Part shown: positions 1 through 64,000 of the stretch, piece by piece | Numbering within the stretch: the first letter of the stretch is position 1 | How the letters are laid out: every line of letters begins with the position of its first letter | Sequence record: SRR20825019_2588 | Reading direction: 5' to 3' (one strand) | Length of the DNA: 64,000 nucleotides | Program-made: the position numbers and the translations under genes | The notes under the pieces: model-generated | Told to the model about the DNA's origin: nothing | Database searches by the model: none | What the model saw: the letters and a program-made list of their open reading frames with translations, nothing else

Positions 1-316
1 TGCCGCGGCGAACCACTTCCATGCCGTCGCCATGACGGACGTACTGGGCACCGGCTTTGGGCGTGTCGTAATCATGAAACAAGCGGGACAGGGTGACACC
101 CAGCGCGTTGGCCAGATGTTCCAGCTTTTCGAGGCTGGGTGAGGTGAGACCGTTTTCAATCTTGCTCAGCATGCCACGGCTGACATTGGCACGTTTGCTG
201 ACTTCGGCAATGGTCAGCCCGTTTTCCATCCGTAAGTGGCGCAATGTATTGCCGAGATGTTTATCCAGTGAGTGGGGGGCTATCCCTGCTGTGATGAGCG
301 GTTCTTTGTTGTTCAC
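1..316 (-). CDS. XRE-family HTH transcriptional regulator (probably XRE-cupin), partial, runs off the left edge
   Basis: Not in the ORF track. Reverse-strand translation from GTG at 316: MNNKEPLITAGIAPHSLDKHLGNTLRHLRMENGLTIAEVSKRANVSRGMLSKIENGLTSPSLEKLEHLANALGVTLSRLF...GDGMEVVRRG. Classic HTH_3 signature; GGAG upstream; divergent from mgdA. Confidence 0.9.
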   Translation of the reverse strand, partial: MNNKEPLITAGIAPHSLDKHLGNTLRHLRMENGLTIAEVSKRANVSRGMLSKIENGLTSPSLEKLEHLANALGVTLSRLFHDYDTPKAGAQYVRHGDGMEVVRRG

Positions 317-392
317 GCCTGAAAATACTCCGTTGTATGCCTCTGTCAGGGCTTTGATTATACATCAGTTTTCAGGCTTCAGACCAAGCAAA

Positions 393-490
393 GATTCCTC
401 ATATGAAAAAAAGTTTCCAAGAAGTGTTGACATCAGAAATCAGTCATGAGTAAATGGAAATCAAGTTTCATATAGTGAAACAATGTTTAC
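393..490. promoter_or_regulatory. Putative mgd promoter (TTGACA 427-432) flanked by XRE-type operators
   Basis: Palindrome GTTTCA-tatag-TGAAAC at 465-481 and degenerate copy GATTCC-tcata-TGAAAA at 393-409. Half-sites GTTT(C/A)C start 20 bp after the start of each palindrome (413, 485). The -10 is weak (TAAATG 451-456). Confidence 0.55.
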
Positions 491-527
491 TAAAAAGGTG
501 GTAGCCCTCTCTACTCCTTAGGTAGTA
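488..527. promoter_or_regulatory. Tandem NarL-type 7-2-7 boxes upstream of mgdA
   Basis: TACTAAA-AA-GGTGGTA (488-503) and TACTCCT-TA-GGTAGTA (512-527), the same motif as at six other promoters in the window. Confidence 0.55.
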
Positions 528-558
528 GAAGCAAGCACCACGGCAGTGGAGGTTAAGA

Positions 559-1800
559 ATGCCATTAGGACTTTTGAAATACGGTCTCAGTAAGGAACAT
601 CCGGCACCACGGTTTTTCCAGGACCGTACTCAGCCCAAGAAAAGCTACGATGCCGTCATTATCGGCGGTGGGGGGCATGGTCTGGCTGCTGCCTACTACC
701 TCGCCAAAGACTATGGCATCACCAATGTCGCGGTGTTGGAAAAAGGCTATATCGGTGGCGGTAACACCGGCCGGAATACCACCATCGTGCGTTCCAACTA
801 TCTGACACCGGAAGGCGTCAATTTCTACGATGCCAGCGTCAAGATGTATGAAGATCTGTCGGAAGAGCTGGATCTCAATCTGTTCTATTCCACCCGCGGT
901 CACTTCACGCTGGCTCACACCGAATCCGCGATGCGAACGATGCGCTGGCGTGCCGAGGTCAATAAGCATGTTGGTGTAGAAAGTCGCGTGGTAGGAACTG
1001 ATGAAATTTCCCAGGCGTGTCCGCAACTGGATATCCAGTGTAGTGGCCAGGCACCCATCCTGGGTGCTTTGTATCACGCCCCCGGTTCTGTCGCCCGTCA
1101 TGATGCGGTCGCCTGGGGTTATGCCAAAGAAGCTGATCGTCTGGGCGTTGAAATCTTCCAGATGACGGAAGTGACCGGCATTGATGTAAAAAGCGGCAAG
1201 GTCGTTGGCGTCAACACCAATAAAGGTTATATCGAAACCAACCGGGTTTTGTCTGCGGTCGCCGGCTTCACTCCGCGTATCACCGACATGGTCGATATCG
1301 AAACCCCGATTGTGATTCACCCGTTGCAGGCCTGCGTCAGTGAGCCTATGAAACCCTGGCTCGACACCATTCTGGTCTCCGGCAGCCTGCACGTCTATGT
1401 CAGCCAGTCTTCACGCGGTGAGCTGGTGATGGGGTCATCACTGGACCCGTATGAAGTCCATTCGACGCGCAGTTCGCTGGACTTTGTCGAAGGTCTCACA
1501 TCCCACATCGTTGATATGTTCCCGTTCCTTTCCAACGTCAAAGTGGTTCGTCAGTGGGCCGGTATGGCTGATCTGACGCCGGACTTCGCACCGGTCATGG
1601 GTAAAACGCCGGTTGAAGGCTTCTACCTGGATGCTGGTTGGGGCACCTGGGGCTTCAAGGCGACCCCGATCAGCGGTAAGACGATGGCCGAAACCATCGC
1701 CCGTGATGTGGCACCGGATCTGATCCAGCCATTCCGTTTATCCCGTTTTGAAGACTACGAGCTGACCGGCGAGAAAGGCGCAGCCTCGGTCGGCCATTAA
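559..1800 (+). CDS. mgdA: N-methylglutamate dehydrogenase subunit A (sarcosine oxidase beta-like FAD oxidoreductase)
   Basis: GGGGHG FAD motif and GGGNTGRNTTIVRSNY; first of four soxBDAG-like genes followed by gmaS-mgsABC. Confidence 0.9.
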   Translation: MPLGLLKYGLSKEHPAPRFFQDRTQPKKSYDAVIIGGGGHGLAAAYYLAKDYGITNVAVLEKGYIGGGNTGRNTTIVRSNYLTPEGVNFYDASVKMYEDLSEELDLNLFYSTRGHFTLAHTESAMRTMRWRAEVNKHVGVESRVVGTDEISQACPQLDIQCSGQAPILGALYHAPGSVARHDAVAWGYAKEADRLGVEIFQMTEVTGIDVKSGKVVGVNTNKGYIETNRVLSAVAGFTPRITDMVDIETPIVIHPLQACVSEPMKPWLDTILVSGSLHVYVSQSSRGELVMGSSLDPYEVHSTRSSLDFVEGLTSHIVDMFPFLSNVKVVRQWAGMADLTPDFAPVMGKTPVEGFYLDAGWGTWGFKATPISGKTMAETIARDVAPDLIQPFRLSRFEDYELTGEKGAASVGH

Positions 1801-1813
1801 TGAGAGCTAAGCG

Positions 1814-2077
1814 ATGAAATTACTTCAATGTCCAATCAACGGCATCCGGCCTCTCAGCGAATTCACTTATGGCGGTGAGTACCGCGATATGCCGGATCCC
1901 GATAACTGCAGCGACAAGGAATGGGCTGCCTATGTGCATTACCGCAACGGCGCACCCGGTGTGAAGAAGGAATGGTGGTACCACGGCCCCAGCGGCACCT
2001 GGTTTATTGCCGAGCGCGACACGATGGCTGACAAAGTCATCCGTACCTACATTGCCGGTCAGGAGGAAGCAAAATGA
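1814..2077 (+). CDS. mgdB: N-methylglutamate dehydrogenase subunit B (sarcosine oxidase delta-like)
   Basis: CPxxGxR..EF.YGG and EWWYH..SGTWF..ERDT SoxD motifs; 87 aa. Confidence 0.9.
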   Translation: MKLLQCPINGIRPLSEFTYGGEYRDMPDPDNCSDKEWAAYVHYRNGAPGVKKEWWYHGPSGTWFIAERDTMADKVIRTYIAGQEEAK

Positions 2078-4986
2078 CCAGTCGAATTGCAAAGAAAAGA
2101 GGCGAGTGGATCAATCGCGACAAGCCCCTGACGTTTGAATACGAAGGTCAGCAGGTACAGGGTTATGAAGGCGATACCATCAGCAGTGCACTGTGGGCCA
2201 ACGGTATCCGGGTGCTGGGCCGCAGCTTTAAATATCACCGTGCCCGCGGTTTACTGAGCTTTGCCAACCATGATGTCAACGCCCTGATGACCGACGGCGA
2301 GGATACTAATATCCGCGCTGACGTCTGGCCGGTCAGTGATGGCATGGCTCTAAAAGCGGTCAACACTGATGGCGGCGTTATCAAGGACAAGAACAAGTAC
2401 ATTGACTACTTGTCACCGTTCCTGCCGGTGGGTTTCTATTACAAAACCTTTTATAAGCCCAAGCGCATGTTCCCGTTCTGGGAAGACAAAATCCGTAAAG
2501 CGGCCGGTCTGGGCGAGGTGAACTTTAATTACCCGCGCAATATCCGCCCTAAACGCCACGCTCATTGTGATGTGCTCGTGGTGGGAGCCGGTGCTGCCGG
2601 CATGTCTGCCGCGCTAACGGCAGCCGCGGAAGGCCTCAGCGTTATTCTGGTTGATGAAAATCGTCAGGCCGGCGGCAGTCTGAGCTATGACTATGCCGGT
2701 GATCAGACCTCAGCTGACACACTGAATTCACTGCTGAACGAAGTCGAAGCCAATCAGAACATCCGTCTGATTACCGATGCTTACGCTGGTGGTTACTACA
2801 CTGATCACCTGGTACCGATTGTCGAAAAAAGCGGTATTACCAAGGTACGTGCGCAATCGGTCATTGTGGCAACCGGTGTATTCGAACAACCGCCGGTGTT
2901 CCGCTATAACGATCTGCCCGGCGTGATGCTGGGTTCTGCCGCTCAGCGGCTGGTGCATCGTTATGCAGTCAAACCATTTGAAAAAGGCGTCGTCGTGACG
3001 GCCAATGATCATGGTTACCGCACTGCGCTGGATCTGGCCTCAGTGGGTGTTGAGGTTGTCGCTGTGATTGATATGCGTAGCAGCGGCGCCGGTCAGGACC
3101 TGACCCAGAAAGTCAAAGACAGCGGCATCAGTGTGCATAAAGGCAGCTGTATTTATGAAGCGGTGCCAAGCAGTAACAAACTCGGCATCAAAGAAGTGGT
3201 GGTGTGCCCTTATGACGAAAACACCGCTGAAGCCGATACCAGCAAAAGCGTTCGGCTGAGCTGTGATGGCGTTGCCATGAGTGCCGGCTGGGCGCCGGCA
3301 GCGGCCTTGTTATATCAGGCCGGCACCAAAATGGGTTACGACTACGACGTTGAGCAGTTCGTGCCGGCGCAGTTACCGGAAGGCGTTTTCGCTGCCGGTA
3401 AAGTCAATGGCGTGTTTGACTTGAAATCGCGTCAGCAGGATGGTCGCCGCGCTGCGGCTGAAGCAGCCAGTTACCTGGGTAAAGCGGTGCAGCTGGAAAG
3501 CTTTAAAGCGGCATCCGTTAACCGTCCTAGCCATCCTTATCCCATCGTCAATCACCCCAAAGGCAAGAACTTTGTCGACTTTGACGAGGATATCCAGGTT
3601 AAAGACTTTATCAATGCCGCCAAAGAAGGTTTCGACAATATTGAGTTGATGAAACGTTTCACTACTGTCGGCATGGGCCCGAGTCAGGGTAAGCATTCCA
3701 ATATGAATGCCATCCGAATCCTGGCCCGGATCCGTCAGCTGCCGGTAGAGAAGATCGGTACCACCACGGCACGGCCATTCTTTCATCCGACCCCAATTGG
3801 TCACCTGGGTGGCCGCGGTTTCCATCCGCACCGTTACACCGCGATGCACCAATGGCATGTGGAACATGGCGGTGAAATGATGGAAGCCGGTGTCTGGCTG
3901 CGGCCGGCTTATTACGCACCGGCCGGTTCCGGCCTGACTGCCAGTGAGGCGGTGCAGCAGGAAACGCTGGCTGTGCGTGAAAGCGTGGGCATGATTGACG
4001 GTAGTACGCTGGGCAAAATTGAAGTCTTCGGCAGTGATGCCGGTGCATTCCTGGAGCGTTTCTATACCGGCAAATTCGCTGATCAGAAAGTCGGTCGCAG
4101 TCGCATTGCCATGCTGCTGGATGAAGCAGGCGTGGTGAGTGATGACGGCGTCGCCGTGAGAATGGCAGAAGATCAATTTTATGTTTCTACCAACTCTTCT
4201 AACGCGGCCACGGTTTACCGTGAAATGCAACGCAATGTGCAGCTGTGGAAAATGCAGGTCACGCTGGTCAATCTGACCGGGGCGATGGCAGCGATGACTG
4301 TCGCCGGCCCCCAATCACGCGATGTGGTGGCCTCACTGACTGATATTGATATATCAGCTGAGGCGATGGGCAAAGGGGCTTTCAGTACCGGCAAAGTGGC
4401 CGGTGTCGATGCCCGAGTCATGCGTGTCAGCTTTGTCGCCGATCTGGCGTTTGAAATTCATGTGCCATACAAAGCCGGTCTGCATGTCTGGAAAGCGCTG
4501 ATGGAGGCGGGCAAATCGTCAGGTATCCGTCCATTTGGTACCGATGCTCAGCGTCTGCTGCGCCTGGAAATGGGGCATCACCTGGTCAGTCACGATACTG
4601 ATGGTCTGACCAATCCGTTTGAAGCTCATTCTGAATCTTTGGTGGCGATGGACAAGCCGTTCTTTATCGGCCAGCGCAGCCTGAAGATTCTGGAGAAGAA
4701 GCCTCTGAATAAGAAACTCACCACTTTTGTCCTCGACGCGGACTTTAATGGTGAAGTGCCAAATGAGTGCAACCTGATCATTGATAGTGCAAGCCAGATC
4801 GCGGGTCGTGTGACCAGTATCTCTTACAGCGGCTATCTCGATCGCCACATTGGTTTTGCCTTTGTGCCTCCTGAGCACAGCCATGCCGGTGCCCGTTTCC
4901 AGATCCGTACCGATTCCGGTGCGATGGTTGCGGCGACTGCCTGTAAGGCCCCGTTTTTCCACCTTTTAGAGAGTCGAGGAGAATGA
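2074..4986 (+). CDS. mgdC: N-methylglutamate dehydrogenase subunit C (sarcosine oxidase alpha-like, with GcvT-type THF-binding domain)
   Basis: GDTISSAL..GRSFKYHR, GAGAAG Rossmann motif, KRFTTVGMGPSQGK, C-terminal aminomethyltransferase domain (LRLEMG); ATGA overlap with mgdB. Confidence 0.9.
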   Translation: MTSRIAKKRGEWINRDKPLTFEYEGQQVQGYEGDTISSALWANGIRVLGRSFKYHRARGLLSFANHDVNALMTDGEDTNIRADVWPVSDGMALKAVNTDGGVIKDKNKYIDYLSPFLPVGFYYKTFYKPKRMFPFWEDKIRKAAGLGEVNFNYPRNIRPKRHAHCDVLVVGAGAAGMSAALTAAAEGLSVILVDENRQAGGSLSYDYAGDQTSADTLNSLLNEVEANQNIRLITDAYAGGYYTDHLVPIVEKSGITKVRAQSVIVATGVFEQPPVFRYNDLPGVMLGSAAQRLVHRYAVKPFEKGVVVTANDHGYRTALDLASVGVEVVAVIDMRSSGAGQDLTQKVKDSGISVHKGSCIYEAVPSSNKLGIKEVVVCPYDENTAEADTSKSVRLSCDGVAMSAGWAPAAALLYQAGTKMGYDYDVEQFVPAQLPEGVFAAGKVNGVFDLKSRQQDGRRAAAEAASYLGKAVQLESFKAASVNRPSHPYPIVNHPKGKNFVDFDEDIQVKDFINAAKEGFDNIELMKRFTTVGMGPSQGKHSNMNAIRILARIRQLPVEKIGTTTARPFFHPTPIGHLGGRGFHPHRYTAMHQWHVEHGGEMMEAGVWLRPAYYAPAGSGLTASEAVQQETLAVRESVGMIDGSTLGKIEVFGSDAGAFLERFYTGKFADQKVGRSRIAMLLDEAGVVSDDGVAVRMAEDQFYVSTNSSNAATVYREMQRNVQLWKMQVTLVNLTGAMAAMTVAGPQSRDVVASLTDIDISAEAMGKGAFSTGKVAGVDARVMRVSFVADLAFEIHVPYKAGLHVWKALMEAGKSSGIRPFGTDAQRLLRLEMGHHLVSHDTDGLTNPFEAHSESLVAMDKPFFIGQRSLKILEKKPLNKKLTTFVLDADFNGEVPNECNLIIDSASQIAGRVTSISYSGYLDRHIGFAFVPPEHSHAGARFQIRTDSGAMVAATACKAPFFHLLESRGE

Positions 4987-5657
4987 ATATGCAAGACGCC
5001 GTATTAATGAGTCCGGTGGCCTTTGCTCACGCATTAAGGAAGCCGGTCAACGGGGAAGTCAATGGCATGGAGACTGCATTGAGCTTCAATGCAGCCGATG
5101 TGGAAGCCAAACACAGCCAGACCTTGAGTATCTGTGATGTCAGCAATCTCAACCGTTTTGGTGTGAAAGGGCCACAAGCTGCTAACTGGTTGCAGACGGC
5201 CGGTATCAAGCTGCCTGACACCACCAACAGCTGGACGCCACAGGATAACGGCAGTCTGGTAATGCGTCTGGGTAATACCGAATTCCTGCTGGAAGACCAG
5301 CCGGAAAACGAAATGGCCCGCACGCTCAATGACACTGCTGTGAATGAAAGCGGCGTCCATAAAGTTTTGCGCAATGACGCAGCTTTTATCGTCAGCGGGA
5401 AGCTGACCCCAGCCTTGTTTTCTGAAGTGTGTGCCATCGATTTAGAAGGCGCAACACTGGAAGAAAATCGTCTGGTCATGACTGTCATCGCCGGTGTATC
5501 GGCAACGCTGCTGAAGCAGACGCTTAACGGCCAATCTGTTTATCGCATCTGGTGTGACGGAACCTTCGGACCTTATTTGTGGAAAACCCTGCTCGGCATC
5601 ATCGAAGAACAGGGCGGCGGCCCGGTCGGTTTCAACTTTTATTACAAGCTTAATTAA
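4983..5657 (+). CDS. mgdD: N-methylglutamate dehydrogenase subunit D (sarcosine oxidase gamma-like)
   Basis: Position after the alpha subunit; [13 protein letters not shown] and CAIDL motifs; ATGA overlap. Confidence 0.85.
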
Positions 5658-5695
5658 TCACCAACGCTGTTTATATAAACAGAAGGAAAGAGCTC

Positions 5696-7066
5696 ATGAA
5701 ATACGAACATAACGACACACTTCTGGAGTCAGCCCAAATTGAGCAGGCCAAGAAGTTTCTGAAAGACAATGACGTTAAATACGTCCTGGCCCAGTTTGTT
5801 GATATCCATGGTGTGGCGAAGGTTAAGTCTGTTCCCGCCGGGCATCTGGAAGACATTCTCAAAAACGGTGCCGGTTTTGCCGGTGGTGCTATCTGGGGCA
5901 TGGGCATTGCGCCTAATGGTCCGGACTATATGGCCGTCGGCGAACTCAGCACGCTGACTTTGCTGCCCTGGCAGCCGGGCTATGCGCGCATTATCTGTGA
6001 CGGTCACGTTAATGGCGAACCCTACAATCACGACAGCCGTGTGGTACTGAAAAAACAACTGAAACGGCTGGAAGAAAAAGGCTGGATCCTATACACCGGT
6101 CTGGAACCTGAATTTTCTTTGCTGCATAAAGACCCGGTGACCGGTCAATTATCACCCTGCGATGTCACTGACACCCTGCAAAAGCCTTGCTATGACTATA
6201 AAGGCATCAAGCGTCAAGGCGAATACCTGGAAAAAATGACTGAAGCATTGATGCAGGTCGGTCTCGATATTTACCAAATCGACCACGAAGATGCGAATGG
6301 TCAGTTTGAAATCAACTACACCTATGCTGATGCGCTCAAGAGTGCTGATGACTACATCATGTTCAAGATGGGTGCCAGCGAAATCGCCAATGAAATGGGC
6401 ATGATCTGCTCATTCATGTCGAAACCGTTCAGCAACCGTCCTGGTAACGGCATGCACATGCATATGTCGATTGGCGATGGTGAAAAGAGCCTGTTCCAGG
6501 ATGATAGCGATCCATCCGGTATGGGGCTTTCCAAGCTCGCTTATCACTTCATGGCAGGCATCCTGGCTCATGCACCGGCACTGACTGCGATTGCTGCACC
6601 GACCGTGAACTCATACAAACGTCTGGTAGTGGGTCGTTCGCTGTCCGGCGCCACTTGGGCACCAGCCTATATTTCCTACGGTAATAACAACCGTTCAACC
6701 ATGGTGCGGATCCCTTACGGCCGCATCGAACTGCGGCTGCCGGACGGCACCTGCAATCCTTATCTGACTGCTGCAGCGGCGATTGCTGCCGGTCTGGACG
6801 GCGTGGAACGCCAGCTGGATCCGGGTAAAGGTCACGACTCCAACCTCTATGACATGTCTCCGGCTGAGCTGGAAGAAAACGGCATCGGCATCCTGCCACA
6901 GAACCTCCATGAGGCTTTGCTGGCGCTGGAGAAAGATGACGTCGTCAAAGGGGCACTGGGTGAAGGACTGGCCAAGGAGTTTCTGGAACTGAAACACATG
7001 GAATGGGTGGAGTACATGCGTCATGTCTCCGATTGGGAAATCAACCGCTACGTTGAATTTTATTAA
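5696..7066 (+). CDS. gmaS: Gamma-glutamylmethylamide synthetase (GlnT-like glutamine synthetase homologue)
   Basis: [51 protein letters not shown]; lies between mgd and mgs. Confidence 0.92.
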
Positions 7067-7102
7067 TACTCCGCCTGAGAGGCGTTTTTTAGGAGAAATC
7101 TT

Positions 7103-8005
7103 ATGTGTGGAATCGTTGGTCTTTATCTGAAAAACGATAAGTACGAAAGCGAACTGGGCAAACTGTTCGCACCGATGCTGATTGCCATGACCGATCGCGG
7201 CCCGGATAGTGCCGGTTTCGCGGTCTACGGGGATGCTGTTGATGACGGTACCAAGCTGACCCTGCGTCATGAAGACGAAAACTATGACTGGGCTGCACTG
7301 GCGAAAGACATTGAAAAAGCCCTGGACACCAAAGTGGACTGGTTCCAGAACAGCAAAGTCGCCGTTTTCAAAGTCGGCGTAGAGGCTGAAAAAGTCGAAG
7401 ACTACCTGGAACAAAGCCACGCTGACGTGCTGGTCATGAGCTCAGGCAAATCTATCGAAATCCTGAAAGAAGTGGGTCTGCCGGAACGTATCGTTGATAT
7501 GTTCAAGCTGGAAAATATGAAAGGCAGCCACATTATCGGCCATACCCGCATGGCGACTGAATCTGCCGTGACCATGGCAGGCAGCCATCCATTCTCAACC
7601 GGTCTGGATCTGTGCCTGGTTCATAACGGTTCTTTTTCCAACCACAACCGTCTGCGCCAGGAACTGAAACGTGAAGGCATCGAATTCACTACTGAAAACG
7701 ATACTGAAGTCGCGGCAGGTTACCTGACCCATCGTCTGCAGCAGGGTGATTCGCTGAATGAAGCACTCGAAAACGCACTGAAAACGCTGGATGGTTTTTA
7801 CACCTTAACGATTGGCACCAAAGACGGTTTTGCCGTCGTGCGTGACCCGATTGCCTGTAAACCCGCTGTCATTGCAGAAACGGATGATTACGTGGCGATG
7901 GCTTCAGAATACCAGGCCTTAACAACCCTGCCCGGTATTGAAGACGCCAAGGTCTGGGAACCGGAACCTGCGCGCATTTACGTCTGGGAACGTAACGGCA
8001 ACTAA
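7103..8005 (+). CDS. mgsA: N-methylglutamate synthase subunit A (class II glutamine amidotransferase)
   Basis: N-terminal MCGI, RGPDSAG, GHTRMATES, VHNG, DTEVAA. Confidence 0.9.
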   Translation: MCGIVGLYLKNDKYESELGKLFAPMLIAMTDRGPDSAGFAVYGDAVDDGTKLTLRHEDENYDWAALAKDIEKALDTKVDWFQNSKVAVFKVGVEAEKVEDYLEQSHADVLVMSSGKSIEILKEVGLPERIVDMFKLENMKGSHIIGHTRMATESAVTMAGSHPFSTGLDLCLVHNGSFSNHNRLRQELKREGIEFTTENDTEVAAGYLTHRLQQGDSLNEALENALKTLDGFYTLTIGTKDGFAVVRDPIACKPAVIAETDDYVAMASEYQALTTLPGIEDAKVWEPEPARIYVWERNGN

Positions 8006-8028
8006 GACTAGGTGATTAGGAGAACATA

Positions 8029-8766
8029 ATGAGTACAAATAACTTAGCAGAGACCTCAGCCATCGAGACTATCAATGGCGTAGGCACGATCGACCTGGCA
8101 ACGCAGACTGTGCGTGACCTGAATCAGGCACTGCATGACCAACACGATGAAATGAGCATTGAAAAATGGGACGTGTTGAATCCGAAAGGCCACCATAACC
8201 TGGCTGTCGGCGTTAACCAGAAACTGAAAATCGATATCCACGGACCAGCCGGTTACTACTGTGCCGGCATGAACCAGGAAGCCGAAATCACCATTCACGG
8301 TCATACCGGTCAGGGTGTGGCAGAAAACATGATGTCAGGCCTGGTTCGCGTTAAAGGCAATGCCTCATCGGCAGCCGGTGCGACCGCACACGGTGGTCTG
8401 CTGGTGATTGAAGGCGATGCCGGCTCTCGCTGTGGTATTTCCATGAAAGGCGTCGACATCCTCGTTAAAGGCAGCGTTGGTCATATGAGCTGTTTTATGG
8501 GACAGGCCGGCGTTCTGGCAGTGTGTGGTGATGCTGGCGATGCGCTGGGCGATTCACTCTACGAAGCACACATCTATGTCAAAGGTTCAGTCAAATCGCT
8601 GGGTGCGGACTGCATTGAAAAAGAAATGCGTGCAGAACACATCGAGGAACTGACCGAACTGTTTGAACGTGCCGGTGTGACCGATCAGGACCCGAGAGAT
8701 TTCAAACGCTACGGCTCTGCCAGACAGCTTTACAACTTCAAAGTTGATAACGCTGGTGCTTATTAA
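8029..8766 (+). CDS. mgsB: N-methylglutamate synthase subunit B (GXGXG domain)
   Basis: Gly-rich beta-helix repeats (GYYCAGMN, GVAENMMSG, RCGISMKG). Confidence 0.9.
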   Translation: MSTNNLAETSAIETINGVGTIDLATQTVRDLNQALHDQHDEMSIEKWDVLNPKGHHNLAVGVNQKLKIDIHGPAGYYCAGMNQEAEITIHGHTGQGVAENMMSGLVRVKGNASSAAGATAHGGLLVIEGDAGSRCGISMKGVDILVKGSVGHMSCFMGQAGVLAVCGDAGDALGDSLYEAHIYVKGSVKSLGADCIEKEMRAEHIEELTELFERAGVTDQDPRDFKRYGSARQLYNFKVDNAGAY

Positions 8767-8791
8767 TTGCTGATATTGCGAGGAAATAGAA

Positions 8792-10126
8792 ATGAGTGAA
8801 AAGAGAAAATACATGACGGTACCGCGCGAGTCAGCGACATTTGACCGCTCGACGATGTCGGAAATCCGTCGTGCTGCCGATACTGGTATCTACGATATCC
8901 GCGGCGCCGGTGCCAAGCGTAAGCTGCCGCATTTTGACGATCTGCTTTTCCTGGGCGCGAGTATGTCTCGTTACCCGCTGGAAGGCTATCGTGAAAAATG
9001 CAACACCTCGGTGACCCTGGGTAACCGTTTTGCCAAGAAACCCATCGAGCTGGAAATCCCGGTCACGATTGCCGGTATGAGCTTCGGTGCCTTGTCTGCC
9101 TATGCGAAAGAAGCGCTGGGCCGTGGTGCCTCAGCGGTAGGTACATCCACCACTACCGGTGATGGCGGTATGACCCCGGAAGAACGGGGCCAATCCACCA
9201 AGCTGGTCTATCAATACCTGCCATCACGTTACGGTATGAACCCGGATGATCTGCGTAAAGCCGATGCCATTGAAGTGGTACTGGGCCAGGGCGCGAAACC
9301 GGGCGGTGGCGGTATGCTGCTGGGTCAGAAAATCACTGACCGTGTGGCTAAGATGCGTACCCTGCCAAAAGGCGTGGATCAACGTTCTGCCTGTCGTCAC
9401 CCTGACTGGACCGGTCCGGACGATCTGGAAATCAAGATCAAGGAACTGCGTGAAATCACAGACTGGCAGGTGCCTATTTACATCAAAGTCGGTGCCACCC
9501 GTACTTACTACGATGTGAAGCTGGCGGTTAAAGCCGGTGCTGACGTTATCGTGGTTGACGGTATGCAGGGCGGTACCGCGGCAACCCAGGATGTGTTTAT
9601 CGAACACGTCGGTATTCCGACAATGGCGGCCATTCCACAAGCCGTTCAGGCACTGCAGGAAATGGGCATGCACCGTAAGGTTCAGCTGATTGTTTCCGGT
9701 GGTATCCGTAACGGTGCCGACGTGGCCAAGTGTATGGCGCTGGGCGCTGACGCGGTCGCCATTGGTACCGCTGCGATGGTGGCATTGGGTGATAACGATC
9801 CGAAATGGGAAGACGAGTACCAGAAACTGGGCTCTACAGCGGGTTCTTACGATGACTGGCATGAAGGTCGTGACCCGGCTGGTATTTCCACCCAGGATCC
9901 AGAACTGATGAAACGCTTTGACCCGATTGAAGGTGGCCGTCGTCTGGCGAACTACCTGCGTGTTTTAACCCTGGAAGCGCAAACCCTGGCCCGTGCCTGC
10001 GGTAAGAACGACCTGCGTAACCTGGAACCGGAAGATCTGGTTGCCCTGACTGTTGAATCTGCTGCGATGGCCCGTGTTCCATTGGCCGGCACCAGCTGGA
10101 TTCCGGGTCAGCAACAGTCTTTCTAA
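8792..10126 (+). CDS. mgsC: N-methylglutamate synthase subunit C (FMN-binding glutamate synthase domain)
   Basis: MSFGALS, TTGDGG, GQGAKPGGGGML, DGMQGGTAA, SGGIRNGADVAK. Confidence 0.92.
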   Translation: MSEKRKYMTVPRESATFDRSTMSEIRRAADTGIYDIRGAGAKRKLPHFDDLLFLGASMSRYPLEGYREKCNTSVTLGNRFAKKPIELEIPVTIAGMSFGALSAYAKEALGRGASAVGTSTTTGDGGMTPEERGQSTKLVYQYLPSRYGMNPDDLRKADAIEVVLGQGAKPGGGGMLLGQKITDRVAKMRTLPKGVDQRSACRHPDWTGPDDLEIKIKELREITDWQVPIYIKVGATRTYYDVKLAVKAGADVIVVDGMQGGTAATQDVFIEHVGIPTMAAIPQAVQALQEMGMHRKVQLIVSGGIRNGADVAKCMALGADAVAIGTAAMVALGDNDPKWEDEYQKLGSTAGSYDDWHEGRDPAGISTQDPELMKRFDPIEGGRRLANYLRVLTLEAQTLARACGKNDLRNLEPEDLVALTVESAAMARVPLAGTSWIPGQQQSF

Positions 10127-10151
10127 GCCCCGTTTTTAACGAGCGATCGAA

Positions 10152-10248
10152 ATAAGGGCCGGTACCGCAATGAATCAAACTACTTAATTGATCCTTACCC
10201 CGTCATTAAGTGCTTTTTTTCAGCGTGGTATCGGCCCTTATCTTTTTT
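10152..10248 (+). terminator. Long compound hairpin / probable terminator after mgsC
   Basis: 17-bp stem ATAAGGGCCGGTACCGC (10152-10168) / GTGGTATCGGCCCTTAT (10225-10241) followed by a T-run; inner AT-rich stem 10182-10211. Confidence 0.6.
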
Positions 10249-10311
10249 GCATTTTTTTATCAGGAGGAATCAGTGTAATTCACCAGTTTTAACAAGAGAG
10301 AGGAAATAATC

Positions 10312-10617
10312 ATGAATAATAATTTAAAAAAACGCATACAAAACATGTATGTACGGGACTGTATCATGGCCTGGTCGGACATCATTCTACTCTGGCTGGC
10401 TGTGGGCTTCGTCCTCATTAGTATCTTAAGCATTGTCGATGATCCAGTTATTAGATGGGTCATGATTATCTCCAGTGCCTTACTGGTTCTTTTCAATACC
10501 ACGTCAGTCTGGGCTATGACCCATCATTACGCGGAAGACAAGGACTTTATATACGGTCTGGATATCAAGCATCTCGATCAAAATCGGGCAGCTAAAAATG
10601 ATGCAAGAGTCAATTAA
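10312..10617 (+). CDS. Small two-TM membrane protein
   Basis: GAGGA RBS, two hydrophobic segments, first gene of the permease cluster. Confidence 0.8.
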   Translation: MNNNLKKRIQNMYVRDCIMAWSDIILLWLAVGFVLISILSIVDDPVIRWVMIISSALLVLFNTTSVWAMTHHYAEDKDFIYGLDIKHLDQNRAAKNDARVN

Positions 10618-10629
10618 TGAGGAAATGCC

Positions 10630-11040
10630 ATGTCTACATATATACCCAAGATCCAGCATAAACGCGGTCAGTTAATTGACAGTCTGTTTATCCTGGTACT
10701 CGTTTACGTCAGTCTTTATATTCCCTTGTTTCTTGAGTCTGATACCAAGTCAGCCGAGGAAACAGTCACAGTCCAGTCCTATACCTGGGAATCACTGGGC
10801 GTCTCCGCCGTTGAACAGGAACAGTGGCAAAAGCTTGGTTACGACGAAGCTGCTGCTGCCGAGATCATCAACGACAAGTTTGATTACACCATTGACCCAC
10901 TGATGCTGGCCATTACCGCGCTGGTCATCATCGGCTACTTCTTTTTCGTCATACGAATCTCAGACAGACAGTATCGCGAAGTCATAGAAGAAAAATTTGG
11001 TGCTGATGAAAACCCATCCAAACGGGAGGCGACACAATGA
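10630..11040 (+). CDS. Two-TM membrane protein
   Basis: GAGGA RBS; two hydrophobic helices flanking an acidic loop. Confidence 0.8.
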   Translation: MSTYIPKIQHKRGQLIDSLFILVLVYVSLYIPLFLESDTKSAEETVTVQSYTWESLGVSAVEQEQWQKLGYDEAAAAEIINDKFDYTIDPLMLAITALVIIGYFFFVIRISDRQYREVIEEKFGADENPSKREATQ

Positions 11041-11216
11041 TTTACTGGCAAATTCTAAGTTATGCCGCCTGGATTATCTCCGGGTTGCTATTACTGTGGA
11101 TCCTGGTCGATGCCATTAGCGTATCGCGGGAGTTCGATGAAGAACTGCTTATCAGCTCCCGTGAGGGTGTCGATGAGATTCTTGATGAAATCAAGGAAGA
11201 AGGGGGCATCAAATGA
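11037..11216 (+). CDS. 59-aa single-TM protein (below the ORF track cutoff)
   Basis: MIYWQILSYAAWIISGLLLLWILVDAISVSREFDEELLISSREGVDEILDEIKEEGGIK; GGAGG RBS; ATGA overlaps with both neighbours. Confidence 0.85.
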   Translation: MIYWQILSYAAWIISGLLLLWILVDAISVSREFDEELLISSREGVDEILDEIKEEGGIK

Positions 11217-12607
11217 CTGCAGAAACTAAGGCGGCTGAAAACCCGCAACGCATTTCGATGTTCAAGGTGCTTAACCCTTTCCATGTCTGGGCATTGGGGG
11301 TCGGCATCGTTTTAGTCGGCGAGTTCATGGGCTGGAACTTTTCGGTCGCCAAGGGCGGGGCATATGGTGCCCTGATTGCCTGTTGGGTGATCGGGCTGCT
11401 CTATAGCTGTGTCGCCATGATCGACTCGGAAGTCACCTCAACAGTGGCAGCAGCAGGTGGCCAGTATACCCAGGCCAAGCATATTATCGGCCCGTTAATG
11501 GCCTTTAATGTCGGTCTGTTTCTGGTGATGGCCTATACCATGCTGGAGGCGGCGGATGCCCTGATAGTCGGGGATCTGATGTCTGCAGTGGCGGCGGCGA
11601 CCGGTTATGAAGGTTTGAGTCCACAACCCTTTGTGGTACTGACGATCGCATTTCTGGCCTGGCTCAACTACCGCGGGGTATTTATGACCCTGACGGTGAA
11701 CTTTGTCATTACACTGTTTGCCTTCCTGGCCATTATTGCCTTGTTTATCGGGACTGATCCGCTCAATCCGGGCAATATCCTCCGCCACAGTGATTTGCTG
11801 ACAGAACTGCCTTATGGCTGGATAGGGGTGGTTGCGTCCCTGCAGTTTGGCATGTGGTATTACCTCGGTATCGAGGGTACCTGTCAGGCGGCGGAAGAGG
11901 TCCGCAGTGCCGGTCGGTCTATACCACTGGGTACTATCGGTGGGATTCTGACCCTGCTGGTAGCAGCCTCTCTGACCTGGTATGTCGCGACGGGTCTGAT
12001 GCCGTGGCAGTATCTGGGACAAGCTGCCACGCCTTTGTATGATGCGGCTTCCATTATCGGTAATCCAAGTCTGCAGGTGGTATTGTTCATCGGTACGATG
12101 TTCGCAGCGATTGCTTCTGCCAATGGCTGTATCAATGATGCGGCGCGTGCCTGGTTCTCAATGGGACGGGATCGTTATATGCCGACCTGGTTCGGGGCGA
12201 TTCATCCGCATTACCGGACACCGTTCAGAGCCATTATCTTTCTGATTCCCATTGCGGTATCGTTTGCCTTCACCGGCTTGCTGGATCAGGTCATTACTTT
12301 CTCTATTCTGTCAGGTCTGCTGGGTTACACCTTCATGTCGATCAACATGATGCGGTTCAGAAAAATGTGGCCGCTGGATGTGATCAAGCGGGGTTATATC
12401 CATCCGTTCCATCCGATTCCGGCGCTGGTTTTGCTGGGTCTCTGCGCAGCCGTCTATTTTGCGACCTTCCTCGGTTACGGCGCTTCACTGCTGTCGATCA
12501 TGGCCTTCTACATCGTGGCTTCAGCGTGGTTTGTGATGCGTCGTTATCAGTTCGTGAAACGCGGTGATCAATTCACCATGCCTTGGCCGCGGCCACGGGG
12601 TTATTGA
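11213..12607 (+). CDS. APC-family permease (ethanolamine permease-like), probable methylamine transporter
   Basis: About 12 TM segments; WALGVGIVLVGEFMGWN, WYYLGIEG...AEE, MGRD motifs. Confidence 0.85.
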   Translation: MTAETKAAENPQRISMFKVLNPFHVWALGVGIVLVGEFMGWNFSVAKGGAYGALIACWVIGLLYSCVAMIDSEVTSTVAAAGGQYTQAKHIIGPLMAFNVGLFLVMAYTMLEAADALIVGDLMSAVAAATGYEGLSPQPFVVLTIAFLAWLNYRGVFMTLTVNFVITLFAFLAIIALFIGTDPLNPGNILRHSDLLTELPYGWIGVVASLQFGMWYYLGIEGTCQAAEEVRSAGRSIPLGTIGGILTLLVAASLTWYVATGLMPWQYLGQAATPLYDAASIIGNPSLQVVLFIGTMFAAIASANGCINDAARAWFSMGRDRYMPTWFGAIHPHYRTPFRAIIFLIPIAVSFAFTGLLDQVITFSILSGLLGYTFMSINMMRFRKMWPLDVIKRGYIHPFHPIPALVLLGLCAAVYFATFLGYGASLLSIMAFYIVASAWFVMRRYQFVKRGDQFTMPWPRPRGY

Positions 12608-12620
12608 GGAGGGATGACAA

Positions 12621-13049
12621 ATGAAAAAGATCTTATGTGCAACTGATGGCTCTCACAGCGCGCAAAAAGCCGTGGACTATGCCATTGAACTGGCAAAACT
12701 GGCGCAGGCCGAGCTGACCTTTATTCACGTCGTGATGTCGACGGCTGAGGAAATCTCTCATACCTACTTCTGGGACTCTAATGTACTGGGAGCAGCGGAT
12801 GATCAGATCCAGATGGAACTGCATGAAGCGATGCAAAAGGCCCATGACCGGGAACTGGAGCCGGTGTTTTGTACCACGGTGCCGGGACACAATATTGCCA
12901 AGGCGATTATTGATTATGCCGAAAGCAATGACCACGACCATGTGGTGACCGGTTCGGTGGGACGCACCGGCGTCTCCAAAGTCTTGCTGGGTTCGATTGC
13001 CCAGCAGGTTATCAGCAAGGCGCACTGTCCGGTAACGGTGGTGCGCTGA
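12621..13049 (+). CDS. Universal stress protein
   Basis: KKILCATDGS..A; GSVGRTGVSKVLLGSIA..V...AHCPVTVVR. Confidence 0.92.
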   Translation: MKKILCATDGSHSAQKAVDYAIELAKLAQAELTFIHVVMSTAEEISHTYFWDSNVLGAADDQIQMELHEAMQKAHDRELEPVFCTTVPGHNIAKAIIDYAESNDHDHVVTGSVGRTGVSKVLLGSIAQQVISKAHCPVTVVR

Positions 13050-13055
13050 TTCCTT

Positions 13056-13087
13056 GCCCCGCGGCATTACGCTGCGGGGCCTTTTTT
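13056..13087 (+). terminator. Rho-independent terminator
   Basis: GCCCCGCGGC-ATTAC-GCTGCGGGGC followed by a T-run. Confidence 0.8.
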
Positions 13088-13105
13088 GCTGATAAGGAGG
13101 CAAAA

Positions 13106-13777
13106 ATGACGCAATTTATTTTTGTTATGGCAGCCGTTTTCAGTGTCTTGTTGTGGCGGATGTACCAGCATCATCATCGCATGGTGATGCAGGCTAGATC
13201 GGATCTGTTAAGTCAGAGCAGCAAGGTCATCAATATCAAAAAGAGTGTGGCTGACCGGGCAGGATTTCAGCATCTACTGGGCGATTTCGATGGCACCAGC
13301 GTGGGGTTGAAACTGGAAGTGGATAATCTGACTGCCCGTAAGTTACCGGTGATGTGGCTGCATATCACGATGCGGCGGCCGGAGGAGAGCAGGGGCAGTC
13401 TTGATATCCTGGTTAGACCCCATACCAGCGATGTATTCAGTCCCGGCTGGAACTGGAATAAACCGGTAACACCGCTTAAAGGCTGGCCGCAACATGCCCG
13501 CTATGTCAGTCGTGAGAGTACGCCGTCCCTGGAGTCTATCGACAGTGATGTAAAGACGGTTTTCGCCGATCAGAGGGCCAAGGAATTATTGATTACACCT
13601 GAGACGGTACGACTGACCTATCTCATTCGACAGGCGGAGCGGGGTCAATACCTGCTTTTACGCAGCGCCGAGTTTGATATGCAGCCGATTGATTCGGCCG
13701 AAATAGCGGCCCTGAACCGTCAGTTACAAAAATTGCTGGCTAAGCTCGATGGAGTGCGATGTGATGAAGCAGCGTGA
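13106..13777 (+). CDS. Membrane-anchored hypothetical protein
   Basis: AGGAGG RBS; N-terminal TM; 223-aa ORF. Confidence 0.75.
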   Translation: MTQFIFVMAAVFSVLLWRMYQHHHRMVMQARSDLLSQSSKVINIKKSVADRAGFQHLLGDFDGTSVGLKLEVDNLTARKLPVMWLHITMRRPEESRGSLDILVRPHTSDVFSPGWNWNKPVTPLKGWPQHARYVSRESTPSLESIDSDVKTVFADQRAKELLITPETVRLTYLIRQAERGQYLLLRSAEFDMQPIDSAEIAALNRQLQKLLAKLDGVRCDEAA

Positions 13778-14048
13778 TGCATCAACAATCAGACCATGGC
13801 ATCCCTACCTGGTGCTACTGGTTGCCATAGTTCTCCCCGGGGTCGGACAGGTACTGAATCAGACACCATTGCGGGGCCTGACCATGGTGTTTTTCATGAT
13901 GGTCCTGGCCATGGTGACATTTCAGTTTGCCGGGCCGGAGGTTTCCGTGATCGGCCAGTTTGCCGGTGGCATCTTTATTTACGCCCTGTCAGTCATGGAT
14001 GCGTATTTGTGGGCGCGAGTGCGTTGGCAGCAGGCACGATACGTCTGA
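13764..14048 (+). CDS. Small three-TM hypothetical protein
   Basis: GGAG RBS at 13751 favours ATG 13764; LPGVGQVLN and ..DAY motifs; overlaps the upstream gene. Confidence 0.7.
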   Translation: MKQRDASTIRPWHPYLVLLVAIVLPGVGQVLNQTPLRGLTMVFFMMVLAMVTFQFAGPEVSVIGQFAGGIFIYALSVMDAYLWARVRWQQARYV

Positions 14049-14074
14049 CAGTTTTTAAATATTTTTTGATCCAC

Positions 14075-14133
14075 TACTCCCTTGGAAGTACTGCCACAAG
14101 GGAATTATCAAGTTCGTCTTAACACGCTAAGTT
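14075..14133 (+). promoter_or_regulatory. 7-2-7 box plus sigma70 promoter of the APC permease
   Basis: TACTCCC-TT-GGAAGTA, 14 bp, TTATCA-N17-TAAGTT. Confidence 0.7.
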
Positions 14134-14247
14134 CGAATCAGACTTTCTGAAGTCTCAAAGGGGAAAATAGCTGCATCGTTTTCTTCCTGGAAATAAACAG
14201 CCAAAGTCCCGGCAACAAGACTGTCGAACTGAAGCGGAGATGACACT

Positions 14248-15738
14248 ATGAGTGATATTAAGCTGAACAATACAGGCACCGGTTCCGGTGCAGCGCAGGC
14301 AGGCTCGGTGCATGAGGATGAATCCCTGGAACGGTCGATTGACTGGAAACAGGGACTCGCCATAGCATCGGGCGTGCCATTATTGATTTTACCTTCGCTG
14401 GGTTACTTCCCGATGTGGGTCGCAGCTGCTGCCATCCTGGTCTGGGGGCTGTCTGTGTTACAGGGATTTATGCAGAACCTGGCTTATGCTGAATTGGCGA
14501 CAACCTTTCCAAAATCATCCGGTCTGCCGGGCTTTGCCCAGCATGTGTTTAAAACCAGGGATTACCAGGGTGACTTTGACAAAGGCAAGCTGATAGGCGG
14601 TTTCAGTGCCTGGAGTTACTGGTTTGCCTGGAATCCGGTACTGGCTATTTTCGCCATACTGGTCGGCAGTTATTTACACGGACTCTTCCCCGGTCTGGGT
14701 GAGCTATTCACTGAATATCAACTCTCACTGCTCTCCGGCGGGGTTATTTTCAGCGGTTTGATTGCGATCAATTACTTTGGCCTGAAAGACAGTGCGGTGC
14801 TGGGTTATGTGCTGGCCGGTGTGGCGCTGGTGCCCCTGGTCGTGATGACGCTGACACCCTTTGCTACCGGTGCGGTAGATATCAGTAACATCAGTAATAA
14901 CTGGTTACCGGTCGACTGGTCCTGGGATTTGCATCATATTCTGATTCTGTTCGGACTGTTTGCGATTGCCCAATGGAGTGCCTGTGCGTGGGAAACAGCC
15001 GCGATTTACGGACCTGAGTATAAAAACCCGTCGAAAGATGTACCCAAAGCCTTGTTTGTCTGTGGTGCCATCTGCCTGTTGTCGTTTGTGTTGGTACAGG
15101 CTGCAGTCATTGGTGTACTGGGCGTAGAAGGCGTGCTGGCCGAACCCATTTCGCCGATGATTCCGGTGGCAGAGGCGGCCTTTGGCGCATCGGGTTCGGT
15201 GATCGCTATTGTCATGCTGATTGCGGCGATGGTGTTGATTATCCAGACGGCCTATCTCGGTTCCGCTCGTGCCATGCACTCCATGGCCACTGAAGGCAAT
15301 CTGCCGCGGGTTTTCGGCAGAGTCAATAAACATGGCACACCGGTGGTAGCCATGGTGGCGATCGGCCTGTTTAACCTGGTACTGATTTCAATGGGAACAC
15401 CGGCAGCCATTCTGGCCGCTTCAGCGATTGGCTATACCTGTGCCAATGGCATCAGTCTGTTTGCCTACGTCAAAGCGAAAAGTCATCCAAACTTCGCTGA
15501 ACTTGAAAGACCGTTCAGCGCACCCAAAGGCTGGAAAAATGTGGCCTTGATGTTCGGTTTATTCAATATTCCGCTGTGTCTGATTGGGGTGGTGTATCTC
15601 AACAGTCTGGAAGTCGGCTGGTTCTCCACCTGGATTGGTTTCATCGTACTGTCACTGTATCTGCCGTTGTGGCTTTACTCTCAGTACGAAACCCGCCAGT
15701 CAACTGCGTTGGCTGCAGCCGTGCCGGCAGGTGAGTGA
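14248..15738 (+). CDS. APC-family permease, probable methylated-amine permease
   Basis: About 12 TM segments; LERSIDWKQGLAIASGVPLLILPSLG, AYAELATTFP, WETAAIYGPEYKNP. Confidence 0.85.
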   Translation: MSDIKLNNTGTGSGAAQAGSVHEDESLERSIDWKQGLAIASGVPLLILPSLGYFPMWVAAAAILVWGLSVLQGFMQNLAYAELATTFPKSSGLPGFAQHVFKTRDYQGDFDKGKLIGGFSAWSYWFAWNPVLAIFAILVGSYLHGLFPGLGELFTEYQLSLLSGGVIFSGLIAINYFGLKDSAVLGYVLAGVALVPLVVMTLTPFATGAVDISNISNNWLPVDWSWDLHHILILFGLFAIAQWSACAWETAAIYGPEYKNPSKDVPKALFVCGAICLLSFVLVQAAVIGVLGVEGVLAEPISPMIPVAEAAFGASGSVIAIVMLIAAMVLIIQTAYLGSARAMHSMATEGNLPRVFGRVNKHGTPVVAMVAIGLFNLVLISMGTPAAILAASAIGYTCANGISLFAYVKAKSHPNFAELERPFSAPKGWKNVALMFGLFNIPLCLIGVVYLNSLEVGWFSTWIGFIVLSLYLPLWLYSQYETRQSTALAAAVPAGE

Positions 15739-15739
15739 G

Positions 15740-15928
15740 ATGGCCTTGTTAAAGCTGTCCCGAATCCTGAAGTCTGTTTATAACAGTCTGCTCAGCCTGA
15801 TGGTTAACGGCTGGATGTCGGGCAGTTACACCGGGGCAGTCCTGACCGGTGAATATCATTCGGTCAACACCGTGCCGGGTACAGATTCAGGCTTGCCTGG
15901 TCCGGATTCACAGCTTGAGCTGATTTGA
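15740..15928 (+). CDS. Possible 62-aa small protein
   Basis: ATG 1 nt after the permease stop, AGGTGAG RBS-like sequence, ends just before a terminator; no recognisable motif. Confidence 0.4.
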   Translation: MALLKLSRILKSVYNSLLSLMVNGWMSGSYTGAVLTGEYHSVNTVPGTDSGLPGPDSQLELI

Positions 15929-15943
15929 TTCAGCCATAGCCAT

Positions 15944-15977
15944 TGCCGGTATCGAAGTTGGATACCGGCATTTTTTT
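15944..15977 (+). terminator. Rho-independent terminator
   Basis: TGCCGGTATC-GAAGTTG-GATACCGGCA followed by T7. Confidence 0.85.
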
Positions 15978-15986
15978 AGCGTTTCG

Positions 15987-16045
15987 TAACCCCTAGGTAG
16001 TAATCCTTCTTTGGAATTGTTGGCAGGGGTGACGGAATAGATAAT
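15987..16045 (+). promoter_or_regulatory. 7-2-7 box plus sigma70 promoter of the leader RNA/folE2 operon
   Basis: TAACCCC-TA-GGTAGTA, 14 bp, TTGTTG-N17-GATAAT. Confidence 0.75.
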
Positions 16046-16051
16046 GAAACT

Positions 16052-16200
16052 GAAGCTGCTTTGATTAAAGCGATTCAGCTTCTTCATGGTTATCCTCTAA
16101 CCCGTTCTCTCGTTGGGACGTTGGGGGTGAACTGTCACAGCCGAGCCACTGTTCTCAATGGCATGTGACAAGGCAGTCGACAGTTCACCCTCCTTTTTTT
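16052..16200 (+). ncRNA. Candidate structured leader RNA (riboswitch/attenuator) or sRNA upstream of folE2
   Basis: 5' hairpin 16052-16082; anti-SD/anti-AUG tract 16083-16098; 14-bp stem 16123-16136/16179-16192 plus T7; competing helices. Confidence 0.55.
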
Positions 16201-16252
16201 GGTAACCACGAATAACAACGACTGGAAAGTCTATAAGATAAGGATTAGCGTT

Positions 16253-17059
16253 ATGAACCTGCCGCTCAATACTGGTCTGGAAGATGTTCAGAACACCCCC
16301 GATAAACGCCAGCTGGCTATAGACCAGGTCGGCATCAAATCCTTACGTTACCCGATTTTTTTCCGAAGCGATGAAGCTGGTCCGACCCGCGTGGTGGCTG
16401 ACTTCAGTATGTATGTGCGTTTGCCTCATCATGTGAAAGGCACCCATATGTCACGCTTTATTGAACTGCTGGAGAGACCCGAACAGGTTTTTGCAGTCAA
16501 TCATATGCATACCTTCATGCGTGACATGCTGGATCTGCTGGAAGCGGAAAACGGCCATGTCGAAATGCGCTTCCCGTTCTTTCTGGCCAAGTCGGCACCG
16601 GTGTCTGGTGTCACTAGCATGATGGACTACGATGTGACGCTCAAGGCTGATATTGGAGAGCGCTTTGCACTGACGGTCAAAGCCGAGATCCCGGTGACCA
16701 GCCTCTGCCCCTGTTCCAAGAAGATTTCTGCCTATGGTGCTCACAATCAGCGTTCGCTGGTCACGGTGGAAGTTGAAGTTGATGACAGCATGAGCCTGGA
16801 TCAATTAATTCGAATGGTTGAAGAACAGGCATCAAGTCAGCTCTATGGCCTGCTCAAGCGTCCGGATGAGAAATTCGTCACCGAATATGCCTATGACAAT
16901 CCGAAGTTCGTGGAAGACCTGGTTAGGGATATCGCCGGTGCGCTGGACAAAGCCTCTGCCATTGGCGGCTTCCGGGTCGAGTGCGAAAACTTCGAATCGA
17001 TTCACAATCACTCTGCCTACGCCATGATTGATCGTTTGTCAGGAGACCGTCATGAATAG
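16253..17059 (+). CDS. folE2: GTP cyclohydrolase I type IB (FolE2)
   Basis: KGTHMSRF, VTSLCPCSK, GAHNQRS, LLKRPDEK.VTE.AYDNPKFVED, ESIHNHSAYA; start moved to ATG 16253 (AGGA RBS). Confidence 0.93.
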   Translation: MNLPLNTGLEDVQNTPDKRQLAIDQVGIKSLRYPIFFRSDEAGPTRVVADFSMYVRLPHHVKGTHMSRFIELLERPEQVFAVNHMHTFMRDMLDLLEAENGHVEMRFPFFLAKSAPVSGVTSMMDYDVTLKADIGERFALTVKAEIPVTSLCPCSKKISAYGAHNQRSLVTVEVEVDDSMSLDQLIRMVEEQASSQLYGLLKRPDEKFVTEYAYDNPKFVEDLVRDIAGALDKASAIGGFRVECENFESIHNHSAYAMIDRLSGDRHE

Positions 17060-18212
17060 TCCGACCCTCCCCTTTGCGCCCAAACCGGGCCAGACTGCGA
17101 TTTCACCGATTGAGGACATCATCGCCGATATCCGTCAGGGCAAAATGGTGGTACTGATGGATGATGAGGATCGTGAAAATGAAGGCGATCTGATCATGGC
17201 TGCGGATGCGGTTGATGCGGCGGCCATTAATTTTATGGCGATGCATGGCCGTGGTCTGATTTGTCTTACACTGACAGAAGCGCGCTGCCGTCAGCTTGAA
17301 TTACCGTTGATGGTAAAAAATAACGGGACTGGACTGGGCACTAACTTTACCGTGTCGATTGAAGCGGCTGAGGGCGTCACAACCGGTATTTCCACGGCAG
17401 ACAGGGCCAGAACGGTTCAGGCAGCAGTCGCCAAAAATGCGCAAGCAACAGATATTGTCAGCCCCGGTCATATTTTCCCGCTTCAGGCGCAACAGGGCGG
17501 GGTGCTGGCTCGAGCCGGTCATACCGAGGCCGGTTGTGACCTGAGTAAACTGGCCGGGCGCGAACCCGCGTCCGTTATCTGTGAAATCATGAATGATGAC
17601 GGCAGCATGGCAAGACTGCCGGACTTGCTAAAGTTTGCAGATAAACATCAGCTCAAAGTGGGCACGATTGCCGACCTGATCGAATACCGTCGTCGCAATG
17701 AGCGTCTGGTTGCTTTTGAAGATCGTCGTTATATCAGCACTTTGTACGGCAGCTTTGAGATGGTCAGCTATCGTGATCTCACTTCAGACTTAACCCATGT
17801 GGCGCTGATTTGTGGTGAGCCACAAACTCAGAATGCCACCCTGGTACGGGTTCATGCCCCGATCAATAACTTTGATTTTCTGGATAACCAGCGTCACGGT
17901 CACACCTGGAGCGTCACCGAAGCCATGCAGCATATACAGGCAGCCGGTGAAGGGGTCCTGTTGCTGATCAAGGGCGATGAACAGGAATGGCAGGCACAGG
18001 TTGAAGGCGAACGTCACTTTGAAGAAGAGTATGTGCTCAAGCACTACGGCATTGGTGCCCAGATTCTCAAAGAGTTAGGCATCGGCCGTATGCGGTTGAT
18101 GACCTGGCCCAGAAAACTGCCCTCGATGAGTGGTTTTGGCCTTTCCGTCGAGGAGTATGTGCTGCCTGAAGATTTGAGCGAACGGGCGCTGGCTGATTTA
18201 TCACGGGCTTAG
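17052..18212 (+). CDS. ribB: 3,4-dihydroxy-2-butanone-4-phosphate synthase fused to a degenerate GTP cyclohydrolase II domain (RibBX type)
   Basis: [37 protein letters not shown]. The C-terminal domain lacks the Zn-binding Cys motif of RibA. AGGAG RBS before ATG 17052. Confidence 0.9.
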
Positions 18213-18221
18213 GAGAGCCGG

Positions 18222-19286
18222 ATGAGCAGCTATAGCGATTACGCGCTTCAGCAACATTTTGTACGTCACCAGCGCTGGGGCTTCAGATGGGCGTTGTGGA
18301 CCGCCGTGTTATGGGGTGCCTGGTATATTCCGGGCACGGCCTTATGGTACGAATATCCCTATAACAGCATCAGTCCGGATAATCAGGGACAACGCCTGGT
18401 TGCTACGGCGGTAATGACCTGGATTCATGCGCTGGCCGTTTTCGTTTTCCTTGCAGTCTGGAATGGCAGCCTCGGCAAGCTCAGAGATTACGGCCGTACC
18501 CTGGTGCGGTTTCGGAAGATTTCCAAATGGTATGCACTGGCCTCTTTGTTCGGCGGTCCCATGGCAATATTCGGCTCCTACATGGCAATGGGATTCGTCG
18601 GGCCAGTGTTTGCCGCCGTGACATCACTGTTCTATCCGGTCGTTGGGGCCGTGATAGCCCGGCTCTGGTATCAGGAAAAAATTTCCGCACAGGCGGCACT
18701 GGGCATGGCGATCATTATCATGGGTGGCGTCGTGATTTACGGACCGGGTTTCTTCGGTGAACTGGGTGATGACGGCAGTTATGTCTGGCTCGGTTATCTC
18801 GGTGGGATTCTCTCCGCTATCGGCTGGGGGGCAGAGGGTGCGGTCGCTTCCAGAGCGATGGATGTCACCGATCCGGATGTCGGTATCCAGTGCCGTTTCA
18901 GTTTTGAAATTTTATTCTGGGGATTACTGGTGCTGCCCGCGGTGATGGTGTTGACCGATCAACCGGTCTGGTTTCTGCTAAAAGAAACCCTGCTGACGCC
19001 TGTTGCCATGACCTGGATGTTGCTGGCATCGGTCTGTCATGCATTCTGCTATACCGCATTCTACAAGAGCTTTTCTCTGATTGGCGTCAGCCGGGGTGAA
19101 GCCATCGGTAATCTTTACGGTGTGTTTGCCGTGATCTTTGTGGCACTGGTCACGCTGGAATTACCGGAATGGTATTTTCTGCTCGGTCTGGCTTTAACCA
19201 TTATCGGTAGTTTTGTGATGTTCCGGGAACCTGCAGAGGCAGTGGCTCAACTGCGTTCGGTCACCGAAACGCCGGGGGCCGGATGA
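18222..19286 (+). CDS. DMT (EamA-like) transporter, candidate trimethylamine permease
   Basis: About 10 TM segments in two EamA-like halves; GGP.A..SY..AMG and W..EKIS motifs; AGGAG RBS. Confidence 0.8.
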   Translation: MSSYSDYALQQHFVRHQRWGFRWALWTAVLWGAWYIPGTALWYEYPYNSISPDNQGQRLVATAVMTWIHALAVFVFLAVWNGSLGKLRDYGRTLVRFRKISKWYALASLFGGPMAIFGSYMAMGFVGPVFAAVTSLFYPVVGAVIARLWYQEKISAQAALGMAIIIMGGVVIYGPGFFGELGDDGSYVWLGYLGGILSAIGWGAEGAVASRAMDVTDPDVGIQCRFSFEILFWGLLVLPAVMVLTDQPVWFLLKETLLTPVAMTWMLLASVCHAFCYTAFYKSFSLIGVSRGEAIGNLYGVFAVIFVALVTLELPEWYFLLGLALTIIGSFVMFREPAEAVAQLRSVTETPGAG

Positions 19287-19555
19287 AGCTGCATCACAAA
19301 GGCTATATGCTGGTGTTGCTGGAACGAAAGCAACTGGCGTGGGACGATGTGCTGATTGGCGAGGCGATGCAGGAATATCAACTGTCCGGTCGTTACTGGC
19401 TGAATCATTTTCGCATCATCCTTGATGAACTGGCCTCAGCCGGTTTGATAAGCCGTGAAGATCACCGGCTGGATAATAGGACCGATCGGCTGATATTCCA
19501 GTATGCTTTATCCGGTTTCGGCCGCCAGCGTATGCAAGATACCGGATTGCTGTAA
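19283..19555 (+). CDS. Small cytoplasmic protein, winged-helix-like, coupled to the DMT transporter
   Basis: ATGA overlap; LDELASAGLI...YALSGFGR resembles a wHTH wing pattern. Confidence 0.75.
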   Translation: MKLHHKGYMLVLLERKQLAWDDVLIGEAMQEYQLSGRYWLNHFRIILDELASAGLISREDHRLDNRTDRLIFQYALSGFGRQRMQDTGLL

Positions 19556-19569
19556 ATCTCGTTAAGCAA

Positions 19570-19612
19570 GTGAGGACGACCTCACCGTGCTATTTTCGTC
19601 GGGGACGGCCCC
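19570..19612 (+). ncRNA. Guanidine-II (mini-ykkC) riboswitch
   Basis: Two hairpins with ACGR loops, GTGAGG-ACGA-CCTCAC and GGGG-ACGG-CCCC, immediately before the AAGGAG RBS of an SMR gene. Confidence 0.92.
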
Positions 19613-19626
19613 ATAAGGAGTGAATC

Positions 19627-19941
19627 ATGGCTTGGGTGGTACTGGTGATAGCAGGATTACTGGAAGTGGTCTGGGCAGTGGGACTGAAATATTCGGACGG
19701 CTTTACCCGGTTGTGGCCGAGTGTATTTACTGTGCTCACCATGTTGCTGAGTTTCTGGCTGCTGGGACTGGCGATGCGTTCACTGCCGGTCGGTACGGCT
19801 TATGGTGTCTGGGTCGGCATTGGTGCAGTGGGCACGGCGATTTACGGCATTATGTTTCTGGCTGAACCGTCGAGTTTTGTCAGGCTTGCCAGTGTTTGTC
19901 TGATTTTGACCGGCATAGTGGGTTTGAAAGTATCAGCCTAG
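19627..19941 (+). CDS. gdx: SMR-family guanidinium exporter Gdx (SugE)
   Basis: [46 protein letters not shown]; 104 aa; riboswitch upstream. Confidence 0.92.
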
Positions 19942-19970
19942 CTGATAAACGCCTGATCGAGGAGAGTAAA

Positions 19971-20081
19971 GTGTCTGAATTCTGGGGATATATGGGGGCC
20001 GATGTCGTGGCGATTATCACGATAACCCTGCTCAGTGCGATCGCCTTGTATCATGCTCGGCTATTTGTCAGCCGAATGTGA
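19971..20081 (+). CDS. 36-aa single-TM small protein
   Basis: GAGGAG RBS then GTG: MSEFWGYMGADVVAIITITLLSAIALYHARLFVSRM. Confidence 0.55.
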   Translation: MSEFWGYMGADVVAIITITLLSAIALYHARLFVSRM

Positions 20082-20209
20082 GAGCTTGTCCTGTCAACGT
20101 TTGTTGTCGAGACTGAAAAGATTGTGTCTTTGCCTGCACGCTGCCATGCTAAATGAACGACCTGAAACAGCTTAAACGGTTATAAGGTCAGGGAATATCG
20201 GATTGAAAT

Positions 20210-21907
20210 GTGCAACAGCCACCACTAAACGATAATCAGGGCCGCGACACCGACACGGAGGTTAAATCTGCGGCTTTTTCTTTTCATCGCAGCATTAACT
20301 GGACCGGCGCTTTCTGGGTTGCCAGTGGTGTTCCGGCGCTGGTTCTGTTCTCAATGGGCGCAATCGCTGCCACGGTGGGCAAACCTGCCTGGCTGGTGTG
20401 GCTGATTTCGATAAGTTTCGGTTTTATTCAGGCTTTTACCTACGCTGAAATTGCGGGTTTGTTTCCTCATAAGACCGGGGGGGCGTCGGTGTATGGGGCA
20501 GTTGCCTGGATCAATTACTGTAAACCTGTCGCACCGCTGTCTATCTGGTGTAACTGGATTGCCTGGGGACCCGTGCTGGCCATCGGCTCCGGTCTGGCTG
20601 CAGGTTATATTCTGACCGCGCTGTTTCCTCCTGATGCGGTCATCAATACCTGGCAAATTACTTTACTTGATTTAAGTACGCTGAAAGTCGGACTGACCTT
20701 ACGTATCAATGCCACCTTCATCATTGGTGCGGCACTGATGATTATTGTTTTTGCGATTCAGAATGGCGGTATCCTGCGCTCAGCCAGAGCGACCATGATT
20801 CTGGGTATGACCAGTCTGGTGCCGCTGATGGTGCTGGCACTGGTGCCGTTGATTACCGGTGATCTGCCTGCAGAAAACTTCTTCCCTCTGTCACCCTTGG
20901 CCTACGACAGTGAAGGGCATGTGATGGCAGGGGAATGGAATCTGGATGGCTGGGTACTGATGGCCGGTGGCCTGTTCATTGCAGCATGGTCGACCTATGG
21001 CTTCGAAACCGCTGTTTGCTATACCCGGGAGTTCAAGCATCCCAGAACCGACACTTTCAAAGCGATTTTGTATTCCGGTTTACTTTGTATTGTTGCTTTT
21101 ACGCTTATCCCGCTCGCGTTTCAGGGGCATCTGGGGCTGGGGCAGCTGGTGCAGCCGGAAACCCTGAATACGGCCGGTCAGGTCATTGCACCGGCTGAGT
21201 ATGGTGGCATGTTGTCCGATGATATTTACAGCGGTATGGGGGTCGCCAGTGCGCTGGCAGGTATCGTGGGCGGCAGTGGCTTTATCGCCAATCTGTTTGT
21301 CGTGATGCTGGTGCTGGCATTACTGCTGTCGATTATGACCACGATGTCGGGATCCTCACGGACGCTATGTCAGGGCGCAGTTGACGGCCTGCTGCCGCGT
21401 TATTTATCCAAGGTGAATGAGAATGGGGCGCCGACCCGTGCCATGTGGACCAATCTGATCATCAATCTGATGCTGCTCAGTATGTCCGATTATGTGTTTC
21501 TGCTTGCCGCCTCCAATGTCGGCTATATCATTTTCAATTTCCTGAACCTGAATGCCGGCTGGATTCATCGGATTGATCGACCCAACTGGGATCGACCCTA
21601 TAAAGCGCCGACGAGTCTGATTGTGGCCGGCACGATCCTGGCCTACATCAATATGCTGTTGATGGGGCTGGGCGCCAATGTCTGGGGGGGCGGTACGCTG
21701 ATGAGCGGATTGATAGTGGCGAGCCTGATTTTCCCCATTTTTGTCTGGCGGCACTATGTGGTGGATCGGGGCCGATTCCCCAGAGCGATGCTTGAAGATA
21801 TTAACCTCAGCCGGACAGACTATACCGTCAAGCGTGCCGGTGTCCTTCCTTATCTGGCCCTGCTCGGCGGTGCTGTCGTTTTGGCTGTGGGCAGTTACCT
21901 CAGCTGA
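20210..21907 (+). CDS. APC-family permease, probable methylated-amine permease
   Basis: RSINWTGAFWVASGVPALVLFS, YAEIAGLFP..GGASVYG, YGFETAVCYTREFK; about 14 TM segments. Confidence 0.85.
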   Translation: MQQPPLNDNQGRDTDTEVKSAAFSFHRSINWTGAFWVASGVPALVLFSMGAIAATVGKPAWLVWLISISFGFIQAFTYAEIAGLFPHKTGGASVYGAVAWINYCKPVAPLSIWCNWIAWGPVLAIGSGLAAGYILTALFPPDAVINTWQITLLDLSTLKVGLTLRINATFIIGAALMIIVFAIQNGGILRSARATMILGMTSLVPLMVLALVPLITGDLPAENFFPLSPLAYDSEGHVMAGEWNLDGWVLMAGGLFIAAWSTYGFETAVCYTREFKHPRTDTFKAILYSGLLCIVAFTLIPLAFQGHLGLGQLVQPETLNTAGQVIAPAEYGGMLSDDIYSGMGVASALAGIVGGSGFIANLFVVMLVLALLLSIMTTMSGSSRTLCQGAVDGLLPRYLSKVNENGAPTRAMWTNLIINLMLLSMSDYVFLLAASNVGYIIFNFLNLNAGWIHRIDRPNWDRPYKAPTSLIVAGTILAYINMLLMGLGANVWGGGTLMSGLIVASLIFPIFVWRHYVVDRGRFPRAMLEDINLSRTDYTVKRAGVLPYLALLGGAVVLAVGSYLS

Positions 21908-21986
21908 CCCAATCGACTTGTGCCGCTGACTCATGGTCCGCTTTCAATACACTTCAGGCTGACATACTCCCGAAAATGCCTTTTTC

Positions 21987-22045
21987 TACTACCTAGGAGG
22001 TAACCCCTCTTAGGAATTGTTGAGCCTCTCCCCAGTTTAGACAAT
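21987..22045 (+). promoter_or_regulatory. 7-2-7 box plus sigma70 promoter of the tmd operon
   Basis: TACTACC-TA-GGAGGTA, 14 bp, TTGTTG-N17-GACAAT; extra half-site TACTCCC at 21965. Confidence 0.78.
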
Positions 22046-22047
22046 AG

Positions 22048-24273
<2,226 letters not shown>

Positions 24274-24288
24274 GCAGTAACTGGTTGT

Positions 24289-24314
24289 GTGCTGCCACAG
24301 TCATGTGGCAGCAC
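24289..24314 (+). other. Intercistronic hairpin without U-tract (possible mRNA stabiliser)
   Basis: Perfect 11-bp stem GTGCTGCCACA-GTCA-TGTGGCAGCAC just after tmd. Confidence 0.6.
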
Positions 24315-24365
24315 CTTCCCTAACCTCAGCACTCATTATTCCTATTCCAAGCTGGCAGGTGTGTC

Positions 24366-26501
24366 ATGAATGAAGCACAAGAAATAACCCGAATTCTATT
24401 CCAAGGTTTTCAGACCTCATCCGTTTATCTGTTCTATGTGATTGGCTATACGGCCATCGCGATCTTTCTCTATGGCTGTTATGTGCAGGTTAGAAAGTAT
24501 CGTCGCGGCCAACCGGATGCCGCCTGGGGTGAATTCCTGGCGCGTTTCTGGGACATGACCAAAACCATGATGACGCATCGCACTATCAAACGTCGCGATA
24601 AAGCGGCGGGTAAAGCGCATGCAGGGATATTTTTCGGTTTTGTCCTGCTGTTCATCGGCACCGCCACCATTACGCTGGAATACGACATTCTCGAACCCTT
24701 GTTCGGGATTACATTCTGGTATGGCGATTTCTATCTTTGGTTCTCGCTGATATTGGATATTGCAGGTGTGGCAGCTATTGCCGGCCTGATTTACATGATG
24801 TATCGCCGTAAATGGCTCAAATTACCCAAACTGGATTACACACGTCCTGATCGTGAACCCGGCGATCCGGACTATGACCGCAGTGCCTACCGTCGTGAAG
24901 ACTGGGCATTTCTGTGGGTCTTTATCACTATTCTCATTACCGGTTTCCTGCTGGAAGCGTCCCGTCTGATTTGGCTGATGGAGGATCCGACTGTCTGGGA
25001 GTACCGCTGGTGGTCACCGGTCGGCGCAAGCATTGCGCATCTGTTTTATGGCCTCGGTATGGGCCCGGAAGCAGCAGGCGACTTCCGTACCGGCCTGTGG
25101 TGGTTCCACGGCATCCTGGCGCTGGCCTTTGTCGCGCTGATCCCTTTTACCAAGGTCAAACATATCTTTACCGCCTCGGCGTCTTTGATGTTCCGTGATC
25201 CGATGGCCGGTAAACGACTGCCGACCGTGCCGGAAGACCAGGAAGACATCGGTGTTAAAACCATTACTGATTTTACCTGGAAGCAACTGCTTAATCTGGA
25301 TGCCTGCACCAAGTGTGGTCGTTGTCATGAAGCCTGCCCGGCCAATGCGGTGGGGGCACCGTTGTCGCCACGCGATGTGATTCTGTCGCTGCGTGAATTT
25401 GCCAACAACGCGCTGGAAAAAAAGGAACTGCCGGACGAGGTCGAGCTCGACGTTCACGGCAAGGATGTTGGCCAGGTGTTTATGGAAACTCTGTGGTCGT
25501 GCCGGACCTGTATGGCCTGTGTCGAAATCTGCCCGGTGGCGGTAGAGCATGTGCCCATTATTGTGCAGATGCGCCGTAAGCTGGTCGATGAAGGCAATAT
25601 GGAACCTATCCTGCAGAAAACGCTGCAATCGGTCCACAAAAACGGTAACTCGATGGGCGAGTCCAAGCGTAAACGCGCCAAATGGACTAAAGATCTGTCA
25701 TTTGAGATCAAAGACGCCCGTAAAGAACCGGTTGATGTGATGTGGTTCGTAGGTGACTATGCCTCGTTCGACCCACGTAACCAGGTGGTCACCAAATCGT
25801 TTGCCAAACTGATGCAGCAGGCCGGTGTCGATTTCGGATTGCTCTACGAAGCCGAAATGAATGCCGGTAATGATGTGCGTCGTGTCGGTGAGGAAGGGCT
25901 TTATGAATTCCTGGCCAATTCCAATATCAGCACGCTGGAACAATGCGAATTTAACTCGATTGTCACCACCGATCCGCATTCTTTCAACACCATCCGTAAT
26001 GAATACCCGGACTTTGGTGGTGAGTTTGAAATTCAGCATTACACGACCGTACTCAAACATCTGTTTGAAGAAGGCAAGCTGAAAATCAAGAAAAAACTCG
26101 ACTACCGTGTCACTTTCCATGATCCCTGTCATCTGGGCCGTTACAACAAAGGCTATGACGCGCCACGTGAACTGATCGAAATGATTGGTTGCGAACTGGT
26201 GGAAATGGATCGTAACCGCGATAACTCCTTCTGCTGTGGTGCCGGTGGTGGCCGTATCTGGATTCCGGATCCGGTGGGTCTGGAAAAACCATCGGAAAAC
26301 CGTATTCGTGAAGCGGGTGCGATCGACGATCTGGATGTCTTTATCGTCTCCTGTCCTAAAGATCTGACGATGTTTGAGGATGCACGTAAAACAGCGGGTT
26401 TCGAAGATAAGTTCGTGGTCAAGGAATTGATTGAACTTATCACCGAGTGTGTCGAGTTCGATATTGAAGAGCCGGAAGACGATGACACAGCTGCCGCTTG
26501 A
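24366..26501 (+). CDS. Membrane-bound Fe-S oxidoreductase (NarI-like cytochrome b + 2x[4Fe-4S] + CCG domains); probable ETF:quinone oxidoreductase of the FadF/EMO/EtfD type
   Basis: N-terminal TM region with His residues; CTKCGRCHEACP and CRTCMACVEICP; FHDPCHLGR, FCCGAGGG, SCP. Confidence 0.85.
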   Translation: MNEAQEITRILFQGFQTSSVYLFYVIGYTAIAIFLYGCYVQVRKYRRGQPDAAWGEFLARFWDMTKTMMTHRTIKRRDKAAGKAHAGIFFGFVLLFIGTATITLEYDILEPLFGITFWYGDFYLWFSLILDIAGVAAIAGLIYMMYRRKWLKLPKLDYTRPDREPGDPDYDRSAYRREDWAFLWVFITILITGFLLEASRLIWLMEDPTVWEYRWWSPVGASIAHLFYGLGMGPEAAGDFRTGLWWFHGILALAFVALIPFTKVKHIFTASASLMFRDPMAGKRLPTVPEDQEDIGVKTITDFTWKQLLNLDACTKCGRCHEACPANAVGAPLSPRDVILSLREFANNALEKKELPDEVELDVHGKDVGQVFMETLWSCRTCMACVEICPVAVEHVPIIVQMRRKLVDEGNMEPILQKTLQSVHKNGNSMGESKRKRAKWTKDLSFEIKDARKEPVDVMWFVGDYASFDPRNQVVTKSFAKLMQQAGVDFGLLYEAEMNAGNDVRRVGEEGLYEFLANSNISTLEQCEFNSIVTTDPHSFNTIRNEYPDFGGEFEIQHYTTVLKHLFEEGKLKIKKKLDYRVTFHDPCHLGRYNKGYDAPRELIEMIGCELVEMDRNRDNSFCCGAGGGRIWIPDPVGLEKPSENRIREAGAIDDLDVFIVSCPKDLTMFEDARKTAGFEDKFVVKELIELITECVEFDIEEPEDDDTAAA

Positions 26502-27867
26502 CATCGCCATGCCGGAAACGGCGACGGAACTGGTCGAAGCGGCCGTCGAGCAGGGCGATATCTACAGTGCTGCGGCAGTCTTCGGGATTGCCGATAAAAA
26601 TCAGCGCGATGCCCTCAAAGCGATTCTTTGCGGTCGCCGACGTGATGCGCTCAAGCTGGCACGCTGGGAGCATACACCGGCACAAGTCCTGGCCGTTTTG
26701 GCCGGGCTGGATGATGATGCCATCCGCTTGCGGGTGGAGAAGAATCCGGCGACCCATAGTCAGACCCTGGCTGATCTGTTCAATCATCAGGACAGTCAGG
26801 ATCTGATTGGGCTGGTTGCCCAACATGGTCATACATCGGCATCGGTTCTGTTTACGATTGTTGAGCAGGTCAGTAGTGGCGCTATCATCCGTGCTGCAGC
26901 CAGAAACCCCAATGCCAGCAATGAAGTGCTGGCGGTTATCGAAGCCCGCTTCGGTAATAAATTTGATGCCGAACTGGCCAGTCATGAAAACAGTTCGGCA
27001 AATATCCTTAAGCGGCTTTATGAACGAGGTAATCACTTCGTTCAGGCGGCAGTAGCGGCACATGCTCACTGTCCGCAGGCAGTGCTTGAGCAGGCAGTCC
27101 GTCATGACGATGTTGTGGTGGTGCGTCATGCAGCGACCAATCCAACATTAGCCGTCAAACTGCTGGGATATCTTGCCGGTCATCCTGATTATTCCGTACG
27201 ACGGGCGATTGCCTCACAACAACGGTTGTCGACCACACTGGCCAAAGAACTGGCGCAGGACAGTTCTGATTATGTCAGGCGCGCTGTGGCAGCACGTCAG
27301 GACCTCACTGCCGATATTATCGGGCTGTTGATTCATGATGCTGATCACTGGGTCAGACAATGGGTGGCACTGAGCAGCAAATTATCCGAGCAACAGTTAC
27401 AACTGCTGGCAGAGGATGAGGACAAAGAAGTCCGCCGCGCTGTCGCCAGAAATGGCAAAACCCCACCGCAGTTACTGCAACTGCTGGCAAAGGACAAACA
27501 AACCTGGGTTCGGGCCGCTGTAGCCAATCAGCCCAACACACCGCCTGAGATTCTGTCGGTGCTGGCAGATGAAGAAGAGGTGGATGTGTTAGCGGCAGTC
27601 GCACACAACCCGAATACAGCCCAGCCCATATTGCAGCGTTTGACGCATTCAGTTCTGGCTGATGTGCGTCGCGGGGTAGCGACAAACAAAGCCGCTAAAC
27701 GCGAAACGCTGCTGCCTTTAATTGAGGACCCCTTTTATCTGAACCGTTTGATGCTGGTCGGCAATCCGGTGCTCAGCCCTGAAGATAAGTGGCGTCTGTC
27801 TGATGATCCTGATCCAGCAGTACGCTTCACCCTGTTTTCCTGGTTTTCCAGGCAATACCAGCAGTAA
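26482..27867 (+). CDS. Leucine-rich-repeat-variant / HEAT-like repeat protein
   Basis: About 24-aa repeats L..LA.D....VR.AVA.NP.TP; start at ATG 26482 or 26509. Confidence 0.8.
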   Translation: MTQLPLDIAMPETATELVEAAVEQGDIYSAAAVFGIADKNQRDALKAILCGRRRDALKLARWEHTPAQVLAVLAGLDDDAIRLRVEKNPATHSQTLADLFNHQDSQDLIGLVAQHGHTSASVLFTIVEQVSSGAIIRAAARNPNASNEVLAVIEARFGNKFDAELASHENSSANILKRLYERGNHFVQAAVAAHAHCPQAVLEQAVRHDDVVVVRHAATNPTLAVKLLGYLAGHPDYSVRRAIASQQRLSTTLAKELAQDSSDYVRRAVAARQDLTADIIGLLIHDADHWVRQWVALSSKLSEQQLQLLAEDEDKEVRRAVARNGKTPPQLLQLLAKDKQTWVRAAVANQPNTPPEILSVLADEEEVDVLAAVAHNPNTAQPILQRLTHSVLADVRRGVATNKAAKRETLLPLIEDPFYLNRLMLVGNPVLSPEDKWRLSDDPDPAVRFTLFSWFSRQYQQ

Positions 27868-27915
27868 ATCACTGCACCAAAAAGCTGATGTAGACAGCAA
27901 ATTAGGAGAAATAGC

Positions 27916-28713
27916 ATGAAAATTTTAGTTGCAGTCAAAGAAGTTGCATCGCTCGATGAAGACTTTGAAATTCGTGACGATCAACTGGATGTAGACGAGG
28001 ATTTCCTGCTTTATGAGCTGAACGAATGGGATGACTTTTCCCTGGAAGAAGCCATGAGCATCAAAGAAAGATCCGATACCGAAGTGGAAGTGGTAGTCGT
28101 CTCGGTGGGTCCGGAACAGGTCGAAGAAAGCCTCAGAAAATGCCTTGCCAAGGGCGCTGATCGGGCGATCAGAGTCTGGAGCGATGAAATGGAAGGCTCT
28201 GATTCAATCACTGTCGGACGTATTCTCGCAGCCGTCGCTGAGCAAGAGAAACCGGACATGATCTTTGCCGGCGTGCAATCTTCTGATAATGCCGATGCCT
28301 CCACCGGTATTGCACTTGCTTCCTATCTGAATTGGCCTCACGCAGCGGTCGTGGCCGGACTTGATTACACCCCGGGCAGCAATAAAGCGACCGCCAGCCG
28401 TGAACTCGAAGGCGGTTTGGGACAGGAAGTAGAAATCAGCTGTCCAGCCGTTTTGACGATTCAGCTGGGTATTAACACACCGCGTTATGCGTCACTGCGC
28501 GGCATTAAGCAGGCAGCGGCCAAACCGATTGATGAAGTCAGTTTGTCCGATCTGGGTCTGACAGCAGAAGAAGTGGGTGCCGATGCGGCGTTCTCACGGG
28601 TTCGTCGCATGTACATTCCTGAAAAAGGTATGGCCACCATGATTGACGGTACTACCGCAGAGCAGGCCGCCAAGCTGGCTCAAATTATCAAAGAATTCAA
28701 GGGAGAAGCGTAA
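27916..28713 (+). CDS. etfB: Electron transfer flavoprotein beta subunit (TMADH-partner type)
   Basis: MKILVAVK, LNEWDDFSLEEA, LAKGADRA, RELEGG, PRYASLRGIK. Confidence 0.95.
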   Translation: MKILVAVKEVASLDEDFEIRDDQLDVDEDFLLYELNEWDDFSLEEAMSIKERSDTEVEVVVVSVGPEQVEESLRKCLAKGADRAIRVWSDEMEGSDSITVGRILAAVAEQEKPDMIFAGVQSSDNADASTGIALASYLNWPHAAVVAGLDYTPGSNKATASRELEGGLGQEVEISCPAVLTIQLGINTPRYASLRGIKQAAAKPIDEVSLSDLGLTAEEVGADAAFSRVRRMYIPEKGMATMIDGTTAEQAAKLAQIIKEFKGEA

Positions 28714-29672
28714 TGAAAACCATTCTTGTCGTGGCGGAAAGCCGCCAAAATGAACTCCGTCCGATCTCGCTTGAAGTGATCAGTGCAGCGCAATCGCTGC
28801 GTGAAGCTGATGACAAAGTCGTGGTTGCCATCATTGGTCAGCAGCCTGAATCCTATGTCGATGACCTGTCATTGAAAGGTGTCGATGAAATCGTTGCTGT
28901 AAAAGTCAGCTCCGAAGACTTCGATGCTGATATTCACGAAGCTGCCGTCACTTCCCTGATGGAAAGCTACACACCGGAAGTGGTGCTGTTGCCTCACTCG
29001 GTCGACAGCCTCGGCTTTGCACCGACACTGGCCCGCAAAGGTAACTATGGTTTTGCCACCGACGTTTTCAATCTGGAATATGATGGTCAGGATCTGGTTG
29101 TTACCCGTGCCGGTTACAACGAAAAAGTACATGTTGAAATGGACTTTCCAGGTAAGGACTGTGTGATTCTGACCATCCGTTCCAGCGTGTTCAAAGCGGT
29201 TGAAGAGTCCGGTAGTCCTGCTACCACCAGTCTGGATATGACGAATATCGGCAGTCGTTGCCAGAATGTCCGTTATGTCGAAGCCGAAGGCGCGGATGAC
29301 ATTGATATCACCTCGGTTGATTTCATCATGTCGATTGGCCGTGGCATCGGTGAGGAAAGCAACGTCGACGAGTTCCGTGAAATGGCGGATCTGTCCGGTG
29401 CGACCCTGTGCTGCTCACGACCGATCGCCGATTCCGGCTGGTTACCCAAATCCAGACAGGTCGGTCAATCCGGCAAGGTTGTTGGGAACTGCAAGTTGTA
29501 TGTCGCAATGGGGATTTCCGGTTCCATCCAGCATATGGCAGGGATGAAACATGTCCCTACCATCGTCGCGGTCAATACCGATCCGGGCGCGTCGATTTTC
29601 ACCATTGCCAAATACGGCATTGTCGGCGATATCTTCGAGATTGAAGAAGAGCTGCGTACCCACTTCGAGTAG
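28713..29672 (+). CDS. etfA: Electron transfer flavoprotein alpha subunit
   Basis: GRGIG, CSRPIAD.GW..RQVGQSGK, GISGSIQHMAGMK; TAATG coupling to etfB. Confidence 0.95.
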   Translation: MKTILVVAESRQNELRPISLEVISAAQSLREADDKVVVAIIGQQPESYVDDLSLKGVDEIVAVKVSSEDFDADIHEAAVTSLMESYTPEVVLLPHSVDSLGFAPTLARKGNYGFATDVFNLEYDGQDLVVTRAGYNEKVHVEMDFPGKDCVILTIRSSVFKAVEESGSPATTSLDMTNIGSRCQNVRYVEAEGADDIDITSVDFIMSIGRGIGEESNVDEFREMADLSGATLCCSRPIADSGWLPKSRQVGQSGKVVGNCKLYVAMGISGSIQHMAGMKHVPTIVAVNTDPGASIFTIAKYGIVGDIFEIEEELRTHFE

Positions 29673-29741
29673 CGTAGCAAACCACCAACCCGGCGGCCGG
29701 ATCTGAAGTCTGTCCGCCGGGTCTCACACAGGGATTCCCCC

Positions 29742-30218
29742 ATGGCGACAGATTTAAACAGTGCGGTCACCCGCTCTGATGTGGACGGTAGCGGTATGAG
29801 AATCGGCATTGTCCGTGCGCGCTTTAACCGGGATATTGGTGATGGCCTGCTTAGCGCCTGCCTGGATCAGCTTCGACAGAATGGTGTTGCAGAGCTGGAT
29901 ATCGTTATCAAACAGGTTCCCGGGGCACTTGAAGTCCCCTTTATGCTGAATGAAATGGCACTGACCGGTGGCTTTGATGGGCTGATTGCACTGGGCTGCA
30001 TTATCCGCGGGGAAACCTATCATTTCGAAGTGGTCGCCAATGAGTCAGCTCGCTGCATTTCTAATATTCAGCTTGATACCGGCATTCCCATTGCCAACGC
30101 CATTCTCACCACTGAGAACCAACACCAGGCTGAACAGAGAATGACAATAAAAGGTGCCGAGGCGGCTCAGGTTGTACTGGAAATGGTGCAGGAACTGCAG
30201 AGCCTGTGCCAGTTATAA
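29742..30218 (+). CDS. ribH: 6,7-dimethyl-8-ribityllumazine synthase
   Basis: ARFN, VPGALEVP, ALGCIIRGETYHFEVV, ILTTEN..QA..R. Confidence 0.95.
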   Translation: MATDLNSAVTRSDVDGSGMRIGIVRARFNRDIGDGLLSACLDQLRQNGVAELDIVIKQVPGALEVPFMLNEMALTGGFDGLIALGCIIRGETYHFEVVANESARCISNIQLDTGIPIANAILTTENQHQAEQRMTIKGAEAAQVVLEMVQELQSLCQL

Positions 30219-30290
30219 AACACCGGCAGGCCAGCATTGATCCGATAGCGTTTTTGTTTGGCAACAATGGTGATCTCAGCGCATGGGCGC

Positions 30291-30349
30291 TACTCAAAAA
30301 GGAGTACGCCATGATGGGAATTTCAGCACAGGACTGATTCCGATATGTT
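30291..30349 (+). promoter_or_regulatory. 7-2-7 box plus sigma70 promoter of the dmm operon
   Basis: TACTCAA-AA-AGGAGTA, 14 bp, TTTCAG-N17-TATGTT. Confidence 0.72.
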
Positions 30350-30390
30350 TTTCCTAAGCTTACATTTTTGTTACATCCGGAGTCAGAGCC

Positions 30391-31539
30391 ATGAGCAATT
30401 CTACCCAACCTATCGAAGCCGTTGATTCGGCAATCACCCGTAACTCAGTGCTGAATGAACGTCATCGCGAGCTTGGATCAAAGCTGGATGATGTTATCTG
30501 GGGTATGCCAATCCCTCAGCATTACCATACTGATCCCCACGATGAGGTGGTCGCGGTCAGAACCCGTGCCGGTCTTTATGACGTATCAGCGTTGAATATT
30601 GTCAATGTCAGTGGGCCCGCTGCGTTGAAAGTGCTGGACCAACTTGTGGCGATTGATGTCACCGAACTGGAACCCGGCACGTCCCGGTTGGCAGCTGAAG
30701 TCAATGAGGAAGGCGCCCTGGTCGACGACATCATGATTATCTGTGATGCCAAGGACCAGTATCGTATTTCTCACGGTGGCGGTTGCACGCAACAGACACT
30801 GGCCAGACTGGCCGAAGGTCAGGATGTGACGATAGAACAGGATTATGACGTACATATTCTGTCACTACAGGGGCCACGCTCCGTAGATGTGCTGAACCCT
30901 GAAGTCGATGTCGACCTGGCCAAATTACCTTATTTCAAACATGTCGAAACACAGCTTTTTGGCTTTGATGTGATTATCGCCCGCGGTGGCTATTCCGGTG
31001 AGCGCGGTTACGAAGTCTATTGCAGCGCTAATGATGCGGTGCATCTGTGGGACAGCATTCTGGAAAAAGGCCATCGTTACGGCGTGATTGCTGCCTCCTG
31101 GGATTCACTTGACCTGACCCGCGTTGAAGCCGCCTTGCTGTTCTATCCATTCGATATGCCTGAGGGCGATACAACGCCGTGGGAAGTCAATATGAACTGG
31201 TGTATCGACCAGAACAAGAAAGGTGACTACGTCGGTAAAGACGCCCTGCTGAAACTGAAAGGCCGTGAACGTTTCAAACAGGCAGGCCTCGTTTGCCAGA
31301 GTAGTGAAGCCATGCCGGAAGGCGCCAAAATTATCAAAGACGGTAAGGAAATCGGCGTTGTCACCAGTGCCAGCTTTAGCCGTTACCTGATGAAATCGCT
31401 AGCGATGGTACATATCAAACCCGAGTTTTCACAACTTGGGACGCAGGTGGTAGTTGCCGCTGACACGCCGGTCAAAGCCCACGTTGTTAAGACTCCTTTC
31501 TACGACCCGATGCGTCTTCGTACCCATCCCGAACAATAG
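30391..31539 (+). CDS. dmmD: Dimethylamine monooxygenase-associated aminomethyltransferase (GcvT-like, THF-binding)
   Basis: AGLYDVS, LSLQGP, RGGYSGERGYE, RVEAAL, PFYDP; first gene of the dmmDABC order. Confidence 0.85.
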   Translation: MSNSTQPIEAVDSAITRNSVLNERHRELGSKLDDVIWGMPIPQHYHTDPHDEVVAVRTRAGLYDVSALNIVNVSGPAALKVLDQLVAIDVTELEPGTSRLAAEVNEEGALVDDIMIICDAKDQYRISHGGGCTQQTLARLAEGQDVTIEQDYDVHILSLQGPRSVDVLNPEVDVDLAKLPYFKHVETQLFGFDVIIARGGYSGERGYEVYCSANDAVHLWDSILEKGHRYGVIAASWDSLDLTRVEAALLFYPFDMPEGDTTPWEVNMNWCIDQNKKGDYVGKDALLKLKGRERFKQAGLVCQSSEAMPEGAKIIKDGKEIGVVTSASFSRYLMKSLAMVHIKPEFSQLGTQVVVAADTPVKAHVVKTPFYDPMRLRTHPEQ

Positions 31540-31599
31540 TAAAGACCCTGCCTGAGTCGTCACAGGGAGGTGACCGGGCAACAAGATGAGGAAAAAGCG

Positions 31600-32202
31600 A
31601 TGGAAAGAGGATATTGGATCAGAAGCAAACCCTTGTATGACTCACTGGTCTGGAAGCAACAGGCGACTGGTCATGTCGTTATCGCCCAGGGCGAAGGCGG
31701 GATTGCGGTACTGAAATTATTTCAACAAATGTGTCCCCGTGAACCAATCAAGTTGTTGTTTGCTGATGATGATGCTGCAACCAGAAAATACGCTGACATT
31801 ATTCAGTCACTGGTGCCGGAAGGTTTGCAGATTTGTGAGTCGGAAAAGGATGTTCTGGCCGAGCTCAGAAAGCAGTTACCTGACTGTCTGATGGGAACAC
31901 AGTTTTATGTCGCCGGCAGTGAAGCCTTTATCTGGGCGGTGATGGACGAACTGAAAGTCTATGGCGTGCAGGACAGAAACGTCGAGAAAGAGCTGAGTGG
32001 GACCCTGGCACGCTCAGTCTACTGCGTGCATTGCAAGACAACAGATAAAAACGTCCACCACAGCATTCACCAATGCAGTGGCTGTGGTCGTCACCTGTTT
32101 GTCCGTGATCACTTTTCCCGCAGGCTGGGCGCTTATATGGGCGTCATGGTCGATGCTGAGGAGCCGGGCAATATTCCGGCAGCAGAGGAGATTTATCCAT
32201 GA
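31600..32202 (+). CDS. dmmA: Dimethylamine monooxygenase subunit DmmA
   Basis: IRSKP.Y, YVAGSE.F.W, C-terminal CVHC..CSGC..LFVRDHFSRRL; ATG 31600 with GAGG RBS. Confidence 0.85.
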   Translation: MERGYWIRSKPLYDSLVWKQQATGHVVIAQGEGGIAVLKLFQQMCPREPIKLLFADDDAATRKYADIIQSLVPEGLQICESEKDVLAELRKQLPDCLMGTQFYVAGSEAFIWAVMDELKVYGVQDRNVEKELSGTLARSVYCVHCKTTDKNVHHSIHQCSGCGRHLFVRDHFSRRLGAYMGVMVDAEEPGNIPAAEEIYP

Positions 32203-33152
32203 GTATTTTGAATGTCAAAGTGGCTGAGGTGGAACAGGTGACCGATGTGGTCAAACACTTCACCCTGGTCCAGGAAAACGGTGAACCTTTACCGCGCTTT
32301 TCCGGAGGCAGTCATGTGGTGGTGTCGATGAATATCAATGGCCGTATCCACCGTAATCCTTACTCTTTGATGGGCTCGACTGCCAATACCGAGAGTTACC
32401 ATATTTCTGTCCGTAAGCAGGAAAACTCGCGCGGTGGCTCGGTATTCATGCATGAACAGGTCAAGCCTGGCGCCAGTCTGCAGATCACTTACCCGACAAA
32501 TCTGTTTGCGATTTCCAAAATGGGCCGTCGACACATTCTGATTGCCGGTGGTATCGGTATTACCCCGTTTATGTCGCAAATCTCGGATTTGAACCGACTG
32601 GGCTACGACTATGAACTGCATTATGCCTATCGTTCGCCAGAGAATGCGGCCTTCCGTGAACAGCTTGAAGCCATGTGCGGCGATCGCGTTCATTTCTACA
32701 TCGACAGTGAAGGCGAGCGACTGGATATTCCGGAATTACTTCGTCACCAGCCGCTGGGCACCCATGTTTACACCTGCGGGCCTGAACCGATGGTGAAAGC
32801 ATTGCATCTGCATGCCAAAAATCTGGGCTGGCCCGACAATCACGTTCACAGCGAAGAGTTTACCGCGCCGCCTTCGGGTGATGAGTTCACGGTTGAGCTG
32901 GCATTGAGCGGTATGGAAGTGACCGTGTCTGGCGATATGAGCATGCTGGAAGCCATGGAGGAAGCCGGTGCCGAGCCACCGTTCCTGTGCCGTGGCGGTG
33001 CCTGCGGCCGGTGTGAACTGGAAGTGGTTTCCTGCGACGGCGTCATTATGCATAACGACCATTATCTGTCCGACCACGAAAAATCCGAGGGCAGGAGCAT
33101 CATGCCGTGTGTATCACGTGCCAAGTGCTCAAAACTGGTGGTCAACCTTTGA
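32199..33152 (+). CDS. dmmB: Dimethylamine monooxygenase reductase subunit (PDR/VanB family, flavin + 2Fe-2S)
   Basis: NPYSL, SRGGS, AGGIGITP, YTCGP, CRGGACGRC..C. Confidence 0.88.
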   Translation: MSILNVKVAEVEQVTDVVKHFTLVQENGEPLPRFSGGSHVVVSMNINGRIHRNPYSLMGSTANTESYHISVRKQENSRGGSVFMHEQVKPGASLQITYPTNLFAISKMGRRHILIAGGIGITPFMSQISDLNRLGYDYELHYAYRSPENAAFREQLEAMCGDRVHFYIDSEGERLDIPELLRHQPLGTHVYTCGPEPMVKALHLHAKNLGWPDNHVHSEEFTAPPSGDEFTVELALSGMEVTVSGDMSMLEAMEEAGAEPPFLCRGGACGRCELEVVSCDGVIMHNDHYLSDHEKSEGRSIMPCVSRAKCSKLVVNL

Positions 33153-33159
33153 GGAATAA

Positions 33160-34215
33160 GTGATGAATATGGCTAAAAATATCGCATTTAAACAAGAAAC
33201 TTTCCGCGACGACTATACCTACAGCAACTCTGCAGAAGCGATTCGTCGTTTCCCGTTCCCGTTTGCTGAAGATGAATACATGTACAGCGTCAATATTGAA
33301 CAACATGACGGCGGTGCACCAGGTTCCGTATTTGAGCATGCTATCGATATTGATGAACACTACGTGGCGGAATGTGAAGACAGACGCATCACGCTGGAAA
33401 AAGACCCCGGCCGCTATATCGCATTGCCACATATGATGGATGCGCAGTGGGATATGGTGGAATTGGTGATGGAATCGCTTTCCACCGATTACCCGGACTT
33501 ATTCCAGCTGAGCAAAGATGGTGACAACTGGCACTGGATTAATAAGCCATTAAACATCGACCAAAAGTTCGTGTTTGGTGACGAGTCCACACTGCCTATG
33601 GATCCGTTTGAGTATGTTGGTCGTCAGGTTCAGGGCGACTGGGTGGTGATGGATCAACGTGATGATGATCTGTTTGCCGATATGGGTATTATCACCAGCC
33701 AGGCCGACTGGTCGCTGGCATTTGATGCCGGAATGTCTTTCAAAGAATGGCATGGTCCCGTACCACAGGCGAATGAACTGGGTATTTTCGATCGGGCGTT
33801 GAAATATCTGCTGCATTTGCAGTACGGCAGTCCTGTTCGACGCCTCAACTGGACTATGACCGTCAACCCGCGTCTGGATACCTCTCCGGAAGAATATCCC
33901 TTGTGGGGACCGGATAATGTCTCAGTCACCGCAGATAACGTGGGTCAAAAAGTGCATCTTCGTGTGGAGTTGCAGGCTTTGTTCAGGTTGCCTCGCAGTA
34001 ATGCGATGGCCTTCAGTATCCGTGGATATCTGGCCAGCATTGACGACTTAAAAACCTATCCACGCTGGGCTAAACGTCTGCGCCGGGTTCTCACCAATCT
34101 GCATCCCGACTTATCTGAATACAAAGGGCTGGATAGCTATCGGCAACTGGTTATCGATTATCTGGCACCGATGGATGATGGCGCGGATCTTGGGTTGGGA
34201 ACACATCCCGAATAA
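33160..34215 (+). CDS. dmmC: Dimethylamine monooxygenase heme subunit (DUF3445)
   Basis: RFPFPF..D.YMYSVN, ADWSL.FD.GM.F.EWHGPVP, RRLNW, LRVELQ.L.RLPRS. Confidence 0.88.
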   Translation: MMNMAKNIAFKQETFRDDYTYSNSAEAIRRFPFPFAEDEYMYSVNIEQHDGGAPGSVFEHAIDIDEHYVAECEDRRITLEKDPGRYIALPHMMDAQWDMVELVMESLSTDYPDLFQLSKDGDNWHWINKPLNIDQKFVFGDESTLPMDPFEYVGRQVQGDWVVMDQRDDDLFADMGIITSQADWSLAFDAGMSFKEWHGPVPQANELGIFDRALKYLLHLQYGSPVRRLNWTMTVNPRLDTSPEEYPLWGPDNVSVTADNVGQKVHLRVELQALFRLPRSNAMAFSIRGYLASIDDLKTYPRWAKRLRRVLTNLHPDLSEYKGLDSYRQLVIDYLAPMDDGADLGLGTHPE

Positions 34216-34283
34216 ACACCAAACAGAACGATGAAGTTGTAGTCAGGGGTAAATATTCACCAACCAAGAGGAAGGATTTAAGA

Positions 34284-35051
34284 ATGAAAAAATTATTAAC
34301 AATGATGGCTTTGGCGGGGACTGCAGTCACTGCCAATACCGCGGTTCATGCTGAAGAAGTTTCACCACACAGCTTCAGCTCCAATGTCGGCCTGTTCAGT
34401 TCCTATGTGTTCCGTGGCATTGACTATAGTGATGAAGATGTCGCTTTACAGGGCGGTTTTGACTATGCGCATGCCAGTGGCTGGTATGCGGGCGTGTGGG
34501 CGTCGACGCTGGAAGAGGATCTTAACGTCGGTAACAGCATTGAAGTCGATTTCTATGGCGGTTATTACCATCAGTTCACAGAAGACTTTGCTGTGGATGT
34601 GGGTCTGCTGCAGTTTTACTATCCGGACCGTGAAAAGTACAACGGAGAGGATTTTGATACAACCGAAGCTTATGTTGCTGCGACTTGGAAATGGTTTACC
34701 GCCAAATACAGCCGCACACTGACAGACTGGGGCGGCATCAATAATAAATCTGCCGGCATCGATGGCTATGCTAACGGTGACACAAAAGGTACGGGTTATT
34801 ATGAGCTGAACTTTGACTATGGCCTGCCGATGGGAATTAACTTTACTGCCCATGTGGGTCGTCTGGATGTTGAAAATTATAGCGACTTTGATTACACGGA
34901 TTACCTGATCGGCCTGAGCAAGGACTTTTCACTTGCCGGTTCGGAAGGCTGGACCGTGGGTGTGAATTATACCGACACCAATGCTGATGAAGATTGGTGG
35001 GGTGATCGCGGTGATGACCAGTTTATCGCCTATATCTCCCGCAGTTTCTAA
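34284..35051 (+). CDS. TorF-family (TIGR02001-like) putative outer-membrane porin
   Basis: Signal peptide; S.YVFRGI, ALQGGFDY.H.SGWYAGVWAS, EVDFYGGY; C-terminal Phe. Confidence 0.85.
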   Translation: MKKLLTMMALAGTAVTANTAVHAEEVSPHSFSSNVGLFSSYVFRGIDYSDEDVALQGGFDYAHASGWYAGVWASTLEEDLNVGNSIEVDFYGGYYHQFTEDFAVDVGLLQFYYPDREKYNGEDFDTTEAYVAATWKWFTAKYSRTLTDWGGINNKSAGIDGYANGDTKGTGYYELNFDYGLPMGINFTAHVGRLDVENYSDFDYTDYLIGLSKDFSLAGSEGWTVGVNYTDTNADEDWWGDRGDDQFIAYISRSF

Positions 35052-35066
35052 TCAGATTGACTGCTG

Positions 35067-35097
35067 AAAAGGAGTCACATGGTGACTCCTTTTTTTT
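35067..35097. terminator. Bidirectional terminator
   Basis: AAAA-GGAGTCAC-ATG-GTGACTCC-T8 between convergent genes. Confidence 0.85.
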
Positions 35098-35134
35098 GTC
35101 TGCAGTCTGGCCTCACTGTCCAGGACAGCGCTTT

Positions 35135-36532
35135 TTATATTGTTGTGTGGTCATTGATGACTTGCTCAAGGCCATGCTGAAGTGCCGAATAATCATCATT
35201 AGTCAGATCGATGATCACGCCTTCCAGGGTTAACAGTTCGTCACTGCCGGAAAAGATGCCTTTGCCCCGTTCCATGACCCATTTCACCTTATTGCTGCGG
35301 GTCAGAATACGGTAAATAATCTGGAAGCTGCGCTGTTTATTGATCTGGCTCTGAACATGCTCCCAGACACGTTGCTGATCGTCAGGGTAGATAAGCTGCA
35401 TATAGTTGAAGTGCAGCGAGTTAGTGATTTCATAGGGCTGGTATTCAGTGACTTCGAGACAACCTTCACTGACGAAGTCAAAGGTCCAGTTACGGTCATT
35501 TTTACAACGATAGAGCATGCAGGGGATATTGGGCATGATCATATCCGTGGCAGTGCGGGCATTGGCACGCAAACCGGCAGAAGTGAGTTTCATACGGCTG
35601 ATATCGGTCAGTGTGCCGATGATGCTGGTCCGCTCACCTTTGAGTCTGGAGGTGGTGGAGGCGCGCATTTCGAACCATTGAGACCGGCCGTTTTTGGCGA
35701 TCAGTCGCAGCTCGAATTGGCACTGCTGACGTTTACCCTCGGTGAGCGCATTGAGTCGGGCTTCGGCCAATGGGATGTCTTCCGGATGGATATATGAGAA
35801 TAAGGGTTTGTTCAGGCTTTCTTCGGGGCCGTAGTCGAGTAAGCGTTGCCAGGCGGGGTTGAGGAAAATGAAAGCCTGATCGACATCAATCTGAAACACC
35901 ACCTGTTCAATGCGATCAATCAGCGTGTGGTAAGTCAGCTCTTCGGCAGCGGTTTGTGAGGCGGGCTCAAGTGAACTGGTGGTGGTAAATTGCAGCAGAA
36001 ACTGATTCGTGGCCTCAGCAGCAGCCAGAGGAGATAATGACATATGAACGGGGATTGTCGTACCATCAACATAAAGCATCCTGATCACCATGGTCTCGGT
36101 GGAAGCCTGGTCACTCTGTTCACTGAACAAATCGGTCAACACCTGATGGCTGCTGGGGTGAACCAGATTGGTCAGGGGCATATCCGTGATGAAGTCACGC
36201 ATACCACTCATGCCCAGTTCTTTGAGAAAGGCATTATTGGCAAATTTGATGCTGTAGCCTTCGACCACCGCGGCCGGTGTCGACAGTTTGGTAGAAATAT
36301 CATGCCCCCAGCCAACGTGATCCAGCTTGCTGGGCTGGTTAGCGCTGAGGCTGCGCCGTTGAACCCTGGGATAAATATTGATGATTAGCAGTGCCGACAG
36401 AAACACAGCAAGCACCGATGCCAGCATCGACACATGGACTTTGAAAGGTGCGGTGCTATCCCACCAGAAGCCGAAAACCATCGCAAAAATGCCGCTAAGC
36501 ATGACGAGACAAAATAGTAATAAGGTCATCAC
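35135..36532 (-). CDS. Membrane-anchored triple-PAS protein with no output domain
   Basis: Two N-terminal TMs; PAS motifs (FANNAF..LVHP; FLNPAW..IHPED..W.E; FVSEG..IYPDD..YRI..KWV.E.G); ends shortly after the last PAS. Confidence 0.85.
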   Translation of the reverse strand: MMTLLLFCLVMLSGIFAMVFGFWWDSTAPFKVHVSMLASVLAVFLSALLIINIYPRVQRRSLSANQPSKLDHVGWGHDISTKLSTPAAVVEGYSIKFANNAFLKELGMSGMRDFITDMPLTNLVHPSSHQVLTDLFSEQSDQASTETMVIRMLYVDGTTIPVHMSLSPLAAAEATNQFLLQFTTTSSLEPASQTAAEELTYHTLIDRIEQVVFQIDVDQAFIFLNPAWQRLLDYGPEESLNKPLFSYIHPEDIPLAEARLNALTEGKRQQCQFELRLIAKNGRSQWFEMRASTTSRLKGERTSIIGTLTDISRMKLTSAGLRANARTATDMIMPNIPCMLYRCKNDRNWTFDFVSEGCLEVTEYQPYEITNSLHFNYMQLIYPDDQQRVWEHVQSQINKQRSFQIIYRILTRSNKVKWVMERGKGIFSGSDELLTLEGVIIDLTNDDYSALQHGLEQVINDHTTI

Positions 36533-36577
36533 GATTACCTTTCATTTCAGACCTTGGTCAGAAGAGCGCAATTAGTC

Positions 36578-38401
36578 ATGGCGGCAAAGCGAAATATTAT
36601 TCTCAGTTTCCTGAACAGCTTCAGCCGGCGGGCACTCTATGCCAAGTTGATTATGTTGTTACTGTGTGTCGCCACCAGCATTTTGTTGATGCAGGCGGGC
36701 ACCATCTTTCTGCTAGATTATATCCCTTCAAGCCAGTCAGCCATAAACAAAATCAACGAACAGAAGCTTTACTGGCACAGGCAACTCTCCCATGTTCAGG
36801 CGATACAGTTACAGGAAGCCAGTGCGACTTTTAAGTCAATGCAGCGACACTTTCTGGATACAGCGGATCCCGAAGTGCTATGGATGCTACGTCAGGACAA
36901 CCCGGAAGTGGTGGCGGCAGTCCACAAAGTAGAGCGTGAGCAGAAAAACTTTATTGATGTGGCCCAGTTTAATCTGCGGGTGACCGCGCAGTTACGCGTC
37001 GCTGAGCGGGTAGCCAGTGCCTACGATGAACTCGAAACTGCGCTGCATAACGACAGCAAAATCAAACAATCCATCATCGGCTTGCTGCAGGCTATCAGCC
37101 TGATTTTTGTGCTCAGTTGCATTCTGGTGCTGGCTGTCAGTGCCAGGAAATTGCTGGTAGAGCGTATCGATAATTTATTGGGCTTCATTCACCTAAAAAC
37201 CGGCGAAAAGCCTGAACGACGTGCTGTAGATGAGTTTGCTGAACTGGAACACCGCGTTTCTGAACTTTCTGCACAGATGGAAAGTTATGAATCAGAAGTC
37301 ACCTGGGCTCACCGAACCAGTGAACACATGCGGGTGTTGATTCGCGCCCAGGACTTTCTGCTTCAATTCATTGAAACCGCCAGTGAGGATGTACTCAGTG
37401 AACGCACCTTATTGAAATTCCTGTATTCACTGGAACGTACCATGAACTTCGCTAATGCGGCACTGATATACACTGATGATGCCGCTGTGATTGCCAGGGA
37501 ACGTATTATCTTTTCCCACCATAAACCGCCAGTCCTGAGTAATCAGATCTTCGATGAATTAATGCAGTCCGGCGTGACGACCTTTGACTATCGATCTGCA
37601 GACGATGATCAACTGAGTTGTCTGGGCGTGACTTTCTCGGGTGTCAGTAACGGCATTGGTGTGTTGCTGGTTGAAATGGAGCAGGGACGGTTTCTGGAAG
37701 ACTCTGAAATAAGAGTGTTGGAAATTACCGCTCGTTTGCTGGCCATGACAGCCAAGTATCAGAGTCATGATGAAGAGGGCAGGCGACTCGCGGTGCTCGA
37801 AGAACGGGCTTCGATTGCACGTGAATTGCATGACTCACTGGCGCAGTCACTGTCGTTCATGAAAATACAGGTGGCGCGTTTACAGTCCAAAACCAATGAC
37901 AGTGAACTGGCTCCGGTAGTACAGGAGTTGCGGGAAGGGCTGGACAATGCCTATCGTGAATTGCGCGAGCTGCTGACCACGTTTCGGGTTCATATGGATC
38001 TGCGAGGGCTGGGCTACGCCATCCAGGCGACAATTGATGAGTTCTCGCAGCGTTCGCAACTGAATATCAGTTTTGATAACCGCCTGGTCAATTGTCGTCT
38101 GACCGTCAACGAAGAATTTCATATCCTGCACGTGGTGCGTGAAGCCCTGTCGAATATTGTTCGCCACTCCGGGGCAAAGAATGTCACGATATTGATGCAG
38201 CTACAGGCCAGTGGTGAGGTCGAATTGATAATTGATGATGATGGTGTGGGTTACACACCGGCATCGAGCACCTATGATCACCATGGACAGGTGATAATGA
38301 AAGAGCGGGCCCAGTCGCTGGGCGGTGAGGTCGAGGTTATGGCAAGGCGGTATGGCGGCACGCGAGTGCACCTGTATTTCATGCCGAAATTAGCACAATA
38401 A
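36578..38401 (+). CDS. NarX/NarQ-like sensor histidine kinase (HisKA_3) with a degenerate P-box
   Basis: Two TMs, HAMP/GAF-like region, ERASIARELHDSLAQSLS, REALSNIVRHS, DDGVG, HG..IMKERA; P-box region reads AINKINEQKLYWHR. Confidence 0.88.
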   Translation: MAAKRNIILSFLNSFSRRALYAKLIMLLLCVATSILLMQAGTIFLLDYIPSSQSAINKINEQKLYWHRQLSHVQAIQLQEASATFKSMQRHFLDTADPEVLWMLRQDNPEVVAAVHKVEREQKNFIDVAQFNLRVTAQLRVAERVASAYDELETALHNDSKIKQSIIGLLQAISLIFVLSCILVLAVSARKLLVERIDNLLGFIHLKTGEKPERRAVDEFAELEHRVSELSAQMESYESEVTWAHRTSEHMRVLIRAQDFLLQFIETASEDVLSERTLLKFLYSLERTMNFANAALIYTDDAAVIARERIIFSHHKPPVLSNQIFDELMQSGVTTFDYRSADDDQLSCLGVTFSGVSNGIGVLLVEMEQGRFLEDSEIRVLEITARLLAMTAKYQSHDEEGRRLAVLEERASIARELHDSLAQSLSFMKIQVARLQSKTNDSELAPVVQELREGLDNAYRELRELLTTFRVHMDLRGLGYAIQATIDEFSQRSQLNISFDNRLVNCRLTVNEEFHILHVVREALSNIVRHSGAKNVTILMQLQASGEVELIIDDDGVGYTPASSTYDHHGQVIMKERAQSLGGEVEVMARRYGGTRVHLYFMPKLAQ

Positions 38402-38429
38402 TAAAAGTCAGATTTTTGAGATAAATATC

Positions 38430-39068
38430 ATGCATAACATCATAAGAGTATTGATAATCGATGATCACCCTTTATTCAGAAAAGGGGTGAGTCAGATTAT
38501 TTCGGATGACCCCAATTTTGAAGTGGTGGGTGAGGCGGCTTCGGGCCAGGAAGGACTGGATCTGGGAGAGGAGCTACAACCCGATCTGGTTCTGCTGGAC
38601 TTGAATATGAAAGGGATGGACGGTCTGGAAACCCTGCGTCGTTTTAAACAGACCGACTTGCTGGCACGTTATGTCATTTTGACAGTGTCTGATTCTGAAG
38701 ACGACCTGATGGAGGCGCTGAAATCGGGGGCTGACGGTTATCTTCTCAAAGATATGGAACCGGAAGATCTTCGTGCCAACCTGATGAAAGCGTCTGTTGG
38801 TGTAACGGTATTACAGGACAGCCTGACCGATGTATTGAAAAAAGCGCTGACGGAACCTGATACCAAAGTGAGCGTGGCCTCCGCCGGCCTGACTGATCGT
38901 GAGAACGAGATTCTGGATTGTCTGGCTGAAGGAATGAATAATAAGAACATTGCCCGCAAGCTGGGTATCAGCGATACCACGGTGAAAGTGCATATCAAGA
39001 ATATTTTGAGAAAGCTGAATTTAACCAGCCGTCTGGAAGCGGCAGTGTGGAAACATCAACAGAAATAA
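38430..39068 (+). CDS. NarL-family response regulator (REC + LuxR HTH)
   Basis: IDDHPLFRKG, LLDLNM, GYLLKDMEP, LTDRE.EIL...ISDTTVKVHIK. Confidence 0.93.
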   Translation: MHNIIRVLIIDDHPLFRKGVSQIISDDPNFEVVGEAASGQEGLDLGEELQPDLVLLDLNMKGMDGLETLRRFKQTDLLARYVILTVSDSEDDLMEALKSGADGYLLKDMEPEDLRANLMKASVGVTVLQDSLTDVLKKALTEPDTKVSVASAGLTDRENEILDCLAEGMNNKNIARKLGISDTTVKVHIKNILRKLNLTSRLEAAVWKHQQK

Positions 39069-39112
39069 AAAAAGCGCCGGTAGCAAGGGGTACGATGCTA
39101 CCGGCGCTTTTT
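39067..39112. terminator. Bidirectional terminator
   Basis: A-run-GCGCCGGTAGCA-loop-TGCTACCGGCGC-T-run between convergent genes. Confidence 0.85.
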
Positions 39113-39135
39113 CGAGCCTTTCTTTGTTTTGTAGG

Positions 39136-39477
39136 TTACAGGGGGTTACGTTGGCCTACAAAAAAACCAGTCGCTTTGTTGGGGGTTTCAAAGGTAATGG
39201 TTTCGCCGTCGGCAAAATACAAAACGTCACCGACTTTGGCATTGACTTTCTGACCTGACTCATCAGTGATAATGAACTCACCGTCAACGATGATTTTCAT
39301 TTCTTCATAGTCATAGGTGTAAACCAGTGGTTTATCACTCTTATTGAGGTGGAAAAAACCGGCACACAAGGTTTTATCTTTACTATCAGAAACAACGGTA
39401 TCACCCAGCGTGGCATTGACACCTTCAATACCCATGGACGGTTGATCAGCTTTAATCGCTTGTTGTACATATTTCAT
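39136..39477 (-). CDS. EutQ-like cupin protein
   Basis: YTYDYEEMKIIVDGEF..D..G...AKVGDVLYF..G..ITF; AGGAGG RBS. Confidence 0.85.
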   Translation of the reverse strand: MKYVQQAIKADQPSMGIEGVNATLGDTVVSDSKDKTLCAGFFHLNKSDKPLVYTYDYEEMKIIVDGEFIITDESGQKVNAKVGDVLYFADGETITFETPNKATGFFVGQRNPL

Positions 39478-39515
39478 ATCTTACCTCCTAAAATTTGTGT
39501 CATAAGACAGGTGCT

Positions 39516-39574
39516 ATTAAATCTGCATTAATAGCGACCAACAATTATTAAGAAGGCTTACTCTTTTAGGGGTA
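39516..39574 (-). promoter_or_regulatory. 7-2-7 box plus sigma70 promoter of the cupin gene
   Basis: Minus strand: TACCCCT-AA-AAGAGTA, 14 bp, TTGTTG-N17-TTTAAT. Confidence 0.75.
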
Positions 39575-39785
39575 GTCAATGCTTTGATAGTGGCTTCTAG
39601 AATCTATTGACGCTAGATATTGGCAAACTGCGATAGTCAGTGATGAGGAAGCTAACTGATGCGCTTTTGCCAAAACCCAAAAGTTTGAACAAAGTCGATT
39701 TATGCGATTCACTATCTCGAATTCGCGCACCCAGTCTGAACATCACTATTCCTGAACCTGCTCCTGCACTTGGATTGGCTTACTG

Positions 39786-39845
39786 TACTCCCAAAGTGTT
39801 AATTACTAGTGGTAATAGACACTTATCTGAGGCAGGGCATAGATT
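39786..39845 (+). promoter_or_regulatory. 7-2-7 box plus sigma70 promoter of the Amt-family gene
   Basis: TACTCCC-AA-AGTGTTA, 14 bp, TAGACA-N18-TAGATT. Confidence 0.65.
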
Positions 39846-39895
39846 CGGGTTCAGCGGATGACTTCACATCCGTGATAACTATAAGGAATAGAGAT

Positions 39896-41287
39896 ATGGC
39901 ATTTGATATAGCAACTCAATTTGCCGAGCAAGTTTCTCTTAGCTCGCTCGTGCAAAACCTTGTCTATGCCTCCGGTACTGTCGGGGCAATCTTCGTAGTG
40001 GTCGGTTTACTACTGATTGATGCTGGCGGTGTCAGGAGGCGAAGTGCATTCAATGCGACCATTGAGAAAATGATCGGCTTTTTTATAGGGTTTTCGACTT
40101 ATTTTCTGATTGGCTTTGCGTTCTGGGCTGCACAATACTACGTCATGGTGGATTACACCTTAACAGATAGTATCAAGGACTGGTGGTTTGGCGGTGCGCT
40201 CTCCAATGAGATGGCGCAGAATGTCGACCCGGCCATTTTCCCTGGTATTAACAACTTCCAGATATTCATTTTCTTCCTGGCTTGTTTTGCCGGTATCATC
40301 AATGTGTTACTGCACTTTGCGGTATCTGAAAGAATGAAGGCGTCAGCCTATTTCATCACCAGTTTTGTGGCGACGATTGTGTCATCGATTCTGAGCTGGT
40401 GGACCTGGGGCTCTGTAGGCCCACTGACCAACCTTGGTTTCCATGACTTCTTCGGGGTGGGTTTTGTTTATCTGTTCCCTGCAGGCATGGCAATTGTCTT
40501 CACCAGAAAGCTGTCTCCACGTCCAGGTATGTTCACGGCTCACCCTAAAGTCACTGAATACAGAGAACCGAGTCTGGCATTGGTCACGGTTGGTGTGTTC
40601 AGTGTTTTCGCCAGTCTGCCAATGGTTATCCTGTCCTGCCTGTTCTTCTTTGATCCTGAAGCATTGGCGGTCAGTGTGACGATGGCTGACACCAGCGTCG
40701 GTCTGGCTTTCAATAACTTTGGTGCGGCATGGGCCGGTGGTGCATTAATGGGTGCGGTGCTGGCTTACTGGAAACGTAAATACAGCTACCTGCTGCTTGG
40801 TCCACTGGCGGGTTATGTATCAGGTGCGTCGGGTTTTGATGTTTATGTACCATGGCAGATGTTCCTGGTTGCACTGGGTGCACCGATTGTCTCGTATGTG
40901 ATTTATGAAGCCCTGCAAAAACGTCAGATTGATGACCACAAGTTGCTGCCACTGTTTGCCGGTGTCGGTTCTTACGGTTTGATCATGACGGGTTTACTGC
41001 ACATCGGTGTTCCTCGTGGTGGCTATGTGGGCATTACCGAAGGTGCCTATGCATTCCAGCATGGTGAAATCGGTGTCATGATGCAGTTTGTCGGTATTGC
41101 CGTCAGTCTGGGTATGGGTATCATCACTGCCTGGATTCTGTCATTCATCTTTGAACATACGATTGGTATGCGTGTTTCTGATGAAGATCAGGCTGAAGGT
41201 CTCGACAAGGTTAAATGGGGTATCGAACCTGATGTTGACCCTGTTGCCGAAAAATCCTCTGCGCCAGCTACCAAGGCAGCTGCCTGA
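39896..41287 (+). CDS. Atypical Amt-family transporter lacking the twin-His motif
   Basis: DAGGVR, FAVSERMK, W.W..G.L..LGFHDF.G, G.LAG.V, IDD, GMRVS.E.Q.EGLD; start moved to ATG 39896 (AAGGA RBS, downstream of the promoter). Confidence 0.85.
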   Translation: MAFDIATQFAEQVSLSSLVQNLVYASGTVGAIFVVVGLLLIDAGGVRRRSAFNATIEKMIGFFIGFSTYFLIGFAFWAAQYYVMVDYTLTDSIKDWWFGGALSNEMAQNVDPAIFPGINNFQIFIFFLACFAGIINVLLHFAVSERMKASAYFITSFVATIVSSILSWWTWGSVGPLTNLGFHDFFGVGFVYLFPAGMAIVFTRKLSPRPGMFTAHPKVTEYREPSLALVTVGVFSVFASLPMVILSCLFFFDPEALAVSVTMADTSVGLAFNNFGAAWAGGALMGAVLAYWKRKYSYLLLGPLAGYVSGASGFDVYVPWQMFLVALGAPIVSYVIYEALQKRQIDDHKLLPLFAGVGSYGLIMTGLLHIGVPRGGYVGITEGAYAFQHGEIGVMMQFVGIAVSLGMGIITAWILSFIFEHTIGMRVSDEDQAEGLDKVKWGIEPDVDPVAEKSSAPATKAAA

Positions 41288-41335
41288 GACGTGACTGAAT
41301 AATGCTGAAAAGCATTTAACTCAGCCACAATTAAG

Positions 41336-41374
41336 AGAGAGAAATTCCGGCTTCGGTCGGAATTTCTCTTTTTT
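41336..41374 (+). terminator. Rho-independent terminator with cUUCGg loop
   Basis: AGAGAAATTCCGGC-TTCG-GTCGGAATTTCTCT followed by a T-run. Confidence 0.88.
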
Positions 41375-41411
41375 GTTTGTGGCATTTTAAGCTGAGCTTA
41401 CTCGTTGTCGA

Positions 41412-41440
41412 TTGACTTCATCAGCATGAACTCCTAAGTT
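41412..41440 (+). promoter_or_regulatory. Putative sigma70 promoter
   Basis: TTGACT-N17-TAAGTT about 40 bp before the ATG at 41481. Confidence 0.5.
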
Positions 41441-41480
41441 GAATTGATTATTTACAGGTATCAGCACAAAGGAGGGCGGT

Positions 41481-42656
41481 ATGGCAGAGTATGATGAGTT
41501 CTCGACCCAGGCGATTCACGCTGGTTCGATTGATGAGCCTTTCGGCGCTGCGGTATTGCCTTTGTATGATTCCACGACCTTTAGCTTTACCGACACCGAG
41601 GCCTTGCTGGAAGTGGTGGGTGGCCAGAAGCAGGCGCCCTTTTACACACGCTACGGGATGAACCCGAGCATCACTTCTCTGGAACAAAGACTGGCTGCGC
41701 TGGACAGGGCCGAATCAGCACTGGCTTACGGCTCAGGTATGGCGGCAATCAGTTCGCTGTGCCTGGCTTTTGGCCGTGGCGGTATCCTCTGTCTGGGTGA
41801 AATCTATGGTGGCACGACGGTATTTTTGCAGCAGCAGGCCAGTCAGTTAGGTATTCACACCCGTTTTATCGCCAGTCACGATGACAAAGCGCTTGAGTCG
41901 GCGCTGGAACAGGGCGCATCGCTGGTCTATATGGAAACACCGGCCAATCCGACTCTGAAAGTGCTTGATATTGAGAAAATAGCGATACTCAGCCACCGTT
42001 ATGGCGCCCGGCTGGTGGTGGATAATACCTTTGCAACACCGATAAATCAGCAGCCTTTGTCTCTGGGGGCTGACTTAGCCGTACAAAGTGCGACCAAATA
42101 CCTGGGGGGGCACAGTGATCTGACCGCGGGAGTCGTATCCGGTAAGGACCGCGACATTAGCGAACTCAACCAGTGGCGTAAAAGCCTGGGGCAGACGATA
42201 GCGCCGGAAATCGCGCATAAACTCAAACGCAGTCTGGTCACGCTGCCACTGAGGGTGGAGCGGCATAACAGGAATGCCCAGACACTGGCGGAGTTTCTGC
42301 ATCAGCATCCAGCTGTGGAGGCGGTGTATTACCCCGGTCTGCCGTCGACGCCGGATCACGAGCTTGCTGCCCGACAGATGCAGGGCTTTGGCGGAATGCT
42401 CAGCTTTGATCTCAAAGGCAGTGGTGCCGCTGCGAGACAATTCGCTGATAGACTGAAACTAATGAAGCTGGCGCCCAGCCTGGGCGGCGCTGAAACGCTG
42501 GTCACGCAGCCGGTAACAACCTCCCATTACGGATTGCCGCAACAGTTACTTGATGAGGCCGGCATCAGTGACAGGATGATTCGTCTTTCTGTAGGACTTG
42601 AAGCAGTGCAGGATCTGATTGCTGATCTGGAACAGGCGCTGACAGTGATAGCCTAA
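41481..42656 (+). CDS. PLP-dependent trans-sulfuration enzyme (cystathionine gamma-synthase/lyase or methionine gamma-lyase family)
   Basis: YTRY..NP, SGMAAI, ETPANP, VDNTFATP, SATKYLGGHSD, SLGG.ETL, IRLSVGLE. Confidence 0.9.
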   Translation: MAEYDEFSTQAIHAGSIDEPFGAAVLPLYDSTTFSFTDTEALLEVVGGQKQAPFYTRYGMNPSITSLEQRLAALDRAESALAYGSGMAAISSLCLAFGRGGILCLGEIYGGTTVFLQQQASQLGIHTRFIASHDDKALESALEQGASLVYMETPANPTLKVLDIEKIAILSHRYGARLVVDNTFATPINQQPLSLGADLAVQSATKYLGGHSDLTAGVVSGKDRDISELNQWRKSLGQTIAPEIAHKLKRSLVTLPLRVERHNRNAQTLAEFLHQHPAVEAVYYPGLPSTPDHELAARQMQGFGGMLSFDLKGSGAAARQFADRLKLMKLAPSLGGAETLVTQPVTTSHYGLPQQLLDEAGISDRMIRLSVGLEAVQDLIADLEQALTVIA

Positions 42657-42774
42657 ATCCTGTGTGCTTGTGGGCAAATTTCCCGTCTGATTATGGTGTA
42701 TAGTCCCGATTAGGGGTTAAAGCCTAAAAAATAACAAAAATAATAAAAATCAGATGATTACAGGAGAGAGATAA

Positions 42775-44898
42775 ATGGCCAGTGTTTTAAAAACCATGCA
42801 CCACGGCGCTTGTCCGCATGACTGTCCCGACACCTGCTCGATGGTATTTGAAGTTGAAAACGGCAAGCTGCTATCTGTTAAAGGCAATGCCGACCACCCG
42901 ATGACCCGTGGCGGTCTCTGCGTCAAGCTGAAAGATTACGAAAAGCGTCACTATCATCCGGATCGGCTGCTCTATCCGCTGCGCCGGACCGGTCCTAAAG
43001 GGAGTGGTCAGTTTGAGCGTATCAGCTGGGACGAAGCCCTTGATGAAATCACCACCCGCTGGAAAGCGATTATCGACGAATACGGCCCACAGGCGATTAT
43101 TCCCTACAGCTATCTGGGTCACCAGGGGCTGGTGCATGGTCTTAACGGCGGTGACGCCTTCTTTAATAAGATGGGGGCCACGGTTTGTGAGCGGACTTTC
43201 TGTGGTGAGGGTTCCTGCACGGCCTGGCTGCTGACCGTCGGTCCGACGGCGGGGCTTGATCCGGAAAGTTATATTCATTCCAAGTTTATTGTGATCTGGG
43301 GCTGTAACTCGGTCAGCACCAATCTGCATCACTGGCATATTGTTAAAGAAGCCCAGAAACGGGGTGCCAAGGTCGTCGTTCTTGACCCGTACCGCTCGCG
43401 AACCGCCAAGGAAGCCGACTGGCATATTGCGCCCAAACCGGGTACCGACGGTGCCCTGGCTATGGCGATGATGCATACCATCATTGACGAGGGGCTGCAG
43501 GATCAGGATTACGTTGATAACTACACGGTCGGTTTTGCCGAACTGGCAGAACGGGTCAAAACCCGCACGCCGGAATGGGCCGAGAAAATCACCGGTATCC
43601 CGGCTGAAGAAATCCGGGTATTCGCGCGCGAATATGCGACCACAGAACCATCGGCGATCCGTCTGGGTGTAGCACTGGAGCGTAACTTCGGCGGTGGTCA
43701 GGCCATCCGTGCCATCACCTGCCTGCCCGGGCTGACCGGTGCCTGGCGTCATGTTGGCGGCGGTGCAACGCAGTTTCCGGTGTGGGAGCATCCCTACAAG
43801 TTTGATGTCATCAGCCGTCCGGATCTGATTCCGGAAGGCACCCGGGTGATTAATGCGATTCAAATCGGCCGTGCCCTCAATGGCGAGATGAATCTGGATG
43901 TGCCGATTAAATCGATGATGTGCTGGAATGCCAATCCGGTGACTCAGGCTGCCGAAACCGACAAGATCGTGGAAGGCCTGATGCGTGAGGATCTGTTCAT
44001 GGTTTCTGCAGAACATTTCCTGTCAGATACCGCCTCCTATGCCGATATTGTTCTGCCGGCAGCGATGGGCGCAGAAATGGAAGATATGATTCTGTCATGG
44101 GGCCACTTGTATCTGACCTATAACGAAAAATGCGCTGAGGCTCCGGGTGAAGCACTGCCCAATAATGAAATTTTCCGTCGTCTGGCGGCAAAAATGGGCT
44201 ATCAAGAAGAGAACTTCAAATGGTCTGATTCGGAGTGTCTGGAAAACTACGTTGACTGGGATGCACCGGCCTGTGATGGAATTGATCTTGATTATATGCG
44301 TCAGCACGGCTTTGCCCGGCTGAATGTCGGTACCCGTGATAACAGGGCACCACACAAAGCAGGCAATTTCCCGACACCCTCCGGCAAATGCGAGTTTATG
44401 GTCGAAGGCGCCACCAACTTTGTGGCACCGCCATTCCGGCAGATGTATGAAGGTTTCCAACCGGGCGAGCCTATCGACAGTCTGCCGGATTATGTACCGT
44501 CACGGGAAACACCCGAGTCCAATCCGACACTGGCCAGCGAGTACCCGCTCAACATCATCTCGCCCAAGAGCCATGGCTTTCTGAACTCCTGCTATGCCAA
44601 TATCGAAGACAAGATCAAAGGCCAGGGAGAACAGTTTGTCATGATCAATGCGGCGGATGCGGATATGCGCAATATCCAGAGCGGTGACAAGGTACGTGTT
44701 TTTAATCAGCGTGGCGCTTTTGAAGGTCTGGCACAGATAACTGACGATGTCAGTCCGGGTATTGTGGTTGCTACCCTGGGCTATTGGCGGCAGCTCAATA
44801 AAGGCACGGTTAACTGTGTCAGTTCGGCCGAATTTGTCGATATGGGTCATGCACCGACCTTTACCGATAATCTGGTTCAGGTCAGCCTGGCGAGCTGA
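42775..44898 (+). CDS. Cytoplasmic Mo-bisPGD oxidoreductase (DMSO reductase superfamily) with N-terminal [4Fe-4S]
   Basis: CPHDCPDTC..LCVK, RLLYPL.R, ISWDEALD, ADIVLPA; no Tat signal. Confidence 0.88.
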   Translation: MASVLKTMHHGACPHDCPDTCSMVFEVENGKLLSVKGNADHPMTRGGLCVKLKDYEKRHYHPDRLLYPLRRTGPKGSGQFERISWDEALDEITTRWKAIIDEYGPQAIIPYSYLGHQGLVHGLNGGDAFFNKMGATVCERTFCGEGSCTAWLLTVGPTAGLDPESYIHSKFIVIWGCNSVSTNLHHWHIVKEAQKRGAKVVVLDPYRSRTAKEADWHIAPKPGTDGALAMAMMHTIIDEGLQDQDYVDNYTVGFAELAERVKTRTPEWAEKITGIPAEEIRVFAREYATTEPSAIRLGVALERNFGGGQAIRAITCLPGLTGAWRHVGGGATQFPVWEHPYKFDVISRPDLIPEGTRVINAIQIGRALNGEMNLDVPIKSMMCWNANPVTQAAETDKIVEGLMREDLFMVSAEHFLSDTASYADIVLPAAMGAEMEDMILSWGHLYLTYNEKCAEAPGEALPNNEIFRRLAAKMGYQEENFKWSDSECLENYVDWDAPACDGIDLDYMRQHGFARLNVGTRDNRAPHKAGNFPTPSGKCEFMVEGATNFVAPPFRQMYEGFQPGEPIDSLPDYVPSRETPESNPTLASEYPLNIISPKSHGFLNSCYANIEDKIKGQGEQFVMINAADADMRNIQSGDKVRVFNQRGAFEGLAQITDDVSPGIVVATLGYWRQLNKGTVNCVSSAEFVDMGHAPTFTDNLVQVSLAS

Positions 44899-44924
44899 TC
44901 ATAACTGCTTTGAGCGCTTTTTTT

Positions 44925-44957
44925 CTGACCTGCGCCGGTTGACCCGGTGCAGGTCAG
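44925..44957 (+). other. Stem-loop after the Mo-oxidoreductase gene
   Basis: CTGACCTGCGCCGG-TTGAC-CCGGTGCAGGTCAG; no downstream U-tract. Confidence 0.5.
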
Positions 44958-45012
44958 TCCCGTTATAGTGATCTTATTAAACTGTGTAATAAGATGATTT
45001 AACGGGAGTCAT

Positions 45013-45534
45013 ATGAAGTTATTGTTGAAATTGCTTGTTTCATTCAGCCTCTTGGTATCGGGCACCGTGCTGGCTGACAGCAAAGTCGCGGTCCTTGATA
45101 TGGAACTGCTGAACCTGACAATGGCATTGAGCGATCCGCAGAAAAACGCAGACATCGCTGCCAATGATGAGCGCAATGTGGCACTGACAGAGTCACTGGT
45201 GCGTGAAGGGTTTGAAAAACGGGATCAGTATGAGCTGATCAGGATTGACGACAAAGCGCATAAAAAAGCCGATAAAGGCGTGGGGTTTCTGTTTGACCGG
45301 CCCGAGGCGGCCGCCAGCCTGGGTCAGAAGTTCGGTGCCGATTATATTGTGGTCGGCCGCTATCACAAACCGACCTACCTGTTTTCCTACATCATGCTCC
45401 GCGTTGTCGACGTGAGTTCGGGTGAGTTGCTACAGGAATTCAAAACCGAAGTGAAAGGGCGTCCACAGGAAACGATCCCGAGAAATATCGAGAATGTGAT
45501 GACAGAGATAGATGAGATGCTGTCTTCACGCTGA
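45013..45534 (+). CDS. Exported protein, DUF3280/DUF2380-like
   Basis: Signal peptide; VAVLDMEL, LG.K.GADYIVVG..K.T.L...I...VVDV.SG. Confidence 0.65.
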   Translation: MKLLLKLLVSFSLLVSGTVLADSKVAVLDMELLNLTMALSDPQKNADIAANDERNVALTESLVREGFEKRDQYELIRIDDKAHKKADKGVGFLFDRPEAAASLGQKFGADYIVVGRYHKPTYLFSYIMLRVVDVSSGELLQEFKTEVKGRPQETIPRNIENVMTEIDEMLSSR

Positions 45535-45588
45535 AGCGATTCTGTAGTTATAGATGAGTAACAGCTTGAACTTTCATCAACGCCAACT

Positions 45589-46122
45589 GTGAGTGAAGCA
45601 ACTCAGACAGAGCAAACAGGCCAGCGCGAGAAGGTGATCTATTTTGCCTATGGCTCCAATATGTCCAGCCGTCGCCTGCAGGCCAGGGTGCCATCAGCAG
45701 CAGTGTATGGCAGGGCTGTGCTTTATGGATATCAATTGCGTTTTCATAAACACAGTCTGGTGGATAATTCTGCCAAATGTGATGCCTATGAAACCGGTGA
45801 TCCGAATGATCTGACCCGGGGCGTGCTGTTCTTGTTTGATGCTGATGAACAGGCTCAGCTGGATATGTGTGAGGGCGAGGGCTACAAAGTCGTTCAGGTT
45901 GAAGTCGAGACGGAAGATGGCAGACGGCTAGAGGCACTGACTTATCTTGCTGTCCTGATCGATGCTGAACTCAGGCCTTACCCCTGGTATAAGCGTCATG
46001 TGCTGGAAGGGGCCCGTGAGCATGCGTTGCCCGCTGAGTATATTGCCTGGATTGAATCTGTTGTTACTCAGGAAGACAACAATCGTGAACGTTGTGAGCG
46101 CGAGCTGGCTCTTTATCGTTGA
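45589..46122 (+). CDS. Gamma-glutamylcyclotransferase family protein
   Basis: YFAYGSNM, LD..EG, P...Y...VL.GA.EH.LP..Y. Confidence 0.88.
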   Translation: MSEATQTEQTGQREKVIYFAYGSNMSSRRLQARVPSAAVYGRAVLYGYQLRFHKHSLVDNSAKCDAYETGDPNDLTRGVLFLFDADEQAQLDMCEGEGYKVVQVEVETEDGRRLEALTYLAVLIDAELRPYPWYKRHVLEGAREHALPAEYIAWIESVVTQEDNNRERCERELALYR

Positions 46123-46230
46123 GGCGAGACAAACGTGGGCAGTTCAGCCTGAATAAGGACGAATAAATTGCTTTCTGCCCTTACTGTCGCATGGTAACCT
46201 TACAGCTTATCAGGACATTGTGACATTTCT

Positions 46231-46851
46231 ATGCAAAACGTATTCAAACTGGATGCACTGGCGAGTGCGCTGCTGAAAACTGACCCTTATCCCTATTTCA
46301 CGGTCGACAGCGCGATCGATTCAGATAAAGTCGACGATATCATCAAAGCGTTTCCCGCTATCAATGACGGTGGCAGCTACAATATCGATGATGTTGAGAT
46401 GCATCCGACTTTCAAGTCCCTGATCGATTCTATCGACACGCCTGAATTTCGGCGCATTATCTGTGACAAGTTTGATGTCCGGGTCATGGACCTGCCGATG
46501 ATGATGACCTTGCGTGGTTATTCACGCAAGAAAGATGGCCGTATTCATACTGACTCCAAAACCAAGGTGGCAACGATTCTGATTTATCTTAATCAGGATT
46601 GGCCGGCAGAAACCGGTCGGTTGCGGGTGCTACGCAGTGGGCATGATATGGAAGATTATGTCGAGGAAATTACCCCGGGTCCGGGCAGTCTTATGGCTTT
46701 TAAAGTCACAGATAACTGCTGGCATGGTTATCCCAGTTTCGAAGGCAAACGCCAGTCGATCCAAATCAATTTTCTGACCAGCGAAGCGGCCGGTAACAAA
46801 CATCGCTTCTTTCACCGGCTGAGCGCCAAGCTGAAATCTTTATTCAAATAA
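46231..46851 (+). CDS. 2OG-Fe(II) oxygenase superfamily protein
   Basis: IHTD, LIYLN..W, WHG...R.SIQ. Confidence 0.85.
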   Translation: MQNVFKLDALASALLKTDPYPYFTVDSAIDSDKVDDIIKAFPAINDGGSYNIDDVEMHPTFKSLIDSIDTPEFRRIICDKFDVRVMDLPMMMTLRGYSRKKDGRIHTDSKTKVATILIYLNQDWPAETGRLRVLRSGHDMEDYVEEITPGPGSLMAFKVTDNCWHGYPSFEGKRQSIQINFLTSEAAGNKHRFFHRLSAKLKSLFK

Positions 46852-47059
46852 GCCTGCCATCGACGGTAGGCTAATCGCGGAACACTGGCTGTTCCCACCT
46901 GTCCTAATCGCATGCCGATTCACTTGCCGGCATGCTGGTTTTGTGACTTCACTGTCATCAGATTCGCCCGCAGGGATGCTATAGTAGACTCAGAATCATT
47001 GATCAACGCATCGTACCCCTGCAGTGGCGTAAGACATCAATTTCGGAGAATCAATCTAG

Positions 47060-49213
47060 ATGAGCGACCAACCGGGACCGATCTACATCGCCCTAATCAG
47101 TGTTCACGGACTAATCCGCGGACGGAATCTGGAACTGGGACGGGATGCAGATACCGGTGGTCAAACGCTCTATGTGCTGGAGTTGGCCCAGGCCCTGTCC
47201 GAACGGCCCGACGTCGCCCAGGTGGATTTGATTACCCGCCGCATCGAAGATGAACATGTCTCTCCCGATTACGCCGAAGAGCTGGAAATCATCAATGACA
47301 AGTTTCGTATTGTCAGAATTGAGGCCGGTCCCGATGAGTACATTTACAAAGAACATCTCTGGGACCACCTTGATGTGTTTGCTGACAATCTCGCTGACTT
47401 TTTCCGTGAGCAGGACCAGTTTCCCGACCTGATTCACAGCCATTATGCCGATGCCGGCCTGGTCGGTTCCCACGTAGCTAACCTGCTGGGCATTCCTCTG
47501 GTGCATACCGGTCACTCGCTGGGACGGGTGAAGCGCCGGCGATTGCTGGCCAGCGGCCTGAGTGCCGATCAGATTGAAGCGCTTTACAACATGTCACGCC
47601 GGGTCGAGGCCGAAGAAATCACCTTGGCTACGGCAGAGCGGGTCATTACCAGCACGCATCAGGAAATCGAAGAACAATACGAAATCTACGATCATTACCA
47701 GCCTGAACAGATGCGGGTTATTCCTCCGGGCACCAATATCAAGCAGTTTAAACCTCCGGTCGGAGGAGAACTGGAAGATGACTTATTCAGTTACCTCAGT
47801 GCTCACCTGACAGTCCCCGATAAACCGATCATTCTGGCTTTATCACGACCGGACAAACGGAAAAATATCGGGGTGCTGATTGAGGCGTATGGGGAGTCTG
47901 AAGAACTTCAGCAACTCGCGAACCTGGTGATTATTGCCGGTAACCGTGATGACATTGATGATCTGGAGCATGGTGCCCAGGAAGTATTTCACGAACTGCT
48001 GGTGACCATCGATCGTTATGATTTATATGGCAAGGTGGCCTTACCCAAACACCACAAACGCGATCAGGTACCCATGATTTACCGCATTGCCGCGGCTTCC
48101 GGCGGGGTATTTGTCAATCCGGCTTTAACGGAACCCTTTGGCTTAACACTAATAGAGGCTGCCGCCTCTGGCCTGCCGATTGTCGCGACCGAAGATGGCG
48201 GTCCCAGGGATATCATCGGTAACTGTCATAACGGCATTCTGATTGATCCGCTGGAAGCGACGACGATCACTGATGCACTACTGAACCTGCTCTCGGATAA
48301 TGCCACCTGGAACCTGTTTTCACGTCAGGGGCTGGATGGGGTCGCCAAGCATTACTCCTGGCAGGCGCATGCGGAACGTTATCTGGAACTGGTCAGACCG
48401 ATTGCCGAGCGGGCAGACTTTCTGCATCGCAAACCGCTGGAGCGAACCAGCCAGATGTATGCCGAGCGGGCGCTGGTCAGTGATCTGGATCTCAATCTCA
48501 TCGGTGATGATGATTCATTGCAGGAACTGCTCAGTCTGTTGCGCGTGAACCGCAAGAACACCAAATTTGCCATCGCCACTGGTCGTCGACTGGATGTGGC
48601 GCTGCGCCTGATGAAAAAACACCAGATCCCGGAACCGGACATTCTGATCACCAGCTCCGGCACCGAAATTTACTACGCCCCTAAATTGACACCGGACAAA
48701 GGTTGGGCTGAACATATCGACTATCACTGGACGCCACATAAAATCAGGCCTTTACTGGATGATTATCCAGGGCTGGAAAGGCAGCCGAAAGCGGAACAGA
48801 GTCGTTTTAAACTCAGTTACTACATTGATCCGGAAGAGGCGGATATTGAGGATATCAAACGTCTGCTTCACCAGGAGGAACAATCAGTTCATGCCCAGCT
48901 CGCATTCGGCCAGTATCTTGATATCATGCCGATCCGCGCTTCCAAGGGCATGGCGCTGCGTTATGTCGCCGATCGCTGGCAGATACCGCTGGAACATATA
49001 CTGGTAGTGGGCGGTTCCGGTGCTGATGAAGATATGATGCGCGGCAACACCCTGGCAGCGGTGGTTGCCAACCGACACCATGAAGAACTATCGCAACTGG
49101 TGGATACCGACCGGATCTATTTTGCCACTGAACCGCATGCGGCCGGCATTCTGGAAGCACTGGCCCATTACCAGTTCTTTGATCTCGTCAAAAACAAGAA
49201 AGCACTGTCATGA
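47060..49213 (+). CDS. sps: Sucrose-phosphate synthase (GT4 + HAD-like domain)
   Basis: SVHGLIRG.NLELGRDADTGGQ..YV, HSHYADAG, HTGHSLG, LSRPD.RKN, NPALTEPFGLTLIEAAA. Confidence 0.95.
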   Translation: MSDQPGPIYIALISVHGLIRGRNLELGRDADTGGQTLYVLELAQALSERPDVAQVDLITRRIEDEHVSPDYAEELEIINDKFRIVRIEAGPDEYIYKEHLWDHLDVFADNLADFFREQDQFPDLIHSHYADAGLVGSHVANLLGIPLVHTGHSLGRVKRRRLLASGLSADQIEALYNMSRRVEAEEITLATAERVITSTHQEIEEQYEIYDHYQPEQMRVIPPGTNIKQFKPPVGGELEDDLFSYLSAHLTVPDKPIILALSRPDKRKNIGVLIEAYGESEELQQLANLVIIAGNRDDIDDLEHGAQEVFHELLVTIDRYDLYGKVALPKHHKRDQVPMIYRIAAASGGVFVNPALTEPFGLTLIEAAASGLPIVATEDGGPRDIIGNCHNGILIDPLEATTITDALLNLLSDNATWNLFSRQGLDGVAKHYSWQAHAERYLELVRPIAERADFLHRKPLERTSQMYAERALVSDLDLNLIGDDDSLQELLSLLRVNRKNTKFAIATGRRLDVALRLMKKHQIPEPDILITSSGTEIYYAPKLTPDKGWAEHIDYHWTPHKIRPLLDDYPGLERQPKAEQSRFKLSYYIDPEEADIEDIKRLLHQEEQSVHAQLAFGQYLDIMPIRASKGMALRYVADRWQIPLEHILVVGGSGADEDMMRGNTLAAVVANRHHEELSQLVDTDRIYFATEPHAAGILEALAHYQFFDLVKNKKALS

Positions 49214-50067
49214 AAGAACCCAAACTGTTGCTTTGTACCGATATGGATCGGACGATTATTCCCAACGGGTTTCAGCCAGAGCCGCCTGAAGCTCGACGTG
49301 AGTTTAACCGCTTTTGCGGCAGGTCTGATGTCAAGCTGGTGTACGTGACAGGACGTCATGTCTCACTGGTCAAACGGGCCATCAAAAACTACGCTTTGCC
49401 TGAGCCTGATTTTGCCATCACCGATGTCGGCACCAAAATCTACCAGATAGGCAAGGGCAGCTGGCAGCAAATGGCGGACTGGGAAGCGGAAATCGACCAA
49501 GACTGGCATGGTAGAACCCATGCTCAGCTTAAAGCCATTCTGAAACCTATCAGTGAATTGCGCTTGCAGGAGAGCAGTAAGCAAAACACGCATAAACTGA
49601 GTTATTACCTGCCGCTCTACCTTGATAAAGACAGTATTATTGCCCGCATTGAGGCTTTTCTGACTGATGCCGGCGTAGAGGCCAGCATTCTGTGGAGCGT
49701 GGATGAGCCCAAAAACATCGGTCTGCTTGATGTGCTGCCCCGCAATGCCACTAAACTGCATGCGATCGATTTTTTAAAGAACAAACTGGGCTACGATCTG
49801 AAGGAAGTGATCTTCGCCGGTGACAGTGGCAATGATCTGCCGGTGCTGACCAGTGGTATACAGTCGGTGCTGGTGGCCAATGCCAGTGAAGAAATAAAAA
49901 AAGCAGCACAGCAGTTATCGCAGCATAACGGCCATGTCGACGCGCTCTATCTCGCCAGCAATGAACCGCAGCAACATAACGGTAATTATTCGGCCGGTGT
50001 ACTGCAGGGCGTATTTCATTATTCCCCTTATTTCGCAGAGACAAGCAATACAGAGAAATTGTCATGA
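49210..50067 (+). CDS. spp: Sucrose-phosphate phosphatase (HAD-IIB)
   Basis: DMDRT, VTGR, DVGT, LLDVLP..ATK, GDSGND; ATGA overlap with sps. Confidence 0.85.
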   Translation: MKEPKLLLCTDMDRTIIPNGFQPEPPEARREFNRFCGRSDVKLVYVTGRHVSLVKRAIKNYALPEPDFAITDVGTKIYQIGKGSWQQMADWEAEIDQDWHGRTHAQLKAILKPISELRLQESSKQNTHKLSYYLPLYLDKDSIIARIEAFLTDAGVEASILWSVDEPKNIGLLDVLPRNATKLHAIDFLKNKLGYDLKEVIFAGDSGNDLPVLTSGIQSVLVANASEEIKKAAQQLSQHNGHVDALYLASNEPQQHNGNYSAGVLQGVFHYSPYFAETSNTEKLS

Positions 50068-50939
50068 CGCATCCAAAACCGCTAACGATATTCGGCGAAG
50101 TCCTGTTTGACTGTTTTCCCGATGGTGACAATAAGCTGGGCGGCGCGCCTTTTAATGTGGCCTGGCATCTGCAGGCAATGGGCGACAGCCCGGTTTTTAT
50201 CAGCCGTATTGGCAATGATGAACTGGGACAGCGAATTCAGCAGTCAGTGAAGGACTGGGGCCTGTCTACGGACACACTGCAGCTTGACAGAGTGCATCCG
50301 ACCGGACGGGTGAATGTCAGTTTTAACGATGGCGAGCCTGTCTATGATATTGCAGATGGCAGTGCCTGGGACTATATCGATTACCCTGCAGTCAATGATT
50401 TACCGGCAAAGGGGCTGTTTTATCATGGCTCTCTCGCTGCCCGCAGTGATACCAGTCATCAGACACTGCAGAAACTCACCGAAAATCCGGACTACGATAT
50501 TTTTGTCGATGTGAATCTACGCAGCCCCTGGTGGCAGAAAGATGATGTTTATCACTGGCTGGAGCAGGCACGCTGGGTCAAACTCAATCAGCATGAACTG
50601 GAGGAACTTGGCTTTCGCAGTGCCGATTTGCATCAGGATATGACCCGTATGCATACGCATTTTCATCTCGAGCAACTGATAGTGACCTGTGGTGAGAAAG
50701 GGGCCATCGTCAGGGATACAGAAGGTGAGTTTCATCTGGTCAAACCGACATTGAATGAGCAGGTGGTGGATTCCGTTGGCGCCGGTGATGCGTTTACGGC
50801 GATGTATATTCACGGTCTGCTGCATGACTGGGACATCAACACCATGCTGCATGAGGCCCAGGCATTTGCATCCAAAGTCGTAGGACTACGCGGCGCCATC
50901 TCTGATGATTTAGAATTTTACAGCTATATCAATAACTAA
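50064..50939 (+). CDS. Fructokinase (PfkB family)
   Basis: GEVLFD, GGAPFNVA, DVNLR, VKLN..E, DSVGAGDAF; in the sucrose operon. Confidence 0.88.
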   Translation: MTHPKPLTIFGEVLFDCFPDGDNKLGGAPFNVAWHLQAMGDSPVFISRIGNDELGQRIQQSVKDWGLSTDTLQLDRVHPTGRVNVSFNDGEPVYDIADGSAWDYIDYPAVNDLPAKGLFYHGSLAARSDTSHQTLQKLTENPDYDIFVDVNLRSPWWQKDDVYHWLEQARWVKLNQHELEELGFRSADLHQDMTRMHTHFHLEQLIVTCGEKGAIVRDTEGEFHLVKPTLNEQVVDSVGAGDAFTAMYIHGLLHDWDINTMLHEAQAFASKVVGLRGAISDDLEFYSYINN

Positions 50940-50963
50940 AAATAAAAAGTTAAACTTAATTAT

Positions 50964-52919
50964 ATGTATGAACAACAGGCCCATAAACTGCTAAATGATA
51001 TCCTCAATGAAATAGAAGCGGGAATATCCAGGCAGGATTTGCGTTACTTCTACACGCGGCTGGGAGCGAATTTTTATGCCATTCACTCCCTGTTTGAAAG
51101 ACTCTATGGCGATCGAGATGATTTCAAGGAACAGGCGCAAAGTCTGGTTGAAACGATGGCCTGGCAGTATATCCGTCGACCGGAAGATTTGCGCCAGCGT
51201 GATATTGAACGTGAAGCCGAGCATAACTGGTTCCTGAGCCAGAACTGGGTGGGCATGGCTTTATACAGCCATGGTTTTGCCAATGATCTGAAGGGGATGG
51301 AAAGTCACCTGAATTACTTTCAGGAGCTGGGCGTTAACATGGTTCATATCATGCCTATCATGCAATGCCCGCGGGGCAGCAGTGATGGCGGCTATGCGGT
51401 CAGTGATTTCCGACAGATCGATGATCGGGCCGGCACCATTGATGATCTGCTGCATTTGTCCCGTGCCATGCACCAGCGCGATATGCTGCTGACCATGGAT
51501 GTGGTGCTCAACCATACCTCGAATGAGCATGTCTGGGCGCAAAAAGCGCGGCAGGGTGACAAAGCCTATCAGGATTATTACTACACCTTCGAAAACCGCA
51601 ATGTCCCGGATATGTTCGAGCAGAGTATGCCCGAAGTGTTTCCGGAAACCTCACCGGGCAACTTCACCTGGGATGAAGACATGAACCGCTGGGTCATGAC
51701 GGTATTCAATAACTACCAGTGGGATTTGAATTATTCCAATCCCGCGGTCTTCATCGAAATGCTCGATGTGATTCTATTCTGGGCCAACCAGGGCGCCGAT
51801 ATTCTGCGACTTGATGCCGTGGCTTTTCTGTGGAAGAAAATCGGCAGTACCTGTCAGAATGAGCGTGAAGCGCATCTGATTCTGCAACTGCTTAAGGACT
51901 GCTGCCAGGTCACGGCACCAGGCGTGTTATATATCGCTGAGGCGATAGTAGCACCGGTGGAAGTGACCAAGTATTTCGGCGAAGATGCGGTTATCGCCAA
52001 GGAGTGTGAAATTGCCTATAACGCCACCTTTATGGCGTTGATGTGGGATGCGGTGGCGACCAAGAATGCCAAGCTGCTTAATCAGGGTATCAAGAGCCTG
52101 CCGGTCAAACTGGAGCGGGCTACCTGGCTTAACTATATCCGTTGCCACGATGATATCGGCCTGGGCTTTGATGATCGGGATATTGATTTGGCCGGTTATG
52201 AGCCGGCAGGCCATCGCAAGTTCCTGATCGATTATTTTATGGGGCGTTATGACAACTCCCACGCCCGCGGGCTGCCGTTTGGCCAGAATGAAAAGACCGG
52301 TGATGCCCGTATTTCCGGCTCCCTGGCTTCACTGGTGGGATTGGAATATGCGTTGGAAAACGGCGATCTTGATGGCGAAGACAATGCCATTAAAATCATT
52401 CTGCTGCTACACAGCCTGATTATGTCGTTCGGCGGCATTCCACTGCTGTATTACGGTGATGAACTGGGTACTATCAATGATGTGTCATTCCTGTCTGATC
52501 CCCATAAAAAGGGTGATTCACGCTGGGTGCACCGTCCGGTCATTGATTGGGAAAAAGCAGAGCTGCGTAATCAGCCGGGTCATTACCAGTACGAAATATT
52601 TACCGCACTGAAACGCATGATCGCCGTGCGTAAAGAAATTGATGCCTTCGCTGATTTCAATAACCGGGACCTGATTGAGGTGGGCAACGAACATTTGTTT
52701 GTATTTGAACGTTACAACATCACCCGTCAACACGACAAAGTGCTGGTTATTGCCAATTTCAACGATAAGCCGCAACACCTTAATCTGGATGATTTAACTG
52801 GCTGGGGTGATCCACAATATGGCCAGTTGTATGACGTATACAGCGGCCAGCAACCGGATGTTTTCAAAAATGCGCTGGTGATACCGGCATTTAGTTTTTA
52901 CTGGCTGCAGGAAAGCTGA
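50964..52919 (+). CDS. ams: Amylosucrase (GH13)
   Basis: DGGYAVSD, VLNHTS, RLDAVAF, AEAIV, RCHDDIG, RISGSLASL, SRWVHRP. Confidence 0.9.
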   Translation: MYEQQAHKLLNDILNEIEAGISRQDLRYFYTRLGANFYAIHSLFERLYGDRDDFKEQAQSLVETMAWQYIRRPEDLRQRDIEREAEHNWFLSQNWVGMALYSHGFANDLKGMESHLNYFQELGVNMVHIMPIMQCPRGSSDGGYAVSDFRQIDDRAGTIDDLLHLSRAMHQRDMLLTMDVVLNHTSNEHVWAQKARQGDKAYQDYYYTFENRNVPDMFEQSMPEVFPETSPGNFTWDEDMNRWVMTVFNNYQWDLNYSNPAVFIEMLDVILFWANQGADILRLDAVAFLWKKIGSTCQNEREAHLILQLLKDCCQVTAPGVLYIAEAIVAPVEVTKYFGEDAVIAKECEIAYNATFMALMWDAVATKNAKLLNQGIKSLPVKLERATWLNYIRCHDDIGLGFDDRDIDLAGYEPAGHRKFLIDYFMGRYDNSHARGLPFGQNEKTGDARISGSLASLVGLEYALENGDLDGEDNAIKIILLLHSLIMSFGGIPLLYYGDELGTINDVSFLSDPHKKGDSRWVHRPVIDWEKAELRNQPGHYQYEIFTALKRMIAVRKEIDAFADFNNRDLIEVGNEHLFVFERYNITRQHDKVLVIANFNDKPQHLNLDDLTGWGDPQYGQLYDVYSGQQPDVFKNALVIPAFSFYWLQES

Positions 52920-53321
52920 TCAGTCATCGTCAATTACACAGCGCTCACATTGACGCTGACCGGTCAGTAGAAGTGCAACAGACTGCCGGTGGCGGGCAAA
53001 AAAGCGATAAGCGAGATCAGCCAGCGGCCGTATCAGTGGCCAACGCAAAAGGCCAAGCCAGCGATGGCGATTCACCAGTCGCCATGCGCTGACTGTCACA
53101 TCCAGACCGGTCAGCCATTCGCCTTCAGCACTGAGTCCATGCAGGATTTTTTCGGCTTGCATCGGGTCAAGTTGAGGGTAACGCCGGGTAAAATCCGGGG
53201 CGTGAATATCTTCAAGCCGTATGCGTCCATGATGGTCGCTGCGTTTCAAAACGCGAATTTCTTTCACGCAAAGTGGACAGCGGCCATCATAGAATAAAGT
53301 TAACTGAATTTGTTCAGGCAT
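52920..53321 (-). CDS. DCC-family (DUF393) thiol-disulfide oxidoreductase
   Basis: FYDGRCPLC, G.D....AW, Y..FARHR. Confidence 0.88.
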   Translation of the reverse strand: MPEQIQLTLFYDGRCPLCVKEIRVLKRSDHHGRIRLEDIHAPDFTRRYPQLDPMQAEKILHGLSAEGEWLTGLDVTVSAWRLVNRHRWLGLLRWPLIRPLADLAYRFFARHRQSVALLLTGQRQCERCVIDDD

Positions 53322-53372
53322 GGTCTGGTTCCGTTTGACTATGCATCACTCTGACACGGTGGGCGTCAAAAA

Positions 53373-54698
53373 ATGATCAAAACAGGACTCGTCTGGTTTA
53401 ACAACGATTTACGGATACATGACAATCCGGTACTGCTGGAGGCCAGCCTAAACTGCGAGCGATTGATTTGTCTTTTCTGTATTGATAATCACTGGGACAA
53501 AGCGACCGGCCTCAATGCCAAACCACTGGGCGAAAACCGGCGTCATTTTCTTAACCAGTCGTTGCTCGATTTATCTGCTCAGTTAGCCAAACGGGGTCAG
53601 TCACTGATTATTCTCAGCGGCGATCCGGTCAGGATTATTGCGGATCTGATTAGTCGTTATGACATCGGTGTGGTTTACCGCAGTCACCATGTTGGCGTGT
53701 TTGAAAATCGTCAGTGGCAGCATCTCAAGGCGGATTATCCGAGACTGCGTTTTGAGTCTGTACCTTCACATACTTTATTTCGCCCGGAACAGTTACCGTT
53801 TCTGCTGGAGGCCCTGCCAAGTACATTCAGTCAGTTTCGCAGACAGGTCGAGGAGATTGATATTGATCCGCCGCTGGCGATGCCCAGAACTTTGCCACCT
53901 ACTGTGCAGGGTCTTACGGCAGAGTCTGAAACCGTGTTGGTTAAACCCAGAACAACCGCCGCGTTTGAGGGTGGAGAGAGTGCCGCACTGGCGCATCTGG
54001 AAGATTATTTTTCCGGCACTGATCCAGCCCATTACAAAGAAAGGCGGAATGAACTGGATGGCTGGCACAACTCGACTAAGTTTTCCGCCTGGCTGGCTAA
54101 CGGCAGTCTGTCAGTCAGACGCCTGCACCAGAGACTGAAACGCTATGAAAAACAGCAGACAGCCAATGAGTCTACTTACTGGATTTATTTCGAACTGCTG
54201 TGGCGTGAGTATTTTCAGTGGGTTGCTCTGAAACTACGACACAAGTTGTACAGTGCCGGCGGCGTAGCTAACAGGAAAATTCGTTGCTGTTTTTATCCTG
54301 AGCGTTATCAGAAATGGTGTCATGGCAATACACCTTATCCGCTGATTAATGCCTTGATGAAGCAACTGAATGAAACCGGTTATATGAGTAACCGTGGCCG
54401 CCAGATCGTGGCCAGCTGTTTTGTCAATGAACTGCAACTGGACTGGCGTTTTGGCGCGGCTTATTTCGAACAGCAACTGATTGATTATGACGTTGCGGCC
54501 AACTGGGGTAATTGGCAATATATTGCCGGCGTTGGCATGGACCCACGAGGTGGTCGCCACTTTAATATTGATAAGCAAACCAGACAGTACGATCCCGACG
54601 GTGAATTTATCCGCAAATGGCATGGTGAAGTTACCAGCGCGCAATTGGACTCGGTCGATGCTGCTGACTGGCCCATTATGCCGCCCAAACACCGGTAA
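53373..54698 (+). CDS. Cryptochrome DASH-family protein
   Basis: [68 protein letters not shown]. Confidence 0.9.
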
Positions 54699-56164
54699 TG
54701 CCCCGACCTGAGATCAATATTGTCTGGTTTAAGCGTGATTTGCGCCTAAGCGATCATGCACCGCTTAAAGCCGCCTGTGATGCCGAACTGCCGGTTTTAT
54801 TGCTGTATGTCGTTGAGCCGATGCTGTTAAAAGACCCGCATTACAGCCTCAGGCACTGGCGTTTTATCTGGCAGTCGCTGACAGAAATGCAGCAGCAGCT
54901 TCAAAACCAAGATCTGCAACTGATGATTGTGCAGGCTGAGATGCCACAATGGTTAGAAAGGCTCAGTGAGCATTTTTTTATCCGTAATCTATTCAGCCAT
55001 CAGGAAATTGGTCTTGCCAAGACTTTCGAGCGCGACCGGACAGTGGCTAACTGGTGCCAACAGAACCAGGTCACGTGGTGTGAATTTGCCTATGCTGCCG
55101 TGGAACGTGCCAAACCCAACCGGGATGACTGGGATAAACACTGGCAAAAGATAATGCGCAGCGAAATCCAGCAACCGGCGTTGGAAAGACTGCAAACAAT
55201 TTCCTTACCGGGCGAACAGGCTTTTATTCCGCCAGAATCCTGGCTGCACAATGATTCAAATTTTCAGTTGGGCGGAAGTCGGGCAGCCTGGCAGACACTG
55301 GAAAGCTTTTATCAGGGGCGTGGTCGGGATTACTACCGACGCTTATCAAGTCCGTCCGAGAGCCGCGAGGCCTGCAGCCGGATGTCTGCCTATCTGGCCT
55401 GGGGCAATATCAGCCTCAGAGAAATGTATCAGCATCTGCTCAGTCATTGGCAGGATCGGGGCTGGCGCCGCAGTCTGGTAGCTTTGTCCTCACGCTTGCA
55501 CTGGCACTGTCATTTTATTCAGAAGTTTGAAAGTGAATGCGAGATCGAATTCAGGCCGGTCAATCGCGGCTATCAATCGTTTCCCTATCGCGATGATGAA
55601 ACAGTTGAACGAGATCTGGCAGCCTGGCAGCAGGGTAAAACCGGTTTTCCCTTAGTTGATGCCTGCATGCGCTGCCTGCAGCAGACCGGCTACATCAACT
55701 TTCGCATGCGGGCGATGCTGATCAGTTTTCTCAGTCATCACCTGTTAATTGAATGGCGTCGTGGGGTCACTCACCTGGCGCAGCTGTTTCTCGATTTTGA
55801 GCCGGGCATTCATTACCCGCAGTTTCAGATGCAGGCCGGCGTTACCGGAACTAATACAATTCGGATTTATAATCCGGTTAAACAGAGCCAGGAACAGGAT
55901 CCAAACGGCTTTTTTATCCGTGAGTGGTGTCCGGAATTAGCCGGCTTGCCGGATGACCTGTTGCATCAACCATGGCGAATAACACCAATGGAAGAGCAGA
56001 TGTATCAATTCATATTGGGTAAAGACTATCCCGAACCGGTTCTGGATTATCAGGTGCATGCCAGACGGGCCCGTGATTTGCTCTGGTCCTGGCGTAAACA
56101 GTCCGATGTCCAGCAGGAAAACCGGCGTATCCTGAAGCGGCATGTGCGACCACCATCAAGCTGA
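54698..56164 (+). CDS. Cryptochrome/DNA photolyase family protein
   Basis: [62 protein letters not shown] coupling. Confidence 0.9.
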
Positions 56165-56235
56165 CACTGCTGATTTGAGTCTTGCCAGCCGCAGGTGCAT
56201 ACTGAATCTATCGCTTTCACAAAAGGGAGGTCTTT

Positions 56236-57012
56236 GTGATGATTAAGGCGATTTTATTTGATATCAGCGGCGTGCTGCACGTGGATAAACGTCCCATTCC
56301 CGGTGCCGTCGAGACAGTAGCCAGATTGCAGCAAAACGGCGTTCCGATGCGCTTTGTCACTAACACCTCACGTTCCACCAGTCAGGATATTCTCAACAGT
56401 CTCAGGCAGATGGGCTTCGAACTGAGACAGGAGGATATCTTTACTGCGCCGGTTGCAGTCAAGACGGTTTGTCAGCAACGTGGTCTGCGTCCCTATTTTC
56501 TGATTCATCCCGATCTGGAAGCAGAATTCAGCGAGATCAATCAGCAGGATCCGAATGCCGTGGTATTGGCCGATGCCGCTGATCGTTTTGATTATGCCCA
56601 TCTGAATAAAGCCTTCGCGCTGCTGATTAACGGGGCACCGTTATTGGGGATCGGTCGTAACCGTTATTTTAAAAGCGGTGGACAGCTGCAATTGGATGCC
56701 GGCCCATTTATCGAAGCACTGGAATACGCTGCCGATATTAAAGCCGAAATCCTGGGTAAGCCGGCTGCCGGTTTTTTCCATGCGGCCGTCTCATCTCTGG
56801 GCTGCAATCCTGACGAAGTGTTGATGATAGGCGACGATGTCGAAGCCGATGTGATTGGTGCGATGGAGGCTGGGCTTCAGGGCTGCCTGGTGCGGACCGG
56901 AAAATACCTGCCTGGCGATGAAAACAAGGCCGGTCTGGCTGCCGTGGCGGACTCGGTCGTCGAGGCTGTGACCGAAGTTTTCCTGCACAAGCGCGAGGCG
57001 GCGGAAACCTGA
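56236..57012 (+). CDS. HAD-IIA hydrolase (LHPP/TIGR01458-like)
   Basis: FDISGVL, FVTNTS, LGKP..FF, MIGDD..ADV.GA, LVRTGKY. Confidence 0.88.
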   Translation: MMIKAILFDISGVLHVDKRPIPGAVETVARLQQNGVPMRFVTNTSRSTSQDILNSLRQMGFELRQEDIFTAPVAVKTVCQQRGLRPYFLIHPDLEAEFSEINQQDPNAVVLADAADRFDYAHLNKAFALLINGAPLLGIGRNRYFKSGGQLQLDAGPFIEALEYAADIKAEILGKPAAGFFHAAVSSLGCNPDEVLMIGDDVEADVIGAMEAGLQGCLVRTGKYLPGDENKAGLAAVADSVVEAVTEVFLHKREAAET

Positions 57013-57110
57013 CTCAGATCTCCGGGTCCTTTTGGCAATGTCATTCAGTGGATTCGAACATTGTTCAGATCCGTGCATGTCCGTAGTTATTTATTCGCTA
57101 ATCTGCGCAG

Positions 57111-57662
57111 CTAAAAACTCTCGGTGTGATAGCGGTAGCAGCGGATAGAGTCTGACCAGTAATCGGCAGGCAAGCCGGCTTTACGCTTCAGTGCGGCAAC
57201 AAACTGTTCCGGACTATGCAGTGAATCCCATACAGCCGGCAGGAAAGTAGCACGATGCTGGTCATCTTCCAGTATCAGGCCATCCTCGCCAGCCTTGAGC
57301 TGGTTCAACAGGGACTGCTCAGAGTGGCATGAAATCGGCTCAGCTTTACTGAGCACAGAAATATGCACATCCAGTTCATCGAGCATGTTGTCGCTAATCG
57401 GCTCAAAACGCTTATCCTGAAACGCTGCTGAGTATGCATTGGCGGCGACATCAACAGCCAGAGGGCGATAAGCTTCCAGTGTACCGATACAACCGTGCAG
57501 GGCACCGGCATAATACAAAGTCACAAAGCTGGCCCTATCAGCCCTGACTTTCGGCGGTAGACTATTTAGATCCAATGGCATCACAGACTGATGTTTGAGG
57601 CCATATTTAATGGCATCACGGGCGATTTTACGCAGCAGAAAGCGATCAGGCCTGGCAATCAT
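57111..57662 (-). CDS. amrA: AmmeMemoRadiSam system protein A (AMMECR1 family)
   Basis: ASFVTL..GCIGT, AAF.D.RF, ISVLS, ATFLP.VW, L..KAGL. Confidence 0.9.
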   Translation of the reverse strand: MIARPDRFLLRKIARDAIKYGLKHQSVMPLDLNSLPPKVRADRASFVTLYYAGALHGCIGTLEAYRPLAVDVAANAYSAAFQDKRFEPISDNMLDELDVHISVLSKAEPISCHSEQSLLNQLKAGEDGLILEDDQHRATFLPAVWDSLHSPEQFVAALKRKAGLPADYWSDSIRCYRYHTESF

Positions 57663-57664
57663 GG

Positions 57665-58453
57665 CTACTGAAACAGGTAGGCGCCATAACCCACGACACT
57701 GTCACGCTTGCCAGCGGTATCACCGGAATTTCTTAGATCCAGTATCTGACCCTGCATATGGTGTTCACGGGCGTAGTGCAACAGGCCGTTAATGCCGACA
57801 CTGCCACAGGCGTGATAACCATCAATGATACGGTTATCCATGCTGATGATAGCTTGGGAAGTTTCTGCATCAACCTCACGGGCACTGTCGTAATCGAGGT
57901 AATGACTTAAGTCCGAGCTGATAACTATCAGGGTCTCCGGACCGCCCCAGAGCGTATCGAGCACCTCAGCAACCAGCTTGGGACTGGCGTGCCCGGCCAC
58001 AATAGGCACAATTTTGAAGTCTTCAAGCAAGTACTGCAGGAAGGGCAGTTGCACTTCCAGGCTGTGCTCTTTGGCATGGGCTTGTTCCAGTACATGCACA
58101 CCCTCGATTTTCATGATCTGGCTTTCGGCATGGCGGTCAACCGGTATCAGCCCAATTGGTGTCTCGAACCAGTCAACCGAGGAAACGGCCAGCCCCTCAA
58201 AAGGAACCCGGTGCGATGGACCAATAAGCACTACCCGTTTGATGATGTCTTTGCGAGCTTCCAGATGCTTATAGGCGCTGGCAGCGACCAGACCGGAATA
58301 AACATAACCGGCATGTGGGACGATCAAGGCCTTAGGGGTACTATCTGCCCGTACCGTACTGGCTTGCAGATTTCGGGCAATCATATTGCTAAGTTTCTCG
58401 GCGTCGGCCGGATAAAATAGACCGGCGACGGCACTGGGGCGAACGATTTCCAT
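57665..58453 (-). CDS. amrB: AmmeMemoRadiSam system protein B (MEMO1 family)
   Basis: VAG.FYP, PHAGYVYSG, GPSH, EHSLEVQLPFL, SSDLSHY, NSGDT..VVGY. Confidence 0.92.
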   Translation of the reverse strand: MEIVRPSAVAGLFYPADAEKLSNMIARNLQASTVRADSTPKALIVPHAGYVYSGLVAASAYKHLEARKDIIKRVVLIGPSHRVPFEGLAVSSVDWFETPIGLIPVDRHAESQIMKIEGVHVLEQAHAKEHSLEVQLPFLQYLLEDFKIVPIVAGHASPKLVAEVLDTLWGGPETLIVISSDLSHYLDYDSAREVDAETSQAIISMDNRIIDGYHACGSVGINGLLHYAREHHMQGQILDLRNSGDTAGKRDSVVGYGAYLFQ

Positions 58454-58540
58454 GGCAACCCTCCGCTTATCGGCGTAGTATGAATAAGTATCATCTTATC
58501 AATGATTTATTGCAATATCTCCTAACAGGGGAGGTGTCAT

Positions 58541-59641
58541 ATGAATCAGAAAAACAGCCAAAGCGACGCGTTTTCCGAGGCGGTGCCGACCAAGTATTGG
58601 CACCCTCTGGAAGATGGCCGGGTGCAATGCGATTTATGTCCGCGATTTTGCAAACTGCACGAAGGTCAGCGAGGGCTTTGTTTTGTGCGCGCCAATTATC
58701 AGGGAGCGGTAGTACTGACAACCTGGGGTCGCTCCAGCGGTTTTGTCATCGATCCCATTGAAAAAAAGCCACTTAATCACTTTCTCCCCGGAACACCGGT
58801 GCTGTCATTCGGTACGGCCGGCTGCAATCTCGCCTGCAAATTCTGTCAGAACTGGGATATCAGTAAGTCCAGAGAAATGGATACGCTGATGGACATGGCC
58901 ACCCCCGAAAAGCTGGCAGAAAAAGCGAAACAACTGGGCTGCCGAAGTATTGCCTTTACCTACAATGACCCGGTGATTTTCCATGAATATGCCATTGATG
59001 TGGCACAAGCCTGCCATGAGCAGGATATTAAAGCGGTGGCCGTGACCGCAGGCTACGTGAGTCCGGAACCACGCAGTGAGTTTTATCGCTATATGGACGC
59101 GGCCAATGTGGATTTAAAAGCCTTCAGCGAACGTTTCTACAAAAAAATCACCGGATCACAGCTGCAGCCGGTACTGGAAACCCTCCAATACCTGAAACAT
59201 GAAACCGATGTCTGGTTTGAACTCACCACATTGTTGATTCCCGGTGAGAATGATTCTGAGCAGGAGGTGACTGAGATGTGCCAGTGGGTGATTGAGCACT
59301 TGGGCCCGGATGTCCCCATGCATTTCAGTGTTTTTCACCCCGACTGGAAAATGATGGATAAATCCTCGACGCCCCCGCAAACTGTGCGCAGAGCCCGAGA
59401 TATCGCTATCGAACAGGGTGTACGCTATGCCTATGTGGGAAATATGCATGATATTGAAGCTGACAGTACCTGGTGTCATCACTGTGGCAGTCTGTTGATC
59501 GGTCGGGATTGGTACCAGTTGTCAGCCTGGCAACTGGATGAGAAAGCTTGTTGTCTTAATTGTGGTACGCCCTGTGCCGGTGTGTTTGAAGCCATGCCCG
59601 GATTTTGGGGAGCCAAACGTGTTCTTATAGATATGGCCTGA
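58541..59641 (+). CDS. amrS: AmmeMemoRadiSam system radical SAM enzyme
   Basis: CDLCPRFC, DPIEKKPL.HF.PG, GCNLACKFCQN, YVGN, C-terminal CHHC/CLNC. Confidence 0.93.
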   Translation: MNQKNSQSDAFSEAVPTKYWHPLEDGRVQCDLCPRFCKLHEGQRGLCFVRANYQGAVVLTTWGRSSGFVIDPIEKKPLNHFLPGTPVLSFGTAGCNLACKFCQNWDISKSREMDTLMDMATPEKLAEKAKQLGCRSIAFTYNDPVIFHEYAIDVAQACHEQDIKAVAVTAGYVSPEPRSEFYRYMDAANVDLKAFSERFYKKITGSQLQPVLETLQYLKHETDVWFELTTLLIPGENDSEQEVTEMCQWVIEHLGPDVPMHFSVFHPDWKMMDKSSTPPQTVRRARDIAIEQGVRYAYVGNMHDIEADSTWCHHCGSLLIGRDWYQLSAWQLDEKACCLNCGTPCAGVFEAMPGFWGAKRVLIDMA

Positions 59642-59660
59642 GCTTGAGAGGAGAGTAACG

Positions 59661-60455
59661 ATGTTGATGCTAGCTTGGTCACTCATTACTGTATTGGTTT
59701 TGCTGTGGGTGTCGATTCGTATTTATAGAAAAAGCAAATCGCCGAAACTCAAAGTCAGTCCCAGAAAAATGCTGATGGATAAGCTGGTGTGGGATTTTAA
59801 ATCGCAGTTAGAGCGTGCGGTTGGTGAAGATTATGATGTTTATCCGCATATACGGCTGGCGGATCTGCTGGTGATAGACCCGGACAAGGATAAAAAAGCC
59901 CGGCAAATCCAGTCACGGATTGAAGCGACGTCAACCGATCTGGTTCTGACTGAAAAAGCGACCGGAAAAATCGCCTGTGTGCTGATTCTGATTCATCAGG
60001 AAAAACTGGGTAGCAGACAACAGTTCATTCGTCAGATATGTAAGCAGGGCAAGTTGCCATTTCAGATATTTGATGTCAATAATGCCTTCAGCGACAAACA
60101 AATTCGCCAGGAAATCACCTTGTTGCTGGAACCGACGATAAGACTGGATGAAAGCCCCAGCCATGATATCAAGGTCTATCTTGACCCGGTACAGGCGCAG
60201 CAGACAAGGAATAAAGTCGAATCGCAGTTGCCGGAGATGCAGGATAAAAAACAAAAGTCCGATACACACCCGGGAGAACAACAGAAAACGCACATTGCCG
60301 AGCCAGAGCAAAAAGCGCAATATCATAAAGCGAAAAAAGCCGAGCCCGATCTGGTCGGGGGAAGTTATAAAAAGCATGAGGCAGAGCCGAAGCTGCGTGA
60401 GCAATCTCATAAAAAGCAAGAAGCCGAGCCGGAGTTTGATTTATCTGTCGACTGA
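59661..60455 (+). CDS. DUF2726-like membrane-anchored protein with repetitive charged tail
   Basis: N-terminal TM; L..AVG..Y.V...IRLADLL, D.VL; C-terminal 14-aa repeats. Confidence 0.7.
   Translation: MLMLAWSLITVLVLLWVSIRIYRKSKSPKLKVSPRKMLMDKLVWDFKSQLERAVGEDYDVYPHIRLADLLVIDPDKDKKARQIQSRIEATSTDLVLTEKATGKIACVLILIHQEKLGSRQQFIRQICKQGKLPFQIFDVNNAFSDKQIRQEITLLLEPTIRLDESPSHDIKVYLDPVQAQQTRNKVESQLPEMQDKKQKSDTHPGEQQKTHIAEPEQKAQYHKAKKAEPDLVGGSYKKHEAEPKLREQSHKKQEAEPEFDLSVD
60279..60446 (+). repeat. Four degenerate in-frame 42-bp tandem repeats
   Basis: QQKTHIAEPEQKAQ / YHKAKKAEPDLVGG / SYKKHEAEPKLREQ / SHKKQEAEPEFDLS; GCnGAGCCn recurs every 42 nt. Confidence 0.7.
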
Positions 60456-60473
60456 CAAGGACCTATTGAGATC

Positions 60474-60893
60474 ATGACGAATCCACAATCCAGGGTAAAA
60501 CTTCTTAAACCAAGCCAGGTCAATGCCTGTAAACAACTGGCAGAGTCTCAACTTAACGACAACAAGCGCGCTGCTGCGCTGCTCGCCATTCACCAGGGCC
60601 AAACCCATGCACAGGCCGCCGAATCCAGTAGTCTTAGCATTGGTCAGGTCAAATATATTGTTACCCGATTTCGTAAACTGGGAATGAAGGCCCTGCATGT
60701 CTTGCAGGAAAGCCCTGACAATGCTGTCGAAACAGCGGTTGAAGCACCAGTGACCAAAGCCCGAAAGAAAAAAGACAAAGCAGATAAAAAAGCCAAGAAA
60801 GCAAAGAAAATCAAAAATAAAGAGAAAAAAACTAAGAAAAAAGATAAAAGCGATAAAAAAAAGAATAAGAAAAAGCTTAAGAACAAAAAATAA
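60474..60893 (+). CDS. HTH-domain protein with lysine-rich tail
   Basis: RAAALLAIHQGQTHAQAA..SSLSIGQVKYIVTRFRKLG..AL HTH pattern; the last ~44 aa are mostly Lys. Confidence 0.75.
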   Translation: MTNPQSRVKLLKPSQVNACKQLAESQLNDNKRAAALLAIHQGQTHAQAAESSSLSIGQVKYIVTRFRKLGMKALHVLQESPDNAVETAVEAPVTKARKKKDKADKKAKKAKKIKNKEKKTKKKDKSDKKKNKKKLKNKK

Positions 60894-60975
60894 GCGTTGT
60901 AATCCATCAGTTGCTGCGGTCAGTATTGACGAAGTAGCAGGTTAAGGATGCCAGGGAGCATCTCAGGGGACGATA

Positions 60976-63531
60976 GTGAAACCACGCCTTTGCGTTGTTT
61001 TCTTCAGGTTTGTGTTTGCCGCTGCCATTCTGGCAATTACCGCTGCAAGCTATGCCGAGCCCGTTCCATTACGGGTCGGTGTCTATGACAACCCGCCAAA
61101 GTTGTTGCTCAGTGAGCAGGGTGAAGTCAGTGGCATTCTGGGGGATTTGTTGCAGCAAATTGCCAGTCGCGAGAACTGGCGAGTTGACCCGGTTCCCTGT
61201 AGCTGGAGCGTCTGTCTCAAGATGCTGGAAAATGGCGAGCTGGACTTGCTGCCCGATGTTGCAAGAACCCAGGCCCGCGAACAGCGCTATCAGTTTCATA
61301 CAGAACCGGCATTAATGAGTTGGTCACAGGTCTATACCGCGGATGATGTCAGACTGAGTAATTTGCTGGATCTGGACGGTAAAACCGTCGCTGTCCTTGA
61401 TGGGTCGGTTCAGGAAGATTATCTGCATAAGCTGGCCACCAATTTCTCTCTTGATGTGAACTGGCTGCCTTCCAATGATCTCGATAATGCCTTTAACGCC
61501 GTCGTCAATGGCGAGGCTGATGCCGTTGTCTCCAGCCACTATTACGGCAACAATAAAATGCAGGCCTTATCGCTCAATGCGACGCCCATTTTGTTTCAGC
61601 CCGCCCGTCTTTTCTATGCTGTTTCACCCCATCGGGACGGTGCCATTCTGGAAGTCATTGATGCCTACCTGACACGTTGGAAAGTCATGCCCGACTCGGT
61701 CTATTACCAGACACTGGAAAAATGGACCTTGCCCTCAGAAAAGCCGATCCCAGTCATCATCTGGTGGCTCCTGGCGGCATTGATGATGATCCTGATACTG
61801 GTCGTCACTTTTAATCTGACCCTACGCAGACAAGTCAACCTTAAGACCCGTGGCCTGTTTGAAAGTGAAAACAGGCTGAACACGATACTCAATAGTCTGG
61901 ATGCGATTGTTTATATCAAGGATCGCCAACATCGTTATCGCTATATCAATGAGAAAGTGACGGTTCTGACCGGCTTTACACCTGAAGCCTTGATTGGCGA
62001 AACCGATGAGAAAATTTTTAATGATGAGACCTGTAAGCACCTGAGACAGAATGATTTGAAAGTGCTTGAATACGGCGAACGTCTGGTTGAGGAAGAAGAG
62101 GTCAGTGACACCCGAAGCGGCGATACACGCCATTTTCTCTCTGTGAAAATTCCACTGCGGGACGCTTTCAATAAAATTTATGCTTTGTGTGGTATTTCAA
62201 CGGATATCACTAACAACAAAAAAATGCATGAGCGCATCCAGGCGCTGGAGTTCTCCGATCCCCTGACGGGCCTGCCCAATCGCTTTGAGTTGTTCAGACG
62301 AATTGACACTGTGCTGCAGGAAGATGCTTCAGCCAACGGCGCCGTCATGGTGGTGGATGTGGATGATTTCAAAATGATTAATGAATCACGCAGCCATGGT
62401 CAGGGTGATGAATTATTGGCACAAATTGCACAACGGCTGCTCTCCTATAACCAGAAAGCGATGAGTGTCGCCCGAATCAGCTCTGATGAGTTTGCCTGTC
62501 TGGTTCAGCTTTCGGCGGAACAAGATGCCAGAGAGTTCATAACGGCAATGGCCAGGGATGTGAGGCAACTTCTTTCTGTCCCTTATCAACTCAGCAAAGG
62601 GCATTACAATGCCAGCGTCTGTATTGGTATAGCGCTGTTCAGCGATGCCGAGGGCCAGACTGAGCGTCTAATCAGGCTGGCCGATCTGGCGCTCAACGAA
62701 GCCAAACATCACGGTCGTAATAGCCAGCGCTTTTTTAATCCGAAGATGCAGGAAGCCATTAATCGCCGCAGTGTGCTCGAAGTCGCTCTGCGTGATGCTA
62801 TCGAAAAACAGCAAATAGCGCTCTATCTTCAGCCGCAGGTTGATGACAACGGGACAATTATCGGCATGGAAGCGTTGCTTCGCTGGCATGACAGGGCAAT
62901 GGGAACAATTGCCCCCACCGAATTTATCCCGATTGCTGAAGACAGCGGCTTGATCATTCCACTCGGGGAGTGGGTTATCCAGACGGCCTGCGAGGTGCTG
63001 GCGCAATGGGCCGATGATTCAGAGACAGCAGACTGGACGCTGGCAGTCAATATCAGCCCGCGTCAGTTCCGGCATAGTCGTTTTGCTGAGCATGTCGAAC
63101 AGACTCTCCGCCAAGCTGGCATTGATGCCGGAAAACTCAAGTTTGAAGTCACTGAAAACCTGCTTATTGATAACCTGCAACAGGTGGCAGAACGTATGAA
63201 CACACTGCAGTCACTGGGTATTCAATTCGCACTGGATGATTTCGGTACCGGCTATGCCTCCCTGAGCTATCTGAAACTGTTGCCCATTCATCAGCTCAAG
63301 ATCGATCAGTCTTTTGTTCGCGAACTGGTCCATAACCCTGATGATGAAGCAATCATCAAAACGATTCTGGCACTGGGACAGACTCTGGAACTGGCGGTCA
63401 TTGCTGAAGGTGTCGAGACTCAGGAACAGGCGGAGCGTTTGCGGAAACTGGGCTGCAGGCAGTTCCAGGGCTTCCTGTATGGACGGCCAGCGCCGGCCGC
63501 TGATAGTTTCAAACAACGTCGGATGGGTTGA
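60976..63531 (+). CDS. Periplasmic-binding + PAS + GGDEF-like + EAL protein, probable c-di-GMP phosphodiesterase
   Basis: SBP_bac_3-like N-terminus, TM, PAS, DPLTGLPNR, degenerate SSDEF, intact EALLRW/DDFGTGY/AEGVET. Confidence 0.9.
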   Translation: MKPRLCVVFFRFVFAAAILAITAASYAEPVPLRVGVYDNPPKLLLSEQGEVSGILGDLLQQIASRENWRVDPVPCSWSVCLKMLENGELDLLPDVARTQAREQRYQFHTEPALMSWSQVYTADDVRLSNLLDLDGKTVAVLDGSVQEDYLHKLATNFSLDVNWLPSNDLDNAFNAVVNGEADAVVSSHYYGNNKMQALSLNATPILFQPARLFYAVSPHRDGAILEVIDAYLTRWKVMPDSVYYQTLEKWTLPSEKPIPVIIWWLLAALMMILILVVTFNLTLRRQVNLKTRGLFESENRLNTILNSLDAIVYIKDRQHRYRYINEKVTVLTGFTPEALIGETDEKIFNDETCKHLRQNDLKVLEYGERLVEEEEVSDTRSGDTRHFLSVKIPLRDAFNKIYALCGISTDITNNKKMHERIQALEFSDPLTGLPNRFELFRRIDTVLQEDASANGAVMVVDVDDFKMINESRSHGQGDELLAQIAQRLLSYNQKAMSVARISSDEFACLVQLSAEQDAREFITAMARDVRQLLSVPYQLSKGHYNASVCIGIALFSDAEGQTERLIRLADLALNEAKHHGRNSQRFFNPKMQEAINRRSVLEVALRDAIEKQQIALYLQPQVDDNGTIIGMEALLRWHDRAMGTIAPTEFIPIAEDSGLIIPLGEWVIQTACEVLAQWADDSETADWTLAVNISPRQFRHSRFAEHVEQTLRQAGIDAGKLKFEVTENLLIDNLQQVAERMNTLQSLGIQFALDDFGTGYASLSYLKLLPIHQLKIDQSFVRELVHNPDDEAIIKTILALGQTLELAVIAEGVETQEQAERLRKLGCRQFQGFLYGRPAPAADSFKQRRMG

Positions 63532-63642
63532 TCCAGGTCATTGACCTGTGATTTTGCTTAACTCTTCGCTCTTATTGCCGATAACCTCTGCGGGCAGACG
63601 ACAACACCAGTTTCAGTTGATGCCCGTTTTAAGGTAGAAACA

Positions 63643-64000
63643 ATGAAGAAAAACTTACCCGTTACTGACAACGAAGTCACATTTGAAGAAGAACTCATTT
63701 CCACCACCGATCTGAAAGGTGCCATCACCGGATTTAATTCGGCGTTTGAGGATGTCAGTGGTTTTCCGGGCGATGAAATGCTTGGAAAAAACCACAATGT
63801 GATCCGTCATCCGGATATGCCACCGGCGGCCTTTGAAGACTTGTGGGATACCATCAAGGCTAAAGACCATTGGATGGGTATCGTCAAAAACCGCAGTAAG
63901 AACGGTGATTATTACTGGGTTGATGCCTATGTGACCCCGATTTTCAACGGTCAGCAAATCGTCGGTTATGAATCAGTGCGTATCAAGCCCAAAGCGGAAT
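63643..64000 (+). CDS. Aer-like PAS chemoreceptor, partial (runs off the right edge)
   Basis: Not in the ORF track: MKKNLPVTDNE..LISTTDLKG.I..N.AF..SGF..EMLG.NHNVIRHPDMPPAAF.DLW.TIK..W.GIVKNR.KNGDYYWVDAYVTP. Confidence 0.9.
   Translation, partial: MKKNLPVTDNEVTFEEELISTTDLKGAITGFNSAFEDVSGFPGDEMLGKNHNVIRHPDMPPAAFEDLWDTIKAKDHWMGIVKNRSKNGDYYWVDAYVTPIFNGQQIVGYESVRIKPKAE

What the first reader, a model, noticed from the sequence alone, without database searches (positions are those of the whole stretch)
14075..39845. A hidden methylated-amine regulon: six promoters share a NarL-type 7-2-7 box placed exactly 14 bp upstream of -35
Seen: 16-bp imperfect palindromes at 14075 (APC permease; TACTCCC-TT-GGAAGTA), 15987 (folE2 operon; TAACCCC-TA-GGTAGTA), 21987 (tmd; TACTACC-TA-GGAGGTA), 30291 (dmm; TACTCAA-AA-AGGAGTA), 39559-39574 minus (cupin; TACCCCT-AA-AAGAGTA) and 39786 (Amt; TACTCCC-AA-AGTGTTA). 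Each is followed by exactly 14 nt ending in GGAA, GTAA or ATAA, then a -35-like hexamer, 17-18 nt and a -10-like hexamer. Known: E. coli NarL/NarP bind TACYYMT heptamers in 7-2-7 arrangement. The regulator at 38430 keeps the NarL recognition helix (TVKVHxK). Inference: the local NarXL-like pair activates TMA/DMA uptake, oxidation and cofactor supply, a nitrate-type circuit rewired to methylamines that I do not recall being described.
Basis: partly seen in the sequence, partly recalled or inferred. Interest (0 to 1): 0.9.

Follow-up and report, generated by a model that had tools for sequence, protein, structure and literature searches.

The report
NarL-type switch for methylated-amine genes
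A regulator that looks like the nitrate regulator NarL, paired with a sensor that has lost the nitrate-binding motif, appears to switch on the genes for using trimethylamine and dimethylamine through a conserved DNA box, a control circuit I could not find described in print.

Summary
Each is followed by 14 nt, a weak -35, 17 nt and a weak -10. A matrix built from the six also finds two missed boxes (488, 512) in the leader of the N-methylglutamate (mgd) operon, and nothing else in 64 kb.

The box and its geometry are kept in front of tmd in 30 related loci from Gamma-, Beta- and Alphaproteobacteria, while spacers and flanks drift. In 160 box hits, TTG starts exactly 14 nt after the box in 89.

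The regulator passes NCBI's NarL equivalog cut-off, and its TVKVH(I/V)K helix matches E. coli NarL. The kinase has a NarX/NarQ-like build but lacks the nitrate P-box. Two relatives carry a separate narXL pair beside narG that keeps the P-box.

A divergent membrane triple-PAS gene accompanies the pair in 30 of 30 loci.

Best reading: a NarL-paralogue system, moved together with the tmd/dmm island, activates TMA/DMA genes from a strong 7-2-7 site near -57.5 plus a weaker overlapping one near -43.5. At mgd it probably represses or tunes.

The signal and the direction of control are inferred. Seven literature searches found no description. Novelty: new variant of a known kind.

The parts
14075..14090 (+). 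7-2-7 box upstream of APC-family permease 14248-15738; predicted -35 14105-14110 (TTATCA), -10 14128-14133 (TAAGTT)
   Evidence: 20.7 bits; same box/geometry in 4 related loci
15987..16002 (+). 7-2-7 box upstream of folE2-ribBA-EamA operon (16199 onward); predicted -35 16017-16022 (TTGTTG), -10 16040-16045 (GATAAT); follows a terminator at 15944-15970
   Evidence: 19.1 bits; 12 related loci
21987..22002 (+). 7-2-7 box upstream of tmd (trimethylamine dehydrogenase, 22081-24273) and the Fe-S/LRV/etfBA/ribH genes behind it; predicted -35 22017-22022, -10 22040-22045 (GACAAT)
   Evidence: 19.6 bits; 30 loci keep box-14-TTGTnn-17-GAnAAT
30291..30306 (+). 7-2-7 box upstream of dmmDABC-Gcw_chp (30391-35051); predicted -35 30321-30326 (TTTCAG), -10 30344-30349 (TATGTT)
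   Evidence: 16.4 bits; 23 related dmmD promoters, TTTTCn at +14
39559..39574 (-). 7-2-7 box for the cupin gene (39136-39477, minus); predicted -35 39539-39544, -10 39516-39521 on the minus strand
   Evidence: (17.1 bits)
39786..39801 (+). 7-2-7 box for the Amt-family transporter; predicted -35 39816-39821 (TAGACA), -10 39839-39844; gene start probably ATG 39896
   Evidence: 17.5 bits; L008, L009, L040
488..527 (+). two tandem boxes (488-503, 512-527) in the 5' leader of the mgd/NMG operon. They lie downstream of a near-consensus promoter (TTGACA 427-432, GTAAAT 450-455) and 32 nt before ATG 559.
   Evidence: kept in 10 of 12 Methylophaga genomes
38430..39068 (+). response regulator, REC + GerE/LuxR HTH, NarL-like
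36578..38401 (+). sensor histidine kinase (HisKA_3 + HATPase_c) with TM1, a helical periplasmic domain, TM2, a HAMP-like and a GAF-like region; NarX/NarQ-like build without the P-box. The longest ORF starts at TTG 36554; orthologues start at the ATG at 36578.
35135..36529 (-). membrane-anchored protein with PAS domains and no output domain, divergent from the kinase gene; conserved third gene of the module
   Evidence: (30 of 30 loci)
14248..35051 (+). predicted target operons: APC permease; folE2-ribBA-EamA-(SMR)-APC permease; tmd-FeS-LRV-etfB-etfA-ribH; dmmDABC-Gcw_chp
   Evidence: Pfam
559..10126 (+). N-methylglutamate pathway genes (mgd subunits, gmaS-like glutamine synthetase homologue, mgsABC-like); predicted target with a different box position. 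The gene names are my reading of the Pfam domains.

Best explanation
The boxes are the operators of a three-gene sensory module encoded in the same island: a membrane PAS protein (35135-36529, minus), a NarX/NarQ-built histidine kinase (36578-38401) and a NarL-paralogue response regulator (38430-39068).

Proposed mechanism:
1. On its signal, the kinase phosphorylates Asp57 of the regulator. The signal is most likely a methylated amine or a product of its breakdown.
2. The regulator's LuxR-type domain dimerises on the strong 7-2-7 box, centred about -57.5.
3. A third heptamer overlaps the box by 2 bp, and a degenerate fourth abuts the -35. Together they form a weaker second site centred about -43.5, where a second dimer can touch RNA polymerase.
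4. This activates six weak sigma-70 promoters. Their genes cover uptake (two transporters), TMA dehydrogenase with its electron-transfer partners, DMA monooxygenase, flavin/pterin cofactor supply, and a cupin.
5. At the mgd operon, two tandem boxes lie downstream of a strong promoter, so there the regulator probably represses or tunes.

Shown here: the sites, their geometry and their conservation; the family of the proteins; the loss of the nitrate motif; the linkage of the module to the island.

Inferred: binding by this regulator, activation, the transcription start sites (and so the -57.5/-43.5 numbers), and the signal.
For: **Sites are real and specific**
- Genome-wide, the composite pattern (box, N10, RKAAT) gives 7 hits in the closest relative G005, 6 of them the counterparts of the six window boxes (reversed-pattern control: 2).
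- G002 has 5 hits, 4 in the island and 1 Amt-like (control 3). G015 has 2 of 2 in the island (control 1). G018 has 3 of 5 (control 0). G007 has 4 of 9 (control 3).

**Phylogenetic footprint**
- In 30 tmd loci (Methylophaga, Methylophilaceae, Zoogloea, Hyphomicrobium zavarzinii), box, 14 nt, TTGnnn, 17 nt and GAnAAT-like are kept while spacer and flanks differ. In 29 of 30 this holds for the best-scoring box, and in L005 for its second box.
- Of 160 box hits in 77 loci, TTG begins exactly 14 nt after the box in 89. The next-best offsets give 22 and 18.
- Every target class keeps its own -35/-10 at the same distances.

**Third heptamer**
- A half-site matrix scores +3.3 bits on average at box position 15 (45% of 99 promoters above 4 bits) and -2.3 at position 24, against about -14 elsewhere.

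**Regulator**
- It exceeds the NarL equivalog cut-off.
- It is the only protein over the cut-off in 5 of 5 relatives searched.
- TVKVH(I/V)K, Asp57 and Lys107 are invariant in 36 of 36 island regulators.

**Linkage**
- The PAS, kinase and regulator genes are adjacent in 30 of 30 kinase loci. They lie beside tmd/dmm in differently arranged clusters.
- A near full-length kinase orthologue is present in 26 of 41 genomes. These comprise all 12 Methylophaga, 13 Methylophilaceae-type genomes and H. zavarzinii. All 26 carry the tmd box.

**Not the nitrate system**
- The kinase scores 210 bits against the NarX cut-off of 578.
- The column of NarX Arg54 is K/R/E/Q/A/S in orthologues.
- Relatives G002 and G015 have a separate kinase/regulator pair beside narK-narK-narG that keeps the P-box.

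**Weak core promoters**
- None is found by the consensus scan. The mgd promoter is near-consensus.
Against: - There is no experimental datum. No RNA run with raw reads was available, so transcription starts, and with them -57.5/-43.5, rest on predicted -10 boxes.
- The window's own genome is not held, so other regulators with the same helix, or a canonical NarL, cannot be excluded for this strain.
- The genome-wide pattern was derived from the window's own six sites.
- The counts over loci are not phylogenetically independent.
- The mgd boxes do not fit an activator. If the signal is TMA/DMA, repression of the pathway that consumes their product, methylamine, is not obviously logical.
- APC permease 20210 has the box in at least 27 related loci but not in the window.
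- Genomes with kinases whose sensor part does not align with this one are mixed. Three or four of 15 have a box near tmd or dmmD above the threshold, and the rest have none.
- The periplasmic domain is poorly conserved overall, so the ligand may be sensed elsewhere, for example by the GAF-like part or the PAS protein.
Confidence: 0.72

Rival explanations
1. The island regulator binds the boxes, but the signal is not a methylated amine. It could be nitrogen or C1 status, formaldehyde, or oxygen/redox sensed through the PAS protein. Alternatively, the regulator may act mainly as a repressor that is relieved on induction.
For: - The conserved PAS partner has no assigned ligand.
- The periplasmic domain of the kinase is weakly conserved.
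- An Amt-family transporter is in the regulon.
- The tandem boxes at mgd are in a repressor-like position.
- In Ruegeria the inducer of the unrelated regulator TmaR is a catabolite downstream of methylamine, not an amine itself (PMC13390433, abstract).
Against: - At six promoters the box sits upstream of a weak -35 at one fixed distance. This is typical of activation, not repression.
- The module travels with tmd/dmm in every lineage examined.
Confidence: 0.15
2. The boxes are ordinary NarL sites served by a canonical nitrate-sensing NarX-NarL pair, so that nitrate controls methylamine use.
For: - The boxes match the E. coli NarL ideal site.
- The regulator passes the NarL equivalog model.
- Some relatives do have a narXL pair beside narG.
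Against: - The closest relative G005 has no second NarL-like regulator; the next hit scores 143 bits.
- The nar-linked regulators carry TVKIHVQ, not TVKVHIK.
- The boxes co-occur with the island module, not with nar genes.
- The island kinase lacks the P-box.
Confidence: 0.06
3. Another DNA-binding protein encoded elsewhere recognises the palindrome, and the neighbouring two-component genes are unrelated to it.
For: No binding assay exists, and the window's own genome cannot be searched.
Against: - The palindrome has exactly the form bound by proteins with this recognition helix.
- The helix is invariant across 36 of 36 island regulators while the rest of the protein falls to 52% identity.
- The trio is linked to the island in 30 of 30 loci.
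Confidence: 0.05
4. The motif is a chance or compositional palindrome with no function.
For: Single matches to TAC-N10-GTA are expected by chance (4.7 per window).
Against: Intergenic restriction, an independent best hit at mgd, conservation of the box with fixed geometry across three classes while the flanks diverge, and genome-wide restriction to the island.
Confidence: 0.02

Closest known systems
Escherichia coli NarX-NarL (and NarQ-NarP) nitrate/nitrite two-component systems
   Same: - The regulator is 50.9% identical to E. coli NarL over its full length, with the same recognition-helix residues and the phospho-acceptor Asp and Lys.
- The operators are inverted heptamers in 7-2-7 arrangement close to the engineered NarL site quoted in PMC4549865.
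- The kinase has the HisKA_3 core (37% identical to NarX), and its N-terminus is predicted as TM, helical bundle, TM and HAMP. Its best full-length structural matches are NarQ fragments.
- Sites both upstream of and downstream of promoters suggest dual activator/repressor use. In E. coli, the frdA site at -4/+6 represses, while the napF and yeaR sites near -44 activate (PMC4549865 passages).
   Different: - There is no P-box or nitrate-binding arginine, and the kinase is far below the NarX/NarQ model cut-offs.
- No nitrate genes are nearby. The regulon is TMA/DMA/methylamine catabolism, transport and cofactor supply.
- A membrane PAS protein always accompanies the pair.
- The promoter design is uniform: a strong site at about -57.5 with an overlapping weak site.
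- The system coexists with a true nar-linked pair in two relatives.
SecR, atypical NarL/FixJ-family regulator of the serine cycle in Aminobacter (PMC13199381; abstract, Introduction and passages read)
   Same: A LuxR-HTH response-regulator-type protein needed for growth on methylamines. It binds a palindrome as a dimer and activates.
   Different: SecR lacks the phosphorylation motif and has no kinase. It binds CCYACCCG inverted repeats and controls C1 assimilation, not primary amine oxidation. The protein here keeps Asp57 and Lys107, has a kinase, and has NarL-type boxes.
TmaR (AraC family) and TmoR (GntR family) of Ruegeria pomeroyi (PMC13390433; abstract and passages read)
   Same: A master regulator binds the promoters of all methylated-amine catabolic operons (tdm, dmm, gmaS-mgs, mgd) and is encoded inside the gene cluster. 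It has a dual role: activator of most genes and repressor of one.
   Different: The protein families are unrelated one-component regulators, and the pathway uses tmm/tdm instead of tmd. The passages I searched do not mention a two-component system, LuxR or Methylophaga (0 occurrences).

Membership tests
NarL/NarP-type response regulators (NCBIfam NF007935 NarL equivalog) | REC domain plus GerE/LuxR-type HTH output domain | tested here: met
   Pfam Response_reg 3.9e-29 and GerE 9.4e-22
NarL/NarP-type response regulators (NCBIfam NF007935 NarL equivalog) | score above the curated equivalog cut-off | tested here: met
   281.5 bits against a cut-off of 250. Orthologues score 274-286 bits in 5 of 5 relatives. 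The NarP model is not met (204.9 against 343).
NarL/NarP-type response regulators (NCBIfam NF007935 NarL equivalog) | phospho-acceptor Asp and conserved Lys of the receiver | tested here: met
   Asp57 and Lys107 are invariant in the alignment of the window protein, E. coli NarL and 36 island regulators
NarL/NarP-type response regulators (NCBIfam NF007935 NarL equivalog) | recognition-helix residues that contact the heptamer. Their identity as Lys188, Val189 and Lys192 of NarL is recalled, not from a call. | tested here: met
   TVKVHIK against E. coli TVKVHVK; invariant in 36 of 36
NarL/NarP-type response regulators (NCBIfam NF007935 NarL equivalog) | binds inverted heptamers in 7-2-7 arrangement | not testable with these tools
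   Sites of that form are present and conserved at linked promoters. Binding itself is not shown.
NarL/NarP-type response regulators (NCBIfam NF007935 NarL equivalog) | controls nitrate/nitrite respiration genes in response to nitrate | tested here: not met
   No nitrate-respiration gene was recognised among the genes of the island; the boxed genes are methylated-amine genes. A separate pair sits beside narG in two relatives. The response to nitrate itself cannot be tested here.
NarX/NarQ sensor kinases (NCBIfam NF007896 / NF008184) | HisKA_3 dimerisation/phospho-acceptor domain plus HATPase_c | tested here: met
   Pfam HisKA_3 9.9e-15 and HATPase_c 5.1e-9; 37% identity to the NarX core
NarX/NarQ sensor kinases (NCBIfam NF007896 / NF008184) | TM1, periplasmic four-helix bundle, TM2 and HAMP architecture | tested here: inconclusive
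   The AlphaFold2 model (pLDDT 77.6) is all-helical. The top 7 Foldseek hits are NarQ fragments, but with E of 2e-3 to 2e-2. VIA gives Z 11.2-12.5 over 156-221 residues, while unrelated designed bundles reach 12.9 over about 110 residues. Pfam finds no HAMP or PilJ hit.
NarX/NarQ sensor kinases (NCBIfam NF007896 / NF008184) | P-box with the nitrate-binding arginine (NarX Arg54; its role is recalled) | tested here: not met
   The aligned column is K in the window and K/R/E/Q/A/S in 15 orthologues. The nar-linked kinases of G002 and G015 keep the P-box, serving as a positive control.
NarX/NarQ sensor kinases (NCBIfam NF007896 / NF008184) | score above the curated equivalog cut-off | tested here: not met
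   NarX 210 bits against 578; NarQ 205.5 against 553. The nar-linked kinases of the relatives also fall below these E. coli-trained cut-offs.

The most novel reading that the evidence does not exclude
A nitrate-sensor scaffold has been converted into a sensor for methylammonium cations.

- The NarX/NarQ-type periplasmic bundle has lost the arginine P-box. Among its few conserved periplasmic residues it keeps mostly aromatic and acidic ones (Asp47, Tyr48, Trp66, Trp102, Tyr149, Asp159). Trp66 lies three residues after the position of the nitrate-binding arginine. I recall such a make-up from cation-pi pockets for methylated amines.
- Together with an obligatory membrane triple-PAS partner, the kinase would form a three-component system.
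- That system would drive a NarL paralogue through a distinctive double 7-2-7 promoter.
- The whole module, with its operators, would have moved by horizontal transfer with the tmd-dmm island between Alpha-, Beta- and Gammaproteobacteria.
Probability: 0.3. Interest if true: 0.75.

Novelty: new variant of a known kind. Interest (0 to 1): 0.62.

Why it matters
- Regulation of the dehydrogenase route of trimethylamine breakdown (tmd, with dmm and the N-methylglutamate pathway) in the main marine and freshwater methylotrophs (Methylophaga, Methylophilaceae) has no described regulator in the literature I could search. A 2026 paper calls knowledge of methylamine regulation 'fragmented' (PMC13199381, Introduction).
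- This analysis names the three candidate genes, the operator, the promoter design and the target list. The question becomes directly testable with a handful of gel shifts, fusions and knock-outs.
- There is a practical warning for annotation. The regulator passes NCBI's NarL equivalog model and scores higher on it than the regulator that really sits beside narG in the same lineages. Automated annotation would therefore be expected to call it a nitrate regulator.
- The system offers a natural example of how a sensor scaffold and an unchanged DNA-recognition helix are reused for a new signal and regulon, alongside the original system in the same cell.

Tried and rejected
- **Own genome.** It is not held, so no genome-wide scan of this strain was possible. 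I scanned five relatives instead.
- **RNA evidence.** No RNA holder is listed and no raw-read runs exist. Read laying was not used, because contigs cannot show transcription starts.
- **PAS protein and kinase complex.** The prediction for kinase residues 1-405 with the whole PAS protein gave no support (score 0.00). This is no evidence either way.
- **Earlier scan notes.** The one look-up returned only E. coli fdnG notes, which were not used.
- **folE2 leader.** Rfam gave no credible family.
- **Consensus promoter scan.** It did not pick up the box-linked promoters.
- **PDB sequence search with the whole kinase.** It matched only DesK-type cores, not NarX/NarQ sensor domains.
- **BLASTP against E. 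coli NarX.** It aligned only the kinase core.
- **Sigma-54 or ECF-type promoter.** I considered this reading of the GGAA-TTG element and dropped it. The spacing and the A/T-rich -10 boxes fit sigma-70. This was done by eye only.
- **Box upstream of APC permease 20210.** I looked for one in the window and found none.
- **Autoregulation.** Nothing is present except a 10.9-bit site inside the regulator's first codons (38435).
- **Failed paper look-up.** One call failed on a term format and was not repeated.
- **Literature.** Searches, plus 70 for NarL, found no description of this system. Subscription journals and supplements were not covered.

Full report
**What the window is**

TMA dehydrogenase (22081-24273) is 92-95% identical to those of Methylophaga genomes, and the window has 51% G+C. 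No whole genome is held for it.

Pfam gives one long methylated-amine island:
- N-methylglutamate pathway genes (559-10126)
- three APC-family permeases
- folE2-ribBA-EamA
- tmd, followed by an Fe-S/CCG protein, an LRV/HEAT protein, etfB, etfA and ribH
- dmmDABC plus a Gcw_chp protein
- a divergent PAS protein
- a HisKA_3 histidine kinase
- a REC-GerE response regulator
- a divergent cupin gene
- an Amt-family transporter

**The observation**

All six boxes exist as written. Aligned on the box, each is followed by 14 nt ending in GGAA, GTAA or ATAA, a -35-like hexamer, 17 nt and a -10-like hexamer.

A symmetric matrix made from the six finds eight sites of 14 bits or more in 64 kb: the six, plus 512-527 (21.4 bits, the best of all) and 488-503 (14.0 bits). 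After those comes a gap to 10.9 bits, and everything else is below 8. Block shuffles give 0.42 such sites on average.

Six of the nine TAC-N10-GTA matches lie in the 9.1% of the window that is intergenic (P = 3.7e-5; 704 arm/gap combinations tried).

The two new boxes lie 24 nt apart in the leader of the mgd operon. They are downstream of a near-consensus promoter (TTGACA 427-432, 17 nt, GTAAAT 450-455) and 32 nt before the start codon.

**Conservation**

I fetched 77 loci centred on tmd homologues and scanned them with the same matrix.

A box lies about 95-115 nt before the tmd start in Methylophaga, Methylotenera and other Methylophilaceae, Methylovorus, Methylobacillus, Novimethylophilus, Zoogloea and Hyphomicrobium zavarzinii. 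In 30 such loci, printed side by side, the order is the same: box, 14 nt ending in GAGAA/GGAA/GTAA, TTGnnn, 17 nt, GAnAAT-like. The 17-nt spacer, the upstream flank and the leader differ freely. L005 obeys the rule with the second of two tandem boxes.

Over all 160 box hits with flanks, TTG begins exactly 14 nt after the box in 89. No other offset from 0 to 44 exceeds 22.

Sorted by the first gene downstream, the same layout recurs, and each class has its own conserved hexamers:
- tmd: 38 boxes with TTG at +14
- the permease next to tmd: 27
- folE2: 8
- cupin: 4
- dmmD: 3 with TTG at +14; 23 distinct dmmD promoters carry TTTTCn there instead
- the other permease and the Amt gene also follow the layout

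These counts are not phylogenetically independent, but the contrast between fixed geometry and drifting filler is what a functional operator-promoter unit predicts.

**A third heptamer**

The composite consensus shows conserved letters inside the '14 nt'.

A half-site matrix slid along 99 promoters peaks, as it must, at positions 1 and 10. It also peaks at position 15 in the forward sense (mean +3.3 bits; 45% above 4 bits). There is a weak reverse peak at position 24 (-2.3, against about -14 for the background).

So a second, degenerate 7-2-7 site overlaps the strong one by its terminal TA and ends at the -35. If transcription starts about 7 nt after the -10, the two centres are near -57.5 and -43.5. 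The latter is close to the position of the activating NarL 7-2-7 sites at napF and yeaR quoted in PMC4549865 (passages). This step is inference.

**The regulator**

- It matches the E. coli NarL structure over its full length (8.4e-64), with 50.9% identity.
- It exceeds NCBI's NarL equivalog cut-off (281.5 bits against 250).
- Its recognition helix reads TVKVHIK against TVKVHVK in NarL.
- Across 36 island regulators, down to 52% overall identity, TVKVH(I/V)K, Asp57 and Lys107 never change.
- In five relatives it is the top hit and the only hit over the cut-off.

**The kinase**

- Only the kinase core resembles NarX at sequence level (37% identity). The NarX model aligns over residues 39-612 but scores 210 bits against a cut-off of 578.
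- A model of the N-terminal 270 residues, built from 22 orthologues (pLDDT 77.6), is all-helical.
- Its seven best Foldseek matches are NarQ sensor-TM-HAMP fragments (E 2e-3 to 2e-2; TM-score on the target 0.57-0.70). The NarX sensor domain follows at ranks 23 and 28.
- VIA gives Z 11.2-12.5 over 156-221 residues for NarQ, but unrelated four-helix bundles score as high over about 110 residues. The fold is therefore consistent with NarX/NarQ, not proven.
- The P-box is not kept. The column of NarX Arg54 holds K, R, E, Q, A or S in orthologues.
- As a positive control, relatives G002 and G015 have a second kinase-regulator pair beside narK-narK-narG. Its kinase keeps the P-box, and its regulator scores only about 230 bits on the NarL model and has TVKIHVQ.
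- The island system is thus a paralogue that coexists with a true nitrate system.

**Linkage**

The PAS gene (divergent), the kinase and the regulator are adjacent in 30 of 30 kinase loci. They lie beside tmd/dmm in clusters of different gene order, including Methylovorus, Paraburkholderia and Methylibium.

Near full-length kinase orthologues occur in 26 of 41 genomes searched, and all 26 have the tmd box. Of the other 15, with a different sensor part or no hit, three or four have a box near tmd or dmmD.

The composite pattern is nearly confined to the island genome-wide in relatives: G005 has 6 of 7 hits in the island, and G002 has 4 in the island plus one Amt-like hit, out of 5.

**The mgd operon**

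The tandem boxes are kept in 10 of 12 Methylophaga genomes. They are absent from the other two and from the Methylophilaceae.

They lie after a strong promoter that is itself flanked, in both Gamma- and Betaproteobacteria, by a different conserved motif (AAAAAGTTTC, and GTTTCAT-N4-TGAAAC), presumably for another regulator.

A site downstream of the start suggests repression or tuning, as at E. coli frdA. I cannot explain why the pathway for the product of DMA oxidation should be damped.

**Literature**

Searches found no two-component or NarL-type regulator for tmd or dmm. The known regulators are:
- TmoR (GntR family) and TmaR (AraC family) in Ruegeria (PMC13390433; abstract and passages)
- SecR, an atypical kinase-less NarL/FixJ protein for the serine cycle, with a different motif (PMC13199381; abstract, Introduction, passages)

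Subscription journals and supplements were not covered.

**Verdict**

The system is a new variant of a known kind: NarL-family DNA recognition reused, with a changed sensor and an added PAS partner, for methylated-amine catabolism. Binding, activation, transcription start sites and the signal remain to be shown.

Noticed in passing
window 19568-19612 (+), before SMR gene 19627-19941: Guanidine-II (mini-ykkC) riboswitch, 45 bits against a gathering score of 32, in front of a small multidrug-resistance-family gene. This is the known guanidine-exporter arrangement, here embedded in the folE2-ribBA-EamA gene row.
   Followed up: partly
window 16046-16200 (+): The folE2 leader, about 150 nt long, is strongly structured (-57.3 kcal/mol, z -4.66). 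It ends in a long hairpin followed by seven U just before the gene, which looks like an attenuator or an unknown riboswitch. No credible Rfam match.
   Followed up: partly
window 404-487; loci L109-L131 upstream of mgdA: The mgd promoter (TTGACA 427-432, GTAAAT 450-455) is flanked by a second conserved motif: AAAAAGTTTC before the -35, and GTTTCAT-N4-TGAAAC after the start. The motif is kept in Methylophaga and in Methylophilaceae that lack the NarL-type boxes, so it is probably the operator of another, unidentified regulator of the N-methylglutamate pathway.
   Followed up: partly
window 39809-39895 and 36554-36577: The longest ORFs overcall two starts. The predicted Amt promoter lies inside ORF 39809, so the likely start is ATG 39896 after AAGGAA. 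Kinase orthologues begin at the ATG at 36578. That leaves only about 48 nt between the divergent PAS and kinase genes, so their promoters must overlap coding sequence.
   Followed up: partly
L135 (G002:C12:44000-63000) and L136 (G015:C5:32000-51000): Two relatives carry a canonical kinase-regulator pair with an intact P-box directly beside narK-narK-narG. Its regulator scores lower on NCBI's NarL model (about 230 bits, under the cut-off) than the methylamine-island regulator does.
   Followed up: yes
window 38435-38450: A weak box-like site (10.9 bits) overlaps the first codons of the regulator gene. It may be chance or weak autoregulation.
   Followed up: no
window 19942-20209: The permease gene 20210 has a box with the standard geometry in at least 27 related loci but none in this window or its closest relative. 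A short membrane-peptide-like ORF fills part of the gap.
   Followed up: partly
G007:C1:58314-60338: In one Methylophaga relative, a third, shorter kinase (about 405 aa) and a NarL-like regulator (204 bits) lie about 1 kb from a match to the composite box pattern. This may be a further paralogous system with similar operators.
   Followed up: no
window 47060-52919: Sucrose-phosphate synthase/phosphatase, a second phosphatase, a PfkB-family kinase and an amylosucrase-like alpha-amylase form a row. This looks like a sucrose synthesis and turnover cluster and is unrelated to the finding.
   Followed up: no

Follow-up and report, generated by a model that had tools for sequence, protein, structure and literature searches.

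The 64,000-nucleotide stretch of DNA analysed here as a whole, called the window below, is from Methylophaga; its FolE2 is 96% identical to the FolE2 of a Methylophaga MAG. The window is a methylated-amine island with genes for N-methylglutamate dehydrogenase and synthase, gamma-glutamylmethylamide synthetase and permeases, and it also contains tmd with ETF, ribH, dimethylamine monooxygenase, an Amt-family transporter and a NarX/NarL-like two-component pair. Two cofactor genes, folE2 and ribBA, stand in an operon of the order folE2-ribBA(-EamA-orf90), and directly in front of them lies an RNA leader with its own promoter. The features that the argument needs are the following.

15944-15977, plus strand: intrinsic terminator of the preceding permease/small-ORF unit (10-bp stem at 15944-15970, then a T-run).
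15985-16046, plus strand: conserved promoter module (34 promoters gap-free in alignment A2; 49.5 bits with the promoter model R1).
16052-16082, plus strand: 5' hairpin P1, at the predicted transcript start (from folding).
16083-16101, plus strand: conserved pyrimidine-rich tract, directly 3' of P1 (from alignments and leader listings).
16103-16120, plus strand: small hairpin P2 with a conserved loop block (from the fold; 6 pairs kept in 7/7 sequences of leader group G1).
16123-16200, plus strand: intrinsic terminator, made up of a long hairpin at 16123-16192, structured at its apex, and T7 at 16194-16200 (from the fold).
16201-16252, plus strand: spacer of 52 nt to the folE2 start, with a small conserved hairpin (16220-16231) and the SD (16240-16244).
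16253-17059, plus strand: folE2 (GTP cyclohydrolase IB), the island paralogue (Pfam PF02649, 310 bits).
17028-18212, plus strand: ribBA, a DHBP synthase with a diverged GTP cyclohydrolase II-like domain (NF010626, 549.8 bits, cutoff 513).
21984-22046, plus strand: second copy of the promoter module, predicted to drive tmd, without the leader terminator (R1, 39.3 bits).
39522-39576, minus strand: third copy of the promoter module, predicted to drive a cupin gene at 39477-39136 (R1, 29.8 bits).

Besides its Pfam match, FolE2 scores 287.7 bits with the NCBIfam FolE2 equivalog model (cutoff 215). The ribA domain of ribBA reaches only 45 against the TIGR00505 cutoff of 206, and the coordinates given for ribBA are those of the longest ORF, so that the true start may be later. 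Related genomes encode a second FolE2 elsewhere, and among the five that were checked second paralogues were present for folE2 in four and for ribB in all five. Since the folE2 and ribB genes of the island are second paralogues, the leader would control accessory cofactor genes and not the housekeeping ones.

The leader occupies 16052 to 16200, proximal to folE2, and the structures that an earlier note on this sequence had placed there are present by sequence inspection and folding. The region 16052-16260 has an MFE of -69.4 kcal/mol (z = -4.38), and 0/200 shuffled sequences were equally stable. Upstream, the terminator of the preceding unit should shield the leader promoter from transcription arriving from that side. 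In the promoter, an upstream box at approximately 15985-16019 contains two TAAYCC-like repeats with a separation of 14 bp; the other elements are a weak -35 at 16017-16022, a 17-nt spacer and the -10 hexamer GATAAT at 16040-16045. The transcript start that the earlier note predicted near 16052 fits this hexamer, which is conserved and gap-free in 34/34 promoters. Sequence and fold also bear out the 5' hairpin proposed at 16052-16082; across 20 gamma leaders 92% of the cells of P1 are paired, with the stem sequence mostly kept and the loop variable. The loop block of P2 is kept in the gamma groups G1 and G2, and the 3' arm of P2 forms a direct repeat with the first bases of the terminator.

The terminator itself contains the 14-bp helix 16123-16136/16179-16192 that had been described, with one G-U pair, followed by a C and then T7 at 16194-16200. 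Its loop had been called unusually large and structured, and it is both, the structured apical region measuring 42 nt; a simple terminator scanner misses 16123-16200 because the loop is longer than 8 nt. Compensatory changes were found at 7 pairs among the 7 G1 sequences (alignment A5) and at 2 pairs among 10 beta sequences (alignment A4), and an analogous hairpin with a U-run is present in 42/42 leader copies that we collected. The element thus has what marks an intrinsic terminator, namely a hairpin directly before a U-run with compensatory changes that retain it. It is very stable (-36.7 kcal/mol), its tail is U7-9, and in every group its 5' arm consists of a G-run; such a tail and such stability suit the terminator of a gene end or of an sRNA as well as that of an attenuator. 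The spacer from terminator to folE2 is 46 to 61 nt long in the gamma copies listed. Consensus scans of the window and two beta loci gave no plus-strand promoter-like site between the U-run and folE2, so that the separate folE2 promoter downstream of 16200, which the earlier note had named as a finding that would speak against a switch, did not appear.

The 42 leader copies, some of them near-identical, come from Methylophaga (gamma) and Methylophilaceae (beta) and were drawn from genome loci with folE2, metagenome contigs and family genomes. A search for homologous leaders had been proposed as a check, and the lack of conservation that would have told against the proposal was not borne out. 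The gamma copies form groups G1 to G4 with leaders of 73 to 155 nt, the short G4 form having 73 to 79 nt, and the leaders of several beta groups are 93 to 202 nt long. Gamma and beta copies have a common layout of 5' hairpin, pyrimidine tract, hairpin, G-rich terminator arm and U-run, but almost no common sequence beyond the pyrimidine tract, which is the sole RNA sequence feature found in all gamma and beta groups. The P2 loops vary from group to group, and no conserved multi-helix or aptamer-like core is common to these leaders of 73 to 202 nt.

Linkage of the leader to folE2-ribBA is exclusive. All copies except the tandem second ones lie directly upstream of the extra folE2-ribBA, and never upstream of a housekeeping folE2. 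In 80 genome loci with FolE2 relatives, ribBA stands directly behind folE2 in 17, and a box with a terminator-containing leader is found in 16 of these 17, compared with 0 of the 63 other folE2 loci; most of the 63 are Methylophilaceae housekeeping folE2 genes that sit just downstream of dxs behind a plain promoter. R2, a covariance model built on the gamma 5' module, gave 24 matches in 19 of 83 family genomes, every one at a folE2 locus and none elsewhere. One lineage (L201) is missing the leader and has the same promoter approximately 75 nt from folE2. This arrangement shows that folE2 is served by the promoter.

Searches against known RNA families left the leader unmatched. With Rfam (4227 models), the whole window gave only a guanidine-II riboswitch at 19568-19612 at the gathering score, the region 15900-16320 gave at E <= 10 only three miRNA/snoRNA noise matches to eukaryotic families, well below their cutoffs, and the leaders of 12 related loci gave none at the gathering score. 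This agrees with the earlier by-eye judgement that the leader does not match the FMN, THF, ZTP or preQ1 classes. The FMN riboswitch (RFN element, RF00050) is like the leader in being structured and in carrying an intrinsic terminator before a riboflavin-pathway gene; however, the leader is smaller, its architecture is variable, it has no conserved multi-helix core and it is not matched by the model. Five related genomes contain no FMN riboswitch (0/5), with the control positive in 7/14 genomes. THF, ZTP and preQ1 riboswitches (Rfam 15) are likewise leaders of folate or GTP-cyclohydrolase-related genes, but none of them matches even at E <= 10 in 15900-16320, nor in the 12 related loci. The literature searched does not describe the leader; a published list of 11 riboswitches in M. 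nitratireducenticrescens, given in the supplement to PMC11526790, may bear on its novelty. What the earlier note had picked out is therefore a real, conserved and uncatalogued RNA, a leader with its own promoter and intrinsic terminator before folE2-ribBA. As a family it is of a kind already known, a terminator-containing 5' leader or a leader-derived small RNA.

The promoter module is not confined to the leader. The 34 promoters align without gaps over 65 columns, with GAWAAT as the -10 consensus, and R1, a model of sequence only, recognises three sites in the window. The second lies approximately 35 nt upstream of the gene at 22081-24273, identified as trimethylamine dehydrogenase by a score of 1478 bits over the full length against PDB 1djn. 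The cupin gene behind the third adjoins the NarX/NarL-like two-component pair at 36554-39068, and weaker partial box sites occur in further promoter regions of the island. In related genomes, gamma as well as beta, the module stands before tmd, dmmD, ribH-dmmD, an APC permease gene and mgdA; it was found in 34/83 family genomes, with 1 to 4 sites each, clustered. The NarL-like regulator of the window scores 281.5 bits with the NarL equivalog model (cutoff 250). Its orthologues (at least 68% identity) are present in 22/83 genomes, all 22 within the box-bearing 34, and in ten genomes compared the regulator gene lies approximately 0.5 kb from a box; of the 12 box-bearing genomes without such an orthologue, several are small MAGs or have weak box matches. 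Because the orthologues co-occur with the box and sit near it, the NarL-like regulator is a candidate activator at this site. The two TAAYCC-like repeats of the box may be compared with the repeated heptamer-like half-sites, upstream of or overlapping the -35, of NarL-family activator sites. By eye, against the consensus sequences, the promoter shows no convincing likeness to a Fur or Zur box. A description of how methylated-amine induction is regulated was not found in the literature searched.

The explanation that we favour, and regard as an even bet, is that the leader acts in cis as a transcription attenuator, its terminator throttling folE2-ribBA below a strong amine-induced promoter while a short RNA is released. 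The promoter, with its weak -35, conserved upstream box and conserved -10, would fire in dependence on an activator, and the same box would drive trimethylamine dehydrogenase and other amine genes. Transcripts would start near 16052 and most would end at the terminator at 16123-16200, releasing an RNA of approximately 150 nt, and the read-through fraction would encode the additional GTP cyclohydrolase IB and DHBP synthase, through which the amine-oxidising enzymes may be provided with folate and flavin cofactors. If most transcripts stop at the terminator, the cofactor genes would be expressed at a lower level than the catabolic genes under the same activator. The functional tie to pterin and flavin supply drawn in the earlier note is sound in our judgement. 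Metatranscriptome contigs of relatives (88-95% likeness) bridge the terminator into folE2, record 6 of X4 spanning 16077-16494 and record 2 of X3 spanning 15959-16374; as assembled contigs, which give no transcript starts, ends or levels and may contain DNA, they are at most a weak hint of read-through. Against this reading, sequence blocks within the 5' module are more conserved than any helix that finds support, which points to recognition by some partner. If read-through is modulated, the conserved pyrimidine tract after the 5' hairpin would be the likeliest handle for a factor.

Somewhat unlikely, in our estimate, is that the locus is first of all the gene for a trans-acting sRNA of the methylated-amine regulon, with the RNA of approximately 150 nt as the main product, the tract pairing with the SDs of targets, and read-through into folE2 secondary. 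The anatomy would suit it: the promoter is conserved and predicted to be regulated, a 5' hairpin is followed by a conserved tract left unpaired, and the terminator is strong and U-tailed, so that a short RNA is predicted to be bounded by a promoter and a terminator of its own, as in an sRNA gene. In most genomes the leader promoter is the box promoter with the top score, and folE2 lies downstream in 23 of the 30 loci fetched for the best promoter matches. Tandem second copies were found in 5 of the 19 genomes with R2 matches. Three of these (G002, G072 and G073) have a box and a -10 of their own before the second copy. In G002 and G072 this second unit of box, promoter, RNA and terminator lies approximately 470 nt upstream and is followed by a small ORF related to that at 15740-15928 of the window, and in G073 it ends approximately 50 nt before the next box and promoter, with no ORF between. 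G078 and G081 have a full unit, then a partial copy without box and pyrimidine tract, and then folE2. Tandem copies are easier to explain if the RNA itself is the product, and together with the loss of the leader in L201, the top-scoring promoter and the stable terminator they fit such a product. Premature-termination leaders can yield small RNAs, and some sRNA genes, such as PrrF1/PrrF2, are arranged in tandem. The leader resembles these in promoter, 5' hairpin, unpaired tract, U-tailed terminator and tandem duplication with separate promoters, but it is always fixed before one operon.

Against an sRNA gene speak the finding that the RNA was never met away from folE2 and the outcome of the target searches. 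The pyrimidine tract is a conserved potential seed, and no conserved target of it was found among the 56 start regions of the window. Its pairing (16083-16101) with the SD and AUG of folE2, put forward in the earlier note, amounts to -9.8 kcal/mol, ranks 34/56 among these regions and is not special; in the beta relatives, which are without a matching SD (by eye), the pairing with folE2 is missing. The start of 10312-10617 (rank 2/56) was rejected as a trans target, the orthologous starts in G001 to G004 failing to follow the change of the tract in G004. Between lepB and rnc, a nearly complementary stretch in front of a small gene was rejected as well, being at chance level for a word that resembles an SD and ATG, and a duplex screen with long seeds was set aside for its implausible full-length duplexes. 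For the second conserved block, the complement had 3 matches in the window, itself included, with 1.46 expected, and nothing was found. For the tract of the beta copies, the complementary sequence places the SD right against the AUG, which is abnormal for a start region (by eye). A role in trans for the released RNA is a real possibility nevertheless, being compatible with the attenuator and not exclusive of it.

We consider it improbable that the leader represents a new class of sensor, be it a small riboswitch or an attenuator that senses NTPs through the G-run in the 5' arm of the terminator. Such a sensor would tie the synthesis of the GTP-derived cofactors folate and flavin to the demand of growth on trimethylamine, forming an AND gate with the amine-responsive two-component activator. 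Nucleotide-sensing attenuators include those of pyrBI and of pyrG in E. coli and B. subtilis. They likewise place a terminator leader before genes with a nucleotide substrate, and the G-run of the leader arm is akin to them in idea only; the leader differs in having no leader peptide and in showing no evidence of reiterative transcription or pausing.

More specifically, a metabolite riboswitch would let a flavin, a folate or pterin, or GTP decide whether the terminator forms or instead an antiterminator in which the tract pairs with the G-rich 5' arm, and this we hold to be quite improbable. Its context is suited to feedback, both enzymes turning GTP or Ru5P into cofactors in genomes from which the classical FMN riboswitch is absent, and in G002 and G072 a leader copy stands before a different small ORF. 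Because no Rfam model matches, any riboswitch here would be new, and ligand-controlled read-through would make it a new class in organisms without the FMN riboswitch. The tract and the G-rich 5' arm can form 8+4 pairs between 16088-16101 and 16120-16133. The alternative helix 16094-16101/16120-16127 of the earlier note is indeed present and is what RNAalifold picks for the gamma set, but it does not rise above composition controls: the best antiterminator duplex beats dinucleotide shuffles of the upstream region (p <= 0.05) in 4 of 42 leaders, and once the 3' arm of the terminator is removed from the folds, upstream pairing of the 5' arm is seen in 30 of 42 leaders compared with 60% of shuffled controls. 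The antiterminator pairing, possible in most copies, follows from composition. The 7-nt inverted repeat 16133-16139/16164-16170, proposed to compete with the terminator stem, exists in the window but is lost in close relatives such as L081 (by eye).

Covariation, which the earlier note had suggested as a check, is seen in the compensatory changes of the terminator but is weak in the 5' module. In 20 gamma sequences 80-85% of the cells of this module are paired whether the distal (antiterminator) or the proximal (P2) helix is assumed, compared with 30-59% for slid partners, and shuffles approach the observed values. The covariation score was reached by shuffles in 54/500 trials for antiterminator and P2 together (AT+P2) and in 5/500 for the proximal P2. 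At one place in the proximal helix both partners have truly changed, the pair being CG in 10 sequences and UA in 6. A conserved aptamer core with covariation across distant members, by which a riboswitch is recognised, was thus not found in these leaders. The short G4 form leaves approximately 45 nt for an aptamer, and the leader can be lost, as in L201. The two-state switch of the earlier note is not supported, since neither its anti-SD nor its antiterminator pairing is better than controls and leaders of such different lengths share no aptamer-like core.

Very unlikely is termination or antitermination mediated by an RNA-binding protein, acting on the two short repeats at 16112-16127, in and before the 5' arm of the terminator, or on a motif found in two loops of the G1 leaders (16105-16110 and 16156-16161): the block 16103-16127 is kept across G1 and G2 while P1 and the terminator change, is retained even in promoter-less partial copies without the pyrimidine tract and is not accounted for by the helices tested, but no RNA-binding protein family was recognised among the island genes, and the motifs are not common to G3, G4 or most beta copies. 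For the riboswitch and the protein switch alike, the tested evidence offers nothing beyond gene context.

The RNA family is common to marine Methylophaga and freshwater or soil Methylophilaceae, and so to two proteobacterial classes. The oxidation of trimethylamine, dimethylamine and methylamine encoded in the island uses flavin- and folate-dependent enzymes, and folE2, ribBA and ribH are present in the island as extra genes of its own, under a common promoter box, with the terminator-containing leader at the folE2-ribBA unit only. With the leader as a cis-acting attenuator, this gives a testable model of how cofactor supply could be matched to a catabolic pathway, and the NarL-like regulator and the box form a candidate regulator-site pair for methylated-amine induction.

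Small reading frames around the leader were also considered. A 4-codon leader-peptide ORF at 16086-16100 was rejected, being without an SD and missing in the G2, G4 and beta copies (by eye), as were peptides in the terminator loop, for want of an SD and of conservation (by eye); the leader does not have the make-up of a trp/his-type leader-peptide attenuator. On the minus strand, an ORF of 59 aa at 15908-16087 was rejected too, because L005 and the window do not have the conserved box in the same frame and no such ORF is found in the beta copies (both by eye). The complement of the pyrimidine tract resembles an SD and ATG for this minus-strand ORF.

The promoter of the conserved, terminator-ending leader RNA (16052-16200(+)) that precedes the accessory folE2-ribBA genes belongs to a recurring 65-nt module. 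This module combines an upstream box, which carries two TAAYCC-like repeats, with a weak -35 and a GAWAAT -10 separated by a spacer of 17 nt. The features of the amine island that concern us here are the following:

510-527, 14073-14115 and 30290-30322: weaker partial matches to the promoter module, in other island promoter regions
15740-15928: conserved 62-aa ORF just 5' of the leader, without a family match
15985-16046(+), 21984-22046(+) and 39522-39576(-): main copies of the promoter module
18222-19555: EamA-family transporter and 90-aa protein, a conserved pair adjoining folE2-ribBA
19568-19612: guanidine-II riboswitch, Rfam RF01068 (45 bits versus a gathering score of 32)
22081-24273: trimethylamine dehydrogenase (1478 bits to PDB 1djn)
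24366-30218: Fe-S/CCG protein, LRV-repeat protein, ETF beta, ETF alpha and lumazine synthase (ribH), after trimethylamine dehydrogenase
36554-39068: NarX/NarL-like two-component pair

In the window, the three main copies stand 5' of folE2-ribBA, of the trimethylamine dehydrogenase gene and of a cupin gene, respectively, and in relatives the module is additionally found 5' of dmmD, ribH-dmmD, an APC permease and mgdA. With ribH in the trimethylamine dehydrogenase gene row, a third cofactor gene is embedded in the amine island. Orthologues of the NarL-like regulator (at least 68% identity) are present in 22 of the 83 family genomes, and all 22 fall within the 34 genomes that bear a box; in the ten genomes compared, the regulator gene lies approximately 0.5 kb from a box. 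The NarL-like regulator is a candidate activator of the amine island.

The EamA/90-aa pair is kept beside folE2-ribBA in both gamma- and betaproteobacterial genomes, on either strand. A family search with the 90-aa protein gave no match; by eye, it looks like a small winged-helix protein. The guanidine-II riboswitch lies directly 5' of an SMR-family gene (19627-19941), and both are located within the gene row of folE2-ribBA, EamA and the 90-aa ORF. An FMN riboswitch was found in none of the 5 genomes searched (G001, G002, G004, G084 and G086), each of which has two RibB-type genes.

Tandem second leader units were observed at five loci of relatives, i.e., L175:333-518 (genome G002), L186, L180 (G073), L179 (G078) and L220 (G081). 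Some second copies have a box promoter of their own, and others are partial; by eye, the partial copies in L179 and L220 lie behind an apparent ordinary TTGACA-type spacer promoter, which is absent from the consensus-scan output. At the first leader copy of G081, R1, the sequence-only model of the promoter module, has no match because a masked stretch (L220:1-217, all N) hides the box of this copy. A relative of the 62-aa ORF is located between the two leader copies in G002 and G072. In the lineage of L201 (G052), the leader and its terminator are missing, and the box promoter is positioned approximately 75 nt 5' of folE2.

An Rfam match to the Vibrio RNA AS9, marginally over the gathering score (52.6 versus 50), was obtained at L147:3484-3587(-), a stretch of a betaproteobacterial locus from a metagenome. 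This match, which falls within the coding region of folE2 or close to it, is probably spurious.

Follow-up and report, generated by a model that had tools for sequence, protein, structure and literature searches.

A sensor histidine kinase, a NarL-type response regulator and a divergently encoded membrane PAS protein probably form, at an estimated probability of about 70%, the regulator of a methylated-amine island in the stretch of DNA analyzed here (64,000 nucleotides of sequence record SRR20825019_2588, hereafter the window). Most likely, this module activates the trimethylamine and dimethylamine breakdown genes of methylotrophs. Judged by its sequence, the kinase is NarX-derived, i.e., it has retained the full NarX architecture and has lost the nitrate-binding G-x-x-R. 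We propose that a nitrate NarX/NarL system was re-wired to methylated-amine catabolism as one conserved signaling module; we infer from sequence that the regulator binds its DNA boxes, which way it regulates and what the module responds to.

Architecture and descent of the kinase

The kinase gene (36578..38401, plus strand) encodes 607 amino acids from the ATG at 36578, which is the most frequent length among the kinase homologues. Its open reading frame covers 36554..38401 (+) and would yield 615 amino acids if started at the alternative TTG at 36554. The domain order is TM1, four-helix periplasmic domain, TM2, HAMP, S-helix, GAF-like domain, HisKA_3 and HATPase_c, the latter two being detected with Pfam. 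AlphaFold models (pLDDT 79 and 82) have a secondary structure of TM1 with H1, H2, H3, H4 with TM2 and HAMP, an alpha/beta GAF-like domain, DHp and CA. Taken together, Pfam, model secondary structure, hhalign and Foldseek assign the NarX/NarQ architecture to the kinase. TM1 spans residues 22–45 (36641..36712, +) and is directly followed by the exit motif LDYIP, which contains Asp47, Tyr48 and Pro50. Alignment and models place the periplasmic four-helix domain at residues 46–165 (36713..37072, +).

Over its core, the kinase shares 36% identity with E. coli NarX. BLASTP aligned the kinase with a Pseudomonas NarX (L031) at 28% identity over residues 17–607 (E 1e-64), and the two proteins are collinear over their full length. 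Moreover, hhalign of 13 family N-termini against 26 canonical NarX N-termini gave a probability of 97% and an E value of 1.1e-10 over 220 collinear columns; with E. coli NarX alone, only the core was aligned, i.e., the 26-sequence NarX profile was needed to reveal the N-terminal homology. Full-length Foldseek searches were dominated by kinase cores, and the N-terminus was therefore folded and searched separately. The top five PDB matches of this N-terminal model were all NarQ sensor-TM-HAMP fragments (TM 0.53–0.77), and a structure search independent of Foldseek ranked NarQ second of 48,161 entries (Z 12.2, 213 residues aligned). For the sensor domain alone, four-helix bundles in general score almost as high as NarQ. 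PDB sequence searches with the N-terminal 260 amino acids found no homologue (best E 0.22, plant hemoglobins), and those with the full kinase found DesK-type cores only. A tree of 78 kinases resolved the family as a single clade (SH-aLRT 99) among P-box-bearing kinases.

The kinase stayed below the cut-offs of the NCBIfam models for NarX (210 bits, cut-off 578) and NarQ (205.5 bits, cut-off 553). The Pfam PilJ sensor domain (PF13675) matched none of the 13 family N-termini, even at E ≤ 10. Language-model features put the kinase N-terminus closest to PilJ clusters (0.97), which we take as a lead only.

The NarX P-box has the motif A-I-N-x-A-G-S-L-R-M-Q-S-Y-R-L, in which N is conserved to 99% and G and R to 100%, and its G-x-x-R binds nitrate (PMC8199190, available text). 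An altered P-box following TM1 of a NarX-like kinase had been the starting point of the original prediction, and we indeed found the segment SAINKINEQKLYWHR (residues 54–68; 36737..36781, +) at the place of the P-box, following the hydrophobic TM1 stretch (residues ~22–45). The proposed alignment to NarX, run with BLASTP and hhalign, was collinear and confirmed the register: BLASTP pairs QSAINKINEQKLYWHR of the kinase with AAVINHAGSLRMLTYR of the Pseudomonas NarX, and the independent profile–profile comparison of the 13 family and 26 NarX N-termini gave the same result. In this twice reproduced register, the P-box glycine is replaced by Asn60 and the nitrate-binding arginine by Lys63, as had been predicted. 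G-x-x-R is present in none of 12 family rows, whereas 65 of 66 other NarX-like rows have it. The claim that the preceding AINK was kept is true for this kinase but not for the family, where position 57 is Asn in 3 of 33 members; the identity of Asn57 with NarX was therefore probably retained by chance rather than conserved as a family trait.

The PAS–kinase–regulator module and its predicted regulon

On the opposite strand, 45 bp from the kinase start, lies a divergent gene (35135..36532, −) for a membrane-anchored PAS-only protein of 465 amino acids. Its N-terminus forms a TM hairpin that carries a conserved GxWW...APF loop; three PAS-like domains follow, and there is no output domain. We compared 13 loci, i.e., this stretch and 12 loci with full-length kinase relatives from Methylophaga, Methylophilaceae and Hyphomicrobium. 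In all 12 relatives, the kinase gene is flanked on one side by the divergent gene for the membrane triple-PAS protein and on the other by a gene for a NarL-like regulator; with the window, the PAS gene is present in 13 of 13 loci. The 142 homologues of the PAS protein, all with a length of about 302–475 amino acids, come from the same named genera.

Genes for dimethylamine monooxygenase (dmm) and/or of the trimethylamine dehydrogenase type adjoin the kinase gene in 11 of the 12 relatives; in the remaining locus, L003, the trio is present without a dmm or trimethylamine dehydrogenase gene and without a box in the DNA examined. The module tracks dmm and trimethylamine dehydrogenase genes across Gamma-, Beta- and Alphaproteobacterial methylotrophs. 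The window was stated earlier to lack nitrate reductase genes, and tblastn with E. coli NarK/G/H/I agreed, finding none at E ≤ 1e-20 and at least 30% coverage. Orthologues located mainly beside nar/nap genes would have spoken against a link to methylamines; NarK/G/H/I homologues occurred in 0 of 13 family loci versus 48 of 68 loci of other, P-box-bearing NarX-like kinases. In four of five relatives' genomes searched, the kinase is the sole NarX-like kinase, and one of the five has a second one. A cytoplasmic molybdopterin oxidoreductase encoded at 42775–44898 scored far under all NCBIfam cut-offs, including those for NasC/NarG/NapA.

The regulator gene (38430..39068, +) encodes a receiver and a GerE/LuxR helix-turn-helix domain (Pfam Response_reg, GerE). 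The protein is 52% identical to E. coli NarL and passes the NCBIfam NarL cut-off (281.5 bits, cut-off 250). All 13 family regulators share its recognition helix TVKVHxK and retain the acceptor Asp. A hairpin terminator 3′ of the gene (39069..39112; −32.2 kcal/mol, z −6.6), equaled in folding by none of 200 shuffles, separates the convergent kinase–regulator operon from a cupin gene.

For the search of regulator sites we set the pattern a priori from the E. coli consensus, i.e., two NarL heptamers TACYYMT in 7-2-7 arrangement (consensus as quoted in PMC4886647, available text), and compared the counts with 100 shuffles. Three window sites matched with at most one mismatch (0.15 expected; none of the 100 shuffles reached three), and eight with at most two mismatches (2.99 expected; no shuffle had as many). 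At three mismatches, the window showed no enrichment (34 found, 33.3 expected). The loci of the 12 relatives contained 32 NarL-type matches versus 11.8 ± 3.2, and a box was found 60–125 bp upstream of the first dmm gene in all ten loci where that gene start is visible; no box was found in the part of locus L002 that was examined. A matrix trained solely on nine sites of other genomes found eight sites of at least 12 bits in the window (shuffles: mean 0.05, maximum 1), with the next score at 7.0. All eight sites are intergenic, lie within the methylated-amine island and belong to six promoter regions.

The box TACTCAAAAAGGAGTA (30291..30306; 15.4 bits, one mismatch to TACYYMTNNAKRRGTA) lies 84 bp upstream of dmmD. 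The predicted target operon dmmDABC with a TorF-family porin gene (30391..35051, +) ends at a strong terminator (35066–35094). The box TACTACCTAGGAGGTA (21987..22002; 20.8 bits) is located 78 bp upstream of the trimethylamine dehydrogenase gene, whose product matches trimethylamine dehydrogenase of PDB entry 1djn over its full length with 1478 bits. This gene is the first of a second group of predicted targets (22081..29672, +), followed by genes for an Fe-S/CCG oxidoreductase, an LRV-repeat protein, ETF beta and ETF alpha. Elsewhere, boxes precede the trimethylamine dehydrogenase-type gene by 90 bp (L007), 78 bp (L008) and 134 bp (L001).

Two adjacent boxes (488–503 and 512–527; 13.7 and 23.3 bits) are flanked by a partial gene for an XRE-type regulator and the operon of N-methylglutamate dehydrogenase. 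The second is just 31 bp upstream of the called mgdA start, which counts against the proposed regulation; in L010, a box lies 165 bp upstream of the mgdA homologue. A further box (14075..14090; 22.1 bits) precedes the permease gene at 14248–15738 by 157 bp. A weaker one (15987..16002; 17.0 bits) lies upstream of folE2-ribBA-EamA (16199–19286) and was missed by the pattern search with up to three mismatches because it has four mismatches to the E. coli consensus. The last two boxes (39559–39574 and 39786–39801; 16.3 and 16.7 bits) lie between the cupin gene (−) and an Amt-family transporter gene (+). Upstream of the cupin gene, boxes are found at 59–91 bp in L012 and L004, and upstream of the Amt gene at 86 bp in L012. 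Sites found independently in other genomes precede genes of the trimethylamine dehydrogenase type and permease, mgdA, Amt and cupin genes.

One candidate was discarded: the site at 45545–45560 has one mismatch to the E. coli consensus but was outside the best 25 matrix matches (25th at 3.5 bits). The region between the kinase and PAS genes contains no box, and autoregulation is hence not indicated. Canonical NarXL loci (L013–L080) have 66 box matches in 1.13 Mb, i.e., the box type is common there, and a second NarL-type regulator, where one exists, could therefore use the boxes as well.

At the level of the system, the earlier claim that the kinase belongs to methylamine metabolism gains support from the synteny in 11 of 12 relatives, from the boxes before dmm, tmd, mgd and transporter genes and from the lack of nar genes at all 13 loci. 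In the mechanism that we propose, the phosphorylated regulator would bind the 7-2-7 boxes, mostly 60–135 bp upstream of start codons. In the presence of trimethylamine or dimethylamine, this binding would switch on tmd-etf, dmmDABC-porin and mgd as well as cofactor and transporter genes.

Candidate routes of signal input

TM1 is the most conserved N-terminal element of the kinase family, with a mean pairwise identity of 0.46 (13 sequences) or 0.56 (33 sequences) compared with 0.28 in 26 canonical NarX. The 15-residue P-box equivalent has a mean pairwise identity of 0.25 versus 0.23 in the rest of the periplasmic domain, and the true NarX P-box reaches 0.70. Because the P-box equivalent is no better conserved than its surroundings and TM1 is conserved best, the signal more likely enters at the membrane or via the PAS partner. 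Passage of the signal through a partner protein had been the alternative named in the original prediction, and it fits better with the unusually conserved TM1 and the divergent PAS gene in 12 of 12 relatives. We give an input route through membrane or partner about even odds.

In such a route, no rebuilt P-box would read the stimulus. Instead, TM1 with its LDYIP exit and the TM hairpin of the PAS protein would read it jointly at or in the membrane, and/or a cytoplasmic consequence of amine oxidation would be reported by the cytoplasmic PAS domains. Kinase output would pass through HAMP, S-helix and GAF-like domain in the manner of NarX. Within the PAS protein, the TM hairpin (0.42) is conserved about as highly as the PAS domains (0.47–0.54). 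More tentatively, the periplasmic bundle may bind no ligand and the kinase may be a transmitter that an obligatory triple-PAS partner gates in the membrane with its TM hairpin. Methylated amines or their oxidation product might then be sensed by interfacial residues (Asp47-Tyr48-Pro50 of the kinase, the Gly-x-Trp-Trp...Ala-Pro-Phe loop of the partner) or by the partner PAS domains. A complex prediction for kinase residues 1–480 and the PAS protein, run without alignments, had a score of 0.00 and a mark of 0.34 and thus favored neither contact nor its absence.

The kinase could also be a direct periplasmic receptor that binds methylammonium, dimethylamine or trimethylamine at or near the old nitrate site with aromatic and acidic side chains and signals by a NarX-type piston. 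The methylated-amine context of the island would suit such a receptor, as would the NarQ-like sensor fold with its preserved P-box register. Aromatic boxes with an acid commonly bind methylated ammonium groups. Asp47, Tyr48, Pro50, Trp66, Trp102, Tyr149, Ala155, Asp159 and Lys163 are the conserved periplasmic residues of the family; Trp102, Tyr149, Asp47 and Asp159 are conserved to 97–100% in 33 nonredundant sequences, and Trp66 (31 of 33) lies one turn past the old arginine position. However, Trp66 is the sole conserved site beside variable neighbors, i.e., position 61 (Q8/E7/A6...), position 63 (K14/E6/R5/Q5) and position 65 (Y13/L10/F7) in the same 33 members. The earlier proposal that the substituted Glu61, Lys63 and Tyr65 form a new methylammonium site was hence not supported, given also that the segment is conserved no better than the rest of the domain, unlike the true ligand motif of NarX with its 0.70. 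The periplasmic domain is moreover the least conserved folded part of the kinase (0.33), and the L008 kinase lacks about 16–20 periplasmic residues. Since the E-x-K of the motif Asp159/Glu161/Lys163 is aligned with a membrane-proximal motif also found in canonical NarX, these residues may serve signaling rather than ligand binding. We consider a direct receptor unlikely.

A kinase reading the transport state of a neighboring Amt- or APC-family permease, as UhpB reads UhpC, would leave the PAS protein incidental. The island transporter genes are present and bear boxes, the regulator gene has an APC-type permease gene as its neighbor in L006, L007 and L010 and an Amt-family transporter gene in L012 and the window, and the conserved TM1 suggests an intramembrane partner. 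Yet no one transporter is conserved at the module: Amt was found in 2 and a perm3-type permease in 4 of 13 loci in the DNA examined, compared with 13 of 13 for the PAS gene, and this reading appears improbable. We regard it as most improbable that the system is still linked to nitrate or nitrite, with amine oxidation by oxygen-independent dehydrogenases coupled to nitrate respiration and nitrate sensed through other residues or through cross-talk with a canonical NarX. In favor of this reading, the regulator scores above the NarL cut-off, its boxes fit the consensus of E. coli NarL, a second NarX-like kinase exists in one of the five genomes, and denitrification and narXL are documented for some Methylophaga and Hyphomicrobium strains (PMC11526790, available text). 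But the G-x-x-R that is 100% conserved in nitrate sensors (PMC8199190, available text) is missing from 12 of 12 family rows, nar genes are found at 0 of 13 loci versus 48 of 68, four of five genomes have no other NarX-like kinase, and the boxes precede amine-catabolic, not respiratory, genes.

Comparison with known regulatory systems

In the literature searched, mostly outside subscription journals and without supplements, we found no description of this NarX-derived methylamine module. According to the available text of two 2026 papers, it remains poorly understood how methylated-amine use is regulated (PMC13199381, PMC13390433), and a NarX-type kinase is not mentioned in these portions. Methylophaga, Methylophilaceae and Hyphomicrobium are major consumers of trimethylamine and dimethylamine in seawater, soil and wastewater, and the regulators described to date are one-component proteins that act in the monooxygenase route. 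For the dehydrogenase/monooxygenase route of these groups, the module offers a candidate master switch together with a predicted operator sequence and six predicted target promoters. It may also be a case of sensor re-use in which the ligand motif decays, a TM helix and a partner take over, and regulator and DNA site stay nearly unchanged. If the kinase is indeed gated in the membrane by its PAS partner, this would add a new input mode to the NarX class and yield the first defined trimethylamine/dimethylamine sensor in methylotrophs. If the stimulus is trimethylamine or dimethylamine, the parts could make a biosensor for these odorous, health-relevant amines.

Methylated-amine catabolism is regulated by the AraC-type TmaR and by TmoR of Ruegeria pomeroyi and by SecR of Aminobacter (atypical response regulators), which are often encoded in-cluster. 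In the available text of the sources, these regulators are either one-component or lack a kinase and act on the tmm/tdm (monooxygenase) route or on the serine cycle, and SecR has neither a phosphorylation motif nor a kinase (PMC13390433, PMC13199381). Unlike these, the module described here has a complete His-Asp pair, with the acceptor Asp in 13 of 13 regulators, in methylotrophs with trimethylamine dehydrogenase.

With NarX-NarL and NarQ-NarP of E. coli, the module shares the seven-element kinase architecture with a core 36% identical to NarX, and a sensor-TM-HAMP part similar to NarQ in profile and predicted fold. The regulator (52% identical to NarL) has an identical recognition-helix core, and the boxes match the heptamer consensus in the 7-2-7 layout. 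In contrast to NarX and NarQ, the family kinase has no G-x-x-R and no conserved P-box, is not recognized by the NarX/NarQ or PilJ family models, is found beside nar genes at none of 13 loci and is always accompanied by the divergent membrane PAS gene. Its TM1 is far more conserved than that of NarX, and its predicted regulon is amine catabolism.

TorS/TorT/TorR of E. coli is a two-component system for TMAO that needs a third protein; the periplasmic domain of TorS is helical. TorS is a hybrid kinase with phosphorelay, TorT a periplasmic binding protein and TorR an OmpR-type regulator. Two-component control for a methylated amine compound is likewise what we propose here; however, Pfam found no receiver or Hpt domain in our kinase, the island has no binding-protein gene, the regulator is of GerE/NarL type, and the partner would be a cytoplasmic PAS protein anchored in the membrane. 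Closest in the proposed mode of input are UhpB-UhpC and LiaS-LiaF, HisKA_3 kinases like the one described here that receive their input from a membrane partner and not from a ligand site of their own. These kinases are partnered by a transporter homologue or a small membrane protein, whereas in the present module the candidate partner is a triple-PAS protein.

A NarX-like module in a methylated-amine island

The window is a methylated-amine island with N-methylglutamate pathway genes (559–10126), a trimethylamine dehydrogenase gene (TMADH, 22081–24273; full-length match to PDB 1djn, 1478 bits) and the dimethylamine monooxygenase genes dmmDABC (30391–34215). It also holds permeases, folE2/ribBA, ribH, an Fe-S/CCG oxidoreductase, ETF beta/alpha and a TorF-family porin. 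Beyond the signalling genes lie a small cupin gene (minus strand), an Amt-family transporter, a Cys/Met PLP enzyme and, 3' of the latter at the island edge, a cytoplasmic molybdopterin oxidoreductase of 707 residues with an N-terminal 4Fe-4S motif (42775–44898). This oxidoreductase was far under all NCBIfam cut-offs, with the DMSO/selenate reductase family (316 bits) and formate dehydrogenase alpha (280 bits) as top models. Homologues of E. coli NarK/G/H/I were absent from the window, in agreement with the original prediction that it lacks nitrate reductase genes. We also noted a small membrane ORF of 104 residues (19627–19941) flanked by the EamA and large permease genes, which we take to resemble an SMR-type (SugE/EmrE-like) exporter of quaternary ammonium or guanidinium compounds. 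Just outside the island, genes for sucrose-phosphate synthase/phosphatase, a PfkB kinase and an amylosucrase-like alpha-amylase (47060–52919) are probably a compatible-solute sucrose cycle without relation to the kinase module.

The kinase ORF (36554–38401, plus strand) encodes 615 residues from a TTG or 607 from an ATG at 36578, the latter being the most frequent length among homologues. Residues 54–68, SAINKINEQKLYWHR, follow immediately C-terminal to a hydrophobic helix. Pfam matches were confined to HisKA_3 and HATPase_c; the NCBIfam NarX and NarQ models spanned most of the length at 210 bits (cut-off 578) and 205.5 bits (cut-off 553), respectively. The next gene (38430–39068) encodes a receiver-GerE regulator that exceeded the NCBIfam NarL cut-off (281.5 versus 250 bits) and shares 52% identity with E. 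coli NarL. The TVKVHxK recognition helix and the acceptor Asp were the same in all 13 family regulators and E. coli NarL. Divergent from and upstream of the kinase, a 465-residue PAS protein (35135–36532, minus strand) combines an N-terminal TM hairpin with PAS domains and has no output domain. The two start codons are 45 bp apart (36533–36577), so both promoters must overlap adjoining coding sequence; this gap contains no NarL-type box. The spacing is likewise tight in related loci. Terminators at 35066–35094 and 39069–39112 set apart three units, i.e., dmmDABC-porin, the PAS gene and the kinase-regulator pair.

When 1.84 billion representative proteins were searched with a profile of the first 240 residues, only 30 matched at E ≤ 0.001, 12 of 535–618 residues and 18 fragments of 56–314 residues, none exceeding 618; the kinase family is narrow, with a single architecture. 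Homologues with a named source come from Methylophaga, Methylobacillus, Methylophilaceae and Hyphomicrobium and are publicly annotated as 'histidine kinase' or 'NarX'. Among 80 loci from one-genome-per-species contigs, 12 carried near-full-length matches (L001–L012; Methylophilaceae seven, Methylophaga two, Hyphomicrobium two, an unclassified Pseudomonadota MAG one). The divergent PAS gene, kinase and regulator occur in the same order in all 12, and 11 have a dmm and/or trimethylamine-dehydrogenase-family gene in the available DNA; L003 alone has none, its genes including an SSF symporter and an MFS transporter. NarK/G/H/I homologues were found in none of the 12, versus 48 of the 68 loci of other NarX-like kinases, a distribution opposite to the nar-adjacent one that the original prediction had named as speaking against it. 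In five relatives' genomes the top NarX-model match was always the family kinase (200–233 bits), and only one had a second full-length NarX-like gene. At E ≤ 1e-20 the PAS protein had 142 homologues. Of these, the 120 listed measured 302–475 residues, the shortest few being truncated, and their sources were the genera named above, with one Glaciimonas in addition. At least 27 of the longest contigs (at least 10 kb) had the same size in the kinase and PAS match lists, which is only a proxy for shared contigs. Hyphomicrobium (Alpha) and Methylophaga (Gamma) kinases are nested within those of Methylophilaceae (Beta) in the family clade (L001–L012) of the kinase tree, which suggests that the whole amine island may have spread horizontally among methylotrophs.

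Probable descent from NarX, and the nitrate site

The kinase core shares 36% identity with E. coli NarX. BLASTP against a Pseudomonas NarX aligned kinase residues 17–607, with QSAINKINEQKLYWHR falling on AAVINHAGSLRMLTYR, and a profile-profile comparison of 13 family with 26 canonical NarX N-termini (220 collinear columns, probability 97%, E 1.1e-10) placed the nitrate-binding P-box in the same register. AlphaFold models of the full length (pLDDT 79.2) and of the N-terminal 240 residues (82.2) predicted the order TM1 into H1, two or three shorter helices, H4 into TM2 and HAMP, an alpha/beta GAF-like domain, DHp and CA. NarQ sensor-TM-HAMP fragments were the top five Foldseek PDB hits of the N-terminal model (E 1.7e-3 to 7e-3, TM 0.53–0.77), and in a search independent of Foldseek NarQ ranked second of 48,161 (Z 12.2, 213 residues aligned). 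Designed four-helix bundles scored nearly equally on the sensor domain alone, hence the fold by itself proves little, and the case for NarX-likeness rests on collinearity across sensor, TM and HAMP plus the profile match. The Pfam PilJ model matched none of the 13 family N-termini; by language-model features the N-terminus was nearest to PilJ/nitrate-sensor clusters (0.97, a lead only).

In a quick, midpoint-rooted tree of 78 kinase cores the family formed a single clade (SH-aLRT 99) among kinases that bear the P-box; E. coli NarX and NarQ were more distant. Its sister, a Paraburkholderia kinase, also has no P-box. Descent from a nitrate sensor is the simplest reading, and both the proposed NarX-like nature of the kinase and the proposed P-box register are confirmed. 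At the sister locus (L027, 7693–14759) the kinase (9692–11476) lies with a divergent PAS-PAS-GGDEF protein (658 residues), a LuxR-type regulator and a large APC-family permease; it is possibly another NarX lineage that was put to new use with a PAS partner.

Nitrate-sensing kinases carry the motif A-I-N-x-A-G-S-L-R-M-Q-S-Y-R-L, with N at 99% and G and R at 100%, and bind nitrate through G-x-x-R (PMC8199190). The kinase has Asn60 and Lys63 at the Gly and Arg positions. G-x-x-R was absent from all 12 family rows and present in 65 of the 66 others (61 by regular expression; L031, L046, L052 and L074 by eye; L027 without). In 33 non-redundant members (<75% identity, from 117 full-length matches) the Gly-equivalent position was mostly N12/H8/Y6 and the Arg-equivalent K14/E6/R5/Q5. 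The 'AINK' described as kept is not a family trait, since Asn57 occurs in 3 of 33, and Trp66 (31/33) is the sole conserved residue of the segment. Mean pairwise identity in the 26 canonical NarX was 0.70 for the 15-residue P-box versus 0.23 for the remaining periplasmic domain; for the 13 family N-termini the same measure gave 0.25 versus 0.23. As judged from these alignments, the nitrate site is lost, and no conserved replacement is apparent in the P-box segment. The original observation is confirmed and its interpretation partly supported. The prediction was right that the system is tied to methylamines and has given up nitrate sensing. Its acidic and Tyr/Trp methylammonium site finds no support save Trp66; the remodelled P-box as binding site is probably wrong.

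Conservation instead lies in TM1 (0.46 in the family versus 0.28 in NarX; 0.56 in the 33-sequence set) and the LDYIP motif at its exit (Asp47 and Tyr48 100%, Pro50 94%). Trp102, Tyr149 and the membrane-proximal Asp159-x-Glu-x-Lys163 ahead of TM2 are also conserved, the last aligning in part with a similar canonical NarX motif. At one Hyphomicrobium locus (L008, region 10001–10672) the kinase is short of about 16–20 periplasmic residues and the PAS protein is shorter and divergent (387-residue ORF); the regulator is retained, and a TMADH-family gene still has a box 78 bp ahead of it.

Predicted operators

NarL sites often have a 7-2-7 inverted heptamer arrangement. As the recognition helix is the same as in E. 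coli NarL, we searched for the NarL heptamer, consensus TACYYMT (PMC4886647), in this form. The window contained three matches at ≤1 mismatch (0.15 expected; 0/100 shuffles reached three) and eight at ≤2 (2.99 expected; 0/100 shuffles), without enrichment at 3 mismatches (34 versus 33.3). The 12 loci together had 32 matches at ≤2 mismatches versus 11.8 ± 3.2 in 30 shuffles. All ten loci in which the start of the first dmm gene is visible, i.e., the window (1 mismatch), eight loci (≤2) and L010 (3), have a box 60–125 bp upstream of it. A weight matrix trained on nine sites from other genomes, the window excluded, found eight sites at ≥12 bits in the window (shuffles: mean 0.05, maximum 1; next score 7.0), all intergenic and within the island, with none in the 18 kb past it. 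These predicted boxes precede mgdA (488, 512), a permease (14075), folE2-ribBA-EamA (15987), trimethylamine dehydrogenase (21987) and dmmD (30291), or lie between cupin and Amt (39559, 39786). A partial XRE-type HTH regulator gene (2–316, minus strand) is divergent from the N-methylglutamate dehydrogenase operon, and with boxes 488–503 and 512–527 between them the mgd promoter may be under dual control. In other genomes, sites outside the training set preceded trimethylamine-dehydrogenase-type genes (L001, L007, L008), the large APC permease (L006, L007, L010), mgdA (L010) and Amt/cupin (L012).

Canonical NarXL loci are also rich in this box type (66 matches in 1.13 Mb), which fits a NarL-type site; other NarL-type regulators, where present, could use these boxes as well. 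We rejected TAGTTATAGATGAGTA (45545–45560) as a family box. It differs from the E. coli NarL 7-2-7 consensus at one position and is found 29 bp ahead of a gamma-glutamyl-cyclotransferase-like gene. It was outside the 25 best matrix matches (25th, 3.5 bits), and we regard it as probably fortuitous or as another kind of site.

Signal input and comparison with known regulators

Synteny and conserved, predicted NarL-type boxes tie this NarXL-derived module without nitrate site to genes for TMA/DMA oxidation and product handling. We propose that, when methylated amines are available, the phosphorylated regulator would activate the boxed promoters. Input would have left the periplasmic P-box for the membrane region and/or the PAS partner, because the P-box conservation peak is gone, TM1 is now the most conserved N-terminal element, the TM hairpin of the PAS protein (0.42) is as conserved as its PAS domains (0.47–0.54), and a PAS partner is present in every locus. 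Signalling through a partner protein, the alternative offered originally, is hence favoured. The kinase could still bind a periplasmic ligand directly, for which the conserved Trp66, Trp102, Tyr149, Asp47 and Asp159 speak; the vanished P-box peak and the ubiquitous PAS partner lead us to prefer membrane or partner input. The module may respond to TMA or DMA themselves, or to a product or redox effect of oxidising them. As DMA oxidation is what the loci have in common (dmm, or a dehydrogenase 63–65% identical to TMADH), DMA is a sensible starting candidate.

We found no description of the PAS-kinase-regulator module in full-text literature, where subscription journals are thinly covered and an older description is possible. 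The passages covered from two 2026 papers (PMC13390433, PMC13199381) mention no NarX-type kinase, Methylophaga or trimethylamine dehydrogenase, and describe regulation of methylated-amine use as poorly understood. The module offers testable outputs, i.e., an operator sequence, six predicted target promoter regions, an obligatory PAS partner and a conservation shift from P-box to TM1. The two 2026 papers report TmaR (AraC-type) and TmoR as regulators for Ruegeria (PMC13390433), and for Aminobacter the SecR regulators, which lack a kinase (PMC13199381).
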